Source: Vicinamibacteria bacterium (lineage in GTDB: Bacteria; Acidobacteriota; Vicinamibacteria; Marinacidobacterales; Marinacidobacteraceae). Taken from it: a DNA stretch of 64,000 bases. The notes under the pieces were generated by a model. The model saw only the letters and a list, made by a program, of their open reading frames with translations, made no database searches and was not told the origin of the DNA. The stretch is taken from contig CAXXLQ010000004.1 in the NCBI GenBank assembly GCA_963668695.2, positions 3,424,001-3,488,000 of the forward strand, given 5' to 3'. Below are positions 1 to 64,000 of this stretch, piece by piece (within the stretch, counting starts at the first letter, position 1; every line of letters begins with the position of its first letter). Made by a program: the position numbers and the translations under genes.

Positions 1-59
1 GGCGGTTCAGGCGGGATGCATCGCCCGTCGAACGCCGCGTGGGTTTTGCCACAGGTTGT
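1..59 (-). mobile_element. MITE copy, truncated by window edge
   Basis: Ends in GGGTTTTGCCACAGGTTGT followed by TA (60-61). The reverse complement matches the start of the 7013-7193 copy. Confidence 0.8.
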
Positions 60-61
60 TA

Positions 62-217
62 ACAGCCTGTGGCGAAACCCAGGCGGCCCAGTTCTCCCGG
101 TGGGGGCTCCTCCCTCACGCGCCTTGCCAGCCGGACCCCCACCGGGAGAACTGGGCCTCGCCCCCACCGGGAGGACTGGCCGGTCTCGGCGCTCACCCGG
201 GTTCCACCACAGGCTGT
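62..217 (+). mobile_element. MITE (TIR ACAGCCkGTGGyGrAACCC, TA target duplication)
   Basis: Reads ACAGCCTGTGGCGAAACCC...GGGTTCCACCACAGGCTGT, with TA at 60-61 and 218-219. Internal modules are shared with copies at 6.4, 7.0, 7.2, 49.1 and 51.3 kb. Confidence 0.85.
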
Positions 218-228
218 TAGGGCTGTTG

Positions 229-435
229 GCAGCCGGTGGCGAAACCCTGAAGGCAACCATCCGCGGCGCGTAGCGCCGCGGGGGTGGGGTGTGGGGAGGG
301 GTGTCCCCTCCCCACCGGAGACGGCGGAGCGAATCGCCCACCAACCCGTGGGGAAAGCGCCCCGCCCGCACCCAAACCGCCAGATTCGGCGCACGGGACG
401 CCCGGCGCGTGCGGGGTGCTTTCGCCACGGGCTAC
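229..435. mobile_element. MITE-like element with related TIRs but different interior
   Basis: Reads GCAGCCGGTGGCGAAAC...TTTCGCCACGGGCTAC, flanked by TG on both sides. Internal hairpins at 261-281 and 291-315. Confidence 0.6.
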
Positions 436-1013
436 TGCCAGGCCGCCGGCGCGATGAGCACCTCGATTTCCTCCTCGGCAACGGTGGCGTCGCTTGTTTC
501 GAGTCGCGCCCGCACCAACCAGCGAAAACGGCCCTCGAAGGACCGATAGGAAAAACGGGCGTCCTCGGGGATCGGGAGCTCCGAGGTGACCTCCCACTGG
601 CCCCCGGCCGGCAGTGACTCGCCGCGGCAGAGCTCATGATCCAGCGACAGCACCTTCCGGCTCGCCCCCTGCGCGTCACGCTGCTCGGCGGTCAGCGTCA
701 CCCGGACCTCCTTGATCTCGACCGGCCGCCTTGTCACGATGCGAACCGCGCAGCGGATCGCTCCACCTGGCACGGCCGCTTCGCTGAGGCCAAGATCACA
801 AACCGAAAACGGGTGCCACCCCAGAAACCACACGGTCGCGCCCGCTGAGCGAATGACGAAAAAAGCCACCAGGAGGCCACCGAGCAGCCAGGGCAGCGTC
901 CAGTTGTAAAAGGTCGCAAGGTGGACAAAGAAGAGCGCCCCCAAAACGGTGCCGGAAAGCGAGAGCAGCGAGCGCCGCTTGTCGCGGGCGATGAGCGAAG
1001 TCCAGACGAGCAT
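432..1013 (-). CDS. Membrane protein with two N-terminal TM segments and a beta-sandwich (arrestin/SpoOM-like) C-terminal domain
   Basis: 193 aa ORF with hydrophobic helices followed by a beta-rich pattern. The stop codon lies within the right TIR of the 229-435 element. Confidence 0.6.
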   Translation of the reverse strand: MLVWTSLIARDKRRSLLSLSGTVLGALFFVHLATFYNWTLPWLLGGLLVAFFVIRSAGATVWFLGWHPFSVCDLGLSEAAVPGGAIRCAVRIVTRRPVEIKEVRVTLTAEQRDAQGASRKVLSLDHELCRGESLPAGGQWEVTSELPIPEDARFSYRSFEGRFRWLVRARLETSDATVAEEEIEVLIAPAAWQ

Positions 1014-1046
1014 GGCCGGCCGTCAGCTTCCCGAGAGGACCAGCTT

Positions 1047-1916
1047 GTGCAGCCGGTGAAACGGAGCGCGGACGGCACGCCGGATTCTAGGCCCCGCGTT
1101 CTCGTCGTCGGACACCTGACCGAGGATCTGACTCGTCAAGGGCCGCGGCTCGGCGGCGCCGCCGCCTACGCGGGGCTGCTGGCCCACCGGTTCGGTGGCC
1201 GGGTCACGATCCTGACCGCGGCCGACGCGGCGTTTCCGTACCTCGAAGGTTTCGCCGGAATCGCCATTCACCGGGTGCCCTCCCGGGACCGGACCCGGTT
1301 CGAAAACCGCTACCGGGCAAACGGCGCGCGGGAACAGACGATCCTGAGCCGCGCGGCGGTCATCCCGGAAACACAAATCCGCCGCGCGGTGGGAGAACTT
1401 CCGCCCGGATCGGCGGTCCTCTACTGCCCAGTCGCCGATGAACTCGGCGGTGCCGGCCCCCTGCCCCGCCCGCACGGAGCGCGCGCCCTCGCCGGAGCCG
1501 CTCTCCAGGGTTTGCTGCGTCGCTGGGACAACAAAGGACGAGTTTCCATCCGTTGGTCGCCGGAAATCATCGAGAGACTCTCGGATCTCGACTTCGTGTC
1601 CGTTTCCGAAACGGAGTTTCCGGAAGGAACCGACCTCCCGCTCCCCATCGTGGCCGTGACCCGGGGCCGCCACGGGACGGTGCTTTGTCGTCCGGGACGC
1701 CCGGCCACGGAGGTTCCCGCTGTCTCCGCCGTCGAGGTGGACCCCACGGGGGCGGGTGACGTGTTCGCCGCGGCGCTGCTGATCGGGCTGTGGAACCAAA
1801 GGCCGGTCCACCAAGCCGCCCAACTCGCAGCCGCCGCGGCGGCGATCAGCGTCGAGTCGCCGGGAACCGAGGGAATCCCGACGCTCGACGAAGCAACCGC
1901 CCGGATCAGCGCGTGA
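1047..1916 (+). CDS. PfkB-family carbohydrate kinase
   Basis: N-terminal GGAAAY and C-terminal VDPTGAGDVF motifs. GTG at 1047 follows a GAGAGGA RBS. Confidence 0.9.
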   Translation: MQPVKRSADGTPDSRPRVLVVGHLTEDLTRQGPRLGGAAAYAGLLAHRFGGRVTILTAADAAFPYLEGFAGIAIHRVPSRDRTRFENRYRANGAREQTILSRAAVIPETQIRRAVGELPPGSAVLYCPVADELGGAGPLPRPHGARALAGAALQGLLRRWDNKGRVSIRWSPEIIERLSDLDFVSVSETEFPEGTDLPLPIVAVTRGRHGTVLCRPGRPATEVPAVSAVEVDPTGAGDVFAAALLIGLWNQRPVHQAAQLAAAAAAISVESPGTEGIPTLDEATARISA

Positions 1917-1929
1917 GCAGCGGGATGGC

Positions 1930-1981
1930 GTGGGAACGCCGGCCTTCAGGCCGGCACCGCCCGCCGAAAGGCGGGCGAGAG
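1930..1981 (+). repeat. REP-like hairpin element (family 2)
   Basis: GTGGGAACGCCGGCCTTCAGGCCGGCA followed by CCCGCCGAAAGGCGGG. Similar to 13655-13700 and 39548-39588. Lies between convergent genes. Confidence 0.65.
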
Positions 1982-2057
1982 CACGCGCTGCCGACGTGCG
2001 TGAGGCGCGCCAATGCCGGAAACGGACAGCGTCACCGTTGCGGGTGGCTGAGCCGGG

Positions 2058-2732
2058 CTATCGCGTGAGCAACGGGATGGCGTCCGGACTCACCCGCGCC
2101 CCGGTTACCCGCCAGGCCCAGATCCCACGTCGCTGAAACAGGATGTCAGCCCAGAGCGGATCCTCGTCCGGGGGATCGTTCTGGACTCCCAGCCGAACGG
2201 CGAAGTCGTTCCACCCCTCGTAGCCGGCGCTCACCGATACCCCGCCCACCCGGTCGGACTCCTGCTGCGCTTCCCCGCCGAGATCGAGGAAGGCCGACCA
2301 TCCTTTCGCGGCGGAGGGGCCCTCGCGGAGCGCCCGGTCCACCCCCTCGGGGGTCGCGAACCGGTCAATCATCGCCTCGCCCACGGCGACTGCGAGTTGC
2401 CCCCCCAGATCAGGCGCCGGCTCGGGGGTTTCGGATCCCCCGTCTTCCAACTCGGCGCTTCGCCGGCTCTCGGCCCGTTGCGAGGCTCCGACCGTGCGGC
2501 GCAACTCGCTCTTGAGATTCTCCCGAACCGCTTCGAAGTCCACGAAGTCGTGGAGAGTGTCCGCATCCCCGAGGGCGACCGCCTCGCGGATGCGCCAGGC
2601 CGCGAAGTAGGGGCCCAGATAGATGCTGGCGCCGAGGCCCAGGAAAACCGCCCAGCCAAGGAGCAGATAAAGACGCCGGCGGCTCACTTGGACAATACTA
2701 ACGGCCGGGAATCCCTCGGGTTCCCGAAACAA
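2058..2732 (-). CDS. DUF2939-like membrane-anchored protein (start uncertain)
   Basis: TM helix followed by a PY..A..I..A...GD...L...VDF.AVR..LK pattern, with a C-terminal RRG..W..T. Confidence 0.75.
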   Translation of the reverse strand: MFREPEGFPAVSIVQVSRRRLYLLLGWAVFLGLGASIYLGPYFAAWRIREAVALGDADTLHDFVDFEAVRENLKSELRRTVGASQRAESRRSAELEDGGSETPEPAPDLGGQLAVAVGEAMIDRFATPEGVDRALREGPSAAKGWSAFLDLGGEAQQESDRVGGVSVSAGYEGWNDFAVRLGVQNDPPDEDPLWADILFQRRGIWAWRVTGARVSPDAIPLLTR

Positions 2733-2761
2733 CCGCCCCGGATCCGGGGCCCCGGGAAACA

Positions 2762-3727
2762 GTGGGAAAACTCGTCGCTCCTCCGGTCGAATCGGCCGAG
2801 TCCTCCGTCCATTTCGCCCTGGACGGAGGCGTCTTCGGCGGCCTTACCGAAGCCCATCTGCAACACGCCATTTCGCCCCGTGAGTTGGCGGGCTTCCAGC
2901 GGGATGGCTACCTCGTCATTCCGAACGCGCTCGGCAAGGGTGAGTTGGCCCGTCTCCTCGAGGCAGTGGACCGCCTCGATGAACGGGAGCGCGGGCGCCT
3001 GGAACTCGCTCCGGGCGACATGATGTCCCGCTTCTGTGTCATTCGCTTCGACCCGGCGTTCCTCGAACTCGTCAGTTGGGTTTGGACGTTTCCCAAGGTG
3101 TGGGGCATCCTCGGCTGGAACATCCAGCTCTACATCTCGCATCTGGTGGTGTACCCGCCGGAAACCTGGGGCGGCCAACAGTGTCGGGCGCCTGTCTGGC
3201 ACCAGGACAGTGGCCGTCCGGTCCTGGAGTTGGAGCGCCCCGCTCCCCGGCTCTCGGTGAAGGTTGCCTATTGGCTCACCGACACGCACGGCGGAGGCCG
3301 CGGCGCCATGGAGGTGATTCCGGGGAGCCACCGGCTCGACGCGCCGCCACCCGAGTGCGACGATCCGGAATGGGATGGCCGGTTCCTGCTGGAGGCGTCC
3401 CCCGGCGACGCGGTCATCTTCGACCGCCGGCTCTGGCACCGTCACGGCAAGAACACCTCCGACGTGGTGCGCAAGGCCCTTTTCTTCGGGTACAGCTACC
3501 GGTGGCTCCGGGCGCTCGACTACTCGGCGATGCCGGAAGCGCTGCTTGAGCGCTGCGATCCGGTCCTCCGGCAGCTCCTTGGAGACGGCCTTACGGAAGT
3601 GGGGTGGTACCAACCGCAGCCCGAAGACGTGCCGCTTCGATCCTGGCTTGCCGCCCGCGTGGGCGAAGAGGGGCTCTGGCAACCTCCCTCCTCCCAGCCA
3701 CAGCAGGAACTGGGGTCCCGGGAGTGA
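2762..3727 (+). CDS. Phytanoyl-CoA dioxygenase family Fe(II)/2OG oxygenase
   Basis: [28 protein letters not shown] and a distal Arg. Confidence 0.9.
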
Positions 3728-4176
3728 TCGGGGCGCGGGGGGCGCTGGCCGCCATCGCCCTCGGTTCGGCGTTCGCCCTGGCTTCGATGGCCGGTGTCCC
3801 GCCCGCCCCACAAGCGGAACCGAGCGCCGAACCCCTCTCGGTGGGAGAGCTGCGGGATCGGGCTCGAGAAATCCTCGCCGGAGTCCAGGAACGCGAGGTT
3901 CCTCTATCGGTGGCCCGTCGACAGATCGAACAGCTCCTGCGCGACCTGAAAGCGCTGGGCGAAGCGGAAGGCTGGAGCCCGGTGAACCGCCGCCTCGAAA
4001 TGACGATCGCCCGGCCCGAGGACCTCCGCCCCACCGTCACCGAGGAATGTCCCCTCTTCTTCGAGGAGGAGCTCATCCAGCTCTGCCCGCTCGACCAGTC
4101 CCGTTCGGAAATCTGGGGCAACCAGGTGCTGGTCTGCGAGTTCGCCTGCGCCCCGGAATCAGATCCGGCCCGGTGA
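3724..4176 (+). CDS. Hypothetical secreted protein (4 Cys in C-terminal part)
   Basis: GTGA overlaps with both neighbours and a signal-peptide-like N-terminus. Confidence 0.7.
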
Positions 4177-5744
4177 CTGTGCGGTCCGGGCGGTCGCGCC
4201 GCACCCTGCGGCCGCTCTACCGGCCCAAAGACGCACCGGGAGGCGAAGAGCGGACCGGCGTACCGGGCGTCCCACCCTTCACCCGCGGAATCCGCACCGG
4301 CGGGTACCGCGATCGGCTCTGGACTATGCGCCAGTACGCGGGCTACGCCACTGCGGCCGAATCCAACCGCCGCTACCGGTATCTGCTCGAAAGCGGACAG
4401 ACGGGCCTGTCGGTGGCCTTCGATCTGCCCACCCAGATCGGCTACGACTCCGACCACCCGCTGGCGGCGGGTGAAGTGGGCCGCGTCGGGGTCGCCATCG
4501 ATTCCCTCGATGACATGGAAACGCTCTTCCGAGGCATCGCTCTCGACGGCGTTTCGACCTCGATGACGATCAACGCGACGGCTCCCATTCTGGTCGCGCT
4601 CTACGTGGCGGCGGCCCGGCGCCAGGGAGTGCCGCTTTCGAAGATCGCCGGAACCGTCCAGAACGACATCCTCAAGGAGTACGCGGCACGGGGCACCTGG
4701 ATCTATCCGCCCGAGCCGTCCATGCGGCTCGCCACCGACCTCATCGAGTGGAGCCGCCGGGAGTTGCCACGCTTCCAGCCAGTGAGCGTGAGCGGGTATC
4801 ACATGCGGGAAGCCGGCTGCACCGCAGCGCAGGAGGTGGGTTTCACACTGGCCAACGGCCTCGCCTACGTCCAGTGGACCGTGGAACGGGGTCTGTCGGT
4901 GGACGAGGTGGCAACCCGCGTTTCCTTCTTTTTCAACGCCCACCGGGACTTCCTGGAGGAGGTCGCCAAGTTCCGCGCGGCCCGCCGCCTCTGGGCGCGG
5001 CTTCTGCAAGAGCGTTTCGGCTCCGAGAGCCCGAGGGCCCAGATGCTGCGGTTCCACGCCCAGACCGCGGGGTCCACCCTGACGGCCCTCGAACCCCAGG
5101 TGAATGTGGTCCGCACCACCCTGGAAGCTCTCGCCGCGGTGCTCGGCGGGACGCAATCGCTTCATACGAACGCGCTCGACGAGGCACTGGGGCTTCCGAC
5201 CGAGGAAACGGCCGAACTAGCGCTCCGCACCCAGCAGGTGATCGCCTTCGAGAGCGGGGTGGCGGCGACGGCCGATCCGCTCGGCGGCTCGTGGGCCATC
5301 GAGGCGCTGACCGACCAGATCGAGGCGGAGGCGCTCGACTGGATCGAGCAGGTGGACCGGTTGGGCGGCGCGGTTGCGGCCATCAGGGCGGGTTTCGTTC
5401 AGGCGCGCATCCAGGAAGCCGCCTACACCTACCAGCAGGACGTGGAAGCCGGCGACGAAATCGTCGTGGGGGTAAACCGATTCCGGCAGGAGGGAGAGCG
5501 AAGCCGCGTCGAACCGTTCGAACTGGATGCGGAAACGGAAACCTCCCAGGTCGAACGGGTGCGGCGGGTGCGCGCCCGCAGAGAGGCGACGGAGGTGGAC
5601 CGCACGCTTCGGGAGGTCCGCCAAGTGGCCGCCGAAGGAGGCAACCTGATGCCCGCCATTCTGGCCGCGGTTTCGGCGATGGCCACCGTCGGGGAGATCA
5701 GCGACGCGCTGAGGGCCGTCTTCGGCGAGCACCGGGGCAACTGA
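4173..5744 (+). CDS. Methylmalonyl-CoA/acyl-CoA mutase, large (catalytic) subunit
   Basis: [40 protein letters not shown] and GGTQSLHTN motifs. No fused B12-binding domain. Confidence 0.95.
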
Positions 5745-5748
5745 TCCG

Positions 5749-6369
5749 GTGCCCGAACCGGTGGCGCCCTCTTTCGGCGAGATCCTGGCCGCCGGGCGTT
5801 ACTCCGACTTTCGGGAGCGGCTCCGCGGAAGCGGCTGCACGCGCTGCGGGCTCGCGGCAGGCAGGACCCACATCGTGGTGGACCGCGGGAATCCGGAGGC
5901 CGCCATCCTCGCGGTCGGAGAAGCGCCCGGGGCTTCCGAGGACGCCCGAGGCATCGCATTCTCTGGACGCGCCGGGAAGATGCTGGACGAACTCTTCCGA
6001 GGCGCCGGCCTCTCGACCGACGAACACCTGTTCATCGTGAATGTGGTGAAGTGCCGCCCGCCCCGCAACCGAGCGCCGCACGCCGAGGAAGCCGCCCGCT
6101 GCCGGCCATTTCTGGAGCGGCAACTCGCCCTCTCACCGGCTCGAATCATCGCGCTCATGGGGGCCACCGCACTACGCCATTTCGCCCCGGAACGCGCGAA
6201 GGGGCCGCTCGGCGCTCAGGTGGGCCGTTTCTTCCGCCTGCCGACCTGGCCTGACCGCGATTTCGTCACGCTCTACCACCCGGCCGCGATCCTGTACAAC
6301 CGGTCGCTGGAGGCGCGTGCGCGGGAGCATGTCCGAGCGCTGGCGGCCCGAATCCAGAGCAGCCGCTGA
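5749..6369 (+). CDS. Uracil-DNA glycosylase family 4 (Fe-S)
   Basis: CTRC, GEAPG, KCRPP.NR.P and YHPA motifs. Confidence 0.93.
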   Translation: MPEPVAPSFGEILAAGRYSDFRERLRGSGCTRCGLAAGRTHIVVDRGNPEAAILAVGEAPGASEDARGIAFSGRAGKMLDELFRGAGLSTDEHLFIVNVVKCRPPRNRAPHAEEAARCRPFLERQLALSPARIIALMGATALRHFAPERAKGPLGAQVGRFFRLPTWPDRDFVTLYHPAAILYNRSLEARAREHVRALAARIQSSR

Positions 6370-6396
6370 TGGCCCGGCTGATGGCCCGGATCCCTA

Positions 6397-6668
6397 ACAG
6401 CCGGTGGTGAAACCCACGTGAGCGCCGAGGCTGGCCAGTTCTCCCGGTGGGGGCGAGGCCCAGTTCTCCCGGTGGGGCCAGTTCTCCCGGTGGGGGCCCG
6501 GCTGACAAGGCGCGTGAGGGAGGAGCCCCCACCGGGAGAACTGGCCCGGGTGTATTTCGACCGAAACGCAACGCAGAACGCAGCGAAGCGGAGTGGTTCA
6601 GCCGGGATGGATCGCCGGTCGAGCCCCCACCGGGAGAACTGGGCCGCGTGGGTTTTGCCACAGGCTGC
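6397..6668 (-). mobile_element. MITE copy (reverse orientation)
   Basis: TA|ACAGCCGGTGGTGAAACCC...GGGTTTTGCCACAGGCTGC|TA. Inverted relative to 7196-7448. Confidence 0.85.
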
Positions 6669-6731
6669 TAACTCCGCTCGCGGATGTTCCCGGTCACGCT
6701 GCCGACCCGGGACGAGGTGTACTGATCGATG

Positions 6732-6752
6732 ATATATCTCAATGAGATATAT
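6732..6752. promoter_or_regulatory. Probable VapBC operator palindrome
   Basis: Perfect inverted repeat ATATATCTCA-A-TGAGATATAT, 16 bp upstream of the vapB ATG. Confidence 0.75.
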
Positions 6753-6768
6753 TTTCTGGGAGAGGGTC

Positions 6769-7026
6769 ATGGCACAAACCGCGAAGCTGTTCTGGTCCGG
6801 GCGTTCGCAAGCGGTGCGCCTGCCGAAGTCGTTCCGGATGGAAGGGAGCGAAGTGCGGATCCGGCGTCAAGGCCGCACGGTGATCCTCGAGCCGATCGCA
6901 GAAGACTGGGCGTGGCTTGACGCCATCGGCGGCGCCTTCTCCGACGATTTTTTCGCTGAGGGACGACAGCAACCTGACGAACAGGAACGACCCGCTCTGG
7001 ACACCCTGTTTAACAGCCGGTGGTGA
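6769..7026 (+). CDS. vapB: VapB/VagC (AbrB-fold) antitoxin
   Basis: TAKLF.SGRSQAVRLPK.FR motif and GGGAGAGG RBS. The last codons are supplied by the MITE TIR. Confidence 0.93.
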   Translation: MAQTAKLFWSGRSQAVRLPKSFRMEGSEVRIRRQGRTVILEPIAEDWAWLDAIGGAFSDDFFAEGRQQPDEQERPALDTLFNSRW

Positions 7027-7193
7027 AACCCGCGCGGCGTTCGAGCGGCGATCCATCCCGCCTGAACCGCGCCGCTTTGCGGCGCTCTGCGTTGCGTTTC
7101 GGTCGAAATACACTCGGTATTCCTCCCTCACGCGCCTTGTCAGCCGGGCGCCTCACCGCTCTCGGCGCTCACCCGGGTTCCACCACAGGCTGT
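7013..7193 (+). mobile_element. MITE copy inserted in vapB 3' end
   Basis: TA at 7011-7012 and 7194-7195, with complete TIRs. Lacks the 20-bp internal units. Confidence 0.88.
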
Positions 7194-7195
7194 TA

Positions 7196-7448
7196 ACAGC
7201 CGGTGGTGAAACCCACGCGGCCCAGTTCTCCCGGTGGGGGCTCGGCCGGCGATCCATCCCGGTTGAACCGCGTCGCTTCGCGCCGCTCATCGTTGCGTTT
7301 CGGTCGAAATACACCCGGGCCAGTTCTCCCGGTAGGGGCTCCTCCCTCACGCGCCTTGTCAGCCGGGCCCCCACCGGGAGAACTGGCCCCACCGGGAGAA
7401 CTGGGCCTCACCGGCCTCGGCGCTCACCCGGGTTTCACCACAGGCTGT
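7196..7448 (+). mobile_element. MITE copy, tandem with previous
   Basis: Shares the TA at 7194-7195 and ends GGCTGT|TA (7449-7450). Carries four 20-bp units. Confidence 0.88.
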
Positions 7449-7454
7449 TAGCTG

Positions 7455-7886
7455 ATGCGGTACCTGCTCGACACCAACGCCTGCATCGCCCTGCTGAACC
7501 GAAGCGATCCCGGTCTGGAAGCGCGCGTTCGCCGCCAACGGGTGGCGGACATCGGTCTGCCCGCCCCGGTGGCGTACGAGCTGTACTACGGCGCTTTCAA
7601 GAGTGGCCGCCCGGACGAGAACCTCGCGCGGCTCGACAGCGTCGGGCTGGAAATCGTCCCCTTCGATGCAGCCGACGCCCGATCGGCGGGAGCCGTCCGG
7701 GCCGGACTGGAACGCTCTGGACGCCCGATCGGTCCGTACGACGTCCTCATCGCCGGCCAGGCCCGCGCCAGAGGGTTGGTGCTCATAACAGCCAACATGC
7801 GGGAATTCCTCCGGGTTGACGGCCTGGACTGCGAGGACTGGTCCGACCCGGGGACCGGCAACACCCGCACCACATCCGACCGGTAG
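7455..7886 (+). CDS. vapC: VapC PIN-domain toxin
   Basis: YLLDTN, EL..GA, G.PIGPYD.LIAG.A and LIT.N.REF.RV.GL..EDW. Confidence 0.95.
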   Translation: MRYLLDTNACIALLNRSDPGLEARVRRQRVADIGLPAPVAYELYYGAFKSGRPDENLARLDSVGLEIVPFDAADARSAGAVRAGLERSGRPIGPYDVLIAGQARARGLVLITANMREFLRVDGLDCEDWSDPGTGNTRTTSDR

Positions 7887-7932
7887 CCCGCCCGCCTCCG
7901 GCGAGCGGTGCCGGTGTGAAGACGGCGGTCCC
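7887..7932 (-). repeat. REP-like family 2 variant
   Basis: Reverse complement GGGACCGCCGTCTTCACACCGGCACCGCTCGCCGGAGGCGGGC. Shares GAGCGGTGCCGGTGTGAA with 39645-39662. Confidence 0.55.
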
Positions 7933-8618
7933 TACCCCTGGAACAAGGAGGGCTGCCCGCGGAGTTCGCGGATGACGTCCCAGTTCCAGCTCAGGCGGGT
8001 TTCGGCCGGCAGCCTGCCGGTCCGGTGGTGGTAGGAACGGAGAAAGCGCTCGGTGGCCGCGTTGACGTAGCCGCCTCCCCTTACTTCTCCGTACTCGGCG
8101 ACGTAGTTCTCCATGATGGTTTCGAGCAGCGCATCCCGGCGGTCTTTCGCGATCACGCTCGCGGCAGCAACCGCCACGTGATGCGACTCGCCGTCGTCCA
8201 TCGCCTCCAGGTGGGGATAGCGCTGGCGAAGCGCTTCGAAGAGCCGGCGCCCGTCGGCCACCACGCGGCGGACCGGACCGGCTTCTCTCAGGATTTCATC
8301 GGCGGCCCGCCGTTCGAGGACGTTGAGGTCCCCGGCCTCGGCGTAGCGGTCCACCTCGGCGGCATCCAGCACCCGGACGCCGATGCACTCGGCGAGCCGC
8401 TCGATGTGCGAAGTCAGCGCGCGTCGATGGGTGCGGGCGGCGTCTCCCGCTCCGAACTGTTTGGAGTCGCGGACCCCCAGCCGGGTGAGGGCTCCGGCCT
8501 TCAGGGGATCGAGCGCGACGCCCGCCACCACCATCGGTCCGAGCGCCGCGCCCCGCCCCGCCTCGTCGAGGCCCAGCACCCAGCGATCCCGACGGGCGGG
8601 CTGCGAGTCAGGAGGCAT
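7932..8618 (-). CDS. rnhB: Ribonuclease HII
   Basis: GLDEAGRG..LGPMVV, GVRDSK and VAAASVIAK..RD motifs. Confidence 0.92.
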   Translation of the reverse strand: MPPDSQPARRDRWVLGLDEAGRGAALGPMVVAGVALDPLKAGALTRLGVRDSKQFGAGDAARTHRRALTSHIERLAECIGVRVLDAAEVDRYAEAGDLNVLERRAADEILREAGPVRRVVADGRRLFEALRQRYPHLEAMDDGESHHVAVAAASVIAKDRRDALLETIMENYVAEYGEVRGGGYVNAATERFLRSYHHRTGRLPAETRLSWNWDVIRELRGQPSLFQG

Positions 8619-8698
8619 GAACTGCGGAGCGGGATATCCCCGGGTGGGTTCTTGCGGCCTCACGGACCCGCCAGCCGGAATAGAGTTCCTTACGTAGC

Positions 8699-10174
8699 AT
8701 GAAGCATCAGCGCATCAGATTTCCGCGTGGCGAGGGCCGCTACAACGTTGTAATCATCGGGGCGGGCACGGCCGGTCTCGTGACCGCCGCGGGCACCGCG
8801 GGACTCGGAGGACGGGTTGCTCTGGTGGAGGCCGCCAAAATGGGTGGTGATTGTCTCAATTACGGGTGCGTTCCTTCCAAGGCGCTCGTTTCCACCTCGA
8901 AACTGATCCAGGGCATCCGCGACGCCGAATCCCACGGGCTCGACGCCATGGAGCCTCGTTTCCGGTTCGAGCGGGTCTTCGAGCACATGCGCGAACGCCG
9001 CGCCCAGATCGCTCCCAACGATTCCGTGGAGCGGTTCACCGGGCTCGGAGTGGACGTCTTTGAGGCGCGCGCCCGGTTCGCGAGCCCGCACGAAGTGGAA
9101 CTCGACGACGGAACCCGCCTCGAAGGCGCCCATTTCGTGATCGCCACGGGCACGAAGCCCTTCGTGCCGCCGATCCCTGGCCTCGAAGGCGTCCCCTTCC
9201 TCACCAACGAGACCTTCTTCGACGAGCAGGAGAATGCGCCGGAATCGCTGATCGTGCTCGGCGGCGGACCCATCGGTTGCGAGATGGGTCAGGTGATGAG
9301 CCGGCTCGGAGTCCGGGTCACCATCCTCACCGACGTCCGCCGCCTTCTCCCCCGCGACGACCACGAGGCCTCCGCGGTCGTGCACGACGCCTTCACCGAA
9401 GAAGGCATCGAAATCGTCACCGGGTGCCGGGTGGGCTCCTTCCGGCAGGAGGCGAGCGGCGCGATCACCGCGGAGATGGACGGCGACTGCGGGCCGCGGA
9501 CCGTCACCGCATCCCGGGTGCTGGTCGCCACCGGCCGCTCGCCGAACGTAGCGAACCTCGGGCTCGAGGCCGCCGGAGTGCGCTACGACGCCCGCGGCGG
9601 CGTTCCGGCGGACGCTTCGCTGCGCACGAACGTCCGCCACATCTACGCCTGCGGCGACGTGACCGGCCCATACCGTTTCACCCACACCGCCGACTACCAG
9701 GCGCGGCTCGTAGTGCGGAACATCCTCCTCCCCGCTCCCCTGCCCCGGGCGAAGGCCGACTACCGCTACGTCCCCTGGGTCACCTACGTGGACCCCGAGG
9801 TCGCTCACTTCGGCCTCCGCGAGGAGGACGCCGGCTCGCAGGGCATCGCGGTGGACGTCCACCGGCACCAGAACGACGATCTCGATCGCGCGATCACCGA
9901 ATCGGCGACGCGGGGCTTCGTGAAGGTCCTGACCCGGAAGGGAAAGGACGAAATCCTCGGCGCCACCGTCTGCGCGCCCCGGGCGGGCGAAGTCCTCCAC
10001 GAAATCATGGTCGCCGCGAAGCACGGAGTGGGCCTCGCGGCGCTTTCCTCGACCATCCACGGCTATCCCACCTGGGCGCAGGCCGCTCAGCGGGTGGCGG
10101 ACGCCTACCAGCGCACGCGGCTCACTCCCCGCGCGAAAGCCATCTTCGAGTGGCTCTACCGGAGGCGGCGATGA
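8699..10174 (+). CDS. FAD-dependent pyridine nucleotide-disulfide oxidoreductase (MerA/Lpd-like)
   Basis: GAGTAG, GGDCLNYGCVPSK and GGGPIG.E motifs, with a C-terminal HGYPT. Confidence 0.92.
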   Translation: MKHQRIRFPRGEGRYNVVIIGAGTAGLVTAAGTAGLGGRVALVEAAKMGGDCLNYGCVPSKALVSTSKLIQGIRDAESHGLDAMEPRFRFERVFEHMRERRAQIAPNDSVERFTGLGVDVFEARARFASPHEVELDDGTRLEGAHFVIATGTKPFVPPIPGLEGVPFLTNETFFDEQENAPESLIVLGGGPIGCEMGQVMSRLGVRVTILTDVRRLLPRDDHEASAVVHDAFTEEGIEIVTGCRVGSFRQEASGAITAEMDGDCGPRTVTASRVLVATGRSPNVANLGLEAAGVRYDARGGVPADASLRTNVRHIYACGDVTGPYRFTHTADYQARLVVRNILLPAPLPRAKADYRYVPWVTYVDPEVAHFGLREEDAGSQGIAVDVHRHQNDDLDRAITESATRGFVKVLTRKGKDEILGATVCAPRAGEVLHEIMVAAKHGVGLAALSSTIHGYPTWAQAAQRVADAYQRTRLTPRAKAIFEWLYRRRR

Positions 10175-10848
10175 GCAAAACCCTCAAGTTAGGCGCGATC
10201 CTCGTCCTGATCGTGGCCCTCGTGGTGATCTTCCCGTTCGGCGAGTGGATCCAGGCAGGAGCCGAATGGGCCCGGGGACAGGGCACTCTGGGTCTGGTGG
10301 TGTTCGCGGCGCTCTACGCAGTCGCCACGGTGTTCGCGGTCCCGGGATCGGCGCTGACGCTGATCGCCGGAGGCGCCTTCGGCGTCGCCTCCGGGACGGT
10401 CGCGGTCTGGTTCGGGGCCACGGCAGGACTCGCGCTCGGCTTCCTCGTCGCCCGGGGGCTGGCCCGGGACCGGGTCGCCCGGTGGCTCTCGACCAAACCG
10501 TCCTTCGCCGCCGTGGACCGGGCGGTGGCCGCCGAGGGCTGGAAGATCGTCTTCCTCACCCGCCTCACGCCGGTCTTCCCCTTCACCGTCCTGAACTACG
10601 CCTACGGGCTGACCGGGGTGGGTTTTGCCAGCTACCTGATCGCGTCGGCGATCGGGATTCTTCCCGGAACCCTGCTCTACATCTATCTCGGGAGCAGCGT
10701 CGCCCGCACCGTCTCCGGCGAATCGGACCCTCTGGAACTGCTGTTCCGGGGACTGGGGCTGGCCGCCTTCGTGGTGGTCACGATCCTGATCACCCGGACC
10801 GCCCGGCGGGCGCTCCGGGAAGCCGGGGTGGGGTCCGACAAATCCTGA
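10171..10848 (+). CDS. TVP38/TMEM64 (DedA/SNARE-associated) membrane protein
   Basis: PGS.LTL..G..FG and RL.P.FPF..LNY.YGLT motifs. ATGA overlap with the upstream gene. Confidence 0.92.
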   Translation: MSKTLKLGAILVLIVALVVIFPFGEWIQAGAEWARGQGTLGLVVFAALYAVATVFAVPGSALTLIAGGAFGVASGTVAVWFGATAGLALGFLVARGLARDRVARWLSTKPSFAAVDRAVAAEGWKIVFLTRLTPVFPFTVLNYAYGLTGVGFASYLIASAIGILPGTLLYIYLGSSVARTVSGESDPLELLFRGLGLAAFVVVTILITRTARRALREAGVGSDKS

Positions 10849-10852
10849 GGAC

Positions 10853-13612
10853 ATGACCATCCGGAACCGCCTGCTGCTCGCGACCGCGGCGGTTCTTCTC
10901 GTCAACTCGGGGTACCTCATCGCCGCCCAAGGGGCGAATCTCTTCCACGCGGCGCAGATCCTGCTGCACCCGGTGCTCGGCATCGCGGCGCTGAAGCTGA
11001 TGCTCTGGTGCTGGAAGAGCGTCGGCCCGGCGCTCCGCCGCGATCCGCTTCGCAGCTGGTTCTGGATCTCCGGGAGCCTTTTGGCACTTACCGGTGCCGG
11101 GCTCTTCATCTTCGGATCCGCACCCGCGACCCGGCCCCTGCTCTACGCGCACCTGGCCAGCGCCGCCGGGTTCACGGTTCTCCTCGTCTCGCGGCGCGTG
11201 CTTCTCGCCCCGCTCCTGCTGGCAGCGGCGATTCCCGTCGGGGCGCTCCTCCGGCCGGTGCTACCCGATCGCGGACCGGTGCTGAACGCCGGCCTGCCCC
11301 CTGCAACCATGGCCGGCGAGGCGATGGGCGGCACGGACGGGCCGTTTTTCCCCTCGTCGGCGGAGACGGAGCACGGCGGGCTCATCCCCGAGGAGTTCTT
11401 CCTCGAGAGCGACAAGTGCGGCCGCTGCCACGGCGACATCACCCACCAGTGGAGCGAGTCCGCCCACCGCTTCGCCTCCTTCAACAACCCCTGGTACCGG
11501 CGCTCCATCGAGTACATGCAAAGCGTGGTGGGGGTGACGCCCTCCAAGTGGTGCGCCGGCTGCCATGACCCCGCGTTGCTCTTCAGCGGCCAGATGGATC
11601 GGCCGGTCGCCGAGATCGTGGACCGCCCCTCCGCGAGCGCCGGACTCGGCTGCGTTTCCTGCCACGCGATCACCCGGGTGAAGGACACCATGGGGAACGC
11701 CGGCTTCGTCATCGAATACCCCGAGATGCACGACCTCGCGGCTTCCGAAGACCCGCTGATCCGGACGCTCCACGATCTCGTGCTCCACCTCGACCCCGAA
11801 CCGCACCGGCAGGCGTTCCTGAGACCGCTCCACACCGGCGACAGCTCGGCGTTCTGCTCCACCTGCCACAAGGTGCATCTGGACCAACCCGTCAACGATT
11901 ACCGCTGGCTCCGGGGTTTCAACAGCTACGACAACTGGCAGGCGAGCGGGGTCTCGGGAGACGGCGCGCGCTCGTTTTACTACCCCGAGACTCCGAAGAC
12001 CTGCGCCGACTGCCACATGCCGCCGGTCGCCGGAGAGGACCCGGCGGCGCGGAACGGCCTGCTCCGCTCGCACCGCTTCGCCGCCGCAAACACCGCGCTC
12101 CCGACCCACTTCGGGCTCGACGAGCAGCTCCAGGCCGTTCGGGATTTCCTGCGCGCCGGACAGGTGACGGTGGACATCTTCGGTCTCGTGCGCGACGACG
12201 AGGGGGAAGCGGCGGGGTCGGAAACCCTCCCCGGCGGCGCCGACCCGCTGGCGCTCGCCTCCACCTTCGCGGTCGGCGAGGAAGCGGCAACGCCTGCCGG
12301 ACGTTATGCCCCTTCGGGGCCGCTCGGCGAGTTGAGCGCGCCGCTTGACGAGGCGCTTCCAGCGCTCGTCCCGGGCGAGACGGTGCGGGTGGATGTGGTG
12401 GTGCGGACCCGCAACGTCGGCCACTTCTTCCCGAGCGGCACGATCGATGCCCAGGAGGTCTGGCTCGAGTTCCGCGCCGAGGACGCTGCCGGGCGACCCT
12501 TCTTCTGGAGCGGGTTCACCGGTGAGGCCGGCGAGGCGGCGGACGCCCCGGTGGACGGTTCCGCCCACTTCCTGCGTTCGCTGCTCCTCGACGCCCACGG
12601 CAACCCGATCAACAAACGAAACGCCTGGTCGGCGCGGAGCGTGCTCTACGTCTCCGTGATTCCTCCGGGCGCCGCCCACACCGTGCGCTACCGGCTGCGG
12701 GTTCCCGAAGAAGTCGAGGGGCCGGTGACCCTCACCGCCCGGCTCAACTACCGGAAGTTCGACTGGTGGCACACCCAGTGGACCTTCCGGGGCGAACTCG
12801 ACGAAAGCGGCGAGGTCGCGTCCGCCTACGACGACCGGGCGGTCCACTTCGACGAGGCAGTCCCGGTCCCGGATGTGCCGATCGTCGAGATGGCGGTGGC
12901 CTCGCTACGGCTCCCCGTGGCTGCCGAAGCCTCCCCCGCATCCGTAGCCGCCCCGGGCGATCTCGCCCGGGCGCTTCGCTTCAACGACTACGGCATCGGG
13001 ATGCTGCTCCAGGGCGATCTCCGAGCCGCCGAAGCGGCCTTTTCCACGGTGGCCCGGCTCGCTCCCGAGTACGCAGACGCTCCGGTGAACATCGCGCGCG
13101 TCCGCCTGCGGGAGGGGGATCCCGAAGGGGCCCTCGAAGCGCTCGAAACGGCGCTCGGGCTCGCCCCGGCGCTCCCCCGCGCCCTCTTCTTCCGGGCGAT
13201 GGCGCTGAAGGCGCTCGGCCGCTACGACGAGGCGCTCGCCGACCTGCGGGCGGTGCAGGAGACGTATCCCCGGGACCGGGTCGCGAACAACCAGGTCGGC
13301 CGGCTGCTCTTCCTGAGGCGCGAGTACGCCGAGGCGGTCTCCGTGCTCGAGAAGACGCTGGCCATCGATCCCGAGGATCTCGAGGCCCACTACAACCTGA
13401 TGCTCGCCTCGCAGGGACTTCGGGACGCCGAGCGCGCGGCCCGTCACCGCGAGCTCTATCTGCGCTTCAAGGCCGACGAGGCCTCGCAGTTCGTGACCGG
13501 GGAGTACCGCCGGACCCACCCGGAAGACAACAACGAGCGTCTCCCCATCCACGAACATCGAAACGGGCTTGGCCCGCTAGTACCCCTGCACGAGGAGCGG
13601 CGCGGCAGGTAG
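10853..13612 (+). CDS. Membrane-anchored multiheme c-type cytochrome with C-terminal TPRs
   Basis: Five CxxCH motifs (CGRCH, CAGCH, CVSCH, CSTCH, CADCH), N-terminal TMs and TPR-like helical repeats. Confidence 0.88.
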   Translation: MTIRNRLLLATAAVLLVNSGYLIAAQGANLFHAAQILLHPVLGIAALKLMLWCWKSVGPALRRDPLRSWFWISGSLLALTGAGLFIFGSAPATRPLLYAHLASAAGFTVLLVSRRVLLAPLLLAAAIPVGALLRPVLPDRGPVLNAGLPPATMAGEAMGGTDGPFFPSSAETEHGGLIPEEFFLESDKCGRCHGDITHQWSESAHRFASFNNPWYRRSIEYMQSVVGVTPSKWCAGCHDPALLFSGQMDRPVAEIVDRPSASAGLGCVSCHAITRVKDTMGNAGFVIEYPEMHDLAASEDPLIRTLHDLVLHLDPEPHRQAFLRPLHTGDSSAFCSTCHKVHLDQPVNDYRWLRGFNSYDNWQASGVSGDGARSFYYPETPKTCADCHMPPVAGEDPAARNGLLRSHRFAAANTALPTHFGLDEQLQAVRDFLRAGQVTVDIFGLVRDDEGEAAGSETLPGGADPLALASTFAVGEEAATPAGRYAPSGPLGELSAPLDEALPALVPGETVRVDVVVRTRNVGHFFPSGTIDAQEVWLEFRAEDAAGRPFFWSGFTGEAGEAADAPVDGSAHFLRSLLLDAHGNPINKRNAWSARSVLYVSVIPPGAAHTVRYRLRVPEEVEGPVTLTARLNYRKFDWWHTQWTFRGELDESGEVASAYDDRAVHFDEAVPVPDVPIVEMAVASLRLPVAAEASPASVAAPGDLARALRFNDYGIGMLLQGDLRAAEAAFSTVARLAPEYADAPVNIARVRLREGDPEGALEALETALGLAPALPRALFFRAMALKALGRYDEALADLRAVQETYPRDRVANNQVGRLLFLRREYAEAVSVLEKTLAIDPEDLEAHYNLMLASQGLRDAERAARHRELYLRFKADEASQFVTGEYRRTHPEDNNERLPIHEHRNGLGPLVPLHEERRGR

Positions 13613-13851
13613 GGGAGCGCCGACCTCCGGTCGGCATGGTGGTGCGCAGGCACAGGAACGCCGACTCTGGTCGGCACAGCCCGCCGGAGGCGGGCGAGAG
13701 GCGCACTGCTGCTGTCGCCCATGGCGCAGACCGGGGTAAGTGTCACCGCGCACATTCGCGGAGTACGGGGGTCGCGCCATCCAGGCACCGGGCGACTCTC
13801 CTCTCGCGGCCCTGTCGGGCCGCGGTGCCGACCAGAGGTCCCGGCGTTCCC
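13613..13851. repeat. REPIN-like element bounded by inverted family-2 REPs
   Basis: GGGAGCGCCGACCTCCGGTCGGCA at the left end, a second REP at 13655, and inverted TGCCGACCAGAGGTCCCGGCGTTCCC at the right end. Confidence 0.7.
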
Positions 13852-13930
13852 TGACCGGCGCGCCATCACACCGACCAGATGACGGCGCGGCATCCGGAGA
13901 ACGGGCGTCTTCTGGACCGAGGGGGATGAG

Positions 13931-14068
13931 ATGTCCGGGCTAGGATTTGTCGTCATGTCCGTTGAGATTGCCCGAGTCGAAGACCCCGACGAGTATCTGT
14001 GCGCTGTCGAGGACACGATGCACGAGTGGAATTCGAAGGAAGACGAGATCGCCTGGCGTGACCTTTGA
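13931..14068 (+). pseudogene. Small antitoxin-like remnant (45 aa)
   Basis: Ends EYLCAVEDTMHEWNSKEDEIAWRDL*, a C-terminus typical of antitoxins upstream of PemK-like toxins. No N-terminal DNA-binding domain. Confidence 0.55.
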
Positions 14069-14126
14069 TGCGCGGGAAGTCGGGCGAGGACCACCACGGA
14101 ACTCGCCGTCTTGGCGGGGTGACGCC

Positions 14127-15791
14127 GTGGGATCGGGAGCTATCAGGCGCGCTGGGACGCTGCTCGCCGCGTTCGCCCTCGCTGGAACCGGAGCCGCGCA
14201 GGAGACGCGCTTCGTCGAGGTGACGGAGGCGGCCGGGATCCGCTTCGTCCACGAGAACGGAGCCTTCGGCGAGAAGTACCTCCCGGAGACGATGGGCAGC
14301 GGGGTGGCTTTCTTCGACGCCGACGGCGACGCCGACCAGGACCTCCTCTTCGTGAACAGCCGGCGCTGGCCCGGACACCGCAGCGCTCCCGAACCCACCG
14401 CGGCGCTCTACCGGAACCGCGGCGACGGAACCTTCGAGGACGCGACCGCCGGCTCGGGGCTCGACACCCCGTTCTACGGCATCGGGGCGGCCATCGCCGA
14501 CTACGACGCCGACGGGGACCAGGACATCTATCTGACCGCGCTCGGGCCGAACCGCCTGCTGGAAAACACCGGCGACGGGGTTTTTCGGGAAGCCCCGCAT
14601 GCGGCGTCGGTCGCCCATCCGGGCTTTTCGAGCGGCGCCACCTGGTTCGACGCCGACGGCGACGGGGACCTCGACCTCTTCCTCCTCAACTACGTGGAGT
14701 GGTCCATCGAGGAGGACATCTTCTGCGCCCTCGACGGCGTCAACAAGAGCTACTGCACCCCGGAGTCGTATAACGGGGCAAGCGCCGTCCTCTACCGGAA
14801 CGACGGACCTGAAGGCTTCACCGACGTCACCCAGGCGGCCGGCCTCTTCAACCCGCGTGGCAAGGGCCTCGGGGTGGCGGTTCTCGACTTCGACGGCGAC
14901 GGGTTCTCCGACCTGGCAGTGGCGAACGACACCCAGCCCAACTACCTCTACCGGAACCTCGGAGACGGCCGGTTCGAGGACGCCGGGGTGTTCGCCGGCA
15001 TCGCTTTCGCCGAGAACGGCGCCGCCCGCGGGGCCATGGGCATCGACGCTTCCGACTACGACGGCGACGGCCAAACCGACCTCGTCATCGGCAACTTCTC
15101 GAACGAGATGGTCTCGCTCTATCACAACGAAGGAGTCGGTTTCTTCATCGACCAGGCGCCGGTGTCGGAGATCGGGAGGAACAGCCTGCTCACCCTGGCT
15201 TTTGGGGCCTTCTTCTTCGACTACGACCTCGACGGCCGCCAGGACATCTTCGTCGCCAACGGACACGTCGAGAACGACATCGCCGACGTCCAGCAAAGGG
15301 TCGCCTACCGGCAGCCTCCCCATCTGTTCCGAAACCGGGGAGACGGCGGTTTCGACGAGGTGACCGCCGCCTCCCCGGATCTCGCGCGTCCGATGGTGGC
15401 CCGCGGAGCGGCATTCGGCGACATCGACGGCGACGGCGACCCCGACCTGGTCCTCAGCGAGAACGGCGGCCCCGCGCGCCTCTTCCGCAACGACGGAGGG
15501 GAGCGGAACGGCTGGATTGGCTTCCGGCTTCGGGGAGAAAATTCGAACCGGGACGGAATCGGTGCGAAGATCACGCTCGTCATCGAAGATGGCGGGATGA
15601 CCCGCATCGAGACCCGCGTCGTGAAGAGCGCCACCGGCTACGCCTCCCAGAACCAGCTCGCCGCGATCTTCGGCCTGGGACCGGTCGGGCGCGCCGTCTC
15701 CGCGCGCGTGGTCTGGCCTTCGGGCGCCCGGAGCGAAATCGAGGCGCCGGCGATTCGGCAGATGCTCCTCGTGGAGGAACCTCCGTCATGA
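14127..15791 (+). CDS. CRTAC1-family FG-GAP repeat / ASPIC-UnbV protein
   Basis: Signal peptide, repeated D.DGDG..DL motifs, LY.N.GDG.F, and a C-terminal SNRDGIGAK...GY.SQN...FGLG. Confidence 0.92.
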   Translation: MGSGAIRRAGTLLAAFALAGTGAAQETRFVEVTEAAGIRFVHENGAFGEKYLPETMGSGVAFFDADGDADQDLLFVNSRRWPGHRSAPEPTAALYRNRGDGTFEDATAGSGLDTPFYGIGAAIADYDADGDQDIYLTALGPNRLLENTGDGVFREAPHAASVAHPGFSSGATWFDADGDGDLDLFLLNYVEWSIEEDIFCALDGVNKSYCTPESYNGASAVLYRNDGPEGFTDVTQAAGLFNPRGKGLGVAVLDFDGDGFSDLAVANDTQPNYLYRNLGDGRFEDAGVFAGIAFAENGAARGAMGIDASDYDGDGQTDLVIGNFSNEMVSLYHNEGVGFFIDQAPVSEIGRNSLLTLAFGAFFFDYDLDGRQDIFVANGHVENDIADVQQRVAYRQPPHLFRNRGDGGFDEVTAASPDLARPMVARGAAFGDIDGDGDPDLVLSENGGPARLFRNDGGERNGWIGFRLRGENSNRDGIGAKITLVIEDGGMTRIETRVVKSATGYASQNQLAAIFGLGPVGRAVSARVVWPSGARSEIEAPAIRQMLLVEEPPS

Positions 15792-17803
15792 GGTTCACCT
15801 TCTCCTGTGCGGTGGCCGCCGTGTTGGCCGCGCTCGGATTCTTCGCCACCTCCGCGGGCGCCCCGCCGAGTGCGGCAGCCGCGGCGCAGGTGGAACAGCC
15901 GGCGCGGCCGCCGCTGTCCGAGCAGCCGGCGATGATGGTCGGGTCCGGTCAGTGCGTGCTCTGTCATGAACAGTCGCATGAGGACTGGATCTCCTCCCGC
16001 CACTCGAAGATGGTGCAGCCGGCCCGCCCTGGCCAGGTACGGGGCGACTTCTCTCAGGAGCGACTCACCCTCCGCGGCGAGGACTACCGGATCCGGAGGG
16101 TCGGGTCCAAGTACTTCATCACCGAGCCCTTCTTCACCGGCGAGCCGGTGGAGCACCAGGTGGACTACACCCTGGGTAACCGGCGCATCCAGCACTACCT
16201 GACGACGCTTGAGGACGGCCGGGTCATCGTGCTGCCCCCGACGTGGGACGTGCTCCGGCGCGAGTGGTTCCATAACCTCGAGATCGCAGCCCCGGACCAG
16301 CGCGAGGGCGTCATCCCGGTGCAGCTCTGGAACAAGAACTGCTTCGGCTGCCACGTCAGCGACCAGGTAAAGGGCTTTCGCCCGGGCGAAAACCGCTATG
16401 ACACCACCTGGCTGGACTTCGGCACCACCTGCGAGCGCTGCCACGGACCGGGCAGCCGGCACGTGGACAAGTACACGAACCTCGACGTCTACGGCGACGA
16501 TCCCGAACTCCACATCGTGCTGCAGACCCGGCTGGACCATCAGACGAACTCGATGGTCTGCGCGCAGTGCCACTCCTTCCGCGACCAGATGGCCTTCGGA
16601 TTCGCGGCAGGGGACAACTACTTCGACTTCTTCTTCCCGCTGCTGGAGTACACCCAGGAACCCTCCGAGGACCCCACCTGGTATCCCGACGGGAAGACCC
16701 GGCGCTTTTCCACGAACGCGCTCGGGATCTGGCAGAGCGAATGCTTCGTCGAGGGCGGAGCGACGTGTACCGGGTGCCACCTCGATCCACACCGGCCGGA
16801 CATCGAGCGGAACGAACAGCTCCTCCCGACGAACAACAGCCTCTGCACCGGGTGCCACGAGGCCATCGGCGCCGACCTGACAGCGCACACCTTCCACCCG
16901 GCGGCGAGCGAGGGCAGCTCCTGTGTCGAGTGCCACATGCCGCGCAGCGTGACGAGCATCCGGGCCAAGATGCGCGACCACAGCATCTCGATCCCATCGT
17001 CGCGCAACACCGCCCGGTTCGGGGTCCCAAACGCCTGCAACGAGTGCCACGCCGCCGAGAGCCCCGAGTGGGCGACCGCCAGGATGGACGAGTGGTGGGG
17101 CGAAACGCCGCGCCGCCGGAAGATCGAACGGCGCGCCGAGGCGTACTCCGGGGCGCGCGAACTCAGCCGCGAGGCACTTGATCAGTTGCTCGCGATCTCC
17201 ACGGACGAAGGAGAGGGCCCGGTGAACCGGGCGAACGCCGCCGGTCATCTGGGCCGCTATCTGGCGGATCCGGAGACCCGCGATCCCGCCATTCAGGCGC
17301 TGCTCGCCGCCTCCGGGGATTCCCATCCCCTGGTGCGCGCGGTCGCGTCTCTGAAGCTCGGCGAAAGCGAAAACACCGGATCACTTGAGATCCGCGACGC
17401 CCTGGTGGCCCGCGTTCAGGACGAGCGCCGGTCGGTACGGATGAACGCCGCGATTTCACTCCTCAACCTCGGGATCCAGACGCTGCCGGACGAGGCGGAG
17501 AACAGCTTCGAGCTGGCGAAGCGCCTCCACGCGATCCGGGGCAACTTCTTCGCCGACGATGCTCCCCAGCAGCTCAACCTCGGGAGGCTTCACGTTCTCG
17601 ACGGGAATCCCGCGGCAGCCGGACGCGCGTTCGAGCAGAGCTACAACCTCGACCCCGAACAGCCGGGGGTCCGCTTCTTCATGGCGGTCACCCGTCTCTC
17701 CCAGCAGCGTTTCCCGGAAGCCCGCGAACTGCTGCGGGCGGTTCCCGCCGAAGATCCCTTCGCCCAGGAAGCCGCCAACCTGCTCCGCCAACTCGAACCC
17801 TGA
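15788..17803 (+). CDS. Secreted octaheme c-type cytochrome with HEAT/TPR-like C-terminus
   Basis: Eight CxxCH motifs (CVLCH, CFGCH, CERCH, CAQCH, CTGCH x2, CVECH, CNECH) and a signal peptide. Confidence 0.88.
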   Translation: MRFTFSCAVAAVLAALGFFATSAGAPPSAAAAAQVEQPARPPLSEQPAMMVGSGQCVLCHEQSHEDWISSRHSKMVQPARPGQVRGDFSQERLTLRGEDYRIRRVGSKYFITEPFFTGEPVEHQVDYTLGNRRIQHYLTTLEDGRVIVLPPTWDVLRREWFHNLEIAAPDQREGVIPVQLWNKNCFGCHVSDQVKGFRPGENRYDTTWLDFGTTCERCHGPGSRHVDKYTNLDVYGDDPELHIVLQTRLDHQTNSMVCAQCHSFRDQMAFGFAAGDNYFDFFFPLLEYTQEPSEDPTWYPDGKTRRFSTNALGIWQSECFVEGGATCTGCHLDPHRPDIERNEQLLPTNNSLCTGCHEAIGADLTAHTFHPAASEGSSCVECHMPRSVTSIRAKMRDHSISIPSSRNTARFGVPNACNECHAAESPEWATARMDEWWGETPRRRKIERRAEAYSGARELSREALDQLLAISTDEGEGPVNRANAAGHLGRYLADPETRDPAIQALLAASGDSHPLVRAVASLKLGESENTGSLEIRDALVARVQDERRSVRMNAAISLLNLGIQTLPDEAENSFELAKRLHAIRGNFFADDAPQQLNLGRLHVLDGNPAAAGRAFEQSYNLDPEQPGVRFFMAVTRLSQQRFPEARELLRAVPAEDPFAQEAANLLRQLEP

Positions 17804-17820
17804 GCGGCAGTTCGGAACAA

Positions 17821-17839
17821 CCGCCCCGCGTCGGGGCGG
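17821..17839. terminator. GC hairpin between convergent genes
   Basis: CCGCCCCG-CGT-CGGGGCGG. No U-tract. Confidence 0.35.
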
Positions 17840-17920
17840 CGAGGCCTCCGCGCTGTTCGCGACGTCGAGCTACGGGAACCGAGCGCGCGCAGCGGCGGAC
17901 CCGAATGCTCGCAGAGAGTT

Positions 17921-20900
17921 CTATTCAGGCCCCGAAACGGCGATCGTCAACCCGTTCGAGAGCCACTTGCCGTTCGCCGTGCAGATGGCGCCCGAGGCAT
18001 CGCAGGCGCGGCCCGCCGGCAACACCAGTTCCACATCGGCGTCCGACTCCGGTTGCACATGGATATACCAACTCAGGTTCGACGGCGGCGACTGGCGCCC
18101 CGCGTTCGTTACCCGGCCCCCGGTCACCTGGAAGGCCGAGTCCCTCACCGTCACGTAACTCAGGGACACCTCTTCGCTGAAGTGAAGCTCGAAAATGAAG
18201 ACGCTGCTCCCGTCGTGCCCCGCCGGCACGCCCTCGACCCGGGCCGTGAGCGGCGTCGCCGGAGGCCCCTGAACGGTGATCGTCAGCCCACTCGAGAGCC
18301 GCGTGCCGTTCGCCGTGCAGATGGCGCCCGAGGCATCGCAGGCGCGGCCCGCCGGCAACACCAGTTCCACATCGGCGCCCGCATCCGGTTGCACATGGAT
18401 ATACCAACTCAGGTTCGACGGCGGCGACTGGCGCCCCGCGTTCGTTACCCGGCCCCCGGTCACCTCGAAGGCCGAGTCCCTCACCGTGACGTAACTCAGG
18501 GACACCTCTTCGCTGAAGTGAAGCTCGAAAATGAAGATGCTGCTCCCGTCGTGCCTCGCCGGCACTCCCTCGATCCACGCGGTGAGCGGCGTCGACCCCC
18601 GGACCGTGACCGCCACCTCGTCTTCGGCATACAACCCGGCCGCGTCCGTCACCCGCAGCGTGAACCGCAACGTCTCGTCCTGCGACAGATTCGCGGGCGC
18701 CGTGAAGCTCGTCGCCGCCGCCGACGCCGCCGAAAGGGTCACCGTCGTACCACCGGTCTGCGTCCATCCATACGTCAGGGTGTCGTCCGCGTCGGGATCC
18801 GTGCCAGTGCCGCTCAGAGCCACCGTCGCGCCGCCTTCGACGTCCTCCTGATCGGCGCCCGCGTCCGCCACCGGCGCCTCGTTCCGGGACCCCCGGACCG
18901 TGACCGCCACCTCGTCTTCGGCATACAACCCGGCCGCGTCCGTCACCCGCAGCGCGAACCGCAACGTCTCGTCCTGCGACAGATTCGCGGGCGCCGTGAA
19001 GCTCGTCGCCGCCGCCGCCGACGACGAAAGGGTCACCGTCGTACCACCGGTCTGCGTCCATCCATACGTCAGGGTGTCGTCCGCGTCGGGATCCGTGCCG
19101 GTGCCGCTCAGGGCCACCGTCGCGCCGCCTTCGACGTCCTCCTGATCGGCGGCCGCGTCCGTCACCGGCGCCTCGTTCCGGTTCGACAGCGTCACGCTGA
19201 TGTCCGCCGATGCGCTCCGCGCGCCGTCGCTTACCTGGACGGAAACCTCGTACGTTCCATCCCCGTTTGCATCATCCGGCGACTCGAAGTCCTTCGGCGC
19301 GCCGAAGACCAACGCACCCTCCGCGGTCATTTCAAAATGTGCGCCGTCCGGGCTGGTCCCGGAAGGGAGTGACCAGGACAACTCGGCGGTCGCCGCCTCC
19401 TCGCTCACGCTGAGCGTTGCCACGGCCGTCTCCCCCTCTTGTACCGAGAAGGGACCCGGGGTAATCTCCCAGCCGGCTCCCCGGAGCGTTGCACAGACCC
19501 GCGGCAGCATGGTCCACAAGTGCCCTTCGCCGAATCTCGCGGTAAAGGCGCCTTCTCCGTAGTAGGGCTGAGCGGCGGCGATGGCGGCAAGGGAGGCCCG
19601 GCCTCCATAGCCGAAGTGCAGGCGGTACAACTGGATCAACTCATCCTCCGCCGTCGCCTCCCCCACCGGGTACACCAGGTGGTCCTCCGCCCTGCGGGCA
19701 CCCCCCCTCTCGCCGTCCCGAAGATCCGCGTTGGAGACGCTGCGATACAGCCGCCTGACGGCCGCATGGGTCTCCCAGAGATCATGGACAATGAGGAAGA
19801 CGAGGATTTCTCCAAAATGCGCATCCTGGTAGTTGTAATTCGGGTAGGTGGCACCGCTGAGCCAGGATCCCACCGCGCTGCCGACCGACCGCAACTCGTT
19901 GGCGAAGACACCGATCGTATGGTCGTGGGCATCCATGAAACTCCTCTGAGCATCTCCGCCTGCATCACTTGAGCACACGGTGTTCTCGGCGAATTCGGCG
20001 TAGTCCTCTCGCGCCTTCAATCGCTCGAACAGCACCTCCGCGTGGCGCAGCGCCAGCACCAGGCTGGCTTCCTCTACCGGCCCCGTGTAGGGGTGGGCCG
20101 GGGAGCTTTCCTCGAAGTACCTCTTGTAGCCGTAGTAGAAAACCGAGGCCGAGAAGTCGAGCGGGGTGATCCTCGGGTTGTTCGAATAGGCGGCCCGGTA
20201 GTTGTTCTCCGCGTTGGCGAGCAGTTCGTCCGGCTCATAGGATCCCTCGGTCCCGCCCCACCTGAAGTAGCCGCCCCAGAGCGGTTTGCTCAGGGAGCCA
20301 TGGCAGGACTGGCATACCGCCGGCTGCGCAATCTCCGGGGTGGGGTTCGAAAAATCGATTTCACCGGCAATCCACGTCCGGTCGTCCGCCTGCTGCAGGA
20401 ACTCGACGGACTCTCCAAAGGGATGCGGCGTATCCGGATTCGTGGGCCACGAAAAGACGAACCTGCCGTCCGCACCCCAGGCGATGATCCTGGGATGCTC
20501 TTCGGTGATGGCTTCCGGAGCCAACGCCTCCGATCGGTACACCATGACGAAACGTTCCTGGTGCAGGGCGGGGAGGGCGTTGATGAACTCCTCTACGCTG
20601 GTGATGGAGTGCCGATCCAGGAAGCGCAGGAGCCGCGCGTGCGGTCCGGAATTGTCCGGCGGGTCGCCGCTCGCCTGGAAGCCGTCCAATCGCGACAGCT
20701 CGTCGAACAGGCCTTCGGGAAGCGACGTAAAGCGGTTGTCATCAAGGCTCAAATCTTCGAGGAGGAACAGTTGATCGAAGATGCCCACCGGGAGTCCTTC
20801 CAGCAGGTTTCCGTCCAGACGAAGGATCTCCAGCAGGTACAGTTCATCGAATACTCCCCGCGGAAGCGAAGTAAGCAGGTTGTGGGACAGATCGAGAGAC

Positions 20901-21142
20901 TTGAGGCGAACGAGACCGTCGAAGTCATCCGCGCGCAGGGTCGCGATGTCCTGATCGCCGAGATCCAATGCGGTGATCTCCCGCATGTCGCGCACGGTGA
21001 GTTGCGCGCAGTTGTCGCCGCCGCTCGCCGCCACGATCGCATCCCGTACCTGAACCGTGCGGTCGCACACGTTGACGCTCTGGGCCGCCGCCTCGCGCGC
21101 CGCGGGTCCCCAAAGAAGACCCGCGCCCAACCCCACCCACAT
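17921..21142 (-). CDS. Large secreted protein: LRR + CxxCH domain + cadherin + 2x PKD-like + 2x C-terminal repeat
   Basis: VCDRT..VRDAI cap, 24-aa LRRs, CQSCH, DFESP.D.NGDG.YEV cadherin motif and NEAPVADAGADQ repeats. Start uncertain (21142 or 21268). Confidence 0.85.
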   Translation of the reverse strand: MWVGLGAGLLWGPAAREAAAQSVNVCDRTVQVRDAIVAASGGDNCAQLTVRDMREITALDLGDQDIATLRADDFDGLVRLKSLDLSHNLLTSLPRGVFDELYLLEILRLDGNLLEGLPVGIFDQLFLLEDLSLDDNRFTSLPEGLFDELSRLDGFQASGDPPDNSGPHARLLRFLDRHSITSVEEFINALPALHQERFVMVYRSEALAPEAITEEHPRIIAWGADGRFVFSWPTNPDTPHPFGESVEFLQQADDRTWIAGEIDFSNPTPEIAQPAVCQSCHGSLSKPLWGGYFRWGGTEGSYEPDELLANAENNYRAAYSNNPRITPLDFSASVFYYGYKRYFEESSPAHPYTGPVEEASLVLALRHAEVLFERLKAREDYAEFAENTVCSSDAGGDAQRSFMDAHDHTIGVFANELRSVGSAVGSWLSGATYPNYNYQDAHFGEILVFLIVHDLWETHAAVRRLYRSVSNADLRDGERGGARRAEDHLVYPVGEATAEDELIQLYRLHFGYGGRASLAAIAAAQPYYGEGAFTARFGEGHLWTMLPRVCATLRGAGWEITPGPFSVQEGETAVATLSVSEEAATAELSWSLPSGTSPDGAHFEMTAEGALVFGAPKDFESPDDANGDGTYEVSVQVSDGARSASADISVTLSNRNEAPVTDAAADQEDVEGGATVALSGTGTDPDADDTLTYGWTQTGGTTVTLSSSAAAATSFTAPANLSQDETLRFALRVTDAAGLYAEDEVAVTVRGSRNEAPVADAGADQEDVEGGATVALSGTGTDPDADDTLTYGWTQTGGTTVTLSAASAAATSFTAPANLSQDETLRFTLRVTDAAGLYAEDEVAVTVRGSTPLTAWIEGVPARHDGSSIFIFELHFSEEVSLSYVTVRDSAFEVTGGRVTNAGRQSPPSNLSWYIHVQPDAGADVELVLPAGRACDASGAICTANGTRLSSGLTITVQGPPATPLTARVEGVPAGHDGSSVFIFELHFSEEVSLSYVTVRDSAFQVTGGRVTNAGRQSPPSNLSWYIHVQPESDADVELVLPAGRACDASGAICTANGKWLSNGLTIAVSGPE
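17935..18594. repeat. Intragenic tandem duplication, 336-bp period (2 copies)
   Basis: 17935-18258 is near-identical to 18271-18594. Confidence 0.9.
18594..19181. repeat. Intragenic tandem duplication, 294-bp period (2 copies)
   Basis: 18594-18887 is near-identical to 18888-19181. Confidence 0.9.
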
Positions 21143-21561
21143 GGGGACTGCCGGCAAGGCCTTCGAGAGCCCTTCAAACCAGCTTGAAAGGCCAGGGTAA
21201 CAACTTGCGAGTGACAGTTGTAACGTCGTGATTTTTGGCGTCTTGCACTTCGCATACCCATATCGCATGAGGTACTAGTAGTCGTAACCGGCATCTCGCG
21301 CAACTCAAATCCCGTCTTGGGATACACGGATCACGGAAGTCGGAGCTGGGGACGGCCGCAGTGGAAAGCGTTCCGCGCTTCTCGGTCCACGGGTTCGGGA
21401 ACATTTCCGGGAGGCGGACCGGCAATCTTCGGCCACCGGTCCAGGGTGCCAGACGGACCGAGACCCCGCCCGGAAGACGTCAGGAAGACGTCAGGACCTC
21501 ACCCCCAAGCGGCTCGAGCCGCCGAGAAAGCGAGGATCCAACCGCCGCGCGCGCGTCCGGC

Positions 21562-24500
21562 CTATCGCTCGCTCCCGTCGGGAGCGACGGGGCGTATCTC
21601 GGACAGCAAGTGGCCGCGCACCACGACGCCGTACGAGGGGCCGTGAAACACGTACCGGCTCCGGTCGGCCTGCAGGCTCAGCATCCAGCGCGAGCCGACC
21701 TTCATCCGGCTGCCGAGGCGGAAGCTCTTCGTACCTGATGGCGAATAGACGAACCCACCGAACGGAATCACCATCGCGCCGCCCCTCAGGGTTTCGAAGC
21801 CGTACCCGATTTCCGCCTCGTGGCGGCCCCGGACCGCGCCCGGGAAATAGTCCCCGGCCCCGGTATCGGACCAGAGGCGCTGGACGGTGCTCGCGGCCGC
21901 GCCGTGCGCGGAGTTCACCTGGACGGCCAATCCCAGGTAATCGGGCCCCGGGTCGAGGCGAACGGACCCGCCGATCCCCCACTCCCGATAGCGGTCGTCC
22001 TGGTGGGACACCAGGGAACGGCCCGTCACCTCCATGAACAACCCGCGGTCGCGGTTGCGGTACCGGAGCCCGGACGCAACTTCGAGACCCCGTCCGGATT
22101 CGGCGTCGCCTTCGTCCTGGCGGAAGCCCGCCTCGACCAGTGGGGAGAAGTCTCCGCCCCAGATGGAGGCGAGCCGGAAGGAACCTTCCACCATCAGCCG
22201 CGTTCTCTGGGCTTCGGCGATGGAACCCCGGCGGACGTCCGTCGGGTCGGACTCCAGTTCGACCCAGAAGATGTCGGACTTCACCGCCAGACCGAGCCCC
22301 GGAAGGAGAACCGGTAGATCGCCGCGCCCCCCGAAGGCCCACATCCGCATGTGCAGGTCCGTATCCTGTTCGCTCCCCGAGATGCGGAGCGTGCCCGAGC
22401 CGATGCCTCCGAGGCCCCAGACCCGGAGCCACTCGGCCAGCGAAACGTGCAGGTAGGGATGGGCGCTGCCCAAAACGCTCCAGATCTTCCCCATCCGCTC
22501 CGACTGGACCTCCGTGCCGGCAACGTGGAAGTCGCCGGTCCCCACACTTCCGGCAAGTGCGAGTCCGGCAGTCAGCGCACCGCTCTGGACATCGAATCCG
22601 GTCGTTACGTTGAACACCTCACCGCTCAGGCCCACTCCCGGATCGAGGCCGTCGAACTCCGTATACGAACCCCGGCCCCAGGCGGTCCAGCGTCCAGTGA
22701 AACCACCGTCTGGCGGTTGCTCTTCCTCGCTCTGGTACACGAACGACGCCCCGGAGAGGATCCGTCCCGCGTCGAACCCGAGGGACGCGTGTTCAGCGCT
22801 GCCGGGAGACGCCTCCATCCAATTGGGCATCCCCCGGCGGTAGCGCTCGGCACCGCCGAACGCGAGACTCGAGCGGAGGGGATCGGATCCCAGGAGGAAA
22901 TGGGAGCCCGGACCATCCATGTTCGCGAAGCGGTCTCCCACGGCATCCACGACCTGGCTCGCCACCGTGCGGCCGAAGCGGGAGACCCAGGCGTCGGCCA
23001 CGATGGCGTTGTCGTCGTCGTCGACGATCACGGCCGTCGCCTCGACGGCCGGCCAGGTGGGTTCGCGCGGATTCGTCAGGCTGAGCCGGAAGTCCTCGTC
23101 CACCTCGTCCATGGTGTCGTTCACGATCTTGATCGCGAGGGTGTCCCGGGTCTCACCGGGCTCGAAGGTCAGGGTTCCGGTCCGTCCGTCGTAGTCCGAA
23201 CCGGCCGTCGCCGTCCCGTCCACCGTCCGGTAGTCCCAGGTGATCCGCTTCGCGGAAATGGTGTCGAGCGTCACCACGAACTCCATGCCGCCGGACCGCT
23301 CGGCCACCGTGACGTCCGGCACCAGCGGCTGGGGCTCGGCGTCGTCGTCCTCGATCGTCCCGATGGCGAGGAGGTCTCCCGCCACCGCGTAGCGGGGCCG
23401 GCTCAGCACCATTTCGACGGTCTCGTGCTCCTCGTCAAGCGAGTCGTCGACGATCGTCACCCAGATCGTCTCCCCGGCGCTCCCCGGCGGGATCGTCAGC
23501 GTTCCCGACGCGGGCCGGTAGTCGGTGTCCGCCGTAGCGGATACTCCCCGCGTCGCGTAGTCCACGCTGACCGTCCGCCCGCTGTCGGAGGCCAGGAAGA
23601 CCAGGAAACCGAGGCGGCCGTCGCCCTCCGGAGCGCTGGCGTCACCGATCAGGAGCGCAGGTTCGTCGTCGTCGTCGTCGATCGTCCCGATCGCCGCGGT
23701 TCGGGCAAGTCCGGCTCCCTCCGCCTCGCTGAACTCGATGGCGAAGGTTTCGTCATGCTCGTCGAGCCGATCGGTCAGGAGAGCCACTTCGATCTTTCCC
23801 GACCGCGCGCCGGCCGGAATCGTCAGGGTGCCGCTGGACGCCGTGTAGTCGGCTCCGGCGGTCGCGGTGCGGTCCGCGGTCCTCCAGCGCACGCTCACGG
23901 CGCTGGTGCTGACACCGGACAGGTCCACCGTGAACACCATGCGGCCGGCGCCCTCGGCTGCGCGGGCATTGCGGGGCAGCAACTCCAGGCCGCCGCCGCC
24001 CGCGGAGCGGGTTCCGGCGGTGCCGCCGCCGCCGCCGCCGCCGCCGCCACCGCCGCCGCCACCGCCACCGCCGCCGCCACCGCCGCCACCGCCGCCACCA
24101 TCGCTGGCCGCGATGGTGATGGTCGCGGGATCCACGGGGAGCGCCGGACTTGATGTCTGATCGATCCCCTGAACCTCCAGGGTTTCGGCGGGTTCGGCAT
24201 CGGCGTCGTCCACTACGGTCAGAGTGAAGGTCGCGGCGCCGGACAGCGAGTTAGCGAAAATCGTCAGGGTCGTGACCCCCGACACGGTGTAGTCGTCGTC
24301 CACCTTCGCCGTCCGTTCCACGACCGACAGAGCCACCGTGGTCGGAGAGGTGAGGGCGGCGCCTCCGGTGAATGTCGCCGTGACCTCCACCGCCTGCGAT
24401 CCCGCGCTCTCGCTGAACTGCGAAGGCTGAACGGTGAGGTCGATTCCGGTCGGCGGACCGTCGTCGTCCACGATGGTGACCGTGAACGAAGCGGGAGAGA

Positions 24501-25797
24501 GCGGCAGACCGGAACTCGATGCCCTCACAATCACGGTCTCGTCGGGATCCTCGTCCATCGTGTCGTTCACGGGAGTAATGGTCACCCTCGCGGTAGCGCT
24601 CGTCTGCGACGCGCCGATGGTCAGGGAAGCCCCGGAAGCGGTGTAGTCCGCACTCGTCGCCGTCCCATTCTCCACCGAGAGGTTCACGGTCGTCGCCTGC
24701 CCAAGAAGCGGCGCGCCATTCAGCGTCGCCTTGACCGTTAACTGCTGTTGCCCGCCTCCCTCGCGGACGGAGTCCGGGTCGATGGACAGGTTGACCGCGG
24801 TCGATTCGCGGTCATTGTCCGTGACCCTCACCGTAACGAGGGTCGATCGCGACCCCGTTGTACCCGCCGCCGCTCGCGCTGTGGGTCAGGGTTACGGCGT
24901 CGTCCGGCATCGGCGTCCGGATCTTCGCCAGCCTCCACGGTCACCGGCTGCGGGACAGTCCAGTTCTCGGTCGTGAAGGTCAGGCTCCGCTTGTTGGCGG
25001 TGACGTCCCCCGACTGCCCCGAAACACTGATCATCACGGTCCCGGTCCGGCCGGCTGTTGAGCACCACGTCGTAAGTGTCGCTACCCCCCTCGTCCACGG
25101 TCAGCGCGGTGGGTGACACCCTCACCCCCGGGTCATTCGAGGACTCTCCCGATCTCTGATCGAAATCGCACAGTGGATTCCGTTGCCCTCCCCCCGGATC
25201 ATCGTCCAGGATACAGAGATGCGCAGGTTCCGGATCCCCGTCTGCGCACACGGTTGTGCCATCGCAGATATTCGGGTCCGTCAACTGGAACGATTCCACC
25301 GTGAACGTCTCATCCGGCTCCGCCGTCGCGTCATCCATCGTGTCCACGCCGCACTGGGCGCTGCCGCTCCCGGGCTCAAACACGTGGGTGGCGGAGTTAA
25401 CCGCCGTGTAGTCCTGACCGGCGGTGGCCGTCGCATCCCTGGTCCTCCAACCAATCGCCACGGACTCCTCGCAGTGGACGGACAAGGTCATGCTGAAGAG
25501 GTTCGGCCCCCGTCCGCCACCTTGTTCGGACCTGGACGACGGGGCGACATACACCCGGAGCGGATTGAAATCGAAGTAAACCCGGTCGTCGTCGTCCCAG
25601 TTGTCCGGGTTGCAGGCTCGCCGCTCGCTCACGTCCACCGGCCCAAGGGTGTCGCTCGCCAGGCACGCGCCGTGTGTGAATCTCGAGTCGTTTTGCGCCG
25701 CCGCCGGTGCGGCGAGCAGGGCGAGCCCGAGCGTCACCAAGGTCCCGGCGGCGAGGCCGGGCGGCGCCGGTCGACGGCCGCCCTTCACGATGCCCAT
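21562..25797 (-). CDS. Giant Calx-beta repeat surface protein with autotransporter-like beta-barrel (three apparent +1 frameshifts near 25047, 24904, 24841)
   Basis: Signal peptide, Calx-beta motifs (TATAG.DY...SGTL, I.DDD), poly-Gly linker and a C-terminal W..RFGRTVA/WGRG barrel region. The frames join into one coherent domain across the shifts. Confidence 0.8.
24022..24099 (-). repeat. GGC/GGT trinucleotide tract encoding 26 Gly
   Basis: 78 bp of GCC/ACC triplets on the + strand. Confidence 0.95.
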
Positions 25798-26141
25798 CTG
25801 TCCCCGCAATCACCGGTATCGCAGCCGATGGCCACGTGGAGCGCCGCGCAGACCTTCTCAAGCTCCTCGTCCCCAAGACGGCCGACGGCCTCGCCCAGCC
25901 GGAAGCGCGAAACGGTCATCACCGCGTCCATGTTCACTGCGCCCGGGGCTTCAAGCCCGAAATCCTTGCCAAGCGTCACTTCCGAGGGCAATCCCCGGAT
26001 GACGGTCGTGACCGGCGCGACCATGATGCCGCGCAGGAAGGGAATCGCTCCGTTCCGCGCCAGCACCACGACCAACCGTCCCGCGTCGCCCCCGTCGGCG
26101 GGGTAGGAGCGCACGTCGCCGCGGCGGATGCGCCGCATCAC
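25785..26141 (-). CDS. MazF/PemK-family toxin
   Basis: RGDV, R.VVVL, VAPVTT.IRGLPSEV.L...GL and VG.L...L..VC.AL..AIGC motifs. Confidence 0.9.
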   Translation of the reverse strand: MMRRIRRGDVRSYPADGGDAGRLVVVLARNGAIPFLRGIMVAPVTTVIRGLPSEVTLGKDFGLEAPGAVNMDAVMTVSRFRLGEAVGRLGDEELEKVCAALHVAIGCDTGDCGDRWAS

Positions 26142-26389
26142 TTCCTGCCCTCGGGCGGCTCGGACGGCCAGTCACCGTCCTCTTCCCACTCCGCCCACTC
26201 GGGATCCGCACCGCCGTTGTCGCCGTAGGCCCGCGCGTACTGCTCGTCAATCCGGCGCTCCCGCTCGCGGCGGAGGTATTCACGCGCCAACTGGCGCAGC
26301 AGCGCCGAACGACCGATCGCTTTCACCTTGTCGTCGGCGTCCAGATCGTTGAGCAGGTCTTCCTCGAAGGTGATCTGTATGGCCTTCAT
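26138..26389 (-). CDS. Ribbon-helix-helix antitoxin
   Basis: MKAIQIT.EE.LL..LD...RSAL.R...REYL with an acidic C-terminus. Overlaps the toxin start. Confidence 0.88.
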   Translation of the reverse strand: MKAIQITFEEDLLNDLDADDKVKAIGRSALLRQLAREYLRRERERRIDEQYARAYGDNGGADPEWAEWEEDGDWPSEPPEGRK

Positions 26390-26420
26390 CCAGCCAACCT
26401 ATCACATCGATTATCCAGTG

Positions 26421-26437
26421 TTCAAGTGATACTTGAA
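26421..26437. promoter_or_regulatory. Probable operator of the mazEF-like operon
   Basis: Inverted repeat TTCAAGT-GAT-ACTTGAA overlapping a TTCAAG-N16-GATAAT promoter-like sequence on the minus strand. Confidence 0.55.
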
Positions 26438-26932
26438 TCCATATCCGTGACCTATCTGCGCACCTGTCTGCGCAATGGATACAGAGAACGACACCGGGGA
26501 TCACCATGACACTCGGCCAGGGCCTTCCCGTGTCAAGAAGGACGGCGTCCGGCAACGCCCTCAGTGCGCAGTCCGGAGGCGGCTCGGTCGCGAGCGGACA
26601 GCGACGGGCTCACCCTGCGATCAACTTCGGTTCGTGGGATCCAGGGTCCCGGATCATCCCGGGCGACAGCAGACCGGAAGGTGATTCCGCGAAGCACCCC
26701 CACGCGACGGCTCCCGCCTTCATCTGGGGAAGAGTGTCCGCAGGTGTTTCACTTTCGACGCTCAACACAAATCTCACACCCGAAGGCACACGCTATGGCG
26801 CACATCCTCCGGCGAACGGGCCAGGTCCCAAGACGCACCAAAGGCCTGACCCCTGGTCGAGGACTCCCACCCCAGCAGAACAGGACACGGCGCCGGGGCC
26901 GGGCGGGTGGCTACCCGGCCGGCGCGCCTGCG

Positions 26933-27430
26933 CTAGCCGAGAGCCGCCTGCAGGTGCATTTTGCCGAAGTGGATCGTCAGTACCGGCTTGCCGACGAAGT
27001 CCCCGCTTCCGGCGGTGATGTCGATCAACATGTGGTCGGCGGTCCCCATCTGGTCGGAGAAGCGGGAGTCCAGCTTCATGACCTTGCTCATGTCGGGCAT
27101 CTCGCCCCGGGGGATCCGGCCCTCGTGGAGCGCCATCGTCCAGGAACCGTCGTCGCCCATGAGAACCCCGATGGTGTATTCGCCGGCGGCGATCGTCATG
27201 TCGCCCGCCATGACATCGGCGGAAACGTTCAAGCGCGGGCCCCGGGGGCTGACGAAAGTGCCTGCCTCGATGGCCGTCACGTGGTCCATGTTGGCGTCGG
27301 TGGAGTTGTAGGACACCGACACCTCCACCTCGCCAATGGTGGTGGACACGGTCTTGTTGAAATGGGGATGGGCGAAGGCCAACGCGGAAACGGCGAGGGC
27401 AGCAAGCGTCCAGGAAGCGATACGGATCAT
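26933..27430 (-). CDS. Secreted DUF2911-like protein
   Basis: Signal peptide, TIG..EV.V.Y and I.AGEYT.....WT patterns. GAGAAGAGG RBS. Confidence 0.6.
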   Translation of the reverse strand: MIRIASWTLAALAVSALAFAHPHFNKTVSTTIGEVEVSVSYNSTDANMDHVTAIEAGTFVSPRGPRLNVSADVMAGDMTIAAGEYTIGVLMGDDGSWTMALHEGRIPRGEMPDMSKVMKLDSRFSDQMGTADHMLIDITAGSGDFVGKPVLTIHFGKMHLQAALG

Positions 27431-27561
27431 GATCCTCTTCTCCAATATGGGAAAACGGGTCGCCGATGCGGCCCGGATGTGGAGCCGACATTCTAGGGCA
27501 CGGCGTCTGCCGGGAGCAGGCCCCACCGGGAGCCTCCCGGCCTAGCTACCGGTCCTGTCGC

Positions 27562-28779
27562 TCAGGCGGCGCGGGGGAAGTCCCGGCGCCACTCCCGTGC
27601 GACCTCGACGACCTGGTCCACATCCGCCTCGTTGTTGTGGATGAAGCAGCTGAAGCGAAGTACCGCGCGCCGCACCGAGAAGACCACCCCGGCGGCCACC
27701 AGGCGTGCCCGCAGCGCTTCGAGGGCCGGATCGCTCACCTTTCGCTCACCCTGGCGACCAAGGGTCCCCACCGTAACGATGTGCGAAATCTCGGGCACCG
27801 GAGAACCGCTGGTCAGCGGCAACCCCAACTCGTGGAGCCCGCGCGCGAGGCGTTGCGAAAGCTCCAAGGAGCGCCGCTCGATCGCGGCGGCGCCGAACTC
27901 CTCGAGCATGGCGAGCGCGGCATCAATGGCCACCGCACCGAGATAGTTGTAGTTGCCGAGATCAAAGCGCCGGGCGCCCGGCGCGTAGGGGATGTCGGCA
28001 CCCGGCAACGAGGTCTCGGTGGCCTTGCTGGCGTCGAAGACCACTCCGTGGCGGCCGAGGGCAGCCGGTTTGAGCGCTTCAGCTACTCCCCGCCGGCAGT
28101 AGAGGAATCCGGTGCCATAGAACGCGGAGAGCGCCTTCTGGGTGGCCACCGCGAGCACGTCGGCGCCCATCCGGTCCACGTCGGTCTTGAGCACGCCGAC
28201 CGATTGGGCCGCATCAACGACCAGGAACGCTCCGTGTCGGTCGCGGGCCTCCTTGAGGGGCTCCAGATTTGCGATGAATCCCGGGGAATACGACACCTTG
28301 GCCGCCGCGATGACCCGGGTGCGCGGTCCGACCGCCTCCGCCATCCGGACCGACGGCAGCCGTCCACCTTCCGCCGGCACCGCCTTGAGCCGCACTCCCC
28401 GGCGGAGCGCCAGGTTCCGCCAGGGCAGCACGTTCGCCGGATGCTCGAGGTCCGGGCAATAGACCACCTCGTCGCCGTCCCCCCAGTCGAGCGAGCCGAG
28501 AAAGAGGTTGATGCCATCGGTGACGTTCCGGGTCCAGGCGACCTCGTCGGGGTGGGCCCCGATCCAGTGAGCGAACCGGGAGCGGCCCCGCTCCACGGTA
28601 TTGAATAGTTCATCCTTGTTGGGTCCCCCCTCCATCGCACCGTCCAGGTACCAGTCGCAGACTTCGCGCACCGGGCGAGCGAGCAGGTTGCGCACCGCCA
28701 CGTCCAGATAGGGGCGAAGCGGAGCGCCCGGATAGAGGGCGCGCGCAGCCCGGATGGATTCGTTGTCAGGAAGGGACAC
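27562..28779 (-). CDS. Class V PLP-dependent aminotransferase / cysteine desulfurase-like
   Basis: N.TDGIN, LEHPAN..PW, VDAAQS.G and QKAL (PLP Lys). Confidence 0.9.
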   Translation of the reverse strand: MSLPDNESIRAARALYPGAPLRPYLDVAVRNLLARPVREVCDWYLDGAMEGGPNKDELFNTVERGRSRFAHWIGAHPDEVAWTRNVTDGINLFLGSLDWGDGDEVVYCPDLEHPANVLPWRNLALRRGVRLKAVPAEGGRLPSVRMAEAVGPRTRVIAAAKVSYSPGFIANLEPLKEARDRHGAFLVVDAAQSVGVLKTDVDRMGADVLAVATQKALSAFYGTGFLYCRRGVAEALKPAALGRHGVVFDASKATETSLPGADIPYAPGARRFDLGNYNYLGAVAIDAALAMLEEFGAAAIERRSLELSQRLARGLHELGLPLTSGSPVPEISHIVTVGTLGRQGERKVSDPALEALRARLVAAGVVFSVRRAVLRFSCFIHNNEADVDQVVEVAREWRRDFPRAA

Positions 28780-29989
28780 CGGAGGACTCCTGTTTCTTGC
28801 GTGGGGCTACGACCATGGTTCCCACCAGATCCCCCATGATGTTGGCCGTCGTGGTCGGCATGTCCACGAGGCGGTAGACGCCGGCCACCAGCACGCCGAT
28901 TTCCAGCGGCAGGCCGAAGGCGCTAAGAAGCAGAAACTGGTTCACGACCCCGCCGTTCGGAACGCCCGGAGCGGCGGCGGCGAGCAGCCCGCCGAGGGCG
29001 ATCAGGATCAGGATCTCCCCCACGCTGAAGGACACCCCGACCGTCTGGGCAGTGAACAGCACGATCCCGGACAGCAGCACCGCGCTGCCGTTCTTGTTGA
29101 ACTGGGCGCCGAGAGGCAGGGTGAGAGCATAGGTCGAGCGGGGCAACCCCATCTTCTCGGCGGCATTCAGCGAAGCGCCGAGGCTCGCGAGGCTGCTGCA
29201 GGTGGAGATCGTGGTCGTCCACACGGTCGCCGTTCGCCGCAGGAACGACAGCGGGGACGTTCCGGCGAGAAACCGCAGGACGGCGAAATAAAGAGCGAAG
29301 AGCGCGAGATGCGCGATCCAGATGGCACCAATATATACACCGAGCGGGCCGAAAATGGAGCTTCCGTATTCGCCGACGCTGGCGGCGGCAAGCGCCGCGA
29401 CCCCGAGCGGCCCGAACCACAGCACCCCGGCGACCAGTTGTCGGAGGAGGGCGGTCCCCGAAGCGAAAAACCGCGCGATGTCCGCGCGACGACCCTCGTC
29501 GAGACCCCACGCCGCGAAACCGACCATCAGGCCGAGCACCACCACGGCGGTAATCCGGTCGTCCACAAAAACCCCGAGGGCATTGTCGGGAACGAGCGCG
29601 AACAGGAAGTCCTCGAAACCGGGCACGGCCGCGGGCCCGGCTTCGCCGCCGCTCGCTGCCGAACGGGCCAGGCTCGCACCGGGACGCAGGAGGCCGACCA
29701 CGGTCAGTGAGATGAGGTGGGCCGCCACCGTCGTCGCAAGAAAGAAGGTGCCGATCCGCAGCATGAGCCCACTCACCCGTCCGGACGCTCCCGAAGACGC
29801 CAGCGCCGCGATGAGGTTGAAGAAGACCAGGGGAACGGCAACGAGCGTCAGCAGACGAATGAAGATGTCGCCGAGGAAGGCCACGCGGGTCGCGCTTTCA
29901 CCAAAGACCACTCCGGCGGCGGCGCCCACCCCCATGCCGATCAGCATCAGGTTGCCGAGCGACGGGAGGCGGCGGCGCGCGGCGGTCAT
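28766..29989 (-). CDS. Dicarboxylate/amino acid:cation symporter (DAACS)
   Basis: LGDIFIRLL....PLVF, STCSSLASL, LPLGA.FN.NG and R..DM..T..N..GD motifs. Confidence 0.92.
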   Translation of the reverse strand: MTAARRRLPSLGNLMLIGMGVGAAAGVVFGESATRVAFLGDIFIRLLTLVAVPLVFFNLIAALASSGASGRVSGLMLRIGTFFLATTVAAHLISLTVVGLLRPGASLARSAASGGEAGPAAVPGFEDFLFALVPDNALGVFVDDRITAVVVLGLMVGFAAWGLDEGRRADIARFFASGTALLRQLVAGVLWFGPLGVAALAAASVGEYGSSIFGPLGVYIGAIWIAHLALFALYFAVLRFLAGTSPLSFLRRTATVWTTTISTCSSLASLGASLNAAEKMGLPRSTYALTLPLGAQFNKNGSAVLLSGIVLFTAQTVGVSFSVGEILILIALGGLLAAAAPGVPNGGVVNQFLLLSAFGLPLEIGVLVAGVYRLVDMPTTTANIMGDLVGTMVVAPRKKQESSGVPS

Positions 29990-30103
29990 GGCCGCACCGT
30001 ATCAGCGGATGCTGTCGATTCGGCGGGGGAAGTCGGCGCGCTCCCGTATCATCCGGCTCCGCGCGGCCGCGCATCGCGGGTCGCCAACCCAAGGAGTCAG
30101 TCC

Positions 30104-32533
30104 ATGAGTCTTCGCGCCCTTCGCTTTCCCCTGCTGCTTCCCCTGCTGCTGGCCGTCGGCAGCCTCCTCGCCGCCGCCGCTGCGGCCCAGGACGAAACCC
30201 GCCAGGTGAACGGCCTGAGCGCCCCGGCCGAAGTCCTCACCGATCGCTGGGGGCTCGACCACATCTACGCCGACAGCGAGGAAGACCTGTTCTTCATCCA
30301 GGGCTACCGCGCCGCCGAGAACCGCCTGTTCCAATTCGAAATGTGGCGGCGGCAGGCGACGGGAACCGTCGCGGCCATTCTGGGGCCTTCGGAACTCCAG
30401 CGGGACATCGGAATCCGACTCCACATGTTCCGGAAGGACATGGGGGAGGAGATGCGCTGGTACCACCCGCAGGGGGACAAGATCATCCCGGCGTTCGTCC
30501 GCGGCATCAACGCCGCGGTGGAACGCGCCCGGCAAGACCCCGATTCCCTGCCCCTCGAATTCCGACTGCTGGGCATCCTCCCCGAGCCCTGGACCGAGGA
30601 AGTCGTGATCTCCCGCCACCAGGGCCTCCTCTCGAACGTAACCCAGGAGCTGAACTACGGGATGGCGGTCGCCGCGATGGGGGCCGAGGCGCTGATGGAC
30701 ATCGACTGGTTCCGTCCCGGCGTGCCCCAACTCGAACTCGACCCGGCGATTGACGGGTCGCTCCTGAAGCGCGAAATCCTGGACATCTATCGCGCTTTCC
30801 GGGGCCCGGTGATCTTCAAGCCGGAGCAGATCGCCGCCGAGTACCGGAACGAGGACGCCGAACGGCTCGCACTCCTTCGGGAAATCCCTTCCGAACTGAG
30901 TCTGGTGGACCTCGGCGAACATATCGGCTCGAACAACTGGGTGGCGCACGGCGAGCGGACCTGGACCGGCCTTCCGCTCATCGTGAACGATCCGCACCGC
31001 ACCATCGTCGCGCCCTCGCTCCGCTATTTCGTCCATCTGGAGGCGCCGGGCTGGAGCGTCATCGGCGGCGGCGAACCGGTCCTTCCGGGTCTCTCCATTG
31101 GACATAACGAGAAGGGCGGCTGGGGACTGACGGTCTTCGGACAAGACAACGAAGACCTGATGGTCTACGACACCAACCCGAGCGACCCGAACCAGTACCG
31201 CTACCTCGGGGAATGGGAGTCCATGACCGTCCGCACCGAGGCCATCGAGGTCAAGGGAGCGGCCGACCACGAAGCGACGCTGAAATACACCCGCCACGGC
31301 CCGGTGCTGTACGAAGACGCGGAGAACAACAAGGCCTATGCGCTGCGCGCCGCCTGGCTCGAAATCGGGAATTCTCCCTACCTCGCCAGCCTGCGGATGG
31401 ACCAGGCCCAGACCTGGGAGGAATTCGTCGAGGCCAACAATTACAGCGGCATTCCGGCCGAGAACATGATCTGGGGCGACGTGGACGGGAACATCGGCTA
31501 CCAGGCGGTGGGCATCTCCCCGATCCGGAGCGCCAAGTGGAGCGGTCTGGTCCCGGTACCCGGCGACGGACGCTACGAGTGGTCGGGGTACCTCCCGATC
31601 AAGGCGCTCCCCTCGGTGAAGAACCCCGAAAAGGGCTTCTGGGGCACCGCGAACAACCTCATGGCGCCCGCGGTGGCCTCGCACTATCCGCATCCGGAAG
31701 CGCTCCACTTCACGTGGGGCGACGAAATACGGGCCCTCCGGGTGGACGAGCTGATGCGGAACGGCCGGCGCCACACCGTCCAGGACATGATGGCCTACCA
31801 GCACGACGAGCTCAGTGTGGTGGCGCGAAACCTTGTCCCGCTGCTGATGCTCGCCGAGCCGCCGGAGAGCCCGGCAAAGGCCGCGCTGGCCGATTGGGAC
31901 TTCGTCATGGACAAGGCGTCGGTGGCGGCGACCATCTATCTGCACTTCGAACGGCGGGTTTCGGAGGCGATGCGGGAGCGCTTCATCCCCGAAGCGGCCC
32001 GCGGGCTGCTCCGGGGCGTCAACAAAAAGCGGATGTTCGACCACCTGCTGGCTCCCGACGGCCGTTTCGGGGACAACCCGATAGACACCCGGGACGAGTT
32101 GCTCCTCAAAGCCTTCGCCGATGGGGTCCAGGACGTGACCGAGCGGCTCGGATCCGACATGGCGGATTGGCGCTATGGGCAGACCGCCATGAAGTACGTC
32201 CACATCACGAACTACATGGCTCGGGCGGTGAACGAGGAGACCCGCCAATTGCTCGAAGTCGGCCCCTATCCGCGCGGCGGCTACGAATCCACCGTGCACA
32301 ACACCAGCGGCAACGACAACCAGGGCTCGGGCGGCAGTTTCCGGGTGATCCTGGACCCGTCGAACTGGGACAACTCGATCGCGACGAGCGCTCCCGGACA
32401 GTCCGGTGACCCGATGAACCCCCACTACCGTGATCTCTTCGAACTCTGGGTCCGCCATCAGTACTTCCCGCTCGCCTATACCCGGGCGAGGGTGGAATCG
32501 GTCACCGAACACCGCCTGATGCTGAACCCGTAG
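30104..32533 (+). CDS. Penicillin acylase family Ntn-hydrolase
   Basis: D.WG..HIYA, GSNNW (beta-chain Ser), NDPH, TRHGP and PGQSG motifs. AAGGAG RBS and signal peptide. Confidence 0.95.
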   Translation: MSLRALRFPLLLPLLLAVGSLLAAAAAAQDETRQVNGLSAPAEVLTDRWGLDHIYADSEEDLFFIQGYRAAENRLFQFEMWRRQATGTVAAILGPSELQRDIGIRLHMFRKDMGEEMRWYHPQGDKIIPAFVRGINAAVERARQDPDSLPLEFRLLGILPEPWTEEVVISRHQGLLSNVTQELNYGMAVAAMGAEALMDIDWFRPGVPQLELDPAIDGSLLKREILDIYRAFRGPVIFKPEQIAAEYRNEDAERLALLREIPSELSLVDLGEHIGSNNWVAHGERTWTGLPLIVNDPHRTIVAPSLRYFVHLEAPGWSVIGGGEPVLPGLSIGHNEKGGWGLTVFGQDNEDLMVYDTNPSDPNQYRYLGEWESMTVRTEAIEVKGAADHEATLKYTRHGPVLYEDAENNKAYALRAAWLEIGNSPYLASLRMDQAQTWEEFVEANNYSGIPAENMIWGDVDGNIGYQAVGISPIRSAKWSGLVPVPGDGRYEWSGYLPIKALPSVKNPEKGFWGTANNLMAPAVASHYPHPEALHFTWGDEIRALRVDELMRNGRRHTVQDMMAYQHDELSVVARNLVPLLMLAEPPESPAKAALADWDFVMDKASVAATIYLHFERRVSEAMRERFIPEAARGLLRGVNKKRMFDHLLAPDGRFGDNPIDTRDELLLKAFADGVQDVTERLGSDMADWRYGQTAMKYVHITNYMARAVNEETRQLLEVGPYPRGGYESTVHNTSGNDNQGSGGSFRVILDPSNWDNSIATSAPGQSGDPMNPHYRDLFELWVRHQYFPLAYTRARVESVTEHRLMLNP

Positions 32534-32698
32534 GGAGGACGCAATGGATCAACCCGCCGTCATATGGTCAGCCTGTCAGAGCACTCTCAGAACCTCATCA
32601 CGCGGATCACAACCGCACCCTCGACGCGACAACACGACGCCGCCTCCGACCAGAAACCGCACGAGGTAGCGACGAGAGTCCGGCGTACAATTCCGGCC

Positions 32699-34267
32699 AT
32701 GCTGCTGCGAATACCCTCTCACGGAACAGGCACCAATGGCCGTAGAGCGGCTACGAGGCAGCCCTACGCCATAGTCGTCGGGCTGACGGTTGTTTCAGCT
32801 TGCGCGCCCAAGGTTGCGCAGCTCCCGCCGACTCCGGCCCCAACACAGCTTCAGCAGCTTTCATGCGAGGAATTCACACATGTGCTCACAGAAGGATCGC
32901 TCGCACGCGCTATCGCCGTCATGCCGTCATACGCCGACATCGAAATTGCTGACGGTGTCGCGGAGCAAGATGCGGTAGACACACCCAACCTTCAATGCGC
33001 GTCTGATGACTCGTTTTGCAACGGATTCGTCAATGGCCTTCTGATCGGCGCTCCTCTTGCCGCCGCAAACAGGATCGAACGCGCCGCGCGGCTTCGCGAA
33101 CTCCGATTCGGAGTCGAGCGCGCGGTACTCCGCGGCGTCAATACTCAATGCAAGTATGAAGCCGCCCTGGACGCACTCGGCGGGATCGTGGACCCGTCGT
33201 TGGATGCGATGACGCTCAGCCAACTGGCGAATTCTTACGCGCCGACGTCACCTGTTTCCCCGTCACCCGGGGTATCTTCTCCTTCTGTTGTGAGTCTGCC
33301 TCGCCGTTCTGAGCCAGGTATTGACGGAAGTCGCACCAGGAACGCCCCGACGGATGTGCGCCTGGCACCGAGTCCCGACGCTGTTGTTACGAGCCTTCAG
33401 GAGCTGATGCGGATGGAAGGATTCGATACGACCGGACTAGACAGACTGTCGCGCCAGGAACTCACGTATTTCCGTGAATGGGTACTCGACTTCGTGGCAG
33501 CTCTCAGCCTTTCTGAGGCGAGTGCCTGCTCGCCAACGAGCAAGAGCACCATAGCCGATTCGTTCTCGGGCTGGGATAGCGACACGATCATACAGATGAC
33601 GAACGGTGAAGTATGGCAGCAAGATTCGCAGGCGTACAGCAATGGGTTCAGGTATAGGCCAGAGGCTATTGTGTTCTCGCTACACGGAGAATGCGTCATG
33701 CTTGTTGAAGGAACGGATGAAGCAGTTGCAGTAGTTGCAATTGGCCGGGATGGCGAGGATCCTGCCGAACGCGATGTTCTCACAAGGCCACACCGTCGTC
33801 TTATCCTGGCGTCGGCGCAGCGCGTAGCCAACATGTCTCCCTCCGTGCATGCAGTTCGCCCCCTCAGCGACTTGTTCTTTGGGATTGCGGACGAATACGT
33901 GAATGTCACTCACGCCCTGGTCGGTAGTGGCAGATTCGACGCCTTTGGATTAGAAAGACTGACGCCGAGCGAGCTTCTTCCTGTCGACATGTGGCTGTAC
34001 TACGTCGCCGTCGCGACCCTTCGAGTGCGCTCGGATAGGGGAGGCTGTTCGCCGGCATTCCAAGGCAGCATCCAAGGGTTCTTTGATGGCTGGAACGGAG
34101 AAACTGTCATCGAGTTGGCGAGCAGACAGGCATGGGAGCAGTCGTCGTTTCACATCAACTTTCGTCATCTCCCCAACCCCGATGTCTACGTGTTTTCGTT
34201 GGATGGAAGCTGCAAGATGTTTGTAGAGGGTACTGATCAGCCTGTGAGTGTCGAACAGCTTCGCTAA
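32699..34267 (+). CDS. Hypothetical lipoprotein with duplicated C-terminal module
   Basis: Lipobox VSAC and two copies of [GL..L...EL...W]-[F.GW...T.I.....W.Q...M.VEGTD..V.V]. Lower GC than the flanks. Confidence 0.7.
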   Translation: MLLRIPSHGTGTNGRRAATRQPYAIVVGLTVVSACAPKVAQLPPTPAPTQLQQLSCEEFTHVLTEGSLARAIAVMPSYADIEIADGVAEQDAVDTPNLQCASDDSFCNGFVNGLLIGAPLAAANRIERAARLRELRFGVERAVLRGVNTQCKYEAALDALGGIVDPSLDAMTLSQLANSYAPTSPVSPSPGVSSPSVVSLPRRSEPGIDGSRTRNAPTDVRLAPSPDAVVTSLQELMRMEGFDTTGLDRLSRQELTYFREWVLDFVAALSLSEASACSPTSKSTIADSFSGWDSDTIIQMTNGEVWQQDSQAYSNGFRYRPEAIVFSLHGECVMLVEGTDEAVAVVAIGRDGEDPAERDVLTRPHRRLILASAQRVANMSPSVHAVRPLSDLFFGIADEYVNVTHALVGSGRFDAFGLERLTPSELLPVDMWLYYVAVATLRVRSDRGGCSPAFQGSIQGFFDGWNGETVIELASRQAWEQSSFHINFRHLPNPDVYVFSLDGSCKMFVEGTDQPVSVEQLR

Positions 34268-34532
34268 CTCGGATGCGCTAGGCTCGTTTCTCGCAGGTCC
34301 ATGGCCCCTCGCCGTGTCCGCAGGGTAATCGGCAGTGATCAATCCTCCGTGACCTCTCGAAAGCGACCGGCAATGTAACGACGGGTGATGGTGACGCAAC
34401 GCTGACCGACGGCGAGGATCTCGTCATCGACCCGCTTTCAGTCTCCCGGCCACCGAAACTGCAAGAGGTTGGAAACTGTGCTCGGCAACCACGTTTCGGG
34501 CGCAGTGCCGGATTTCGTCCAGAGCTGCGCCG

Positions 34533-34961
34533 TTATCCCAAATCGCCTCCGCCGGAGGGCGCGGGAGTTGGGTGGTCGGCACCGTATCTCTCGATAAAGC
34601 CCAGACGTTCCATCCGCCCAAAGTCGCGGTCAAGGGACCACAGCGGCATACCGCGTTCCGCCGCGATGGCTGCGATCAGAAGGTCACCGACCCCAAACCG
34701 GTGGCCCCGCGCAGCGGCGACGCGGACCCAACGATCCATGCGTCCCCAGGTTGCCTCGGTAGGCAGCAGAACCGGCAGGCCGGACAGCGCCCGTCGCAGG
34801 CGAGGCTCCTGGGCGCGGGACACTCCGCTCAACAGCTCAACGCGTACCGGAATCGGCAAGGCGATCTCGTCATCGTCCAGCAGTCTGTCCAGGAGCCGAC
34901 CCTCCGCCGAGTCGCGGTCGCGGAGCGCCGCAATCCACACCGAGGTGTCGGCGCAGATCAT
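34533..34961 (-). CDS. vapC: VapC PIN-domain toxin
   Basis: ADTSVWI, ELLSG, DLLIAA.A and LWSLD.DF motifs. Confidence 0.92.
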
Positions 34962-35158
34962 TGCCGCGGACGACGCCGCGATTTCGGAACATCCACGTCG
35001 AGAATGACGGTTCCGAGCAGTTCCCTGAGCTCCTTGATCCGCTTACGGCGGATGAGGTCCCGCAGGGACTGCACCACCGTATCTGTCTTCGATTTGAAGC
35101 CGAGCAGTCGCTGGGCCTCGTTCACCAGTTCAGGGGGGAGGTCGAGCGTGGTCCGCAT
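34958..35158 (-). CDS. vapB: VapB-type antitoxin (DUF2191-like)
   Basis: MRTTLDL...L..EA....G.K.KT..V...L motif. ATGA overlap with the toxin. Confidence 0.9.
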
Positions 35159-35313
35159 AAAGAAAGCATACTCTTTTGTGCCTGGATACGCATCATCAAG
35201 GACACATTGCTATGAGTCCACCCCTCCCAACCGGCGCCGAGCTGTGGCGCCGGACGGCTTTGGAGCGGCGAGGGCGCAGACCCTCGGATCGTTCCGGCTA
35301 GCCTTCCCGCCGC

Positions 35314-37418
35314 ATGACGGTTAGCGGCGATTCACCTTCCGGGCCGCCGCGCGTGCCCGGCCGCACCGTCTCCTACGAGAAGTTCGGGCGGCGCTGGACC
35401 GATCCCTGGGCCTGGATCCGGGATCGCGACGACCCCGAGGTTCTCCGCCACCTGGAGGCGGAGAACGCCTGGACCGAGCGGAGCCTCGCGCGCTGGTCGG
35501 GCCTACGGGACACCGTGCTCGACGAAATGAAGGCCCGGATCGTCCCGGATACCGCGTCCCCGCCGGTGCGCCACGGACCCTTCGTCTATCTCTCCCGGTA
35601 TCGGCGCGGCGAGGAATACCCGGTTTTCTGCCGCCGCCCGGCCGGACGGGGAGGTCGTCGACCCGGCCGGGAAGAACTCCTGCTCGATGGAAACCAATTG
35701 GCGCGCGAAGCGCACGGGGACGCCGCGGACGGCTATTTCTCGATCGGCGCCCTGGAGATCTCGCCGAACCACGAGATCCTCGCCTTCGCTACCGATACGG
35801 TGGGAAGGCGCATCTACGAGTTCCGCTTTCTGGACACCCGGACCGGCGAAGTGCTGCCCGACCGGATCGAGGGCGCCGCACCGAATCTCGTGTGGGCTCG
35901 CGCGGGCGACGCGGTGCTGTACACGCAACTCGACCCGGAAACGCTGCGCTGGAACCGCGTGATGCTGCACCGGCTCGGCGATCCGCCGGGGCGGGACCGG
36001 CTGGTGTACGAAGAAACCGACGAGACCTTCTGGGTGGCAGCCCACGAGAGCCGTTCGCGGGAGTTCGTGCTCCTCACCTGCGAGCAGACCGACCGCGCGG
36101 AAGCCTGGGCCATTCCGAGCGGCGAACCGGACGCCGCTCCCCGGCGGCTCATTCCGAGGGGCGGGCCACACGAGTTCGAGCTGGACCATTTCCGGGGCCG
36201 TTTCCTGATCCGCACGAACCGCGGCGCCCCCGACTTCCGGCTGGTCACCGCCAGCGAAGCCGATCCGGGAGCGGAAGCGGCTTGGGAAGATCTGGTCCCG
36301 GCGCGGGAAGGCATCCAGCTCGAGGGCTTCGAGCTCTTCGAGACACATCTCGCGCTCTTCGAACGGCGCGCCGGCCGCCAGGAACTTCGCCTGCTGGACT
36401 GGGAAAGCGGCGACACCCGGCAGGTGCCGCTTCCGGGACTGGTGCGGGCGCTGGACGAGGAGAACAATCCGGAACCCGGGGCGGGCGAGGTGCGCGTCGT
36501 GGTGAGCACGCCGAAGACGCCCACCACCACGCTCGCCGTTTCACTCGCGACCGGCCGGCGCCGCACGCTGAAGCGGGAAGAGGTTCCCGGCTTCCGCTCG
36601 GCGGACTACCGGGTTCGCCGTCTCGCGGCCCGGGCGCGGGATGGGGCGCGGATTCCGATTTCGCTGGTGCATCACCGGGATCATCCGCCGGGAGCGGCGT
36701 CCCCCCTCCTGCTCTACGGCTATGGGGCCTACGGAATTTGTATGGACCCCGCCTTCTCCAAAGCGCGCTTCAGCCTTCTGGACCGTGGTTTCTCGTTCGC
36801 GATCGCCCACATCCGGGGCGGGCAGGAGCTGGGGCGCGCGTGGTACGAGGCTGGCCGCCAGGAAAGCAAGACCAACACCTTCCACGACTTTATCGCCTGT
36901 GCCCGCCACCTGCGAAATCGCCGGATGTGCGACCCGGAGCGCCTCTACGCGATGGGAGGGAGCGCCGGCGGGCTCCTGATGGGCGCGGTCGTGAACGAAG
37001 CGCCGGAACTCTTCGCCGGAGTGGTGGCGATGGTCCCCTTCGTGGACGTGCTCAACACCATGCTCGACCCGGACATCCCGCTCACCACCGCGGAATACGA
37101 CGAGTGGGGCGATCCCAACCAGGAAGAGTTCTTCAAACTGCTCGCGAGCTACGCCCCCTTCGAAAACGTCCCGGCGGCCCCCTGCCCCACCTGCTGGTCA
37201 CCAGCGGGCTCCACGATTCCCAGGTGCAGTTCTGGGAGCCCACGAAATGGGTCCAGCGCCTCCGGGCGCGCAACACCCATCCCGATCGGCTGATCCTGCT
37301 GCGTACCAACATGGATGCGGGACACGGAGGCCGCTCCGGGAGGTACCGCGGACTTGAGGAAATCGCCGAGATCTACGCGTTTCTGATCGGGCTCAGCGCT
37401 ACGGGAAGCCCGGACTGA
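35314..37418 (+). CDS. ptrB: Oligopeptidase B (S9A) with one apparent frameshift at ~37180
   Basis: GYGAYG, HIRGG.E.G..WY, GGSAGG and VPFVDV in the first frame. HDSQV..WEP.KW and GHGG.SGR are in the shifted frame. Confidence 0.88.
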
Positions 37419-37419
37419 G

Positions 37420-38964
37420 TCAGTCGCCGTCTACCGGCGGGAGGAGCGCAACCGTTCCGGTCTCTTCCTCGCGGGCGCCGGCGACGGCCTGCTCCATAGC
37501 AGCGATCTCCGCGTCACTGAGCTCTTCGAAGAGGCCACGTTTCGCCGCCGAGAGCCGTCCCTGGTTCTGCATCACAAGCCGGACGAACAGGGAGAGACGG
37601 CGATCCGGCATGTCCACGATCTCCCGCGCCGCTTCCGAAGCACGAGTGAAGACCGCGACGAAACCCAGTTCGTCGCGGAGATCCCGGCGGATCGTCTCGG
37701 CGATGCGGTCGTAGAGATACTCGGCGAAGGCGGTGGCGTCGAAGAAGCGGTAGAGGTCGGCGGTGTCGCCCTCCACCCGCACTTCCCGATCCGGTGTCCA
37801 GTCCCACGGGGTCAGGTGCAGGCGCGGTCGGGAGAAACTCTCCAACACGGCGTCGTAACCGGGCCGGTCGCGCAGGATCGCGGCGGATACGGGAAAGATC
37901 GCGCCCTCCGGACCGTAGCCGCGGCTCGCGAGTGCGTGGTGCAGCAGCCAGCGGTGAATGCGGCCGTTTCCGTCCTCGAAGGGGTGGACGAAGACGAACG
38001 CAAAGGAGGACACCGCCGCCGCCACGACCGGGTCCACCGCACTCTCCGCCAGGCGGCGGGCCAGAACCGCCCAACCCTCCATGAGCTTCGGGACGTCATC
38101 AGGCCGCGGGCCGATGAAGTGCACTTCCTCGCGGTAGCCGCCGACCGTCGAGCCGACAAAGATCTGTACGTCGCGCCAGTCGGCCGCCGCGTAGCGGGGG
38201 TCAACGATCCCGGCCTGGAGGTCGAGAAGCGCGGCCTTGTCGGTCGGATCGCGGCCGGGCGCCGTCCGCAGGGCCGCTACGAAACGCTCGGCACGGGTCG
38301 TGCTCGGAGTTTCTCCCTCGATCGCGAAAGAAGAGTGCGTTTCCTTGGTGTAAAGGTAGTTGACGGCGCGGATGAGGACCGAGGGTTCATACCGCGCGAC
38401 GAGCGTTCGGGCCTCGTCATCCAAACCCTGTTCCATGGCCGCGACCAGGCGGCGTGTCCGCCGGACCGTAGGGCAGAGACCGGGGCCGCCGAGCAGGTTG
38501 TCCGCGACCCGGTGCCGCCGCGAGCGGCGCGGCGCGGCCACGAAGTGCCGGGCGGGGTCGAGAGCCGCGACATAGTTCCCCGCCTTCCCGTCCTCAAGGT
38601 CCAGAGTTCGTCCAAGGAGAGTCTCGTACAGGAACCAGGCCCGGCGGCTGAAGGCGCCCGTGGGTTCGGCCCGGCCCCAGCTCTCGATGGTTTTCGGCCC
38701 GATCTCGCGGAAGGCGGCCGTGAGGACTCCGAGATCGAGGGGCTCGTGGCGGAGGGCGAAGCGCAGGTGGCCAATGACGGATCCGTCGGTGGCGTAGCGT
38801 CGGGGATAGGACTCGAACGTCCTCCCTCCCTCGGTTTCCGTGCGGCGGGCACCGGCGACGAGACGACTCTCGGTAGCCGCCGGGGGGACCCGGAGAGCGA
38901 GCTCCTGGTGCAGCCAAGCCTGGCCGAGGGGGCTTTCACCGAGTCTTGAGGAGTGGGGGGGCAT
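37420..38964 (-). CDS. Fic-family protein
   Basis: Canonical HPFEDGNGRIHR motif, plus ET.SSFAIEGE. Confidence 0.93.
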   Translation of the reverse strand: MPPHSSRLGESPLGQAWLHQELALRVPPAATESRLVAGARRTETEGGRTFESYPRRYATDGSVIGHLRFALRHEPLDLGVLTAAFREIGPKTIESWGRAEPTGAFSRRAWFLYETLLGRTLDLEDGKAGNYVAALDPARHFVAAPRRSRRHRVADNLLGGPGLCPTVRRTRRLVAAMEQGLDDEARTLVARYEPSVLIRAVNYLYTKETHSSFAIEGETPSTTRAERFVAALRTAPGRDPTDKAALLDLQAGIVDPRYAAADWRDVQIFVGSTVGGYREEVHFIGPRPDDVPKLMEGWAVLARRLAESAVDPVVAAAVSSFAFVFVHPFEDGNGRIHRWLLHHALASRGYGPEGAIFPVSAAILRDRPGYDAVLESFSRPRLHLTPWDWTPDREVRVEGDTADLYRFFDATAFAEYLYDRIAETIRRDLRDELGFVAVFTRASEAAREIVDMPDRRLSLFVRLVMQNQGRLSAAKRGLFEELSDAEIAAMEQAVAGAREEETGTVALLPPVDGD

Positions 38965-39054
38965 GGAAGACTGGATCCATTGAGAGTGAGACGAAGGGTT
39001 GCCCTACGGGATCGCCACACGGTTTCGGGTTCCGTGAGAAAACGGGGACCGGGA

Positions 39055-39244
39055 TGGAGTTCCGATTAGATGATGGCTTGGACGTTGAAGAACATTTTCC
39101 CTTGACAGGAATGCCAAGTTGTCGCAAAACGATTTTCGACGTGGAATTCCGATTAGATTATCGCTTTGACGTTGAAAAGCAATTTCCCTTGACAGAAACG
39201 CCAAGTTGTCGCAAAACGATTTTCGGCATGGAATTCCGATTAGG
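39055..39244. repeat. AT-rich 87-bp tandem repeat (~2.2 copies)
   Basis: TGGArTTCCGATTAG recurs at 39055, 39142 and 39229. Confidence 0.9.
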
Positions 39245-39297
39245 AAACCCCTCTTGCATCCAATAGCGATTCTTCCTGACACCGCCGACCGCGCGCC

Positions 39298-39420
39298 ATA
39301 CGGGAAGTAGAGATCGTGCGGTTCGCTGCGCTGTCGCGCAGCGATGCCGGGCCCGACCGGGACATCCATGATCGGGTCCTCCTGCACACCCCGCCGGTCA
39401 GGAAAGTGCAGTTCGGGGAT
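39298..39420 (+). pseudogene. Decayed minimal nucleotidyltransferase (MNT antitoxin-like) fragment
   Basis: IREVEIVRFAALSRSDAGPDRDIHDRVLL resembles the FGS.ARG.A...SD.D.LV motif with key residues lost. Confidence 0.45.
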
Positions 39421-39547
39421 CTTGCAGGTGCCCAAGCCACCAGGCGGAGCGACGCGCAGCCACGGTCCCTTGCGGGCGCGTCACCTCCCGGGATGAGGAC
39501 AGTGCCGAGACGGGAACCATCCCGGTGTTCCTCGATACGCGACTCCG

Positions 39548-39692
39548 CCCGCCTGCGGCGGGCTGTGCCGACCGGAGGTCGGCGTTCCAAGCCGTCCCCG
39601 CGCTTCTTCGCGGTTGGCGTTACGCCGTCTCGCCCCGCTCCGCGGAGCGGTGCCGGTGTGAACGCCCCCACCGGGAGAACTGGCCGGCGTTC
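39548..39692 (-). repeat. Two family-2 REP-like hairpins, one interrupted by the 20-bp unit
   Basis: 39548-39588 reverse complement is GGAACGCCGACCTCCGGTCGGCACAGCCCGCCGCAGGCGGG. The 39630-39692 copy contains CCCCCACCGGGAGAACTGG. Confidence 0.7.
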
Positions 39693-39733
39693 GCTGACCA
39701 GCGCGCCATCCGCGCTGTCGGCGTCCCGGCGGG

Positions 39734-41131
39734 TCAGACCGTCGTCGTCTTCCAGCCGCCGCGGCGGAAGACCAGGGTGCTGACGGCGGCGGAGAGGGAG
39801 TAGGCGATGGCCACGGCCCAGAATACGCCGTCCACGCCGAGGGCGGTTCGGGAGAGCAGCCACGCCAGTGGGATCTCGAACAGCCAGAAGCAGACGAGGT
39901 CAATCCAGGTCGGAGTCCAGGTGTCTCCGGCTCCGTTGAAGGCTTGCCGGGTAACCATTCCCAAGGCGTAGAAGACGTATCCGTAGCTCACTATGCGGAG
40001 CGCCGTGGCCGCCGTGCGGAGCACCTCGGGCTCGTCCGTGAAGAGCGCTGCGATTTCCGGCGCAAAGACCACGAAGACCCCGGTCACCAGCGCCATGAAC
40101 GCCATGTTCCAGCCGCCGGTGATCCACACCGCACGCTCGGCCCGGTCGGGCTTTCCTGCTCCCAGGTTCTGGCCCACCAGCGTCGAGGCGGCGTTCGAAA
40201 GCCCCCAGCAGGGCAGGATGACGAAGAGCGCGACCCGGATGGCGATAACCCAGCCCGCGACCGCCATGGTTCCGAAACTCGCGATGATGCGGATCAGCAG
40301 GATCCAGGGCAGCATGTCGGCGAGCATCTGTCCGATCCCGCCGACCGACACCCGGCAGAGATTCCTCATGACCGCCCACTGCGTTCGGATGTCTTCCCGC
40401 CGGATGCGTATCCGCGAGCCCCGCGAGAGCACCCAGAACTGGTAGAGCACGCCGGTACCACGGCCGATCGTGGTCGCGACCGCCGCCCCCGGAAGACCCA
40501 GCTCGGGGAACGGCCCCAGCCCGAAGATCAGACACGGATCCAGCACGATATTGATTCCGTTGGCGAGCCAGAGTGACCGCATCGCCGCCTGGGCGTCCCC
40601 GGCGCCCCGCAGGATCGCGTTGTTCAGGAACAGCAGGATGATGGTGGCCATCCCGGCGTACATGATCCGGGCGTGGGTCGTTCCGACGGCGACCGTTTCG
40701 GCGTCCGCGCCCATCAAGGCGAGCACCCGGGGCGCGAAGATCATTCCGACGATCCCGAGCGCCAAAGACACGGCGATTCCAAGGCCGATCGCCTGGACGC
40801 CGGCGCGCGCCGCTCCCCGCCGGTCCCCCTCCCCGTAGCGGCGGGAGACCAGCGCGGTCACCGCGAAGGAGAACCCGATCGCAATCGCGTACACCAGATC
40901 GAGGGCGGTCTCGGTGATCCCGGCAGAGGCAAGCGCCGGCGCCCCCAAACGCGAGATGAACAGGGCGTCCACGACCGCGAAGATCGACTCTCCGACCATT
41001 TCGAGCGCCATCGGCACCGCGAGCACGAACACCACGGGCGTAAGCGGCCCGGAGGTCAGATCGCGGTCCGAACCCCGGAGCGATTCGACCAGCAGCGCGA
41101 GCAGGCGCCGCGTGCGGGATCCCTGCGGCAT
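39734..41131 (-). CDS. MATE family efflux transporter
   Basis: DLT.G, LAVPM, RGAGD, N.VLDP.LIFG.G.FPELG..GAA.AT and VGQNLGA motifs. Confidence 0.95.
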   Translation of the reverse strand: MPQGSRTRRLLALLVESLRGSDRDLTSGPLTPVVFVLAVPMALEMVGESIFAVVDALFISRLGAPALASAGITETALDLVYAIAIGFSFAVTALVSRRYGEGDRRGAARAGVQAIGLGIAVSLALGIVGMIFAPRVLALMGADAETVAVGTTHARIMYAGMATIILLFLNNAILRGAGDAQAAMRSLWLANGINIVLDPCLIFGLGPFPELGLPGAAVATTIGRGTGVLYQFWVLSRGSRIRIRREDIRTQWAVMRNLCRVSVGGIGQMLADMLPWILLIRIIASFGTMAVAGWVIAIRVALFVILPCWGLSNAASTLVGQNLGAGKPDRAERAVWITGGWNMAFMALVTGVFVVFAPEIAALFTDEPEVLRTAATALRIVSYGYVFYALGMVTRQAFNGAGDTWTPTWIDLVCFWLFEIPLAWLLSRTALGVDGVFWAVAIAYSLSAAVSTLVFRRGGWKTTTV

Positions 41132-41269
41132 GGAGTAGGGCTGCGGCGGTCAGCTACCGCCGTCGGTCCAGGAACCGGCGTCGGAGCAGGGGCGCACGCA
41201 GGAATCGGCGATCAGGAAACTGTGGCGAAAGTTCGCCGGCGTCCGTTCGCGGCACGAAGCCACGGGGTG

Positions 41270-42103
41270 TCAGCCGGGCGGGATCAGCGCCACGATCCGT
41301 ACCGGGGCGCCGGTGCCGGCTTCGATCTTCATCGGCAGCGCGATCAGCAGGAAACCGTCAGACGGAACCCCGGAGAGATCCCCCACATTTTCCAGATTGG
41401 GAATCCCGGCGGCGCCCCCGACCTGGTGGACGATGAAATCCGTGGAGGGCCCGGAGTCCACACTCGCGGTGTCGATTCCAACGAGCCCGACGTCCCGCTC
41501 GACCAACAGCCGCATTGCGTCTTCGGCGAGCCCCGGGAAATGCAGGTTGTCGGCGGTTCCGGGTTCGTCGTCGCCCAGATAGGCGAGGGCGTCCGGCCAA
41601 CGGCTCGCCCACCCGGTGCGGAAGAGCACGGCGGTTCCCGACGGGATCTCACCGTGTTCCACCTCCCAGTCCCGGATATCGTCGGCGCTCGCCCGGTAGT
41701 CGGGGTCGGCGGCTGCCTGCGCGCTCACGTCCACGACCACCCCGGGAGCGATCAGCCGGCCAAGCGGGATCTCGCCGACCAGATCGGCGCCCTCGAAGAA
41801 ATGGTACGGCGCGTCGAGATGCGTCCCGCCGTGTTCGGCGGTGGCGAACTCCTTCATCGCGTAGAAGAAACCCGCCGGGGTCATCCCCTCGGCCAGAGTG
41901 TCGAGCTGGAATCCCTTGGTGTCGGTCGGCCAGTAGAGCGTGTTCTCGCCGTACCCATGACTGAGATCCACCATGCGCCACCCGGCGACGGCCTCCGGGC
42001 CGACTTCTGGACTCAGCGGTGGTGGAGGCTCGGGGGGAGCGCCGCAGGACGCGGCCACCAAGACGGCGACGACGCCGGCAACGGGGGAAAATCGGGCTAA
42101 CAT
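41270..42103 (-). CDS. Cyclase/kynurenine formamidase family lipoprotein
   Basis: HGGTHLDAP.H, GIDT.S.D, LEN and G.GAPVR motifs. Lipobox ASC. Confidence 0.92.
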   Translation of the reverse strand: MLARFSPVAGVVAVLVAASCGAPPEPPPPLSPEVGPEAVAGWRMVDLSHGYGENTLYWPTDTKGFQLDTLAEGMTPAGFFYAMKEFATAEHGGTHLDAPYHFFEGADLVGEIPLGRLIAPGVVVDVSAQAAADPDYRASADDIRDWEVEHGEIPSGTAVLFRTGWASRWPDALAYLGDDEPGTADNLHFPGLAEDAMRLLVERDVGLVGIDTASVDSGPSTDFIVHQVGGAAGIPNLENVGDLSGVPSDGFLLIALPMKIEAGTGAPVRIVALIPPG

Positions 42104-42155
42104 CAAGAAATCCTGCCTGTGCAGGAAATGTTACCCAGCGAGAGGAGTGGGCCGG

Positions 42156-42566
42156 ATGTCCCGAGTTCTCGCGGCGTCCCTGGTCGTGGCCGCTGCCGCA
42201 ACGTTGCTGGCGCCCGGTGAAATCGTGGGATTTCTCGCCGCCGCCGGAGTGACCGCCGCCGTGCTGGCGGTCTGGAGCACCGGTTCGGCGGGGCCCGGGA
42301 ATCCAACCCGGAAGGTTGGTACGCGTCTCGACCGGGCGACCAGCGCGGGACTCGCCGTTTCGCTGGGCGCCGGGTGTCTGCTGGCGGCGGGTATTGCCGA
42401 CGGCCCCTCGCTCTTCGGTCTGCCGCGGTCACTTTGGGGACTGCTGCTCGGAGTGTGGCTGATACCGCTGGTGCTGACGAGCCTCGGCTTCGCGGCCGCC
42501 TTCGAGCCCCCCGACCCGGCCGGCTTGGAACGCCTGGAACGCCTGCGACCCGGAGCACGAGAGTGA
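42156..42566 (+). CDS. Small membrane protein (possible symporter accessory)
   Basis: Hydrophobic ORF with a GAGGAG RBS and a GTGA overlap with the symporter. Confidence 0.65.
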   Translation: MSRVLAASLVVAAAATLLAPGEIVGFLAAAGVTAAVLAVWSTGSAGPGNPTRKVGTRLDRATSAGLAVSLGAGCLLAAGIADGPSLFGLPRSLWGLLLGVWLIPLVLTSLGFAAAFEPPDPAGLERLERLRPGARE

Positions 42567-44014
42567 AGTTGATTCCCGGCCTCTTGTTGCTTGCCACCTT
42601 GGTGGTGGGTCTGGTTGCGATCCGAAAGACCCGTAACACGGCGGACTTCTTCGTCGCGGGACGTCGCCTGGGCGCGTTCCGCGCCGGATTGGCGGTGGCC
42701 GCATCAGCGTTCAGCGGCTTCGTCTTTCTCGGCGGGCCGGGGCTGACCGGTCAGGTCGGCCTCGGTTCCCTGTTCATCGTGGCGCCGGCCGGATTCACCG
42801 CGGCGCTTCTCTGCCGCACGGTGGGGCGACGGCTCGCGCTGATCGCCGCGGCGAGCGGCGCCCAGACGCTGCCGGAGTCCATCGCGTTCCGGTTCGGAGC
42901 CCGGGCTCCGGCGGCGCTGGCCGCGGTCGCGATCCTGGTCGGCAGCGTCATCTATCTCGGGGTTCAACTCTCGGCGCTCGCCCGCGCCACCCGGTTCGTC
43001 TTCCCCGAGGTGGCGCTCGGAACCTGTCTCGCGGTCGGCTTGGGTGTCGTGCTCGCCTACTCGCTGGCCGGCGGAATGGTCGCCTCGGTGAACACCGACG
43101 TGCTGCAGGGAATCGTGATGGCGGTGGCCGCCACGGCGACCTTCTGCTGGGTCATGAGCCAGGTCGGGGGGCCCGCCGGCGTCGGGGAAACCCTGAATGC
43201 CAGGGGACCCGGCGGCAGCAAATTCCTCGAACCGCTGGGCGTGCTGGAGCCGGCGACCGGGTTCGGTTTCCTGCTGCTGTTCTCGGTCGGAACCATCGGG
43301 CAGCCCCATATGCTCCACAAGTTCCTGATGCTCAAGAGCCCGGAGGCGCTCCGCTATCTGCCTGCAGTGATCGGCGGCGCCCAGAGCCTCAGCATCCTCG
43401 TCTGGATCGGCCTCGGGACGGGGGCGATGGTCCTCGCGGGCGGCGTTCCGGCCAGCGCCGCCGGACACCCGGACGAGGCAGCCCTTGCCGTCCTGAACCT
43501 GCCCGGGACTCCCGAACTCCTGGCCGGTCTGGTCGCCGCGGCGGTGCTCGCCGCCATCATGTCCACCAGCGACGCCTTTGTGAACCTGGGGGCGGCCGCT
43601 CTTTGCCGGGATCTCCCCCGCGCTTTCGGCCGGAACGAATTATCCGGCCTCGCCGCGGCCCGCCTCGCGGGTCTGCTCGTGGGGCTCGCGGCGCTGGGGG
43701 TAGCAGCCTGGCACCTCTCCGAAAACGGGCTGATCGCTCGGCTCGGGACACTCGGGTTTGGGGCATTCGCCGCCGCCCTGGCCCCTACCCTGCTGCTCGG
43801 CCTGTGCTGGACCCGGGTGACCGCGCGGGCCGCGACCCTTTCGATGGCGGCGGGACTCGGTTCGCTGTTCGTCCTCGAGAGCCTGCTGCCGGGGCTCGCA
43901 GTCCCGTCAGCGGTGCTCGCGATGGCTGCCGGGTTCGGGGCGCTCGTGGTGACGAGCCTTCTTTCCCGGCGGGCGCCGCTGCCGGAATCCGTGCGCCTGG
44001 CGATGACGCTGTGA
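42563..44014 (+). CDS. Sodium:solute symporter (PutP/PanF-like)
   Basis: DFFVAGR.LG, FSGF.F.GGPG, GGM.A...TD..QG, GQPH and AAIMST.D motifs. Confidence 0.92.
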   Translation: MKLIPGLLLLATLVVGLVAIRKTRNTADFFVAGRRLGAFRAGLAVAASAFSGFVFLGGPGLTGQVGLGSLFIVAPAGFTAALLCRTVGRRLALIAAASGAQTLPESIAFRFGARAPAALAAVAILVGSVIYLGVQLSALARATRFVFPEVALGTCLAVGLGVVLAYSLAGGMVASVNTDVLQGIVMAVAATATFCWVMSQVGGPAGVGETLNARGPGGSKFLEPLGVLEPATGFGFLLLFSVGTIGQPHMLHKFLMLKSPEALRYLPAVIGGAQSLSILVWIGLGTGAMVLAGGVPASAAGHPDEAALAVLNLPGTPELLAGLVAAAVLAAIMSTSDAFVNLGAAALCRDLPRAFGRNELSGLAAARLAGLLVGLAALGVAAWHLSENGLIARLGTLGFGAFAAALAPTLLLGLCWTRVTARAATLSMAAGLGSLFVLESLLPGLAVPSAVLAMAAGFGALVVTSLLSRRAPLPESVRLAMTL

Positions 44015-45072
44015 CCGGCAGGACGAGTACGCGCTTGCGCATCGCGCTGATTACCGGAGGCTCCACGCCGGAACGCGACGTGGCGCTCGCGGGCGCCGGA
44101 GAAGTTCTCCGCGCGCTGCGGGTCGCGGGACATGAAGTCACGGCGGTGGACACCGTGCACGGCGAACTGGGCCCCGAGCGTGAGGGGGAGTTCCTCGCGC
44201 TCCGGGTGGGCCGCAAGCCGCCGTCGGATCAGGATCTGGCGGCGGCGCGCGAGCGCGAGGACGTCCCCGGCCTGCTTCGGCTGAGGGCCGTGAGCAACGC
44301 GCACCTGGCATTCCTGGTCCTCCACGGACTCGATGGCGAGGGCGGGCTGTTGCAAGCAGTCCTCGAACTCGGCCGATTGCCTTTCACGGGCAGTGGGGTG
44401 CTCGCGAGCGCGCTGGCCATGGAGAAGGCGTCGGCGAAGCGGGTGCTGCAGGGAGCGGGGATCCCAACGCCCCGCTTCGAGATGCTGGAGTTCCAAACGC
44501 CCGACGACCGGCGACGCGAGATCGAGTCACTCGGATCCCCGGTGGTCGTCAAACCTTCGCGAGTCGGATCTTCGGTCGGGCTCCGCATCGCGAACGACTT
44601 CGACGACGTCCGCTCGGCGGTGGAGGAGGCACGCCGGCACGACCGCTGCGTTCTCGTGGAAGAGATGCTTCCGGGTCGCGAATTCACTGTCGGGGTGGTC
44701 GGGGAACCGGACGGGGTCGGCCTCGAACCGCTTGGCGTAGGGGAAATCGTGACGGGCTCCGGCCTCTTCGACTACCACGCCAAGTACACCCCGGGAGTTG
44801 CCGAGGAGATCTTCCCCGCGGACATTCCGGAGCACCTCGCGGCGAAGCTTCGCGACCTGACCGTCGAAACTCATCGGGCGCTCGGCCTGAGGGATTTTTC
44901 GCGGGCGGATTTCCGTCTGGACGCGGCGGGAGAACCTTTCGTGCTCGAGGCGAACACCCTGCCCGGGATGACGACCCGCAGCCTGCTGCCCCAATCGGCG
45001 GCGGTGATGGGGATCAGCTTTCCGGCGCTCTGCGACCGGATCGCGCGGCTCGCCGCTCGCCGCCGGGAGTGA
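44011..45072 (+). CDS. ddl: D-alanine-D-alanine ligase
   Basis: GG...ER.V.L, LHG..GE.G, VKP...GSSVG, FDY.AKY, R.DF and LE.NTLPGMT..S..P motifs. Confidence 0.93.
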   Translation: MTGRTSTRLRIALITGGSTPERDVALAGAGEVLRALRVAGHEVTAVDTVHGELGPEREGEFLALRVGRKPPSDQDLAAAREREDVPGLLRLRAVSNAHLAFLVLHGLDGEGGLLQAVLELGRLPFTGSGVLASALAMEKASAKRVLQGAGIPTPRFEMLEFQTPDDRRREIESLGSPVVVKPSRVGSSVGLRIANDFDDVRSAVEEARRHDRCVLVEEMLPGREFTVGVVGEPDGVGLEPLGVGEIVTGSGLFDYHAKYTPGVAEEIFPADIPEHLAAKLRDLTVETHRALGLRDFSRADFRLDAAGEPFVLEANTLPGMTTRSLLPQSAAVMGISFPALCDRIARLAARRRE

Positions 45073-45073
45073 G

Positions 45074-45742
45074 ATGAGAGCTTTCGCCGCACTCGGGTTC
45101 GTCGCCGCCGCGGGCTTGGGCTGCAGCCACTCCGTCGTCGTCAACTCCGTGCCGCCGCCCGAGACCCTGCTTCCCGCGGGCGTGCTGTCCTCTTCTCTCG
45201 GACTCTTCGTGGATGCCGCGCGGGTACCGGAGGAGGTTGTGCTTCAGGACTCCTTCGACAGTCCCATATGCGGCTTCATGCGCTATCCGCTCACGGCTCG
45301 CGACGCGGTCACCCAGTCGGTGGTGGAAGCGATTCGGGCGGTAGCGGACAACATCCGGCTCGTCGATGCCCCGATACATCGCTGGCGTCTCAAGGAGAAC
45401 GGACTCGACGTCGCCGTCGTGGTGCGCGTGGAGGCGTTCGCCATCAGCCTGTCCCCGCTCCGGACAATGGTGGGTATGGATTTCGAGGCGCAAGCCGAAA
45501 TCACCCTCTCGCTCGTCGCCACCACCGAAGATGGGAGCGAAATCCGGAAGACGCTGACGGGGGCGGCCACCTGGAAGGCGGAGGACCGGTGGGGATTCCG
45601 CGGCTGCGGGCTCGGCGCGCTCCCGGCGACCCAGGCGGCGGAGCGCGCGATCCGGCATGCGACGACGCAGCTCGCAGAATGGATCGTCGGGGCTCCCGAA
45701 CTGCGTCCGTCGCTGGAACGCCCGTTGCATGACCGGGGATAG
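45074..45742 (+). CDS. Hypothetical lipoprotein (paralog 1)
   Basis: Lipobox GLGC. Homologous to the next two ORFs. Confidence 0.75.
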   Translation: MRAFAALGFVAAAGLGCSHSVVVNSVPPPETLLPAGVLSSSLGLFVDAARVPEEVVLQDSFDSPICGFMRYPLTARDAVTQSVVEAIRAVADNIRLVDAPIHRWRLKENGLDVAVVVRVEAFAISLSPLRTMVGMDFEAQAEITLSLVATTEDGSEIRKTLTGAATWKAEDRWGFRGCGLGALPATQAAERAIRHATTQLAEWIVGAPELRPSLERPLHDRG

Positions 45743-45778
45743 CGGACCGGGTCCTTCCGAGCCGCCAGGAGAAACAGG

Positions 45779-46447
45779 ATGAAGAGGACAATGACGACCC
45801 ACCCGCTTGCCGCGACGGCGATCGCGGGACTAGCCCTGACTGCACTTTCCTGCTCCCAGGCGGTGCTGGTGCGGCCGGCGCCCTCCGCCGAGGCGTTCGC
45901 CTTCGAAGCGCCCCTCCCGGCGGCGGCGGCCGTCTTCGTGGACGCCGACCAGCTCTTCCGGCAGGTCCGGATGACGCCCGACCTGGACGGAGACTCGTTG
46001 TGCGACGACGTCAGCTATCCGGTGGACGCACGCGAAGCGCTGGAGTTGTCGGTCCTCGGCACGCTGGAGCGGCTGGTGCGCAACGTCACGGCGACCGCGG
46101 CCCCGCTGGACCGGCAGGCGATGGAGGCGCGTGGGCTCGACGCCGTCATCGTCGTTCGCGCGGACACCTTCAACGTGGGTCTCAGCAGCGGCGCGTTCCT
46201 GAGCTTCGAAGCGGGCGCCGAACTCACGCTGTCGGTCTCGGTGTTCACCGGCGACGGCCTGCAGTTGCGGGAGGTGGTGTTCGGCAACGCGGTCCAGAAC
46301 CAGAGCGGGATCACCTGCGGCAACGGCGCCAAGGCGCTGGGCGCCGCGGTCGAAATCGCCATCGAGAACGCCATGACCGAGCTCGGCGAACTGATCGCCA
46401 ACTCCCCGGCATTGCGCGACTCCCTGGGTGGTCCGGGCAGCCGGTAG
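45779..46447 (+). CDS. Hypothetical lipoprotein (paralog 2)
   Basis: Lipobox LSC, FVDADQL, C...YPVDA, AELTLSVS and TC..GA..LG. Confidence 0.8.
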   Translation: MKRTMTTHPLAATAIAGLALTALSCSQAVLVRPAPSAEAFAFEAPLPAAAAVFVDADQLFRQVRMTPDLDGDSLCDDVSYPVDAREALELSVLGTLERLVRNVTATAAPLDRQAMEARGLDAVIVVRADTFNVGLSSGAFLSFEAGAELTLSVSVFTGDGLQLREVVFGNAVQNQSGITCGNGAKALGAAVEIAIENAMTELGELIANSPALRDSLGGPGSR

Positions 46448-46599
46448 AGATCTCACGCCGCACCGGTCCGGCGATCGGCGCAAACCTCGCCGGCCCCCAC
46501 CGGAATTGTCGAGGCGATCGAGGCCCGGGAACATCTCCTGGCCATAGACTCGGAGACCCGGGAACCGTTCCGCTTGGGATCGCGACCCGGGGCCAGGCC

Positions 46600-47268
46600 A
46601 TGACCCACAGCTCCCTTCGAGTTGCGCTCGCAGCGTGGTACCTGGGCGCGGCCGGCTGCACGCACGCGATCGTGATACGTCCCGCCCCGGCCTACGACCT
46701 CCTCCTTTTCGAAGCACCGCTTCCGGCAGCCGCCGCGGTCTTCGTGGACGCCGACCAGCTCCGGCGGGAAATACGCATCACTCCCGAAGAAACCGGCGGC
46801 TACGGGTGGTGCGGCGACTCGGGATACCCCGTGGACGCGGGACAAGCACTCGAGTTGTCCGTCATCGGCACCCTTGAACAGGTGATGCGCGAGGTACGCC
46901 GAACGGCAACGCCGATGGACCGGGAAACCATGGAAGCCAGGGGTTTCGACTCCGTGATCGTCGTTCGTGCCGACACCTTCGACGCGACAGTGGCCGGCGA
47001 TCCCTCTGCGGGCTTCGAAGGTAGCGCCGAGCTGACCCTCTCAGTTTCGGCCTTTACGAGCGACGGACTGCTGCTCAGGGAAACCGTCTATGGGAGCGGA
47101 ATCCAGAACGCGGCCGGGATGACCTGCAGCGGCGGGGCGGAAGCACTCGGCCTCGCCGTTGAGGTGGCCATCGAAAGCGCGATGACCGAACTGGGCGAAA
47201 TCATCGGCAACTCCCCCGAGTTGGGCAGATCCCTCGGCGCTTCCGGAACGGACCGACCGTTCGACTGA
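46600..47268 (+). CDS. Hypothetical lipoprotein (paralog 3)
   Basis: Lipobox AGC. Closely similar to paralog 2. Confidence 0.8.
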   Translation: MTHSSLRVALAAWYLGAAGCTHAIVIRPAPAYDLLLFEAPLPAAAAVFVDADQLRREIRITPEETGGYGWCGDSGYPVDAGQALELSVIGTLEQVMREVRRTATPMDRETMEARGFDSVIVVRADTFDATVAGDPSAGFEGSAELTLSVSAFTSDGLLLRETVYGSGIQNAAGMTCSGGAEALGLAVEVAIESAMTELGEIIGNSPELGRSLGASGTDRPFD

Positions 47269-47337
47269 CCGCCGCCTGGCGCGCGCCGCGGAGCTGCGCC
47301 GCGCCGGACATCCGGATTGGCCTCCACAATAGGGGCC

Positions 47338-49053
47338 ATGACGTCGTCCCTTCCGAGTCGCGGAGCCCTCGCCCTTGCCTCGTTTGCGCTCAGCGCAGCC
47401 TGTGGAGGGCCGCCCGAGGGAGGTCCGGCGGATCTCGTCGCCCGCGGGGGGGTGATCCACACGAGCGACGCGAAGCGGCCGGTCGCGGAAGCCTTTGCGG
47501 TGCAGGGCGGCCGGTTCGTGTTCGTAGGGGATTCGAGTGGCATCGAAAGCTGGATCGGAGAAGCGACCGAGATCATCGAGCTCGACGGCCGGGCCGCGAT
47601 CCCGGGCCTGATCGACGGACACCTGCATCTGGAGTCCGGCATCTCCCTCGTGCGTGGGGTGGACCTCACCGGCATTGCCGACCGCGAAGAATGGACCCGG
47701 CGCATCGCCGCGCGGGCCGCCGAACTCGGGCCCGGAGCCTGGATCGTGGGCGGACGATGGGACCACACGCTGTCCGGGGGCGAGTTTCCGTCCGTGGAAG
47801 ACCTCGACCCGGTGACTCCCGACAACCCCGTGGCGCTTTCCGACATCGACGGACACACCACCTGGGTCAACAGCCTCGCGCTCGAGATCGCCGGCGTCGG
47901 GACGGCAACCCCCGATCCGCCGGGCGGCCGGATCGTCCGCTACGCGTCCGGCGATCCCACCGGAATCCTGCTCGAGACGGCGGGCGCGCTGGTGCGCGAC
48001 CACGTTCCGCCGCTCAACGCCGAACAGGAACGAGAGGCCATGCGCCAGACCTTCGCGACTGCCGCGAGACTCGGACTCACCGGAGTCCACACCATGGCGG
48101 GGTTGGATCGGGTTCCGGAGTACGTCGAGTTCGCGACAGCCGGCCAGTTGCCGCTCAGGGTCTGGTACGGAGTGGTCGGCGCAGCGGACCAAACCCGAGA
48201 ACTCGCTGCAGTTCGCGATGACGCGCGAAGCGCGCTGGCCACCTTGACAGCGGAGCGCGGTCCGATGTTCGAAGTCGGCTATGCGAAGCTGATGGCCGAC
48301 GGGGTGCTCTCCGCGCGCACGGCTGCCTTGCTCGCTCCCTACGCCGACGCTCCCGACGAATCCGGGTTCATGGTGACGGAGTTCGAAGAGCTCTCAGAGT
48401 CGGTGACCCGGATCCACGCAGCCGGCTTCCCGGTCGCGATCCACGCGATCGGGGACCTGGCCGTACGCTCCTCGCTCGACGCCTTCGAGACGGCAGTCGG
48501 CCGCGGCCCGCAGCCGGAACTCGCGGACCGGATCGAACACATCGAGGTGCTGGATCCGAAAGACGCGCCCCGGTTCGCGGAGATCGGAGTGCTCGCCTCC
48601 TTCAATCCCCACCACTGCATCACGGGGATCGACGTCTACAACACCGCGCGCCTCGGAGAGGCGCGGGCTGCCTGGTCCTTCGCCTGGAGAGCGGCTCGGG
48701 ACGCGGGAGCCACGCTGGTGTTCGGCAGCGACTGGGCCACCGCTCCCCTCGATCCCCTGCGCCAACTCTACGCGGCGACGGTGAGGGAAAAGCCGTCCGG
48801 CGGACCGCCGGGCGGGTGGCATCCGGAGCAGCGGGTCGCCTGGCAGGAAGCGCTCACGGCCTACACGTTGGCGCCGGCGACGGCCTCCGGTTGGGAGGAT
48901 GAGATCGGCTCGATCGAGGTGGGAAAGTGGGCGGACTTCGTCGTGCTCAGCGGCCCGGTCCCGGATCCGCCCGACCGCTCGATCCTCGATCTGCGGGTGG
49001 TTTCAACGTGGCTCGGGGGCGTCGCCACCCACCGGGCGCAAGCGGACCGTTGA
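47338..49053 (+). CDS. Amidohydrolase (YtcJ-like) lipoprotein
   Basis: PGLIDGHLH, K..ADG, HAIGD, RIEH, FGSDW and GSIE.GK.ADFVVL motifs. Confidence 0.93.
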   Translation: MTSSLPSRGALALASFALSAACGGPPEGGPADLVARGGVIHTSDAKRPVAEAFAVQGGRFVFVGDSSGIESWIGEATEIIELDGRAAIPGLIDGHLHLESGISLVRGVDLTGIADREEWTRRIAARAAELGPGAWIVGGRWDHTLSGGEFPSVEDLDPVTPDNPVALSDIDGHTTWVNSLALEIAGVGTATPDPPGGRIVRYASGDPTGILLETAGALVRDHVPPLNAEQEREAMRQTFATAARLGLTGVHTMAGLDRVPEYVEFATAGQLPLRVWYGVVGAADQTRELAAVRDDARSALATLTAERGPMFEVGYAKLMADGVLSARTAALLAPYADAPDESGFMVTEFEELSESVTRIHAAGFPVAIHAIGDLAVRSSLDAFETAVGRGPQPELADRIEHIEVLDPKDAPRFAEIGVLASFNPHHCITGIDVYNTARLGEARAAWSFAWRAARDAGATLVFGSDWATAPLDPLRQLYAATVREKPSGGPPGGWHPEQRVAWQEALTAYTLAPATASGWEDEIGSIEVGKWADFVVLSGPVPDPPDRSILDLRVVSTWLGGVATHRAQADR

Positions 49054-49124
49054 ACGACGGGATCCGCTGGACCGGATCCACTGGACCGGATCTGCTGGTG
49101 GGACCGATCGGTAGGCGTCCGGTA

Positions 49125-49280
49125 ACAGCCGGTGGTGGAACCCGGGTGAGCGCCGAGAGCGGCCAGTTCTCCTGGTGGGGGCGAGGCCCAGTTCTCCCGG
49201 TGGGGGTCCGGCTGACAAGGCGCGTGAGGGAGGAGCCCCCACCGGGAGAACTGGGCCGCGTGGGTTTCACCACCGGCTGG
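49125..49280 (-). mobile_element. MITE copy (short, reverse orientation)
   Basis: TA|ACAGCCGGTGGTGGAACCC...GGGTTTCACCACCGGCTGG|TA. Confidence 0.85.
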
Positions 49281-49293
49281 TAACCGCGAGCGC

Positions 49294-50157
49294 CTATCCC
49301 GGGCTGCGCTCCACGGGTCGGGCCGGGTCGGAGCACCACTCGGACCAGGATCCCGAATAGACCGCCACATCTTCGACGCCCGCGAGTTCCAGGGCCAGGG
49401 CATTGTGCGCCGCAGTAAGGCCGGAGCCGCAGTAGCACACGATGGGGCGCCCATCCCGGGCCGCGGTGAGACCGGCGAATTTCCCGCGGAGACGCTCGGG
49501 CGCCTCGAACCGGCCGTCTGCCGCCAGGTTCTTTTTCCAGAGGTGGTTCTTCGCGCCGGGAATGCGCCCGGCCACCGGATCGATCGGTTCCCGCTCGCCG
49601 CGCCAGCGGACCGATTCGCGGGCATCCACCAGGAGATGCGCATGTCGCGCCAGTCCTGCTTCCACCTCGGCCACGCCGACCGCCATTCCGGTTACGGGCC
49701 TGGCAACGAATTGGCAGGCTGGCCGCGTCGCCTCGCCGGCGTGGAGGGCGCCCCCCGCTTCGATCCAGGCCGCGAGCCCCCCGTCCAGGACGGCGGCCCG
49801 GGTGTGTCCGAGGTAGCGCAGCATCCACCAAAGCCGCGCGGCGAACATTCCCGCGGCATCGTCGTAGGCGACCACCGCGCTGTCGGATCCGATTCCGAGT
49901 CGACCGAACACTTCGGTGATCCGCGCGACGGGCGGCAGCGGATGGCGCCCGTTGGCCCCGGTCTTCCCGGCTGCAAGATCCCGGTCGGTATCTGCAAAGA
50001 CGGCGCCGGGCAGGTGGCCTTCGAGATACCGGGCCCGTCCCCAGGACGGGTCCATGAGGTTGCAGCGCACGTCCACCACGACGGGGCCTTGGTCCCCGGT
50101 CGCGAGGCGCTCGCGGAGCCACGCAGCGGAGACGATCGGCCGTGGAGCCCAATTCAC
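49294..50157 (-). CDS. sseA: Two-domain rhodanese / 3-mercaptopyruvate sulfurtransferase
   Basis: GHLPGA, GRHPLP, AARLWW.L, LDGG..AW, YCGSG.TA and Y.GSWSEW motifs. Confidence 0.93.
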   Translation of the reverse strand: MNWAPRPIVSAAWLRERLATGDQGPVVVDVRCNLMDPSWGRARYLEGHLPGAVFADTDRDLAAGKTGANGRHPLPPVARITEVFGRLGIGSDSAVVAYDDAAGMFAARLWWMLRYLGHTRAAVLDGGLAAWIEAGGALHAGEATRPACQFVARPVTGMAVGVAEVEAGLARHAHLLVDARESVRWRGEREPIDPVAGRIPGAKNHLWKKNLAADGRFEAPERLRGKFAGLTAARDGRPIVCYCGSGLTAAHNALALELAGVEDVAVYSGSWSEWCSDPARPVERSPG

Positions 50158-50379
50158 GCCCGAAAGCCTACCGGCTCGAACCTCCGGACGGCCCCGCGGC
50201 CGGCCCGCCCGGACGGGACGGTCACGGGTCCGCTTTGGGGTCCGGATTCCTGCGACTTGGGAATGTGGACCAGAACCACATCTCCGGCATCGGTCCGCGC
50301 GTTCCCGGTGCTCCCCGCGCCCCAGCCCTGAGCGTGGCGCGACCCGACATGAAGCGGACAATTGAGGTAATCTGACGGT

Positions 50380-51243
50380 GTGACACTAAACGGTATCGAA
50401 AGACTTAGAAACGCATTTCGAGCGTTGGTTGATGCTGAAGGCCTCAGGCCTCTTGCCGCGCGGACCGGCATCCCGGTCGGTCAGATCCGAAGCCTGATCG
50501 ACGGGCGGGCGGTCCGCATCACAACTCTCGAGTTGATGACGCAGGTGCTGGGGGTGAATCTCACCATCGGCCCGGGTCTGGCCGGGGAAGCCCTCGGCGC
50601 CGGCGCTCATCGCGAGCCAGCCGGCCCCTGGCCGGACGCGGCGAGGCCCCCGGAGAGTGGCCCCAGCGTGATCGCAACGCAACTACGCGATGGCGCCGGC
50701 CGGGTGAAGGACCTGGCGGATCGGGTGGCGGCGGCAGCGCAGTCGTTGCTGCACCTGGTCTCGGGCTGGGATCCGGCGCAGGAGGCACGGGTCGTGGTCC
50801 ATGCGGAGGGCGCGCCGTGCACGGGTTCGCCGGTGATGATCCCGCTCGCGTCCGGTGTCCGGGTGGGCGCAGACTTCCCGGAGCCGGTTTTCGAGCCGTT
50901 GCCGGAGGTGACCTTGGGGCTCGCGCCGGACGCTCTCCCCGCCTGGGCGGGTGCGGATCGCCTGGTGTGTCTTCGCGCGACCGACGATGCCATGGCAGGG
51001 ACCATCGGCAACGGCGACCTCGTTGCCGTGGATCCCGGACATACGACGCCATTGGACAACCACCTCTTCGCCGTGGCGACAGAGGTCGGAGTGGCGGTGC
51101 GGCGCCTCCGCTTCCAGGATGGCTGGATCCTGACGGCCGACAATGCGGCCCATCCCGACCGGCCGCTCTCGGGGGCCGATCATCTCCTCGGCCGAGTGGC
51201 CTGGCACGGGCCGCGCCGTCGAGGCGCCACTCCCGCAAGCTGA
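50380..51243 (+). CDS. HTH + peptidase S24-like (CI/LexA-type) regulator with degenerate catalytic residues
   Basis: N-terminal HTH. The C-terminal S24 fold reads DAM (for DSM), VRRL (for VKRL), ADN and GRVAW. Confidence 0.8.
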   Translation: MTLNGIERLRNAFRALVDAEGLRPLAARTGIPVGQIRSLIDGRAVRITTLELMTQVLGVNLTIGPGLAGEALGAGAHREPAGPWPDAARPPESGPSVIATQLRDGAGRVKDLADRVAAAAQSLLHLVSGWDPAQEARVVVHAEGAPCTGSPVMIPLASGVRVGADFPEPVFEPLPEVTLGLAPDALPAWAGADRLVCLRATDDAMAGTIGNGDLVAVDPGHTTPLDNHLFAVATEVGVAVRRLRFQDGWILTADNAAHPDRPLSGADHLLGRVAWHGPRRRGATPAS

Positions 51244-51253
51244 GGGATCCCCA

Positions 51254-51539
51254 ACAGCCTGTGGACAAAGTCTCGCGGCCCGGTTCTCCCGGTGGGGGCT
51301 CGGGCGGCGATCCATCCCGGCCAAACAGCCGGTGGTGGAACCCACGCGGCCCAGTTCTCCCGGTGGGGGCTCGGCCGGCGATCCATCCCGGCTGAACCGC
51401 GTCGCTTCGCCCCGCTCATCGTTGCGTTTCGGTCGAATACACCCGGGCCAGTTCTCCCGGTGGGGCTCCTCCCTCGCGCGCCTTGTCAGCCGGGCGCCTC
51501 GCCACTCTCGGCGCTCACCCGGGTTCCACCACAGGCTGT
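51254..51539 (+). mobile_element. Truncated MITE (51254-51322) plus full MITE (51325-51539)
   Basis: Two successive left TIRs. The right end is GGGTTCCACCACAGGCTGT|TA. Confidence 0.82.
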
Positions 51540-51549
51540 TAACCGCCGG

Positions 51550-52467
51550 CTACCGGCGTTCGCGGCCGCGGATCAACCGGAGCATGAGCCGGTTCCACGG
51601 AGTCTCGATACCGTGCTTCGCCCCGCGGGCGACGATCACCCCGTTCATTGCCTCGACCTCGGTGCGCACCCCCCGCTCCAGATCCTGAAGCATGCTGGTC
51701 TTGTTCCCCGCGGTGCGGGCGACGATTCGCTCGACGGTCTTCCAGACCTCTGCCTCCGAGGTGGACACCCCCTCGGCCCGCGCGACCGCGACGGCTTCGC
51801 GCACCAACAGCCGGACCAGGTGTTCGCTCCCCGGATCCCGGAGCAACTGTCCGGTCCGGAGCCCGAGAAGCGCGGACACCGGGTTCAACGCCGCGTTCAG
51901 GGCCGCCTTGTCCCAAAGTGACTTGCGAATATCCGGCACCTGGAGCACCGGGAATCCGGCTTCGGACAGGTATTCCGCGAGCGCCGCGACTGCGTCCTCT
52001 CCGACCTGCTGGAAACGGCTCAGGATCACCTCACCAAGGCCGGCATGGAACACGCGCCCCGATTCCAACAGGGTCGCTCCGTTGTTCGAAACCGCGCCGA
52101 TCACCGGGTAACCGCCGGCGGCGAGGGCCTCCTCGTTCCCCAGCCCGTTCTGCAGGGAAACCCGGATCGGCCCGGTCCCGAGCGGAGCGAGGGCGCGCGC
52201 CGCCGTGGCCGTCGCATGCGCCTTCACGGTGACGAGGACGAAATCCGGGCGGAAGCCGGCGAGTTCGCCCGCGGCGGGGCCGGCGGGCGGGCGGATGTCG
52301 CCCTCGGTCGCCCCGTCAACCCGGATGCCCTCCCGGAGGATCTGAGCGAGACGCTCTCCCCGGGCGACCACCGCGACCGGATGCCGGACGGCGAGTCGCG
52401 CCGCAAAGACGCTCCCGACCGCTCCGGCGCCGAAAACAAGAAAGCGAGCGCGTTCGGAGGGCGGCAT
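51550..52467 (-). CDS. panE: 2-dehydropantoate 2-reductase
   Basis: GAGAVG, VTVK, SLQNGLG.E, W.K...N and SMLQD...G..TEV..MNG motifs. Confidence 0.93.
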   Translation of the reverse strand: MPPSERARFLVFGAGAVGSVFAARLAVRHPVAVVARGERLAQILREGIRVDGATEGDIRPPAGPAAGELAGFRPDFVLVTVKAHATATAARALAPLGTGPIRVSLQNGLGNEEALAAGGYPVIGAVSNNGATLLESGRVFHAGLGEVILSRFQQVGEDAVAALAEYLSEAGFPVLQVPDIRKSLWDKAALNAALNPVSALLGLRTGQLLRDPGSEHLVRLLVREAVAVARAEGVSTSEAEVWKTVERIVARTAGNKTSMLQDLERGVRTEVEAMNGVIVARGAKHGIETPWNRLMLRLIRGRERR

Positions 52468-52553
52468 GGGGACCGGTTCGTGAGAGAGTAGCGGCCCCCG
52501 CCGTTCCGCCGTCCTTGCGGCCGGATTCCGGCGCCGGCTGCCAGGAGAGCCCG

Positions 52554-54197
52554 ATGCGAAGCGACGAGATCAAGAGCGGCCCGAGCCGCGCCCCGGCCCG
52601 GGCCATGTGGAAGGCCGTCGGGCTTACGGACGAGGCCATCTCCCGGCCGCTCATCGGCATTGCGAACACCTGGACCGAGATCACACCCTGCAACAGCCAT
52701 CTGCGCGCGCTCGCGGAACAGGTCAAGATCGGCGTCCGGGAAGCCGGCGGGACGCCGCTCGAGTTCAACACCATCGTGGTCACCGACGGCATCGCGATGG
52801 GTTCGTCCGGAATGCGCGCGTCGCTCGTCTCCCGCGAAGTGGTAGCGGATTCCATCGAGCTCGTGGTGCGCGGACATTTGCTCGACGGGGTGGTGGCGAT
52901 TTCGGGATGCGACAAGACGATTCCGGGCACCGTCATGGCGCTCGCCCGGCTGAATCTGCCCTCGCTCATGCTCTACGGTGGCTCCATCGCGCCGGGGCGT
53001 TACCGGGGCCGGGACGTGACGATCCAGGACGTGTTCGAAGCGGTCGGCGCCCACGCCGCCGGAACGATGAGCGACGAGGAGCTTCGGGAACTCGAAGACG
53101 TCGCCTGCCCCGGGGCCGGGGCGTGCGGCGGGCAGTTCACCGCCAACACCATGTCGGTCGCCACCGGGTTCCTCGGGATTTCGCCCATGGTGGGAAATGA
53201 AATTCCAGCGACCGATCCGCGGAAACCGGCGGCGGCGCGGTGGGCCGGCAAGCGGGTCATGGAGTTGCTGCGCGAAGGCCGGACCGCTCGGGAGTTCCTC
53301 TCCCGGGACGCCCTCCGGAACGCCTACACCTCGGTTTCGGCGACCGCCGGCTCCACGAACGCGGTACTTCACCTGCTCGCGATCGCCCACGAAGCCGGAA
53401 GCGACTTGACGCTCGAAGACCTCGACGAGATCGGAGCCGCCACTCCGGTCCTCACGGATCTGAAACCGGGGGGCCGGTTCACCGCGCCCGACATGGAGGC
53501 ATCCGGAGGCATGCGGCTGCTGGCCAGCCGTCTCCGCGAGCGCGGACTGCTCACGGACACACCGACGGTCTCCGGCGAGACCCTGTTCGAACTCGCCGGA
53601 ACGGCCGAAGAGCGTCCCGGCCAGGAGGTCATCCGACCCGCCGACCGCCCGGTCAAGGCGCGGGGAGGACTCGCAATCCTCACCGGCAGCCTGGCTCCCG
53701 AGGGATGTGTGCTGAAGCTGGCCGGCCACACCCGGACCTGCCACGAAGGCCCCGCGCGCGTCTTCGACTCGGAGGAGGCCGCCTTCGCCGCGGTCCAGGA
53801 GGGCCGGATCCAGCCGGGCGACGTGATCGTCATCCGCTACGAAGGTCCCCAGGGAGGCCCCGGCATGCGCGAGATGCTCGGGGTCACCGCGGCGGTCATC
53901 GGGCGCGGGCTCGGCGACAGCGTGGCGCTCATCACCGACGGGCGCTTCAGCGGCGCCACCCACGGCTTCATGGTCGGGCACGTGGCCCCGGAGGCGGCGG
54001 CCGGCGGTCCCATCGGACTCGTGCAGGACGGCGACCGGATCACCATCGACCTGGAATCGCGGACGCTCGACGTGGAGATGCCGGACGGCACATCCCGCAA
54101 AGCGGCCGCGCCCGTTTCCGAATTCGCCACCGGCGCCCTCGCCAAGTACGCGCGAGTCGTTTCTTCCGCGAGCCGCGGCGCGGTGACGACGCTTTGA
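52554..54197 (+). CDS. ilvD: Dihydroxy-acid dehydratase
   Basis: PCN.H, GCDKT.PG, GACGGQFTANTM, GSTNAVLH, GGPGM.EM and TDGRFSGAT motifs. Confidence 0.97.
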   Translation: MRSDEIKSGPSRAPARAMWKAVGLTDEAISRPLIGIANTWTEITPCNSHLRALAEQVKIGVREAGGTPLEFNTIVVTDGIAMGSSGMRASLVSREVVADSIELVVRGHLLDGVVAISGCDKTIPGTVMALARLNLPSLMLYGGSIAPGRYRGRDVTIQDVFEAVGAHAAGTMSDEELRELEDVACPGAGACGGQFTANTMSVATGFLGISPMVGNEIPATDPRKPAAARWAGKRVMELLREGRTAREFLSRDALRNAYTSVSATAGSTNAVLHLLAIAHEAGSDLTLEDLDEIGAATPVLTDLKPGGRFTAPDMEASGGMRLLASRLRERGLLTDTPTVSGETLFELAGTAEERPGQEVIRPADRPVKARGGLAILTGSLAPEGCVLKLAGHTRTCHEGPARVFDSEEAAFAAVQEGRIQPGDVIVIRYEGPQGGPGMREMLGVTAAVIGRGLGDSVALITDGRFSGATHGFMVGHVAPEAAAGGPIGLVQDGDRITIDLESRTLDVEMPDGTSRKAAAPVSEFATGALAKYARVVSSASRGAVTTL

Positions 54198-54313
54198 CCG
54201 GATGCGGCAGCCACGGGAATCTGGTACCCTCCCTTCTCCCGCTCGCGGCGCGCTGGAGTCTCGCGGGCCACCAGAGCGGCCCGGAAGCGCCGAACCTCAC
54301 GGGGAGAAGAAGT

Positions 54314-55480
54314 ATGGAGCCGACGAAAACGCCCCGGTGGAAAGAGGAACTCAGAAGCCTCGGCGTCCCATCGTACGAGGATCCCGCCCCAGCCAAGGCG
54401 AAGGATTCGGGCCAGGCAAAGGCGGGACGAAAGACGGCGTCCGCCAGGCTTCGTCGGATCGGGCTGGATCCCGGTTTCGGCGGTTTCAAAGTCGGCGAAC
54501 TCGGGGCCGAGGGAGTACGCATCGAGGTGACCCCCGCCGTGGTCGGCGTGAGCCGGAGAGGCGTGCTCGGCCTCAATCTCCCGACGCTCGACTCGCCCGC
54601 CCCGTCGGCGCGGCCGCGCAGCGTCCGTTACGACGGGATCGAGTACCTGGTCGGCGCCAACATCCACCGCTATGGGCGGCCCGTGGAGCGCCTCGACTTC
54701 CAGCGGCTGTCGGAGGGATCCGAGTTGCGCTCGCTCCTCTATGCGGCGCTGTGGCCAATTCTCGGCGCGGGTTCCCAACGGGCGTCCCTGATCGTCGGGC
54801 TGCCCATTCAAGTGCTCCTCGATCAGCGGCAGGCGGAGGAAACGGAGAACAGGCTGAAGTCCTGGCTGCTCGCCGAACACTCGTTTGAGATCAACGGCGA
54901 ACCCGTGCAGTTGACGGTGGATCAGGCCCGGGTGGTCCCGCAGGTCATGGGTACCTATTACGCCTGTCTCGCGGAAGACTCCAGTCCGCTCGCTGACGCG
55001 GACGCCAGCGTGGGGATCGCGGACATCGGTTTCAACACGATCGATTTGATCGGCGTCGAAGGGGGCGAAACCGTCAGCCGTTTCACCAGCGGAAACACCT
55101 TGGGGATGCGCCGCTCCGCGGAGATCGTGTCGAACACGGTGCGCGAAGGGCTCGGCGTCGACCTTTCCTTGCACCAGGCCGACGACATGGTCGTCCGCGC
55201 CAGTTCGGGTGAGCCGGTGGTCGTCGCCCAAAGCGGCGGCTCGACGGATGTGACCACCATGGTCCGCCAGGCGCTTGACACCACCGCGTCGTCCGTCTGC
55301 ACCTTCATCGAACGCTCCTGGGGTAACGGCCGACAGTTCCGCCACCTCCTGCTCGCCGGCGGGGGCTCGCGCGTGCTGCGCGAGTACCTCGTTCACCTGT
55401 ATCCGGACGCCGTCATGGTGCGGGACCCGATAACCAGCAACGCGCGCGGCCTCGCGCAATGGGCCTCGCGGGCCTTCTGA
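54314..55480 (+). CDS. ParM/StbA-family actin-like ATPase
   Basis: Phosphate-1 IGLDPGFGGFK, VGLP, VPQ..G, phosphate-2 DIGFNTID and adenosine LAGGGS motifs. Confidence 0.85.
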   Translation: MEPTKTPRWKEELRSLGVPSYEDPAPAKAKDSGQAKAGRKTASARLRRIGLDPGFGGFKVGELGAEGVRIEVTPAVVGVSRRGVLGLNLPTLDSPAPSARPRSVRYDGIEYLVGANIHRYGRPVERLDFQRLSEGSELRSLLYAALWPILGAGSQRASLIVGLPIQVLLDQRQAEETENRLKSWLLAEHSFEINGEPVQLTVDQARVVPQVMGTYYACLAEDSSPLADADASVGIADIGFNTIDLIGVEGGETVSRFTSGNTLGMRRSAEIVSNTVREGLGVDLSLHQADDMVVRASSGEPVVVAQSGGSTDVTTMVRQALDTTASSVCTFIERSWGNGRQFRHLLLAGGGSRVLREYLVHLYPDAVMVRDPITSNARGLAQWASRAF

Positions 55481-55582
55481 GCCAGCTCCTCCCCAACAGC
55501 CGGCAGACGAAGACACGCCGTCCGGTTGCTATGCAGGTGCAATTCCGCCGGAACGCCAACCATCGAGATGGCGCCGCCGCCA

Positions 55583-55610
55583 TGGGAACGCCGGACCTCC
55601 GGTCGGCGCC
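55583..55610 (+). repeat. Family-2 REP-like hairpin
   Basis: TGGGAACGCCGGACCTCCGGTCGGCGCC in a 400-bp intergenic region. Confidence 0.55.
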
Positions 55611-55883
55611 GTCGCCCGACAGGGCGACGAAACACCCATGATCGGGTCCGCCTGCTCTGAGGCCGCAGCCGACCGCTCTCGCCGGTCGGGTTCCTGACAG
55701 AGCACCCGGGCGGGGTTCCCGGGGCGGGCGCCGTACGGGAGGTCCGGACGGCGACGGCTCGCAGGTTCCAACGAACGAAGCTCTCCGGTTCGCGCCATCC
55801 GGGCGCTTGTTCTGCGCCGGCTCCATCCGGGCGGCGGCCGCCCATAGAATCGGCGGGTTACAGCCCGTTCGGAGGTAGTGCAC

Positions 55884-58800
55884 ATGCGTTTCCGGTTGCT
55901 CTCCCAGTTGCTTTCCCTGTTGGTCCTCGGAGGAGGTCTGCTCCTTCCCGCCCGGGCTGTCACCCAGGACGAGGACGATTCCGAAAAGAAGGAAGAGGGG
56001 CTGCCGCTCGCGGCCAGCGAGACACTCTCCTTCACGGTCACCGAGGGGACCTGGATGTCCCTCGACGTCTCGCCCGACGGCCAGACGATCGTCTTCGAGC
56101 TCCTCGGCGACCTCTACACCCTGCCCATTTCCGGCGGCCAGGCCACCCGGATCATCGGGGGGCTCTCCTTCGAAAGCCAGCCGGTCTTCTCGCCGGACGG
56201 AAGCGAGATCGCCTTTCTGAGCGACCGGAGCGGGGTCGAAAACCTGTGGATCGCGAACGCCGGCGGGAGCGAACCGCGGGCGGTCACCAAGGACGGCCCG
56301 ACCCGTGACCGGCCGCAGCTCATGGTCTCGCCGAGCTGGACGGCCGACGGGGACTACCTCCTCGTTTCGAGGTCGCGGCCTCCGGACCGCACCGCCGCAG
56401 TCTTCCTGATCCATCGCGACGGCGGCAGCGGCGTCCGTCTCGGCGAAAAGCCCCCGGAGCCCACCCCCGGCGTCCCCGGCGCGCAACCGCCGAACCGGCT
56501 CGGGGCGGTCGCCTCCCCCGACGGCCGCTACGTCTATTTCTCCGAGCGGCGCGGGACCTTCAACTACAACGCGCAGTTCCCCATCTGGCAGGTGGTCCGC
56601 TTCGACCGCGAGACCGGCGCGGAGACGACGCTCACCAGCGCCCCCGGCAGCGCGATGCGTCCGCTGCTGAGCCCGGACGGCCGCCAGCTGGTGTACGCCA
56701 CCCGCCACCGCACTCAGACCGCGCTGCGGGTGCGCGATCTCGGAACCGGCGAGGAGCGTTGGCTCGTGAACGGCGTGACCCGGGACGATCAGGAATCCCG
56801 GGCGAGCCGGGACACCATGCCCGGTTACGCCTTCACCCCCGACGGTTCGGCGCTGATCGCCACCGTGGACGGCGGTTTCCGGCGGATCGACTTCCAGAGC
56901 GGGGCGATGACCGCCATCCCCTTCGAGGCCCAGGTGGAGGCCGAGGTGGCCCCTCGCCTCCACTTCCCCCGCCGGGTGGATGACGGGCCGACGGTCACCG
57001 CCCGGATCATCCGCTGGCCGCGCCTCGCTCCGGACGGCAGCGCCGTCGTTTTCTCGGCCTTCAGCCGGCTCTACCGGATGGAACTCCCGGGCGGGACGCC
57101 CACCCGGCTCACCGACTCCGACGAGGACGAGTTCATGCCCGCCTGGTCACCCGACGGGAGCCGGATCGCCTACGTCACCTGGTCGAGCGCGGGAGGGCAC
57201 CTCAAGACGGTCCCCGCCGCCGGCGGTTCCGGAACCGCGCTGACTTCCGACCCCGCGTTCTATGCCGAGCCCGCCTGGAACCCCGCCGGAGACGCCCTCG
57301 TCATCCGCCGGGCCCCGGTCAAGGAGCACCTCTACTCCTTCCTCCGCGCTGGTTGGGGGAGGACCGACCTCTATTCGGACCTCCCTTCCGATTGGGACGA
57401 GATCGGCGGCATGCAGGCGGCCGAACTCAGCGAATTGCTGCTGGTGCCGGCGGCGGGCGGTGACCTGACCGTGATCGGCCCCGCCGAGGACGGCCGCTTC
57501 CCCCACTTCACGAAGGACCCGGACCGGGTCTATCTGACCGATTCGAGCGCCGGGCTCTACTCGCTGAGGCTCGACGGAACCGACCGCCGCACCCACCTCA
57601 AGGTGTCCGGGCGCGGCGCGGGCGAGAACCCGCCGGCCGCCGGCCAGATCATGCTGTCCCCGGGCGGGGACCGCGCGTTCTTCGAGCTGCAAAACCGCCA
57701 CTACCTGGTCGAGGTCCCGAGCTTCGGAAAGCAAACGCTCGATGTCAAGGTCGGCGGCGGCGAGACGCCGGTGCCGGTGCGCGAAGTGGCGCCGGAAGGC
57801 GGCGACCACCTCGCCTGGTCCGCCTCCGGGGACTCGGTGGTCTGGTCGCTCGGAAACCGGATCTACCGTCAGGACGCCGGCGCGATCGGCGGAGAGGAGG
57901 ACCTGTCCCCGGACACCTTCGACGCGGTGGTGACCGAGCCTCGGGCCCGCCCGAGCGGCCGGATCCTGCTGAAGGATGCCGCGCGGGTTCTCACGATGGA
58001 CGGCGAGGAGCTCATCGAGGGCGGCGACGTCCTCGTCGAGGACAACCGGATCGCGGCGGTGGGCGCCGACCTGGACGCACCGGAGGGCGTCCGGGTGTTC
58101 GACGTCTCGGGGAAGACGGTCATGCCGGGCTACGTGGACGCCCACGCGCACATGTGGGCGCCGCGCGGCGTGCACCAGCGGCAGGTCTTCCAGCACCTCG
58201 CAAACCTCGCCTACGGGGTGACCGCGACCCGGGATCCGCAGACCTCGACCGCCGATGTCTTCGCCTACCGCGACCTCCAGGAGATCGGGCGGATTCTGGC
58301 TCCCCGGATCTACGCCACCGGACCCGGAATCTTCTCGCGCTCGGGGGTGTACGACGCGGACGCCGCCGACGATTTCCTGAAGCGCTACGCCGAGTCCTAT
58401 GACTCGGTCACCATCAAGCAGTACGTGGTCGGCGACCGGATCGTCCGTCAGTGGGTCGCGATGGCCTCGATGAAGCACAAACTCATCCCCACCACCGAAG
58501 GCGCGCTCGACCTGAAGCTGGACCTGACGCAGATGGCGGACGGCTTCTCGGGCAACGAGCACAGCCTGCCCATCGTCCCCATCTACGACGACGTCGCCCA
58601 GTACGTGGCGCGCACCCGGACCTACTACACCCCGACGATCCTGGTGGCCTACGGTGGCCCCTGGAGCGAGAACTACTTCTTCCAAAACACCGACGTGGTG
58701 AGCGACGAAAAACTCGCCCGCTTCATTCCGGCCGCCATCCTCGACAACATGGTCCGCCGGCGCGGCCAGTGGTTCCTTCCCGAGGAATACGTGCACTCCG

Positions 58801-59216
58801 GGATCTCGGCAGGCTGCACCAAGGTGATCCGCGCCGGCGGGCGCTGCGCGCTCGGCAGCCACGGCCAGCTCCAGGGGCTCGGCGCCCACTGGGAGATCTG
58901 GGCGCTCCAGTCGGGCGGACTCACCGAGCACGAGACCCTGATCGCCGCCACCAACTTCGGGGCGGAGGCGATCGGGTACGCCGAGGACCTCGGAACGCTC
59001 GAGGCCGGCAAGCTGGCCGACATCCAGATCCTGGACGCCAACCCGCTCGAGGACATCCGGAACACCAACTCGGTCCGCTTCGTGATGCGAAACGGGGAGC
59101 TCTTCGACGCAAACACCATGGCCCAGATCTGGCCGGTGGAGCGTCCGGCGCCCGAGCGGTTCTGGGTCGGCGACAACCCGCCCTCCGCGCCGAGCGGTCC
59201 GGGGGCGGGACGGTGA
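55884..59216 (+). CDS. Secreted PD40/TolB-like beta-propeller + amidohydrolase fusion
   Basis: Signal peptide, repeated SPDG motifs, MPG.VD.HAH, LAYGVT..RDP and G.LE.GKLAD...LD.NPL.DI.N. Confidence 0.92.
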   Translation: MRFRLLSQLLSLLVLGGGLLLPARAVTQDEDDSEKKEEGLPLAASETLSFTVTEGTWMSLDVSPDGQTIVFELLGDLYTLPISGGQATRIIGGLSFESQPVFSPDGSEIAFLSDRSGVENLWIANAGGSEPRAVTKDGPTRDRPQLMVSPSWTADGDYLLVSRSRPPDRTAAVFLIHRDGGSGVRLGEKPPEPTPGVPGAQPPNRLGAVASPDGRYVYFSERRGTFNYNAQFPIWQVVRFDRETGAETTLTSAPGSAMRPLLSPDGRQLVYATRHRTQTALRVRDLGTGEERWLVNGVTRDDQESRASRDTMPGYAFTPDGSALIATVDGGFRRIDFQSGAMTAIPFEAQVEAEVAPRLHFPRRVDDGPTVTARIIRWPRLAPDGSAVVFSAFSRLYRMELPGGTPTRLTDSDEDEFMPAWSPDGSRIAYVTWSSAGGHLKTVPAAGGSGTALTSDPAFYAEPAWNPAGDALVIRRAPVKEHLYSFLRAGWGRTDLYSDLPSDWDEIGGMQAAELSELLLVPAAGGDLTVIGPAEDGRFPHFTKDPDRVYLTDSSAGLYSLRLDGTDRRTHLKVSGRGAGENPPAAGQIMLSPGGDRAFFELQNRHYLVEVPSFGKQTLDVKVGGGETPVPVREVAPEGGDHLAWSASGDSVVWSLGNRIYRQDAGAIGGEEDLSPDTFDAVVTEPRARPSGRILLKDAARVLTMDGEELIEGGDVLVEDNRIAAVGADLDAPEGVRVFDVSGKTVMPGYVDAHAHMWAPRGVHQRQVFQHLANLAYGVTATRDPQTSTADVFAYRDLQEIGRILAPRIYATGPGIFSRSGVYDADAADDFLKRYAESYDSVTIKQYVVGDRIVRQWVAMASMKHKLIPTTEGALDLKLDLTQMADGFSGNEHSLPIVPIYDDVAQYVARTRTYYTPTILVAYGGPWSENYFFQNTDVVSDEKLARFIPAAILDNMVRRRGQWFLPEEYVHSGISAGCTKVIRAGGRCALGSHGQLQGLGAHWEIWALQSGGLTEHETLIAATNFGAEAIGYAEDLGTLEAGKLADIQILDANPLEDIRNTNSVRFVMRNGELFDANTMAQIWPVERPAPERFWVGDNPPSAPSGPGAGR

Positions 59217-59227
59217 AGGAACACGTC

Positions 59228-59794
59228 ATGAACCCTTCCGCGGCCCGCGGACACGGCGCAACACCGCTTCTGCGGGCGCTGCCGTTCGCCGCCCTGACCG
59301 CAGGGCTCGTCGGCTGCGGCGGCGGCTACGACTACCCGGACACCCGGAGGGACGACGTCGCGGAGGAGCTTCACGGGACAGTGGTGGAGGATCCCTACCG
59401 ATGGCTCGAAGACGACCAGGCGCCCGAGGTTCTCGACTGGGTGGACGCCCAAAACGAGGTCACCTTCGCCCATCTGCAGGGGCTGCCGGCGCGCGAGGCG
59501 CTCCGGGCCCGCCTCCTCGAGCTCCATGACCACGCCCGACAAAGTGCTCCCTTCCGTTTCGGCGAACAGTGGTTCGTGCGCGCGAACGACGGGCTCCAGG
59601 ACCAGGACGTCCTCTACCGGATCTCCTCGCCCGGTGAGGATCCCACCGGCTGGGAGGTCCTGCTCGACCCGAACGAACTCTCCGAAGACGGCACGACCAG
59701 CGTGGGGATGACCGCGTTCACCGAGCAGGCCGCGTTCCTCCGGAGCGGATTCGGCGCGGGGGCCGCCACGACCGGGAGTCTCAGATGGCCGTAG
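59228..59794 (+). pseudogene. Truncated duplicate of prolyl oligopeptidase 5' end
   Basis: 59402-59724 matches 60564-60886 with about 8 mismatches. The sequence then decays to a stop. Confidence 0.85.
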
Positions 59795-59806
59795 TACCAT
59801 CGCGGC

Positions 59807-60058
59807 ATGATCGGGAAGGCGCCTCTCGCGGAAGCGACCGTCAGAGCGTCCGAAACGCCGGATTCGCGCGATAGCAAGCGCACGAAGGGCCGGCGCGGGG
59901 CTGAACGGCAGGCCGCCTACGAACGACTGCTCGACCTCCCGGAGGAAGAGGAAGAGTTGAGCGCTGACGGACTTCGGGCGCTGCAGGAAGGGATCGAAGA
60001 CTTCGCGGCGGGCCGCACTTCCACTCGGGAAGAGATCGAGCGGGAGTTCGGCGCCTGA
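59807..60058 (+). CDS. Antitoxin of RelE-like toxin
   Basis: Acidic C-terminus ..EG.EDFAAGRT.T.EEI.REFG. Directly upstream of and overlapping the toxin. Confidence 0.7.
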   Translation: MIGKAPLAEATVRASETPDSRDSKRTKGRRGAERQAAYERLLDLPEEEEELSADGLRALQEGIEDFAAGRTSTREEIEREFGA

Positions 60059-60309
60059 CCTGGACGCTCGAGTTTTCCGGCCGGGCGCGGCGGGACCTGA
60101 GGCGGCTCGACCCGCCGACGCAGACCCGAGTGCTGACGGCGTTGGATCAACTCGCGGAAACAGGGGTTGGGGACGTTCTCCGTTTGAAGGGGTTGGAACG
60201 GCAGTGGCGCCTCCGCATCGGTGACTGGCGCGTCCTGCTCCAGTACCGTCGCGACGAAGGCGTGCTTCGGGTGGAGGCGGTCGTACACCGGAGCCAGGCG
60301 TACCGGTGA
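60055..60309 (+). CDS. relE: RelE/StbE-family toxin (CTG start; absent from ORF track)
   Basis: TWTLEFSGRARRDLRRLD...GDVLRLKG...WRLRIGDWRV...V.HRSQAYR*. CTGA overlap with the antitoxin stop, and GGGAG RBS. Confidence 0.88.
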   Translation: MTWTLEFSGRARRDLRRLDPPTQTRVLTALDQLAETGVGDVLRLKGLERQWRLRIGDWRVLLQYRRDEGVLRVEAVVHRSQAYR

Positions 60310-60383
60310 CGGCGGGTCGCACCGGAAGCGATTCCCGGCCGCTCCAAAGTAGTCTTGCGCACGAAGGAGCATCGGAACGCGCC

Positions 60384-62561
60384 ATGATCCACTCCGAACT
60401 GAGCACCACCCACGCCCGAGGAGTCCCGCTGCTTCGGGCGCTTCCCGCCGCCGCTCTGCTCCCCGCTCTCGTCGCCTGCGGCGGCGGGTACGACTATCCG
60501 GATACCCGCAAGGACAACGTCTCCGAGGAGTTCCACGGCGTCCAGGTCGAGGACCCCTACCGCTGGCTCGAAGACGACCAGGCGCCCGACGTTCTCGACT
60601 GGGTGGACGCCCAAAACGAGGTCACCTTCGCCCATCTGCGGGGGCTGCCGGCGCGCGAGGCGCTCCGGGCCCGCCTCCTCGAGCTTCAGGATCACGCCCG
60701 ACAAAGTGCTCCCTTCCGTTTCGGCGAACAGTGGTTCGTGCGCGCGAACGACGGGCTCCAGGACCAGGACGTCTTCTACCGGATCTCGTCGCCCGGTGAG
60801 GATCCCACCGGCTGGGAGGTCCTGCTCGACCCGAACGAACTATCCGAAGACGGCACGACCAGCGTGGGGATGACCGCGTTCACCGAAGACGGCACGCTCC
60901 TCGCCTATGGGCTCGGCGAGGCGGGTTCCGACTGGCGGGAGTTCCACGTGATGGAGGTCGCGACCGGCGAGAAGCGCCCGGATCACCTGCGCTGGATCAA
61001 GTTCTCGGGCGCCTCCTGGACCCACGACAACGCCGGCTTCTTCTACAGCCGCTACCCCGAACCGGATCCCGACGCCGCCCAGGGAGGCATCAACCAGAAC
61101 CAGACCGTCTGGTACCACGCGCTCGGCACGGCGCAGGACTCCGACCGGTTGATCTACGCAAACCCGGAGTTTCCGGACCGCGGCGTGGGGGCCCAGGTGT
61201 CCGACGACGGCCGCTACGTCGTGTTCTCGATCGGCGAAGGGACGGACGAACGGAACCGCATCCACGTTCTGGACCTGGCGCGCTCCAGCGCGCCGGCCTT
61301 CGACGGTGCACTCGTGCCGGTCCTCGACGAGTTCGACGCCTCCTACGACTTCCTCGGCAATGACGGACTGCGGTTCTATTTCCTGACCGACAACGGCGCG
61401 CCCCGCTACCGGGTGGTGGCGATCAACATCCAGCGCCCGGATCCCGCGAACTGGCTGGAGCTCGTGCCCGAGAGCGAGGACACGCTGGAGGTCGGTCGGA
61501 TCGTCGGCGACCGCTTCGTTCTCGGCTATCTCGACGACGCGAAGAGCCGGCTCGCGGTCCACACGATGGACGGCGCCTTCGAACGCGACGTGACCCTGCC
61601 CGGGATCGGCTCGGTCTCGCAGTTGAGCGGCACCCGGAACGACGACGTCCTCCACTTCGCCTTTTCCTCTTTCCTCTTCCCGCCGTCGGTGTACCGCTAC
61701 GACCTCGCTGCCGGCGAGACCGAGCCCCACTGGGCGCCCGAGGTCCCCTTCGACTTCGAGCAGTACGAGACCGAGCAGGTCTTCTTCTCCTCGGCGGACG
61801 GCACCCGGATCCCCATGTTCCTGACCCACCGCAAGAACATGAGCCGGGACGGCAACAACCCGACTCTCCTGTACGGCTACGGCGGCTTCAACATCAGCCT
61901 GCGGCCCAGCTTCAACCCGTCGAACCTCGTCTTCCTGGAGCGCGGCGGGGTGTACGCGCAGGTGAATCTCCGGGGCGGAGGCGAGTACGGCGAGAGCTGG
62001 CACCGGGGCGGCATGCTCGAAAACAAGCAAAACGTCTTCGACGACTTCATCGCGGCCGCCGAGTTCCTGATCCACGACTCGGTCACCCAGCCGGCGCGGC
62101 TCGCGATCGCCGGGGGATCGAACGGCGGTCTGCTCGTCGGGGCGGTCCTGAACCAGCGCCCCGAGCTCTTCGGGGCGGCTCTCCCGGCGGTGGGCGTGAT
62201 GGACATGCTCCGCTTCCACAAGTTCACGATCGGTTGGGCGTGGACCTCCGACTATGGCAGTCCGGATGACCCGGAGATGTTCGAGATCCTGCGCGCGTAC
62301 TCGCCGTACCACAACGTCGCGGCGAGCGAGGACTTTCCCCCGACGCTGGTGACTACCGCCGACCACGATGACCGGGTGGCGCCCGGCCATTCCTTCAAGT
62401 ACGCGGCGCGGATCCAGGAGGTCCACGGGGACGGCCCGCACCCCGTCTTCATCCGGATCCAGAAGAGCGCCGGACACGGCGGCGGCATGCCGGTCTCGAT
62501 GCGAGTGGAGCTCGAGGCCGACCGCTGGGCGTTCGTCCTGCACCACCTGGGCGTGAGCTGA
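60384..62561 (+). CDS. Prolyl oligopeptidase (S9A) lipoprotein
   Basis: DPYRWLE, GYGGF, RGGGEYG..WH, GGSNGG, DHDDRV and AGHG motifs. Lipobox VAC. Confidence 0.96.
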   Translation: MIHSELSTTHARGVPLLRALPAAALLPALVACGGGYDYPDTRKDNVSEEFHGVQVEDPYRWLEDDQAPDVLDWVDAQNEVTFAHLRGLPAREALRARLLELQDHARQSAPFRFGEQWFVRANDGLQDQDVFYRISSPGEDPTGWEVLLDPNELSEDGTTSVGMTAFTEDGTLLAYGLGEAGSDWREFHVMEVATGEKRPDHLRWIKFSGASWTHDNAGFFYSRYPEPDPDAAQGGINQNQTVWYHALGTAQDSDRLIYANPEFPDRGVGAQVSDDGRYVVFSIGEGTDERNRIHVLDLARSSAPAFDGALVPVLDEFDASYDFLGNDGLRFYFLTDNGAPRYRVVAINIQRPDPANWLELVPESEDTLEVGRIVGDRFVLGYLDDAKSRLAVHTMDGAFERDVTLPGIGSVSQLSGTRNDDVLHFAFSSFLFPPSVYRYDLAAGETEPHWAPEVPFDFEQYETEQVFFSSADGTRIPMFLTHRKNMSRDGNNPTLLYGYGGFNISLRPSFNPSNLVFLERGGVYAQVNLRGGGEYGESWHRGGMLENKQNVFDDFIAAAEFLIHDSVTQPARLAIAGGSNGGLLVGAVLNQRPELFGAALPAVGVMDMLRFHKFTIGWAWTSDYGSPDDPEMFEILRAYSPYHNVAASEDFPPTLVTTADHDDRVAPGHSFKYAARIQEVHGDGPHPVFIRIQKSAGHGGGMPVSMRVELEADRWAFVLHHLGVS

Positions 62562-62574
62562 GCGGGGGCGTCCC

Positions 62575-63354
62575 ATGATTCTCCGCCTCCAGCACATCGG
62601 CACCGCCCACCGGAGCCACGCCTCGGCAGCCGAGCGCCTCCGCGGGGTCGGGCTCGAACCCGCCGAACTGCGCACCGACCAGGGCCGCGGCTTCCAGCTC
62701 GACTCGCGGAAGCTGCTCGGCAACGAATGCTGGCTCCACGTGGTCCACAACTGGAACCCCGAGGCGCGGGTGTGCCAGTACCTTCGGAGCCGCGGCGAGG
62801 GGCTGGAACACATCGCCATCGAGACCGACGACATCGAGGGTGCGGTCGCCCGCGTCAAGGAATCGGCGCCCATCTTCGAGGACCGGATCTTTCACGCCGC
62901 GGACGGCTTCGAAGCGTTCGTCTACCCCGCGGACGCCTGCGGGTTCACCGTGGAGTTGATTCAGCCGCACGCCTCGAGCTGGAACTGGCCCGACCCGCCG
63001 CCCGAGCGGGTCAGCCCGCTCCTTTCCGTCCGCCGGCTCGCCGAAGTGGTGGCGGGGGCGCCGGATCCGGACGCCGCGGGCCGACGCTTCGAAGAGCTGT
63101 TCCGGGTGCCGCGCGAGAGCGGGAACGGGAGCGGGGTGAGCGTCTCGTTTCCGAACGGGTGCCGGCTGCGCTTCGAACCCGGAGGGCCCGGGCTTCAGGC
63201 CCTCGTGTTGGAGAGCGCCGACCCGGAGGCCGACCTCCGGGCGCTCGAAGCGGCCGGCACCCCGGTGGACGCCGGCGCCGATTCCGGAGAGCGCCGCATA
63301 CCGGCCTCGGTGGCGGGCTTCGAGATCGTGCTGCGCGCCCCGCAAGACCCCTGA
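62575..63354 (+). CDS. VOC/glyoxalase family protein (methylmalonyl-CoA epimerase-like)
   Basis: L.HIG.A, RGEGLEHIAI..DDI and F..P....G..VEL.Q motifs. Confidence 0.75.
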   Translation: MILRLQHIGTAHRSHASAAERLRGVGLEPAELRTDQGRGFQLDSRKLLGNECWLHVVHNWNPEARVCQYLRSRGEGLEHIAIETDDIEGAVARVKESAPIFEDRIFHAADGFEAFVYPADACGFTVELIQPHASSWNWPDPPPERVSPLLSVRRLAEVVAGAPDPDAAGRRFEELFRVPRESGNGSGVSVSFPNGCRLRFEPGGPGLQALVLESADPEADLRALEAAGTPVDAGADSGERRIPASVAGFEIVLRAPQDP

Positions 63355-63412
63355 TTCAGAATCGGAGTCGGTTTCGCTCAGATTTATTTGGCAAGCCGCG
63401 GCTAAAAAGTAC

Positions 63413-63441
63413 TTGACAAGCCCCGCGTCCGCACGTATCGT
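63413..63441 (+). promoter_or_regulatory. Sigma70-type promoter of groESL
   Basis: TTGACA-N17-TATCGT with AT-rich upstream sequence. Confidence 0.7.
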
Positions 63442-63598
63442 TCCGGCTGTCCGGCGCCCTTGACCAGCGCCGCTGGCCAGCCAACCGGCAGGCCGGCGAG
63501 AAACGGCCTGAGGCCCTGAGGCCCGGCCGACCGGACGCATCGCAACCCCAAGCATGGACGCCGCGTGGCGTCCATCCAGTAAGAGGAGACATATTCCG

Positions 63599-63886
63599 AT
63601 GAAGTTCCAGCCTCTGAGGGAGAACGTTTTGCTTCGCCGTCTTGAGTCGGCCGAAGAAAAGATCGGCTCCATCATCGTCCCCGATACCGCCAAGGAAAAA
63701 CCGATGACCGCCGAAGTGATCGCGGTGGGCGCCGGCAAGGTCCTGAAGGACGGCAGCCGTCAGGCTCCCGAGGTGAAGCCGGGCCAGCACATCCTGATCG
63801 GGAAGTACTCCGGCTCCGAAGTCAAGCTTGACGGCGAGGACTTCATCATCGTCCGCGAGGACGAGATCCTGGGCATCGTCGCGTAG
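63599..63886 (+). CDS. groES: Co-chaperonin GroES
   Basis: MK.QPL, IIVPDTAKEKP, V.AVG.G, KYSG.EVK and I..EDEILG motifs. AGAGGAG RBS. Confidence 0.97.
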   Translation: MKFQPLRENVLLRRLESAEEKIGSIIVPDTAKEKPMTAEVIAVGAGKVLKDGSRQAPEVKPGQHILIGKYSGSEVKLDGEDFIIVREDEILGIVA

Positions 63887-63919
63887 ACGGCCCCACTGCA
63901 AGAAGGAGCAGCAACACAA

Positions 63920-64000
63920 ATGGCCAAGAACATCGTTTACAACGAGGAAGCCCGGCAGGCCCTGATGCGCGGCATCAACAAATTGACGGCCGCCGTCCGG
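63920..64000 (+). CDS. groEL: Chaperonin GroEL (5' fragment, runs off window)
   Basis: MAKNIVYNEEARQALMRGINKL..AV after an AAGGAG RBS, downstream of groES. Confidence 0.93.
   Translation, partial: MAKNIVYNEEARQALMRGINKLTAAVR

Follow-up and report, generated by a model that had tools for sequence, protein, structure and literature searches.

The 20-mer CCAGTTCTCCCGGTGGGGGC is present in 1,646 copies, 962 of them exact, in the 4.1-Mb genome of an uncultured marine Acidobacterium (hereafter G000), and we propose, with a probability of roughly 0.45, that this very small, non-coding dispersed repeat is a micro-insertion sequence, behaving as a mobile element in its own right. The central inference of the preliminary description, that a short sequence is repeatedly written into DNA independently of the MITE that commonly carries it, is upheld by its presence in REPs, other repeats and an AcrB gene, by empty orthologous sites and by its occurrence in other genera. 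In the window, the whole stretch of 64,000 nucleotides analyzed here, a search allowing up to 3 mismatches recovered 20 matches, of which 10 were exact, 8 carried one mismatch and one each carried two and three; the chance expectation was 0.01, and no shuffle out of 100 yielded as many. The match with three mismatches (58882-58901) has the look of a chance occurrence within other sequence, leaving 19 real units in the window. When 1,645 units were classified by host, 1,352 (~82%) lay in the MITE, 190 (~12%) in true REP hairpins and 103 (~6%) elsewhere. The units of the window and their hosts are given below, with S1, S2 and so on denoting sites within the MITE.

62..217, plus strand: short (156-bp) copy of the TA-duplicating MITE, with the S1-S2 stretch deleted and joined through one unit
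88..107, plus strand: exact unit, with the left flank of S1 and the right flank of S2
135..154, minus strand: unit at S3, single form with terminal T
160..179, minus strand: unit at S4, CCAGTCC variant
6397..6668, minus strand: MITE copy with 5 units (S4, doubled S3, S2, S1)
6435..6454, plus strand: unit at S4
6460..6497, plus strand: two units at S3 with an 18-bp period (6460-6479 and 6478-6497)
6525..6544, minus strand: unit at S2
6623..6642, minus strand: unit at S1
7013..7193, plus strand: MITE copy with zero units; empty alleles GT (S1), TAT (S2) and CG/GC (S3)
7196..7448, plus strand: MITE copy with 4 units
7222..7241, plus strand: unit at S1
7320..7339, plus strand: unit at S2, one mismatch
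7367..7404, minus strand: two units at S3 with an 18-bp period; empty GC in the G001 orthologue (cluster 3431221)
39640..39705, minus strand: REP hairpin, GAACGCCGG[unit]GTTCACACCGGCACC
39664..39683, minus strand: unit within the REP hairpin
49125..49280, minus strand: short MITE copy
49163..49182, plus strand: unit at S4, one mismatch
49188..49207, plus strand: unit at S3, single form with terminal T
49235..49254, minus strand: deletion product, a unit bridging the S2 and S1 flanks
51253..51322, plus strand: left portion of an older MITE from a different subfamily, interrupted by the MITE copy that follows (cluster 3475279)
51280..51299, plus strand: unit at S1 of the older MITE, CCGG variant
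51325..51539, plus strand: MITE copy filled at just S1 and S2
51351..51370, plus strand: unit at S1
51448..51467, plus strand: unit at S2, two mismatches at the 3' end

The presence or absence of a ~20-bp unit at sites of the MITE, from which the preliminary description started, is confirmed by these copies, by the genome counts and by filled and empty alleles. As it had stated, the copy at 7013-7193 is free of units and reads GGC-GT-TCG, CGG-TAT-TCC and GGG-CG-CCT at exactly those three points where the copy at 7196-7448 carries units, the third being doubled; only the first two are filled at 51325-51539, and a fourth site (GCCGAG..GG^GAGGC) is occupied in 62-217, 6397-6668 and 49125-49280. 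Instead of the four internal sites that it named as a minimum, the genome shows at least nine, and the proposed rule that units of the left half point one way and those of the right half the other fails at S5, a left-middle position with a reverse orientation. Deletion between the S1 unit and the S2 unit produced the short copies at 62-217 and 49125-49280, and the full middle part is, by contrast, not lost everywhere: the full middle part is retained in the G001 orthologue of the former (cluster 3424087). MITE lengths rise stepwise with 0 to 5 units; the unit-free copy 7013..7193 folds at -44.2 kcal/mol, and that at 7196..7448, whose units pair mutually, at -86.4 kcal/mol (z -9.4). Entire MITE copies also vary: 6397..6668 is missing from another strain's contig, which joins 6398 to 6726, and 49125..49280 is missing in G001 and G004, where an empty TA site is seen. 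The G001 orthologue of the unit at 51280..51299 is a related, partly deleted unit. The REP-like hairpin said to be interrupted at 39664 indeed contains a unit, which is 20/20 identical in G000, G001 and G004 though its flanks differ (cluster 3463665); its flank class, GGAACGCCGG/TTCACACCGG, has the empty forms TC (64) and TG (45) in the genome.

Genome-wide, units fall into 135 flank classes, 87 of which have the unit at no more than one mismatch. An empty form, counted where the same flanks, separated by just 1-3 nt, recur in the genome at least 5 times, also exists for 27 of the 45 recurrent classes (size at least 2), and in none of these was a zero-length join the commonest form. The unit is not simply added: it substitutes for 1-3 bases of the empty allele, with a net gain of 18 or 19, and in 84 of the 87 classes its left-hand dinucleotide is GG, GC or CG.

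One exact unit lies in frame inside a single-copy AcrB/RND transporter gene, the product of which has a full-length Pfam match (residues 6-1044, E 6e-241). This site is filled in G000 and G001 and empty in G004, G008, G013, G010 and G009, with CCCG|CG|CGGG in the empty form becoming CCCG|20-mer|CGGG, and the protein changes from ..GGEP-V-RDAA.. to ..GGEP-GPHRENW-RDAA... A second orthologous case, in another repeat, has GCGCG|AAT|CGCGC in G004, where G000 and G001 carry G plus the unit. In cluster 3628018, G000 and G004 share an orthologous MITE whose unit is oppositely oriented in the two genomes and offset by 5 nt. Across shared orthologous copies (11 only), the unit has changed at 3 of 220 positions and the flanks at 55 of 896, about four times fewer in the unit, which on sequence comparison suggests a conserved master template, selection or homogenization.

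Turnover probably also occurs at the strain level: between co-assembled strain duplicates with 0.69% SNP divergence, all from one assembly, we noted 9 unit presence/absence differences against 104 units in 275 kb aligned, with the remainder of the element identical. The in-place switch is always between a site's own two alleles (S2, TAT versus G plus unit; S3, GC versus a unit ending in T), much as in gene conversion. This, together with the MITE's large share of all units, could be read as the unit being a mere variable module of the MITE, with sites that are all ancestral and differences resulting from deletion and recombination among MITEs. A backbone tree built from 56 MITEs requires 14, 9 and 14 state changes at the sites, where shuffling gives means of 18.1, 18.5 and 18.6; S2 is clustered, its 9 changes lying below the shuffled minimum of 13, which favors such a module, whereas the 14 changes each of S1 and S3 speak against it. 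Seven of the 8 site-state combinations occur. Furthermore, a single contiguous deletion never converts a filled allele to an empty one, units lie in REPs, other repeats and a unique gene and nested within themselves, and other genera use different MITE sites, so that this reading, already contradicted by the AcrB site, has in our view almost no probability left. Both outcomes that the preliminary description had set against its own inference, a unit confined to the MITE with ancestral sites and a copy at 39664 that is a MITE remnant, are contrary to what was found.

The 20-mer was found in all 15 genomes of the genus, in 5 of 9 genomes from elsewhere in the family and in 0 of 16 genomes of two other families, and it is identical in at least 5 genera. 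In other genera it occupies different MITE sites and another REP family and is nested within itself in up to three layers; in G018 it is inserted into its own center. Units at no more than one mismatch number 1,497 in G000, 721 in G004, 244 in G018 and 56 in G019. The unit itself also serves as the target of a further small element.

This distribution bears on the possibility that the 20-mer represents the joined ends left after loss of the core from a longer mobile element of ~210 bp (CCAGTT + 190-bp core + TTCTCCCGGTGGGGGC). G000 does contain ~23 right ends and ~9 left ends at unit-like sites, e.g. S1 at C4:2157835, and C4:3489663 is a plain unit in G000 but the long form in G004 and, by position, in G001. 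Nevertheless, the core is restricted to this genus (13/13, versus 0/12 genomes of five other genera), and the core-free G018 and G019 still hold 178 and 33 exact units. Right halves beyond whole units number 6 in each of these two genomes, all of those in G019 being explained by variant units, as would be those in G018 by inference. Given also that units exceed long forms by ~60 to 1, and that the junction shows one duplicated T or TT, which a core inserted into a pre-existing unit would leave, we consider an origin from the long element improbable.

The suggestion that a RAYT/HUH-type agent writes the unit found no support. No match to PF01797 (RAYT/IS200-type Y1 HUH transposase) or PF00078 (reverse transcriptase) was detected in the G000 genome; as this genome is 91.7% complete, a missing enzyme gene is not proof of absence. 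Among 13 other genomes of the genus, 12 do carry RAYT-like genes, and the commonest arrangement of units is as inverted pairs 27 bp apart (148 cases), which fold strongly (-22.4 kcal/mol, z -5.4), as might be expected of a REP/REPIN family spread by a RAYT transposase. However, these pairs are fixed positions within the MITE, and the lone unit has no significant fold and is not a hairpin (-1.9 kcal/mol, z -0.10); its sequence lacks a GTAG or CGTC tag. Moreover, the relatives' RAYT-like genes are flanked by plain REP hairpins, only one of 8 loci having a unit within 2.5 kb, and no RAYT gene was found in G000, G004, G018 or G019, all of which bear the unit. We accordingly regard a REP/REPIN identity as very improbable.

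Alternatively, the unit could be a functional motif (a protein-binding site, a terminator or mRNA-stabilizing arm, or a DNA-uptake sequence) kept by selection or recombination drive, its presence or absence reflecting allele replacement rather than mobility. Conservation across genera beyond that of the flanks, the strong hairpins often made by inverted pairs and the fast allele turnover between strains would agree with this, as would one copy that, read in reverse, provides GGGAGA 12 nt before a GTG start and is conserved in 4 species. Yet selection does not generate 20-bp inserts at no fewer than 87 unrelated locations, ~94% of copies are embedded in selfish repeats of other kinds, and the in-frame insert in the transporter gene is no regulatory site; we thus judge this explanation to have only a small chance of being right.

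The data show with high confidence that new copies arise through de novo insertion: the unit is placed directly after a G/C-rich dinucleotide (GG, GC or CG), replacing the next 1-3 bases for a net gain of 18 or 19, in either orientation and mostly in GC-rich hairpin-forming DNA, occasionally in unique DNA including a gene. Judging from the counts, copy number would probably then rise passively as the high-copy TA-duplicating MITE and the REP hairpins propagate themselves. Between such host repeats, ectopic gene conversion would, on balance, flip site alleles in place, and inter-unit recombination would delete the intervening DNA. For the primary insertion our best guess, a tentative one, dispenses with a transposase: in a template switch during replication or repair of hairpin-rich DNA, a short synthesis patch may be copied from another unit, the preceding G/C dinucleotide providing the priming microhomology and the new strand returning a few bases downstream in the target. 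What inclines us to such a repair-type origin is the lack of PF00078 and PF01797 matches, the one-base junction variation (+18/+19), the loss of 1-3 target bases and the lack of any replichore orientation bias of units.

Against a template switch, donor flank stretches of variable length would be expected, yet the unit ends are constant over 87 contexts, except for about one base, which better fits an enzyme or a fixed-length template. Palindrome centers were not clearly commoner at insertion points than at positions shifted within the same flanks (arm of at least 5 in 0.37 versus 0.28), the replaced bases lie mostly in predicted stems rather than loops, and the 20-mer is identical across genera. 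These constant ends favor a dedicated trans-acting system that writes a fixed sequence with host repeats as preferred targets, be it an enzyme recognizing the unit ends or a polymerase copying a short RNA/DNA template, as do the share of exact copies and the identity across genera, the fixed 18-bp period in 144 tandem pairs, the self-insertion in G018 and the greater conservation of orthologous units than of their flanks. We nevertheless hold it to be rather doubtful, since the genome shows neither a reverse transcriptase nor a Y1 HUH domain, no candidate mobilizing gene or template locus for the unit was found, and the junctions are untidy for a site-specific recombinase or transposase.

The preliminary description did not recognize a described element; this holds for the 20-mer sequence, which was not found in the published literature, but the kind of element has a precedent. 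Small dispersed repeats SDR1-SDR8, of 21-27 nt, were reportedly described from Nostoc by Elhai, Kato, Cousins, Lindblad and Costa in 2008, in Genome Res 18:1484. Those of Nostoc punctiforme and relatives are the closest parallel, reportedly being likewise very short, high-copy, non-coding and limited to a single lineage, lying within other repeats (mini-transposons among them), sometimes self-nested, and inserted at precise points. SDR5 is 21 nt long, has its insertion point in HIP1 between nucleotides 3 and 4, and is unknown outside Nostocaceae (PMC4390886, PMC5861425, PMC13756078). The 20-mer differs in belonging to another phylum, in its unrelated sequence and in having no significant fold alone, whereas SDR4-6 are said to share a structure. 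Replacement of target bases, in-frame gene insertion, documented strain-level turnover and targeting of the unit by a further small element also appear to set it apart from the SDRs, although some of these features may hold there too. To our knowledge, no mobilizing enzyme has been identified for either the SDRs or the 20-mer.

Like REP/REPIN sequences with RAYTs (Bertels and Rainey 2011, PMC3116915; Di Nocera et al. 2013, PMC3733652), the 20-mer is short, abundant and extragenic and often forms hairpins as inverted doublets. Unlike them, it is non-palindromic, untagged, abundant without RAYT and not a neighbor of RAYT genes, and it inserts into REPs rather than being one; true REPs and RAYT-like genes are present in its own lineage. 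BOX of Streptococcus pneumoniae, BIMEs of Escherichia coli and NIME/dRS3 of Neisseria are modular mosaic repeats, similar in being composite intergenic repeats with a short module present, absent or multiplied, but we know of no insertion of such modules by themselves into unrelated repeats or unique genes. In quasipalindrome-templated mutation by strand switching (Ripley's model), single events perfect an imperfect palindrome; there too an error of host replication draws on a nearby or ectopic template to rewrite hairpin-prone DNA, and a templated stretch can replace a few bases, though we are unaware of its spreading one fixed 20-mer to many unrelated sites. At 20 letters and ~1,600 copies, this sequence would be among the smallest mobile DNA elements known, and it offers a rare clean case for asking how very small elements move.

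Twenty matches to the unit, the 20-mer CCAGTTCTCCCGGTGGGGGC, were found in the window with up to 3 mismatches, 10 of them exact, against 0.01 expected; the match at 58882, which has 3 mismatches, looks like chance. The layouts reported in the preliminary description are all present in the window sequence. Across the whole source genome (G000; a 4.10-Mb assembly of 67% G+C in 4 contigs, C1 to C4) we recovered 1,646 matches, made up of 962 exact copies and a further 535, 104 and 45 with 1, 2 and 3 mismatches respectively, the unit being 20 nt long (19–21 depending on the junction). Assigned by marker motifs in their flanks, 1,352 of 1,645 copies lie in the TA-duplicating MITE, 190 in REP hairpins and 103 elsewhere, and about 94% are inside other repeats. 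Such repeat counts are inflated, as about 275 kb of the assembly occurs twice at ~99.3% identity (C1 versus C4:304-421 kb, C3 versus C4:3505-3538 kb, and C4:13-148 kb versus C4:3783-3914 kb), so that roughly 100 units are counted twice. This duplication probably reflects co-assembled strains, in agreement with a contamination estimate of 9.3%, and the blocks serve as a natural population sample. Both ends were recognised in 343 MITE copies, of which 87 have no unit and 64, 60, 65, 50 and 17 have one to five respectively, the length of the MITE rising stepwise with unit number from ~180 to 270 bp. Units within a MITE pair with each other: the unit-free MITE at 7013-7193 folds at -44.2 kcal/mol and the four-unit MITE at 7196-7448 at -86.4 kcal/mol, and no fold was found for the unit alone (-1.9 kcal/mol, z -0.10). 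These two MITEs lie, at window 6770-7890, between a putative AbrB/MazE-type antitoxin gene and a putative PIN-domain toxin gene (start ~7453, MRYLLDTN); the nearest relative, G001, has one MITE at this place.

The preliminary description had proposed that the unit inserts independently of the MITE, and a single-copy gene bears this out. One exact unit lies inside an open frame of 1,051 codons whose residues 6-1044 match the AcrB/AcrD/AcrF family (E 6e-241). In the relatives this stretch occurs once per genome, a paralogue being only 67-71% identical. The site is filled in G000 (both strain copies) and G001, and empty in five relatives (G004, G008, G013, G010 and G009), where it is the perfect palindrome CCCGCGCGGG; in the filled site the 20-mer takes the place of the central CG. 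The frame remains open, the protein reading HGGEPGPHRENWRDAAIAG in the filled and HGGEPVRDAAVAG in the empty state, and no repeat with the flanks of this site was found that could act as a donor for homologous conversion. A second orthologous case involves a third kind of repeat, with GCGCG-AAT-CGCGC in G004 versus G plus the unit in G000 and G001. In addition, one orthologous MITE has a unit at GACCGG^GAGGCG in G000 and a reversed unit five bases away in G004. The AcrB site, together with these two cases, proves that the unit inserts independently. When long open frames across the other solitary units were searched, no Pfam family other than AcrB extended over the unit itself. The unit upstream of a membrane-protein gene at C4:3267755 was rejected as a clean insertion, since the stretch missing there in distant relatives measures 39 bp rather than 20. 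Upstream of the same kind of gene, C4:3267780-3267900 holds a short satellite of ~13-bp units (TCAGCGGACCCAAT-like), seen only in G000 among six genomes aligned.

The filled and empty alleles within repeats allowed the target rule to be delineated. For 27 of the 45 classes of flanks that occur at least twice in G000, the same flanks are also joined, in many copies, by just a few bases, and it is these joining bases that the unit replaces, rather than being simply added.

Empty and filled forms of sites in the MITE (S1 to S3) and in a REP hairpin of the source genome
S1: empty GCGGC-GT-TCGG, 155 copies; filled, 233 exact
S2: empty CCCGG-TAT-TCC, 106 copies; filled (G plus unit), 265
S3: empty GAGGC-GC-CCGG, 340 copies; filled, 75 single ending in T and 129 double
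REP: empty GCCGG-T-CTTCAG, with T in 90 and C in 18; filled, 68

A direct join is the commonest form in none of these flank classes. The net gain is 18 bases per insertion, or 19 where a single base is replaced, and tandem pairs of units (144 in G000) have a period of 18 bp, as if the insertion had replaced the last GC of an existing unit. At least 87 different contexts have received the unit, and the dinucleotide on its 5' side is GG, GC or CG in 84 of 87 classes. These data show insertion at many unrelated sites after a G/C-rich dinucleotide, with the loss of 1–3 target bases. The replaced bases are mostly in predicted stems. Three empty sites are the cleanest (CCCG-CG-CGGG, GCGCG-AAT-CGCGC and, within the unit itself, CTCCC-GGT-GGGGG), and in each the replaced bases occupy the middle of a short palindrome or adjoin it; a test for palindrome centres at the junctions gave no clear excess over shifted controls. 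No bias in the orientation of the unit by replichore was found. The unit is not itself a MITE, in the sense of a derivative of a DDE transposon, as its two ends are unrelated and target bases are lost, not duplicated.

Searches of other genomes recovered the exact 20-mer in 15 of 15 others of the genus and 5 of 9 others of the family, and in none of 16 genomes from two other families of the order. A scan of GTDB with one genome per species gave at least 107 stretches. The matches listed are from Acidobacteriota with a single exception, an exact 20-mer on a 6-kb contig (L191) of a bin labelled Gammaproteobacteria, which may be mis-binned or result from transfer. In genomes of other genera the unit occupies further sites: in G019 a MITE site, GGCGATGC-AT-CCCGG, that is nearly always empty in G000, and in G018 the MITE sites GTGGC-GA-GGCGCC and CTGAC-GA-GGCGCG and a different REP family, GAGTCCGGCG-CG-CCGGCA. 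In G018 it is also nested in itself, as CCAGTTCTCCCGG-unit-GGGGC with up to 3 onion-like layers and in a second form, CCGGTTCTCCC-unit-TAGGGGC; G000 has no self-nested units. Each insertion described from G018 and G019 places 20 bases where there were 2.

The unit is in turn a probable target. In G000 a 190-bp non-coding element lies inside units, as seen from ~23 of its right and 9 of its left ends, with the layout CCAGTT-GCTGTGAAAATGCAG...GGACCCGATCATGAGGGT-TTCTCCCGGTGGGGGC and duplication of T or TT.

Locations of the 190-bp element
C4:2157835-2158060, C4:902774-902960, C1:7610-7817 and ~20 more: 190-bp element
Near window 39361: degenerate right end of the 190-bp element

This core often contains a REP that itself carries a unit, giving four nesting layers: unit in REP, in 190-bp element, in another unit, in MITE or REP. 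Its right end, GGAGGACCCGATCATG, resembles a ribosome-binding site and start codon. An Rfam search of ten loci with the element identified no family, one sub-threshold match (E 0.12) being dismissed. The core was found in all 13 genomes examined from the genus, but not in 12 genomes that represent five other genera. In G018 and G019 the surplus of exact right halves over whole units is just 6 each, and variant units explain all 6 in the latter. Because it is limited to the genus and the surplus of right halves is so small in those two genomes, we read the core as a younger element that targets the unit, rather than as the parent from which the unit derives. Precise loss of the core is possible, as one locus shows: the unit is plain in G000 but split in G004 and, judged by position, in G001.

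The strain blocks also reveal turnover in place. They differ at 1,900 of 274,417 aligned bases (0.69%) and show 9 differences in the presence of a unit, where one copy of these blocks has 104 aligned units. The polymorphic sites include C4:90726, C4:11089 and C4:46925, with their partners at the opposite end of C4. The clearest difference stands in a 358-bp alignment that has just one further mismatch. The switches are always between the two standing alleles of a site, down to details that fresh insertion or deletion would not reproduce (the terminal T where S3 holds one unit, the G preceding an S2 unit, and TAT where S2 is empty), and no single contiguous deletion makes the empty allele from the filled one. 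We therefore infer that they arise by ectopic gene conversion between copies of the MITE and REPs, which number in the hundreds. A three-way comparison of ~400 kb of G000 with G001 (~93% identical) and G004 (~89%) points the same way. In it, an orthologous MITE has an S5 unit in G000 only, one REP is filled by different unit variants in G000 and G004 and empty in G001, and only 5 and 6 of the 154 units in the G000 region are at places shared with G001 and G004 respectively. In the 11 shared copies the unit has changed at 3 of 220 positions and the flanks at 55 of 896. The preliminary description had set repeated writing of the unit against a history in which all sites are ancestral. On a MITE backbone tree with units masked, the states of S1, S2 and S3 need 14, 9 and 14 changes (shuffled-label means ~18) and 7 of 8 combinations of these states occur in the 56 backbones. 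A history of a few ancestral states is not supported, on a tree that is a weak instrument because it has ~180 columns and only 56 of 343 copies passed the filters. Four public runs gave short-read contigs that break inside repeats and are uninformative on unit polymorphism; the MITE at 6397-6668 is missing from one contig of another sample, and MITE-like contigs in an RNA library are no proof of transcription.

As to the agent of insertion, a RAYT or other HUH enzyme had been suggested initially, and the gene content speaks against it. No Y1 HUH transposase (PF01797) was found in G000, and a tblastn search of this genome with the RAYT-like protein of a relative reached at best E 0.16, two weak places being unrelated genes. 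Of 13 other genomes searched within the genus, 12 have RAYT-like genes, but such genes were not found in G000, G004, G018 and G019, all of which are rich in units. Those of the relatives (L102-L109; G001, G008, G010, G013 and G014) are flanked on both sides by inverted arrays of the REP hairpin GGAGCGCCGGTCTTCAGACCGGCA, and just one of 8 loci has a unit within 2.5 kb. Thus the REP-like hairpins are true REPs, in which the 20-mer is lodged as a guest, and its interpretation as the REP of a RAYT can be rejected. REP elements are characterised by a terminal GTAG or CGTC tag (Di Nocera 2013, PMC3733652); direct reading of the 20-mer finds neither tag nor its complement, and its fold (-1.9 kcal/mol, z -0.10) is not that of an imperfect palindrome. 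In G000 and G004, where no RAYT-like gene was found, REPs are still there, and at C4:3317738 a REP stem is apparently flipped relative to the G001 orthologue (GCCGACC..GGTCGGC versus GCCGGTC..GACCGGC). A non-autonomous element of the IS200/IS605 type is likewise rejected, given the lack of hairpins in the unit, of a Y1 gene in G000 and of replichore bias. The IS110 transposase has a single copy in G000, at C4:482399-483700 (L001), which sits in a REP hairpin between GTGCCGACCGGAGGTC and CGGCGTTCCC and not in a unit, and it was discounted as the mover. No reverse transcriptase domain was found in G000, and reverse transcription was discarded as the source of the unit on this ground.

We propose that unit copies rise passively as the host repeats amplify, and that conversion takes place among these repeats. 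For primary insertion we favor, with a probability of about one in three (0.35), short-patch synthesis for which another copy serves as template while hairpin-rich DNA is replicated or repaired. This reading draws on the lack of a suitable enzyme in G000, junctions that vary by one base and the loss of target bases, and the 5' dinucleotide could act as priming microhomology. It tells against such synthesis that the unit has constant ends, is identical across genera and changes more slowly than its flanks (3/220 versus 55/896 positions in 11 shared copies). These features would rather fit a unit written from a fixed template or by a dedicated enzyme, an explanation we consider somewhat less probable. 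Equally tentative is its broader form, in which a new DNA-writing activity, perhaps using a short nucleic-acid template, inserts one fixed sequence of 18-20 nt after G/C-rich dinucleotides, replacing few bases, without reverse transcriptase, HUH or DDE transposase domains. Were this true, the small dispersed repeats (SDRs) of Nostoc would be a second instance of the same mobility class.

These SDRs are the nearest precedent. As described by Elhai et al. in 2008, they are reportedly 21-27 nt long, occur in heptamer arrays and mini-transposons, are sometimes self-nested and were judged recently mobile. Later papers (PMC4390886, PMC5861425, PMC13756078) describe SDR5 as a 21-nt sequence that inserts precisely within its target HIP1, assign it no function and report no SDRs outside Nostocaceae. 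The unit is similarly a short dispersed repeat of high copy number (20 nt, 1,646 copies, 962 exact), embedded in other repeats (MITE 1,352/1,645, REPs 190), self-nesting in G018 and recently mobile, as judged from filled and empty orthologous sites (AcrB, the second site and the strain differences). However, SDR4-6 reportedly share a secondary structure backed by compensatory changes, whereas the unit alone has no fold (z -0.10) and its copies vary too little for covariation to show. The host is unrelated, and the sequence appears to be so too. We therefore regard the unit as of the same little-known kind and not as a member of the family. Neither the 20-mer or its complement nor the genus name 'Marinacidobacterium' was met in the literature searched. 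DNA uptake sequences arise mostly by substitution, are spread through genes and are recognised by the competence machinery; the unit, in contrast, is an insertion with ~94% of copies in other repeats.

Mobile DNA is usually thought to require at least two enzyme-binding ends and tens to hundreds of bases. A foldless unit of 20 bases is at the lower limit of what can move and, despite this minimal size, has reached at least 87 contexts, including one in frame in a conserved gene. To our knowledge the only comparable case is that of the Nostoc SDRs, which has been without explanation since 2008. For the insertion rule, this lineage offers several closed genomes, a clean filled/empty pair in unique DNA, strain-level turnover, and relatives with and without the unit, which together turn the hunt for the gene or template behind the insertions into a concrete problem of comparison. 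In these Acidobacteria the unit accounts for the changeable interiors of the MITEs, and it displays a four-layer nesting of small elements, from unit through REP, 190-bp element and unit again to the MITE or REP host.
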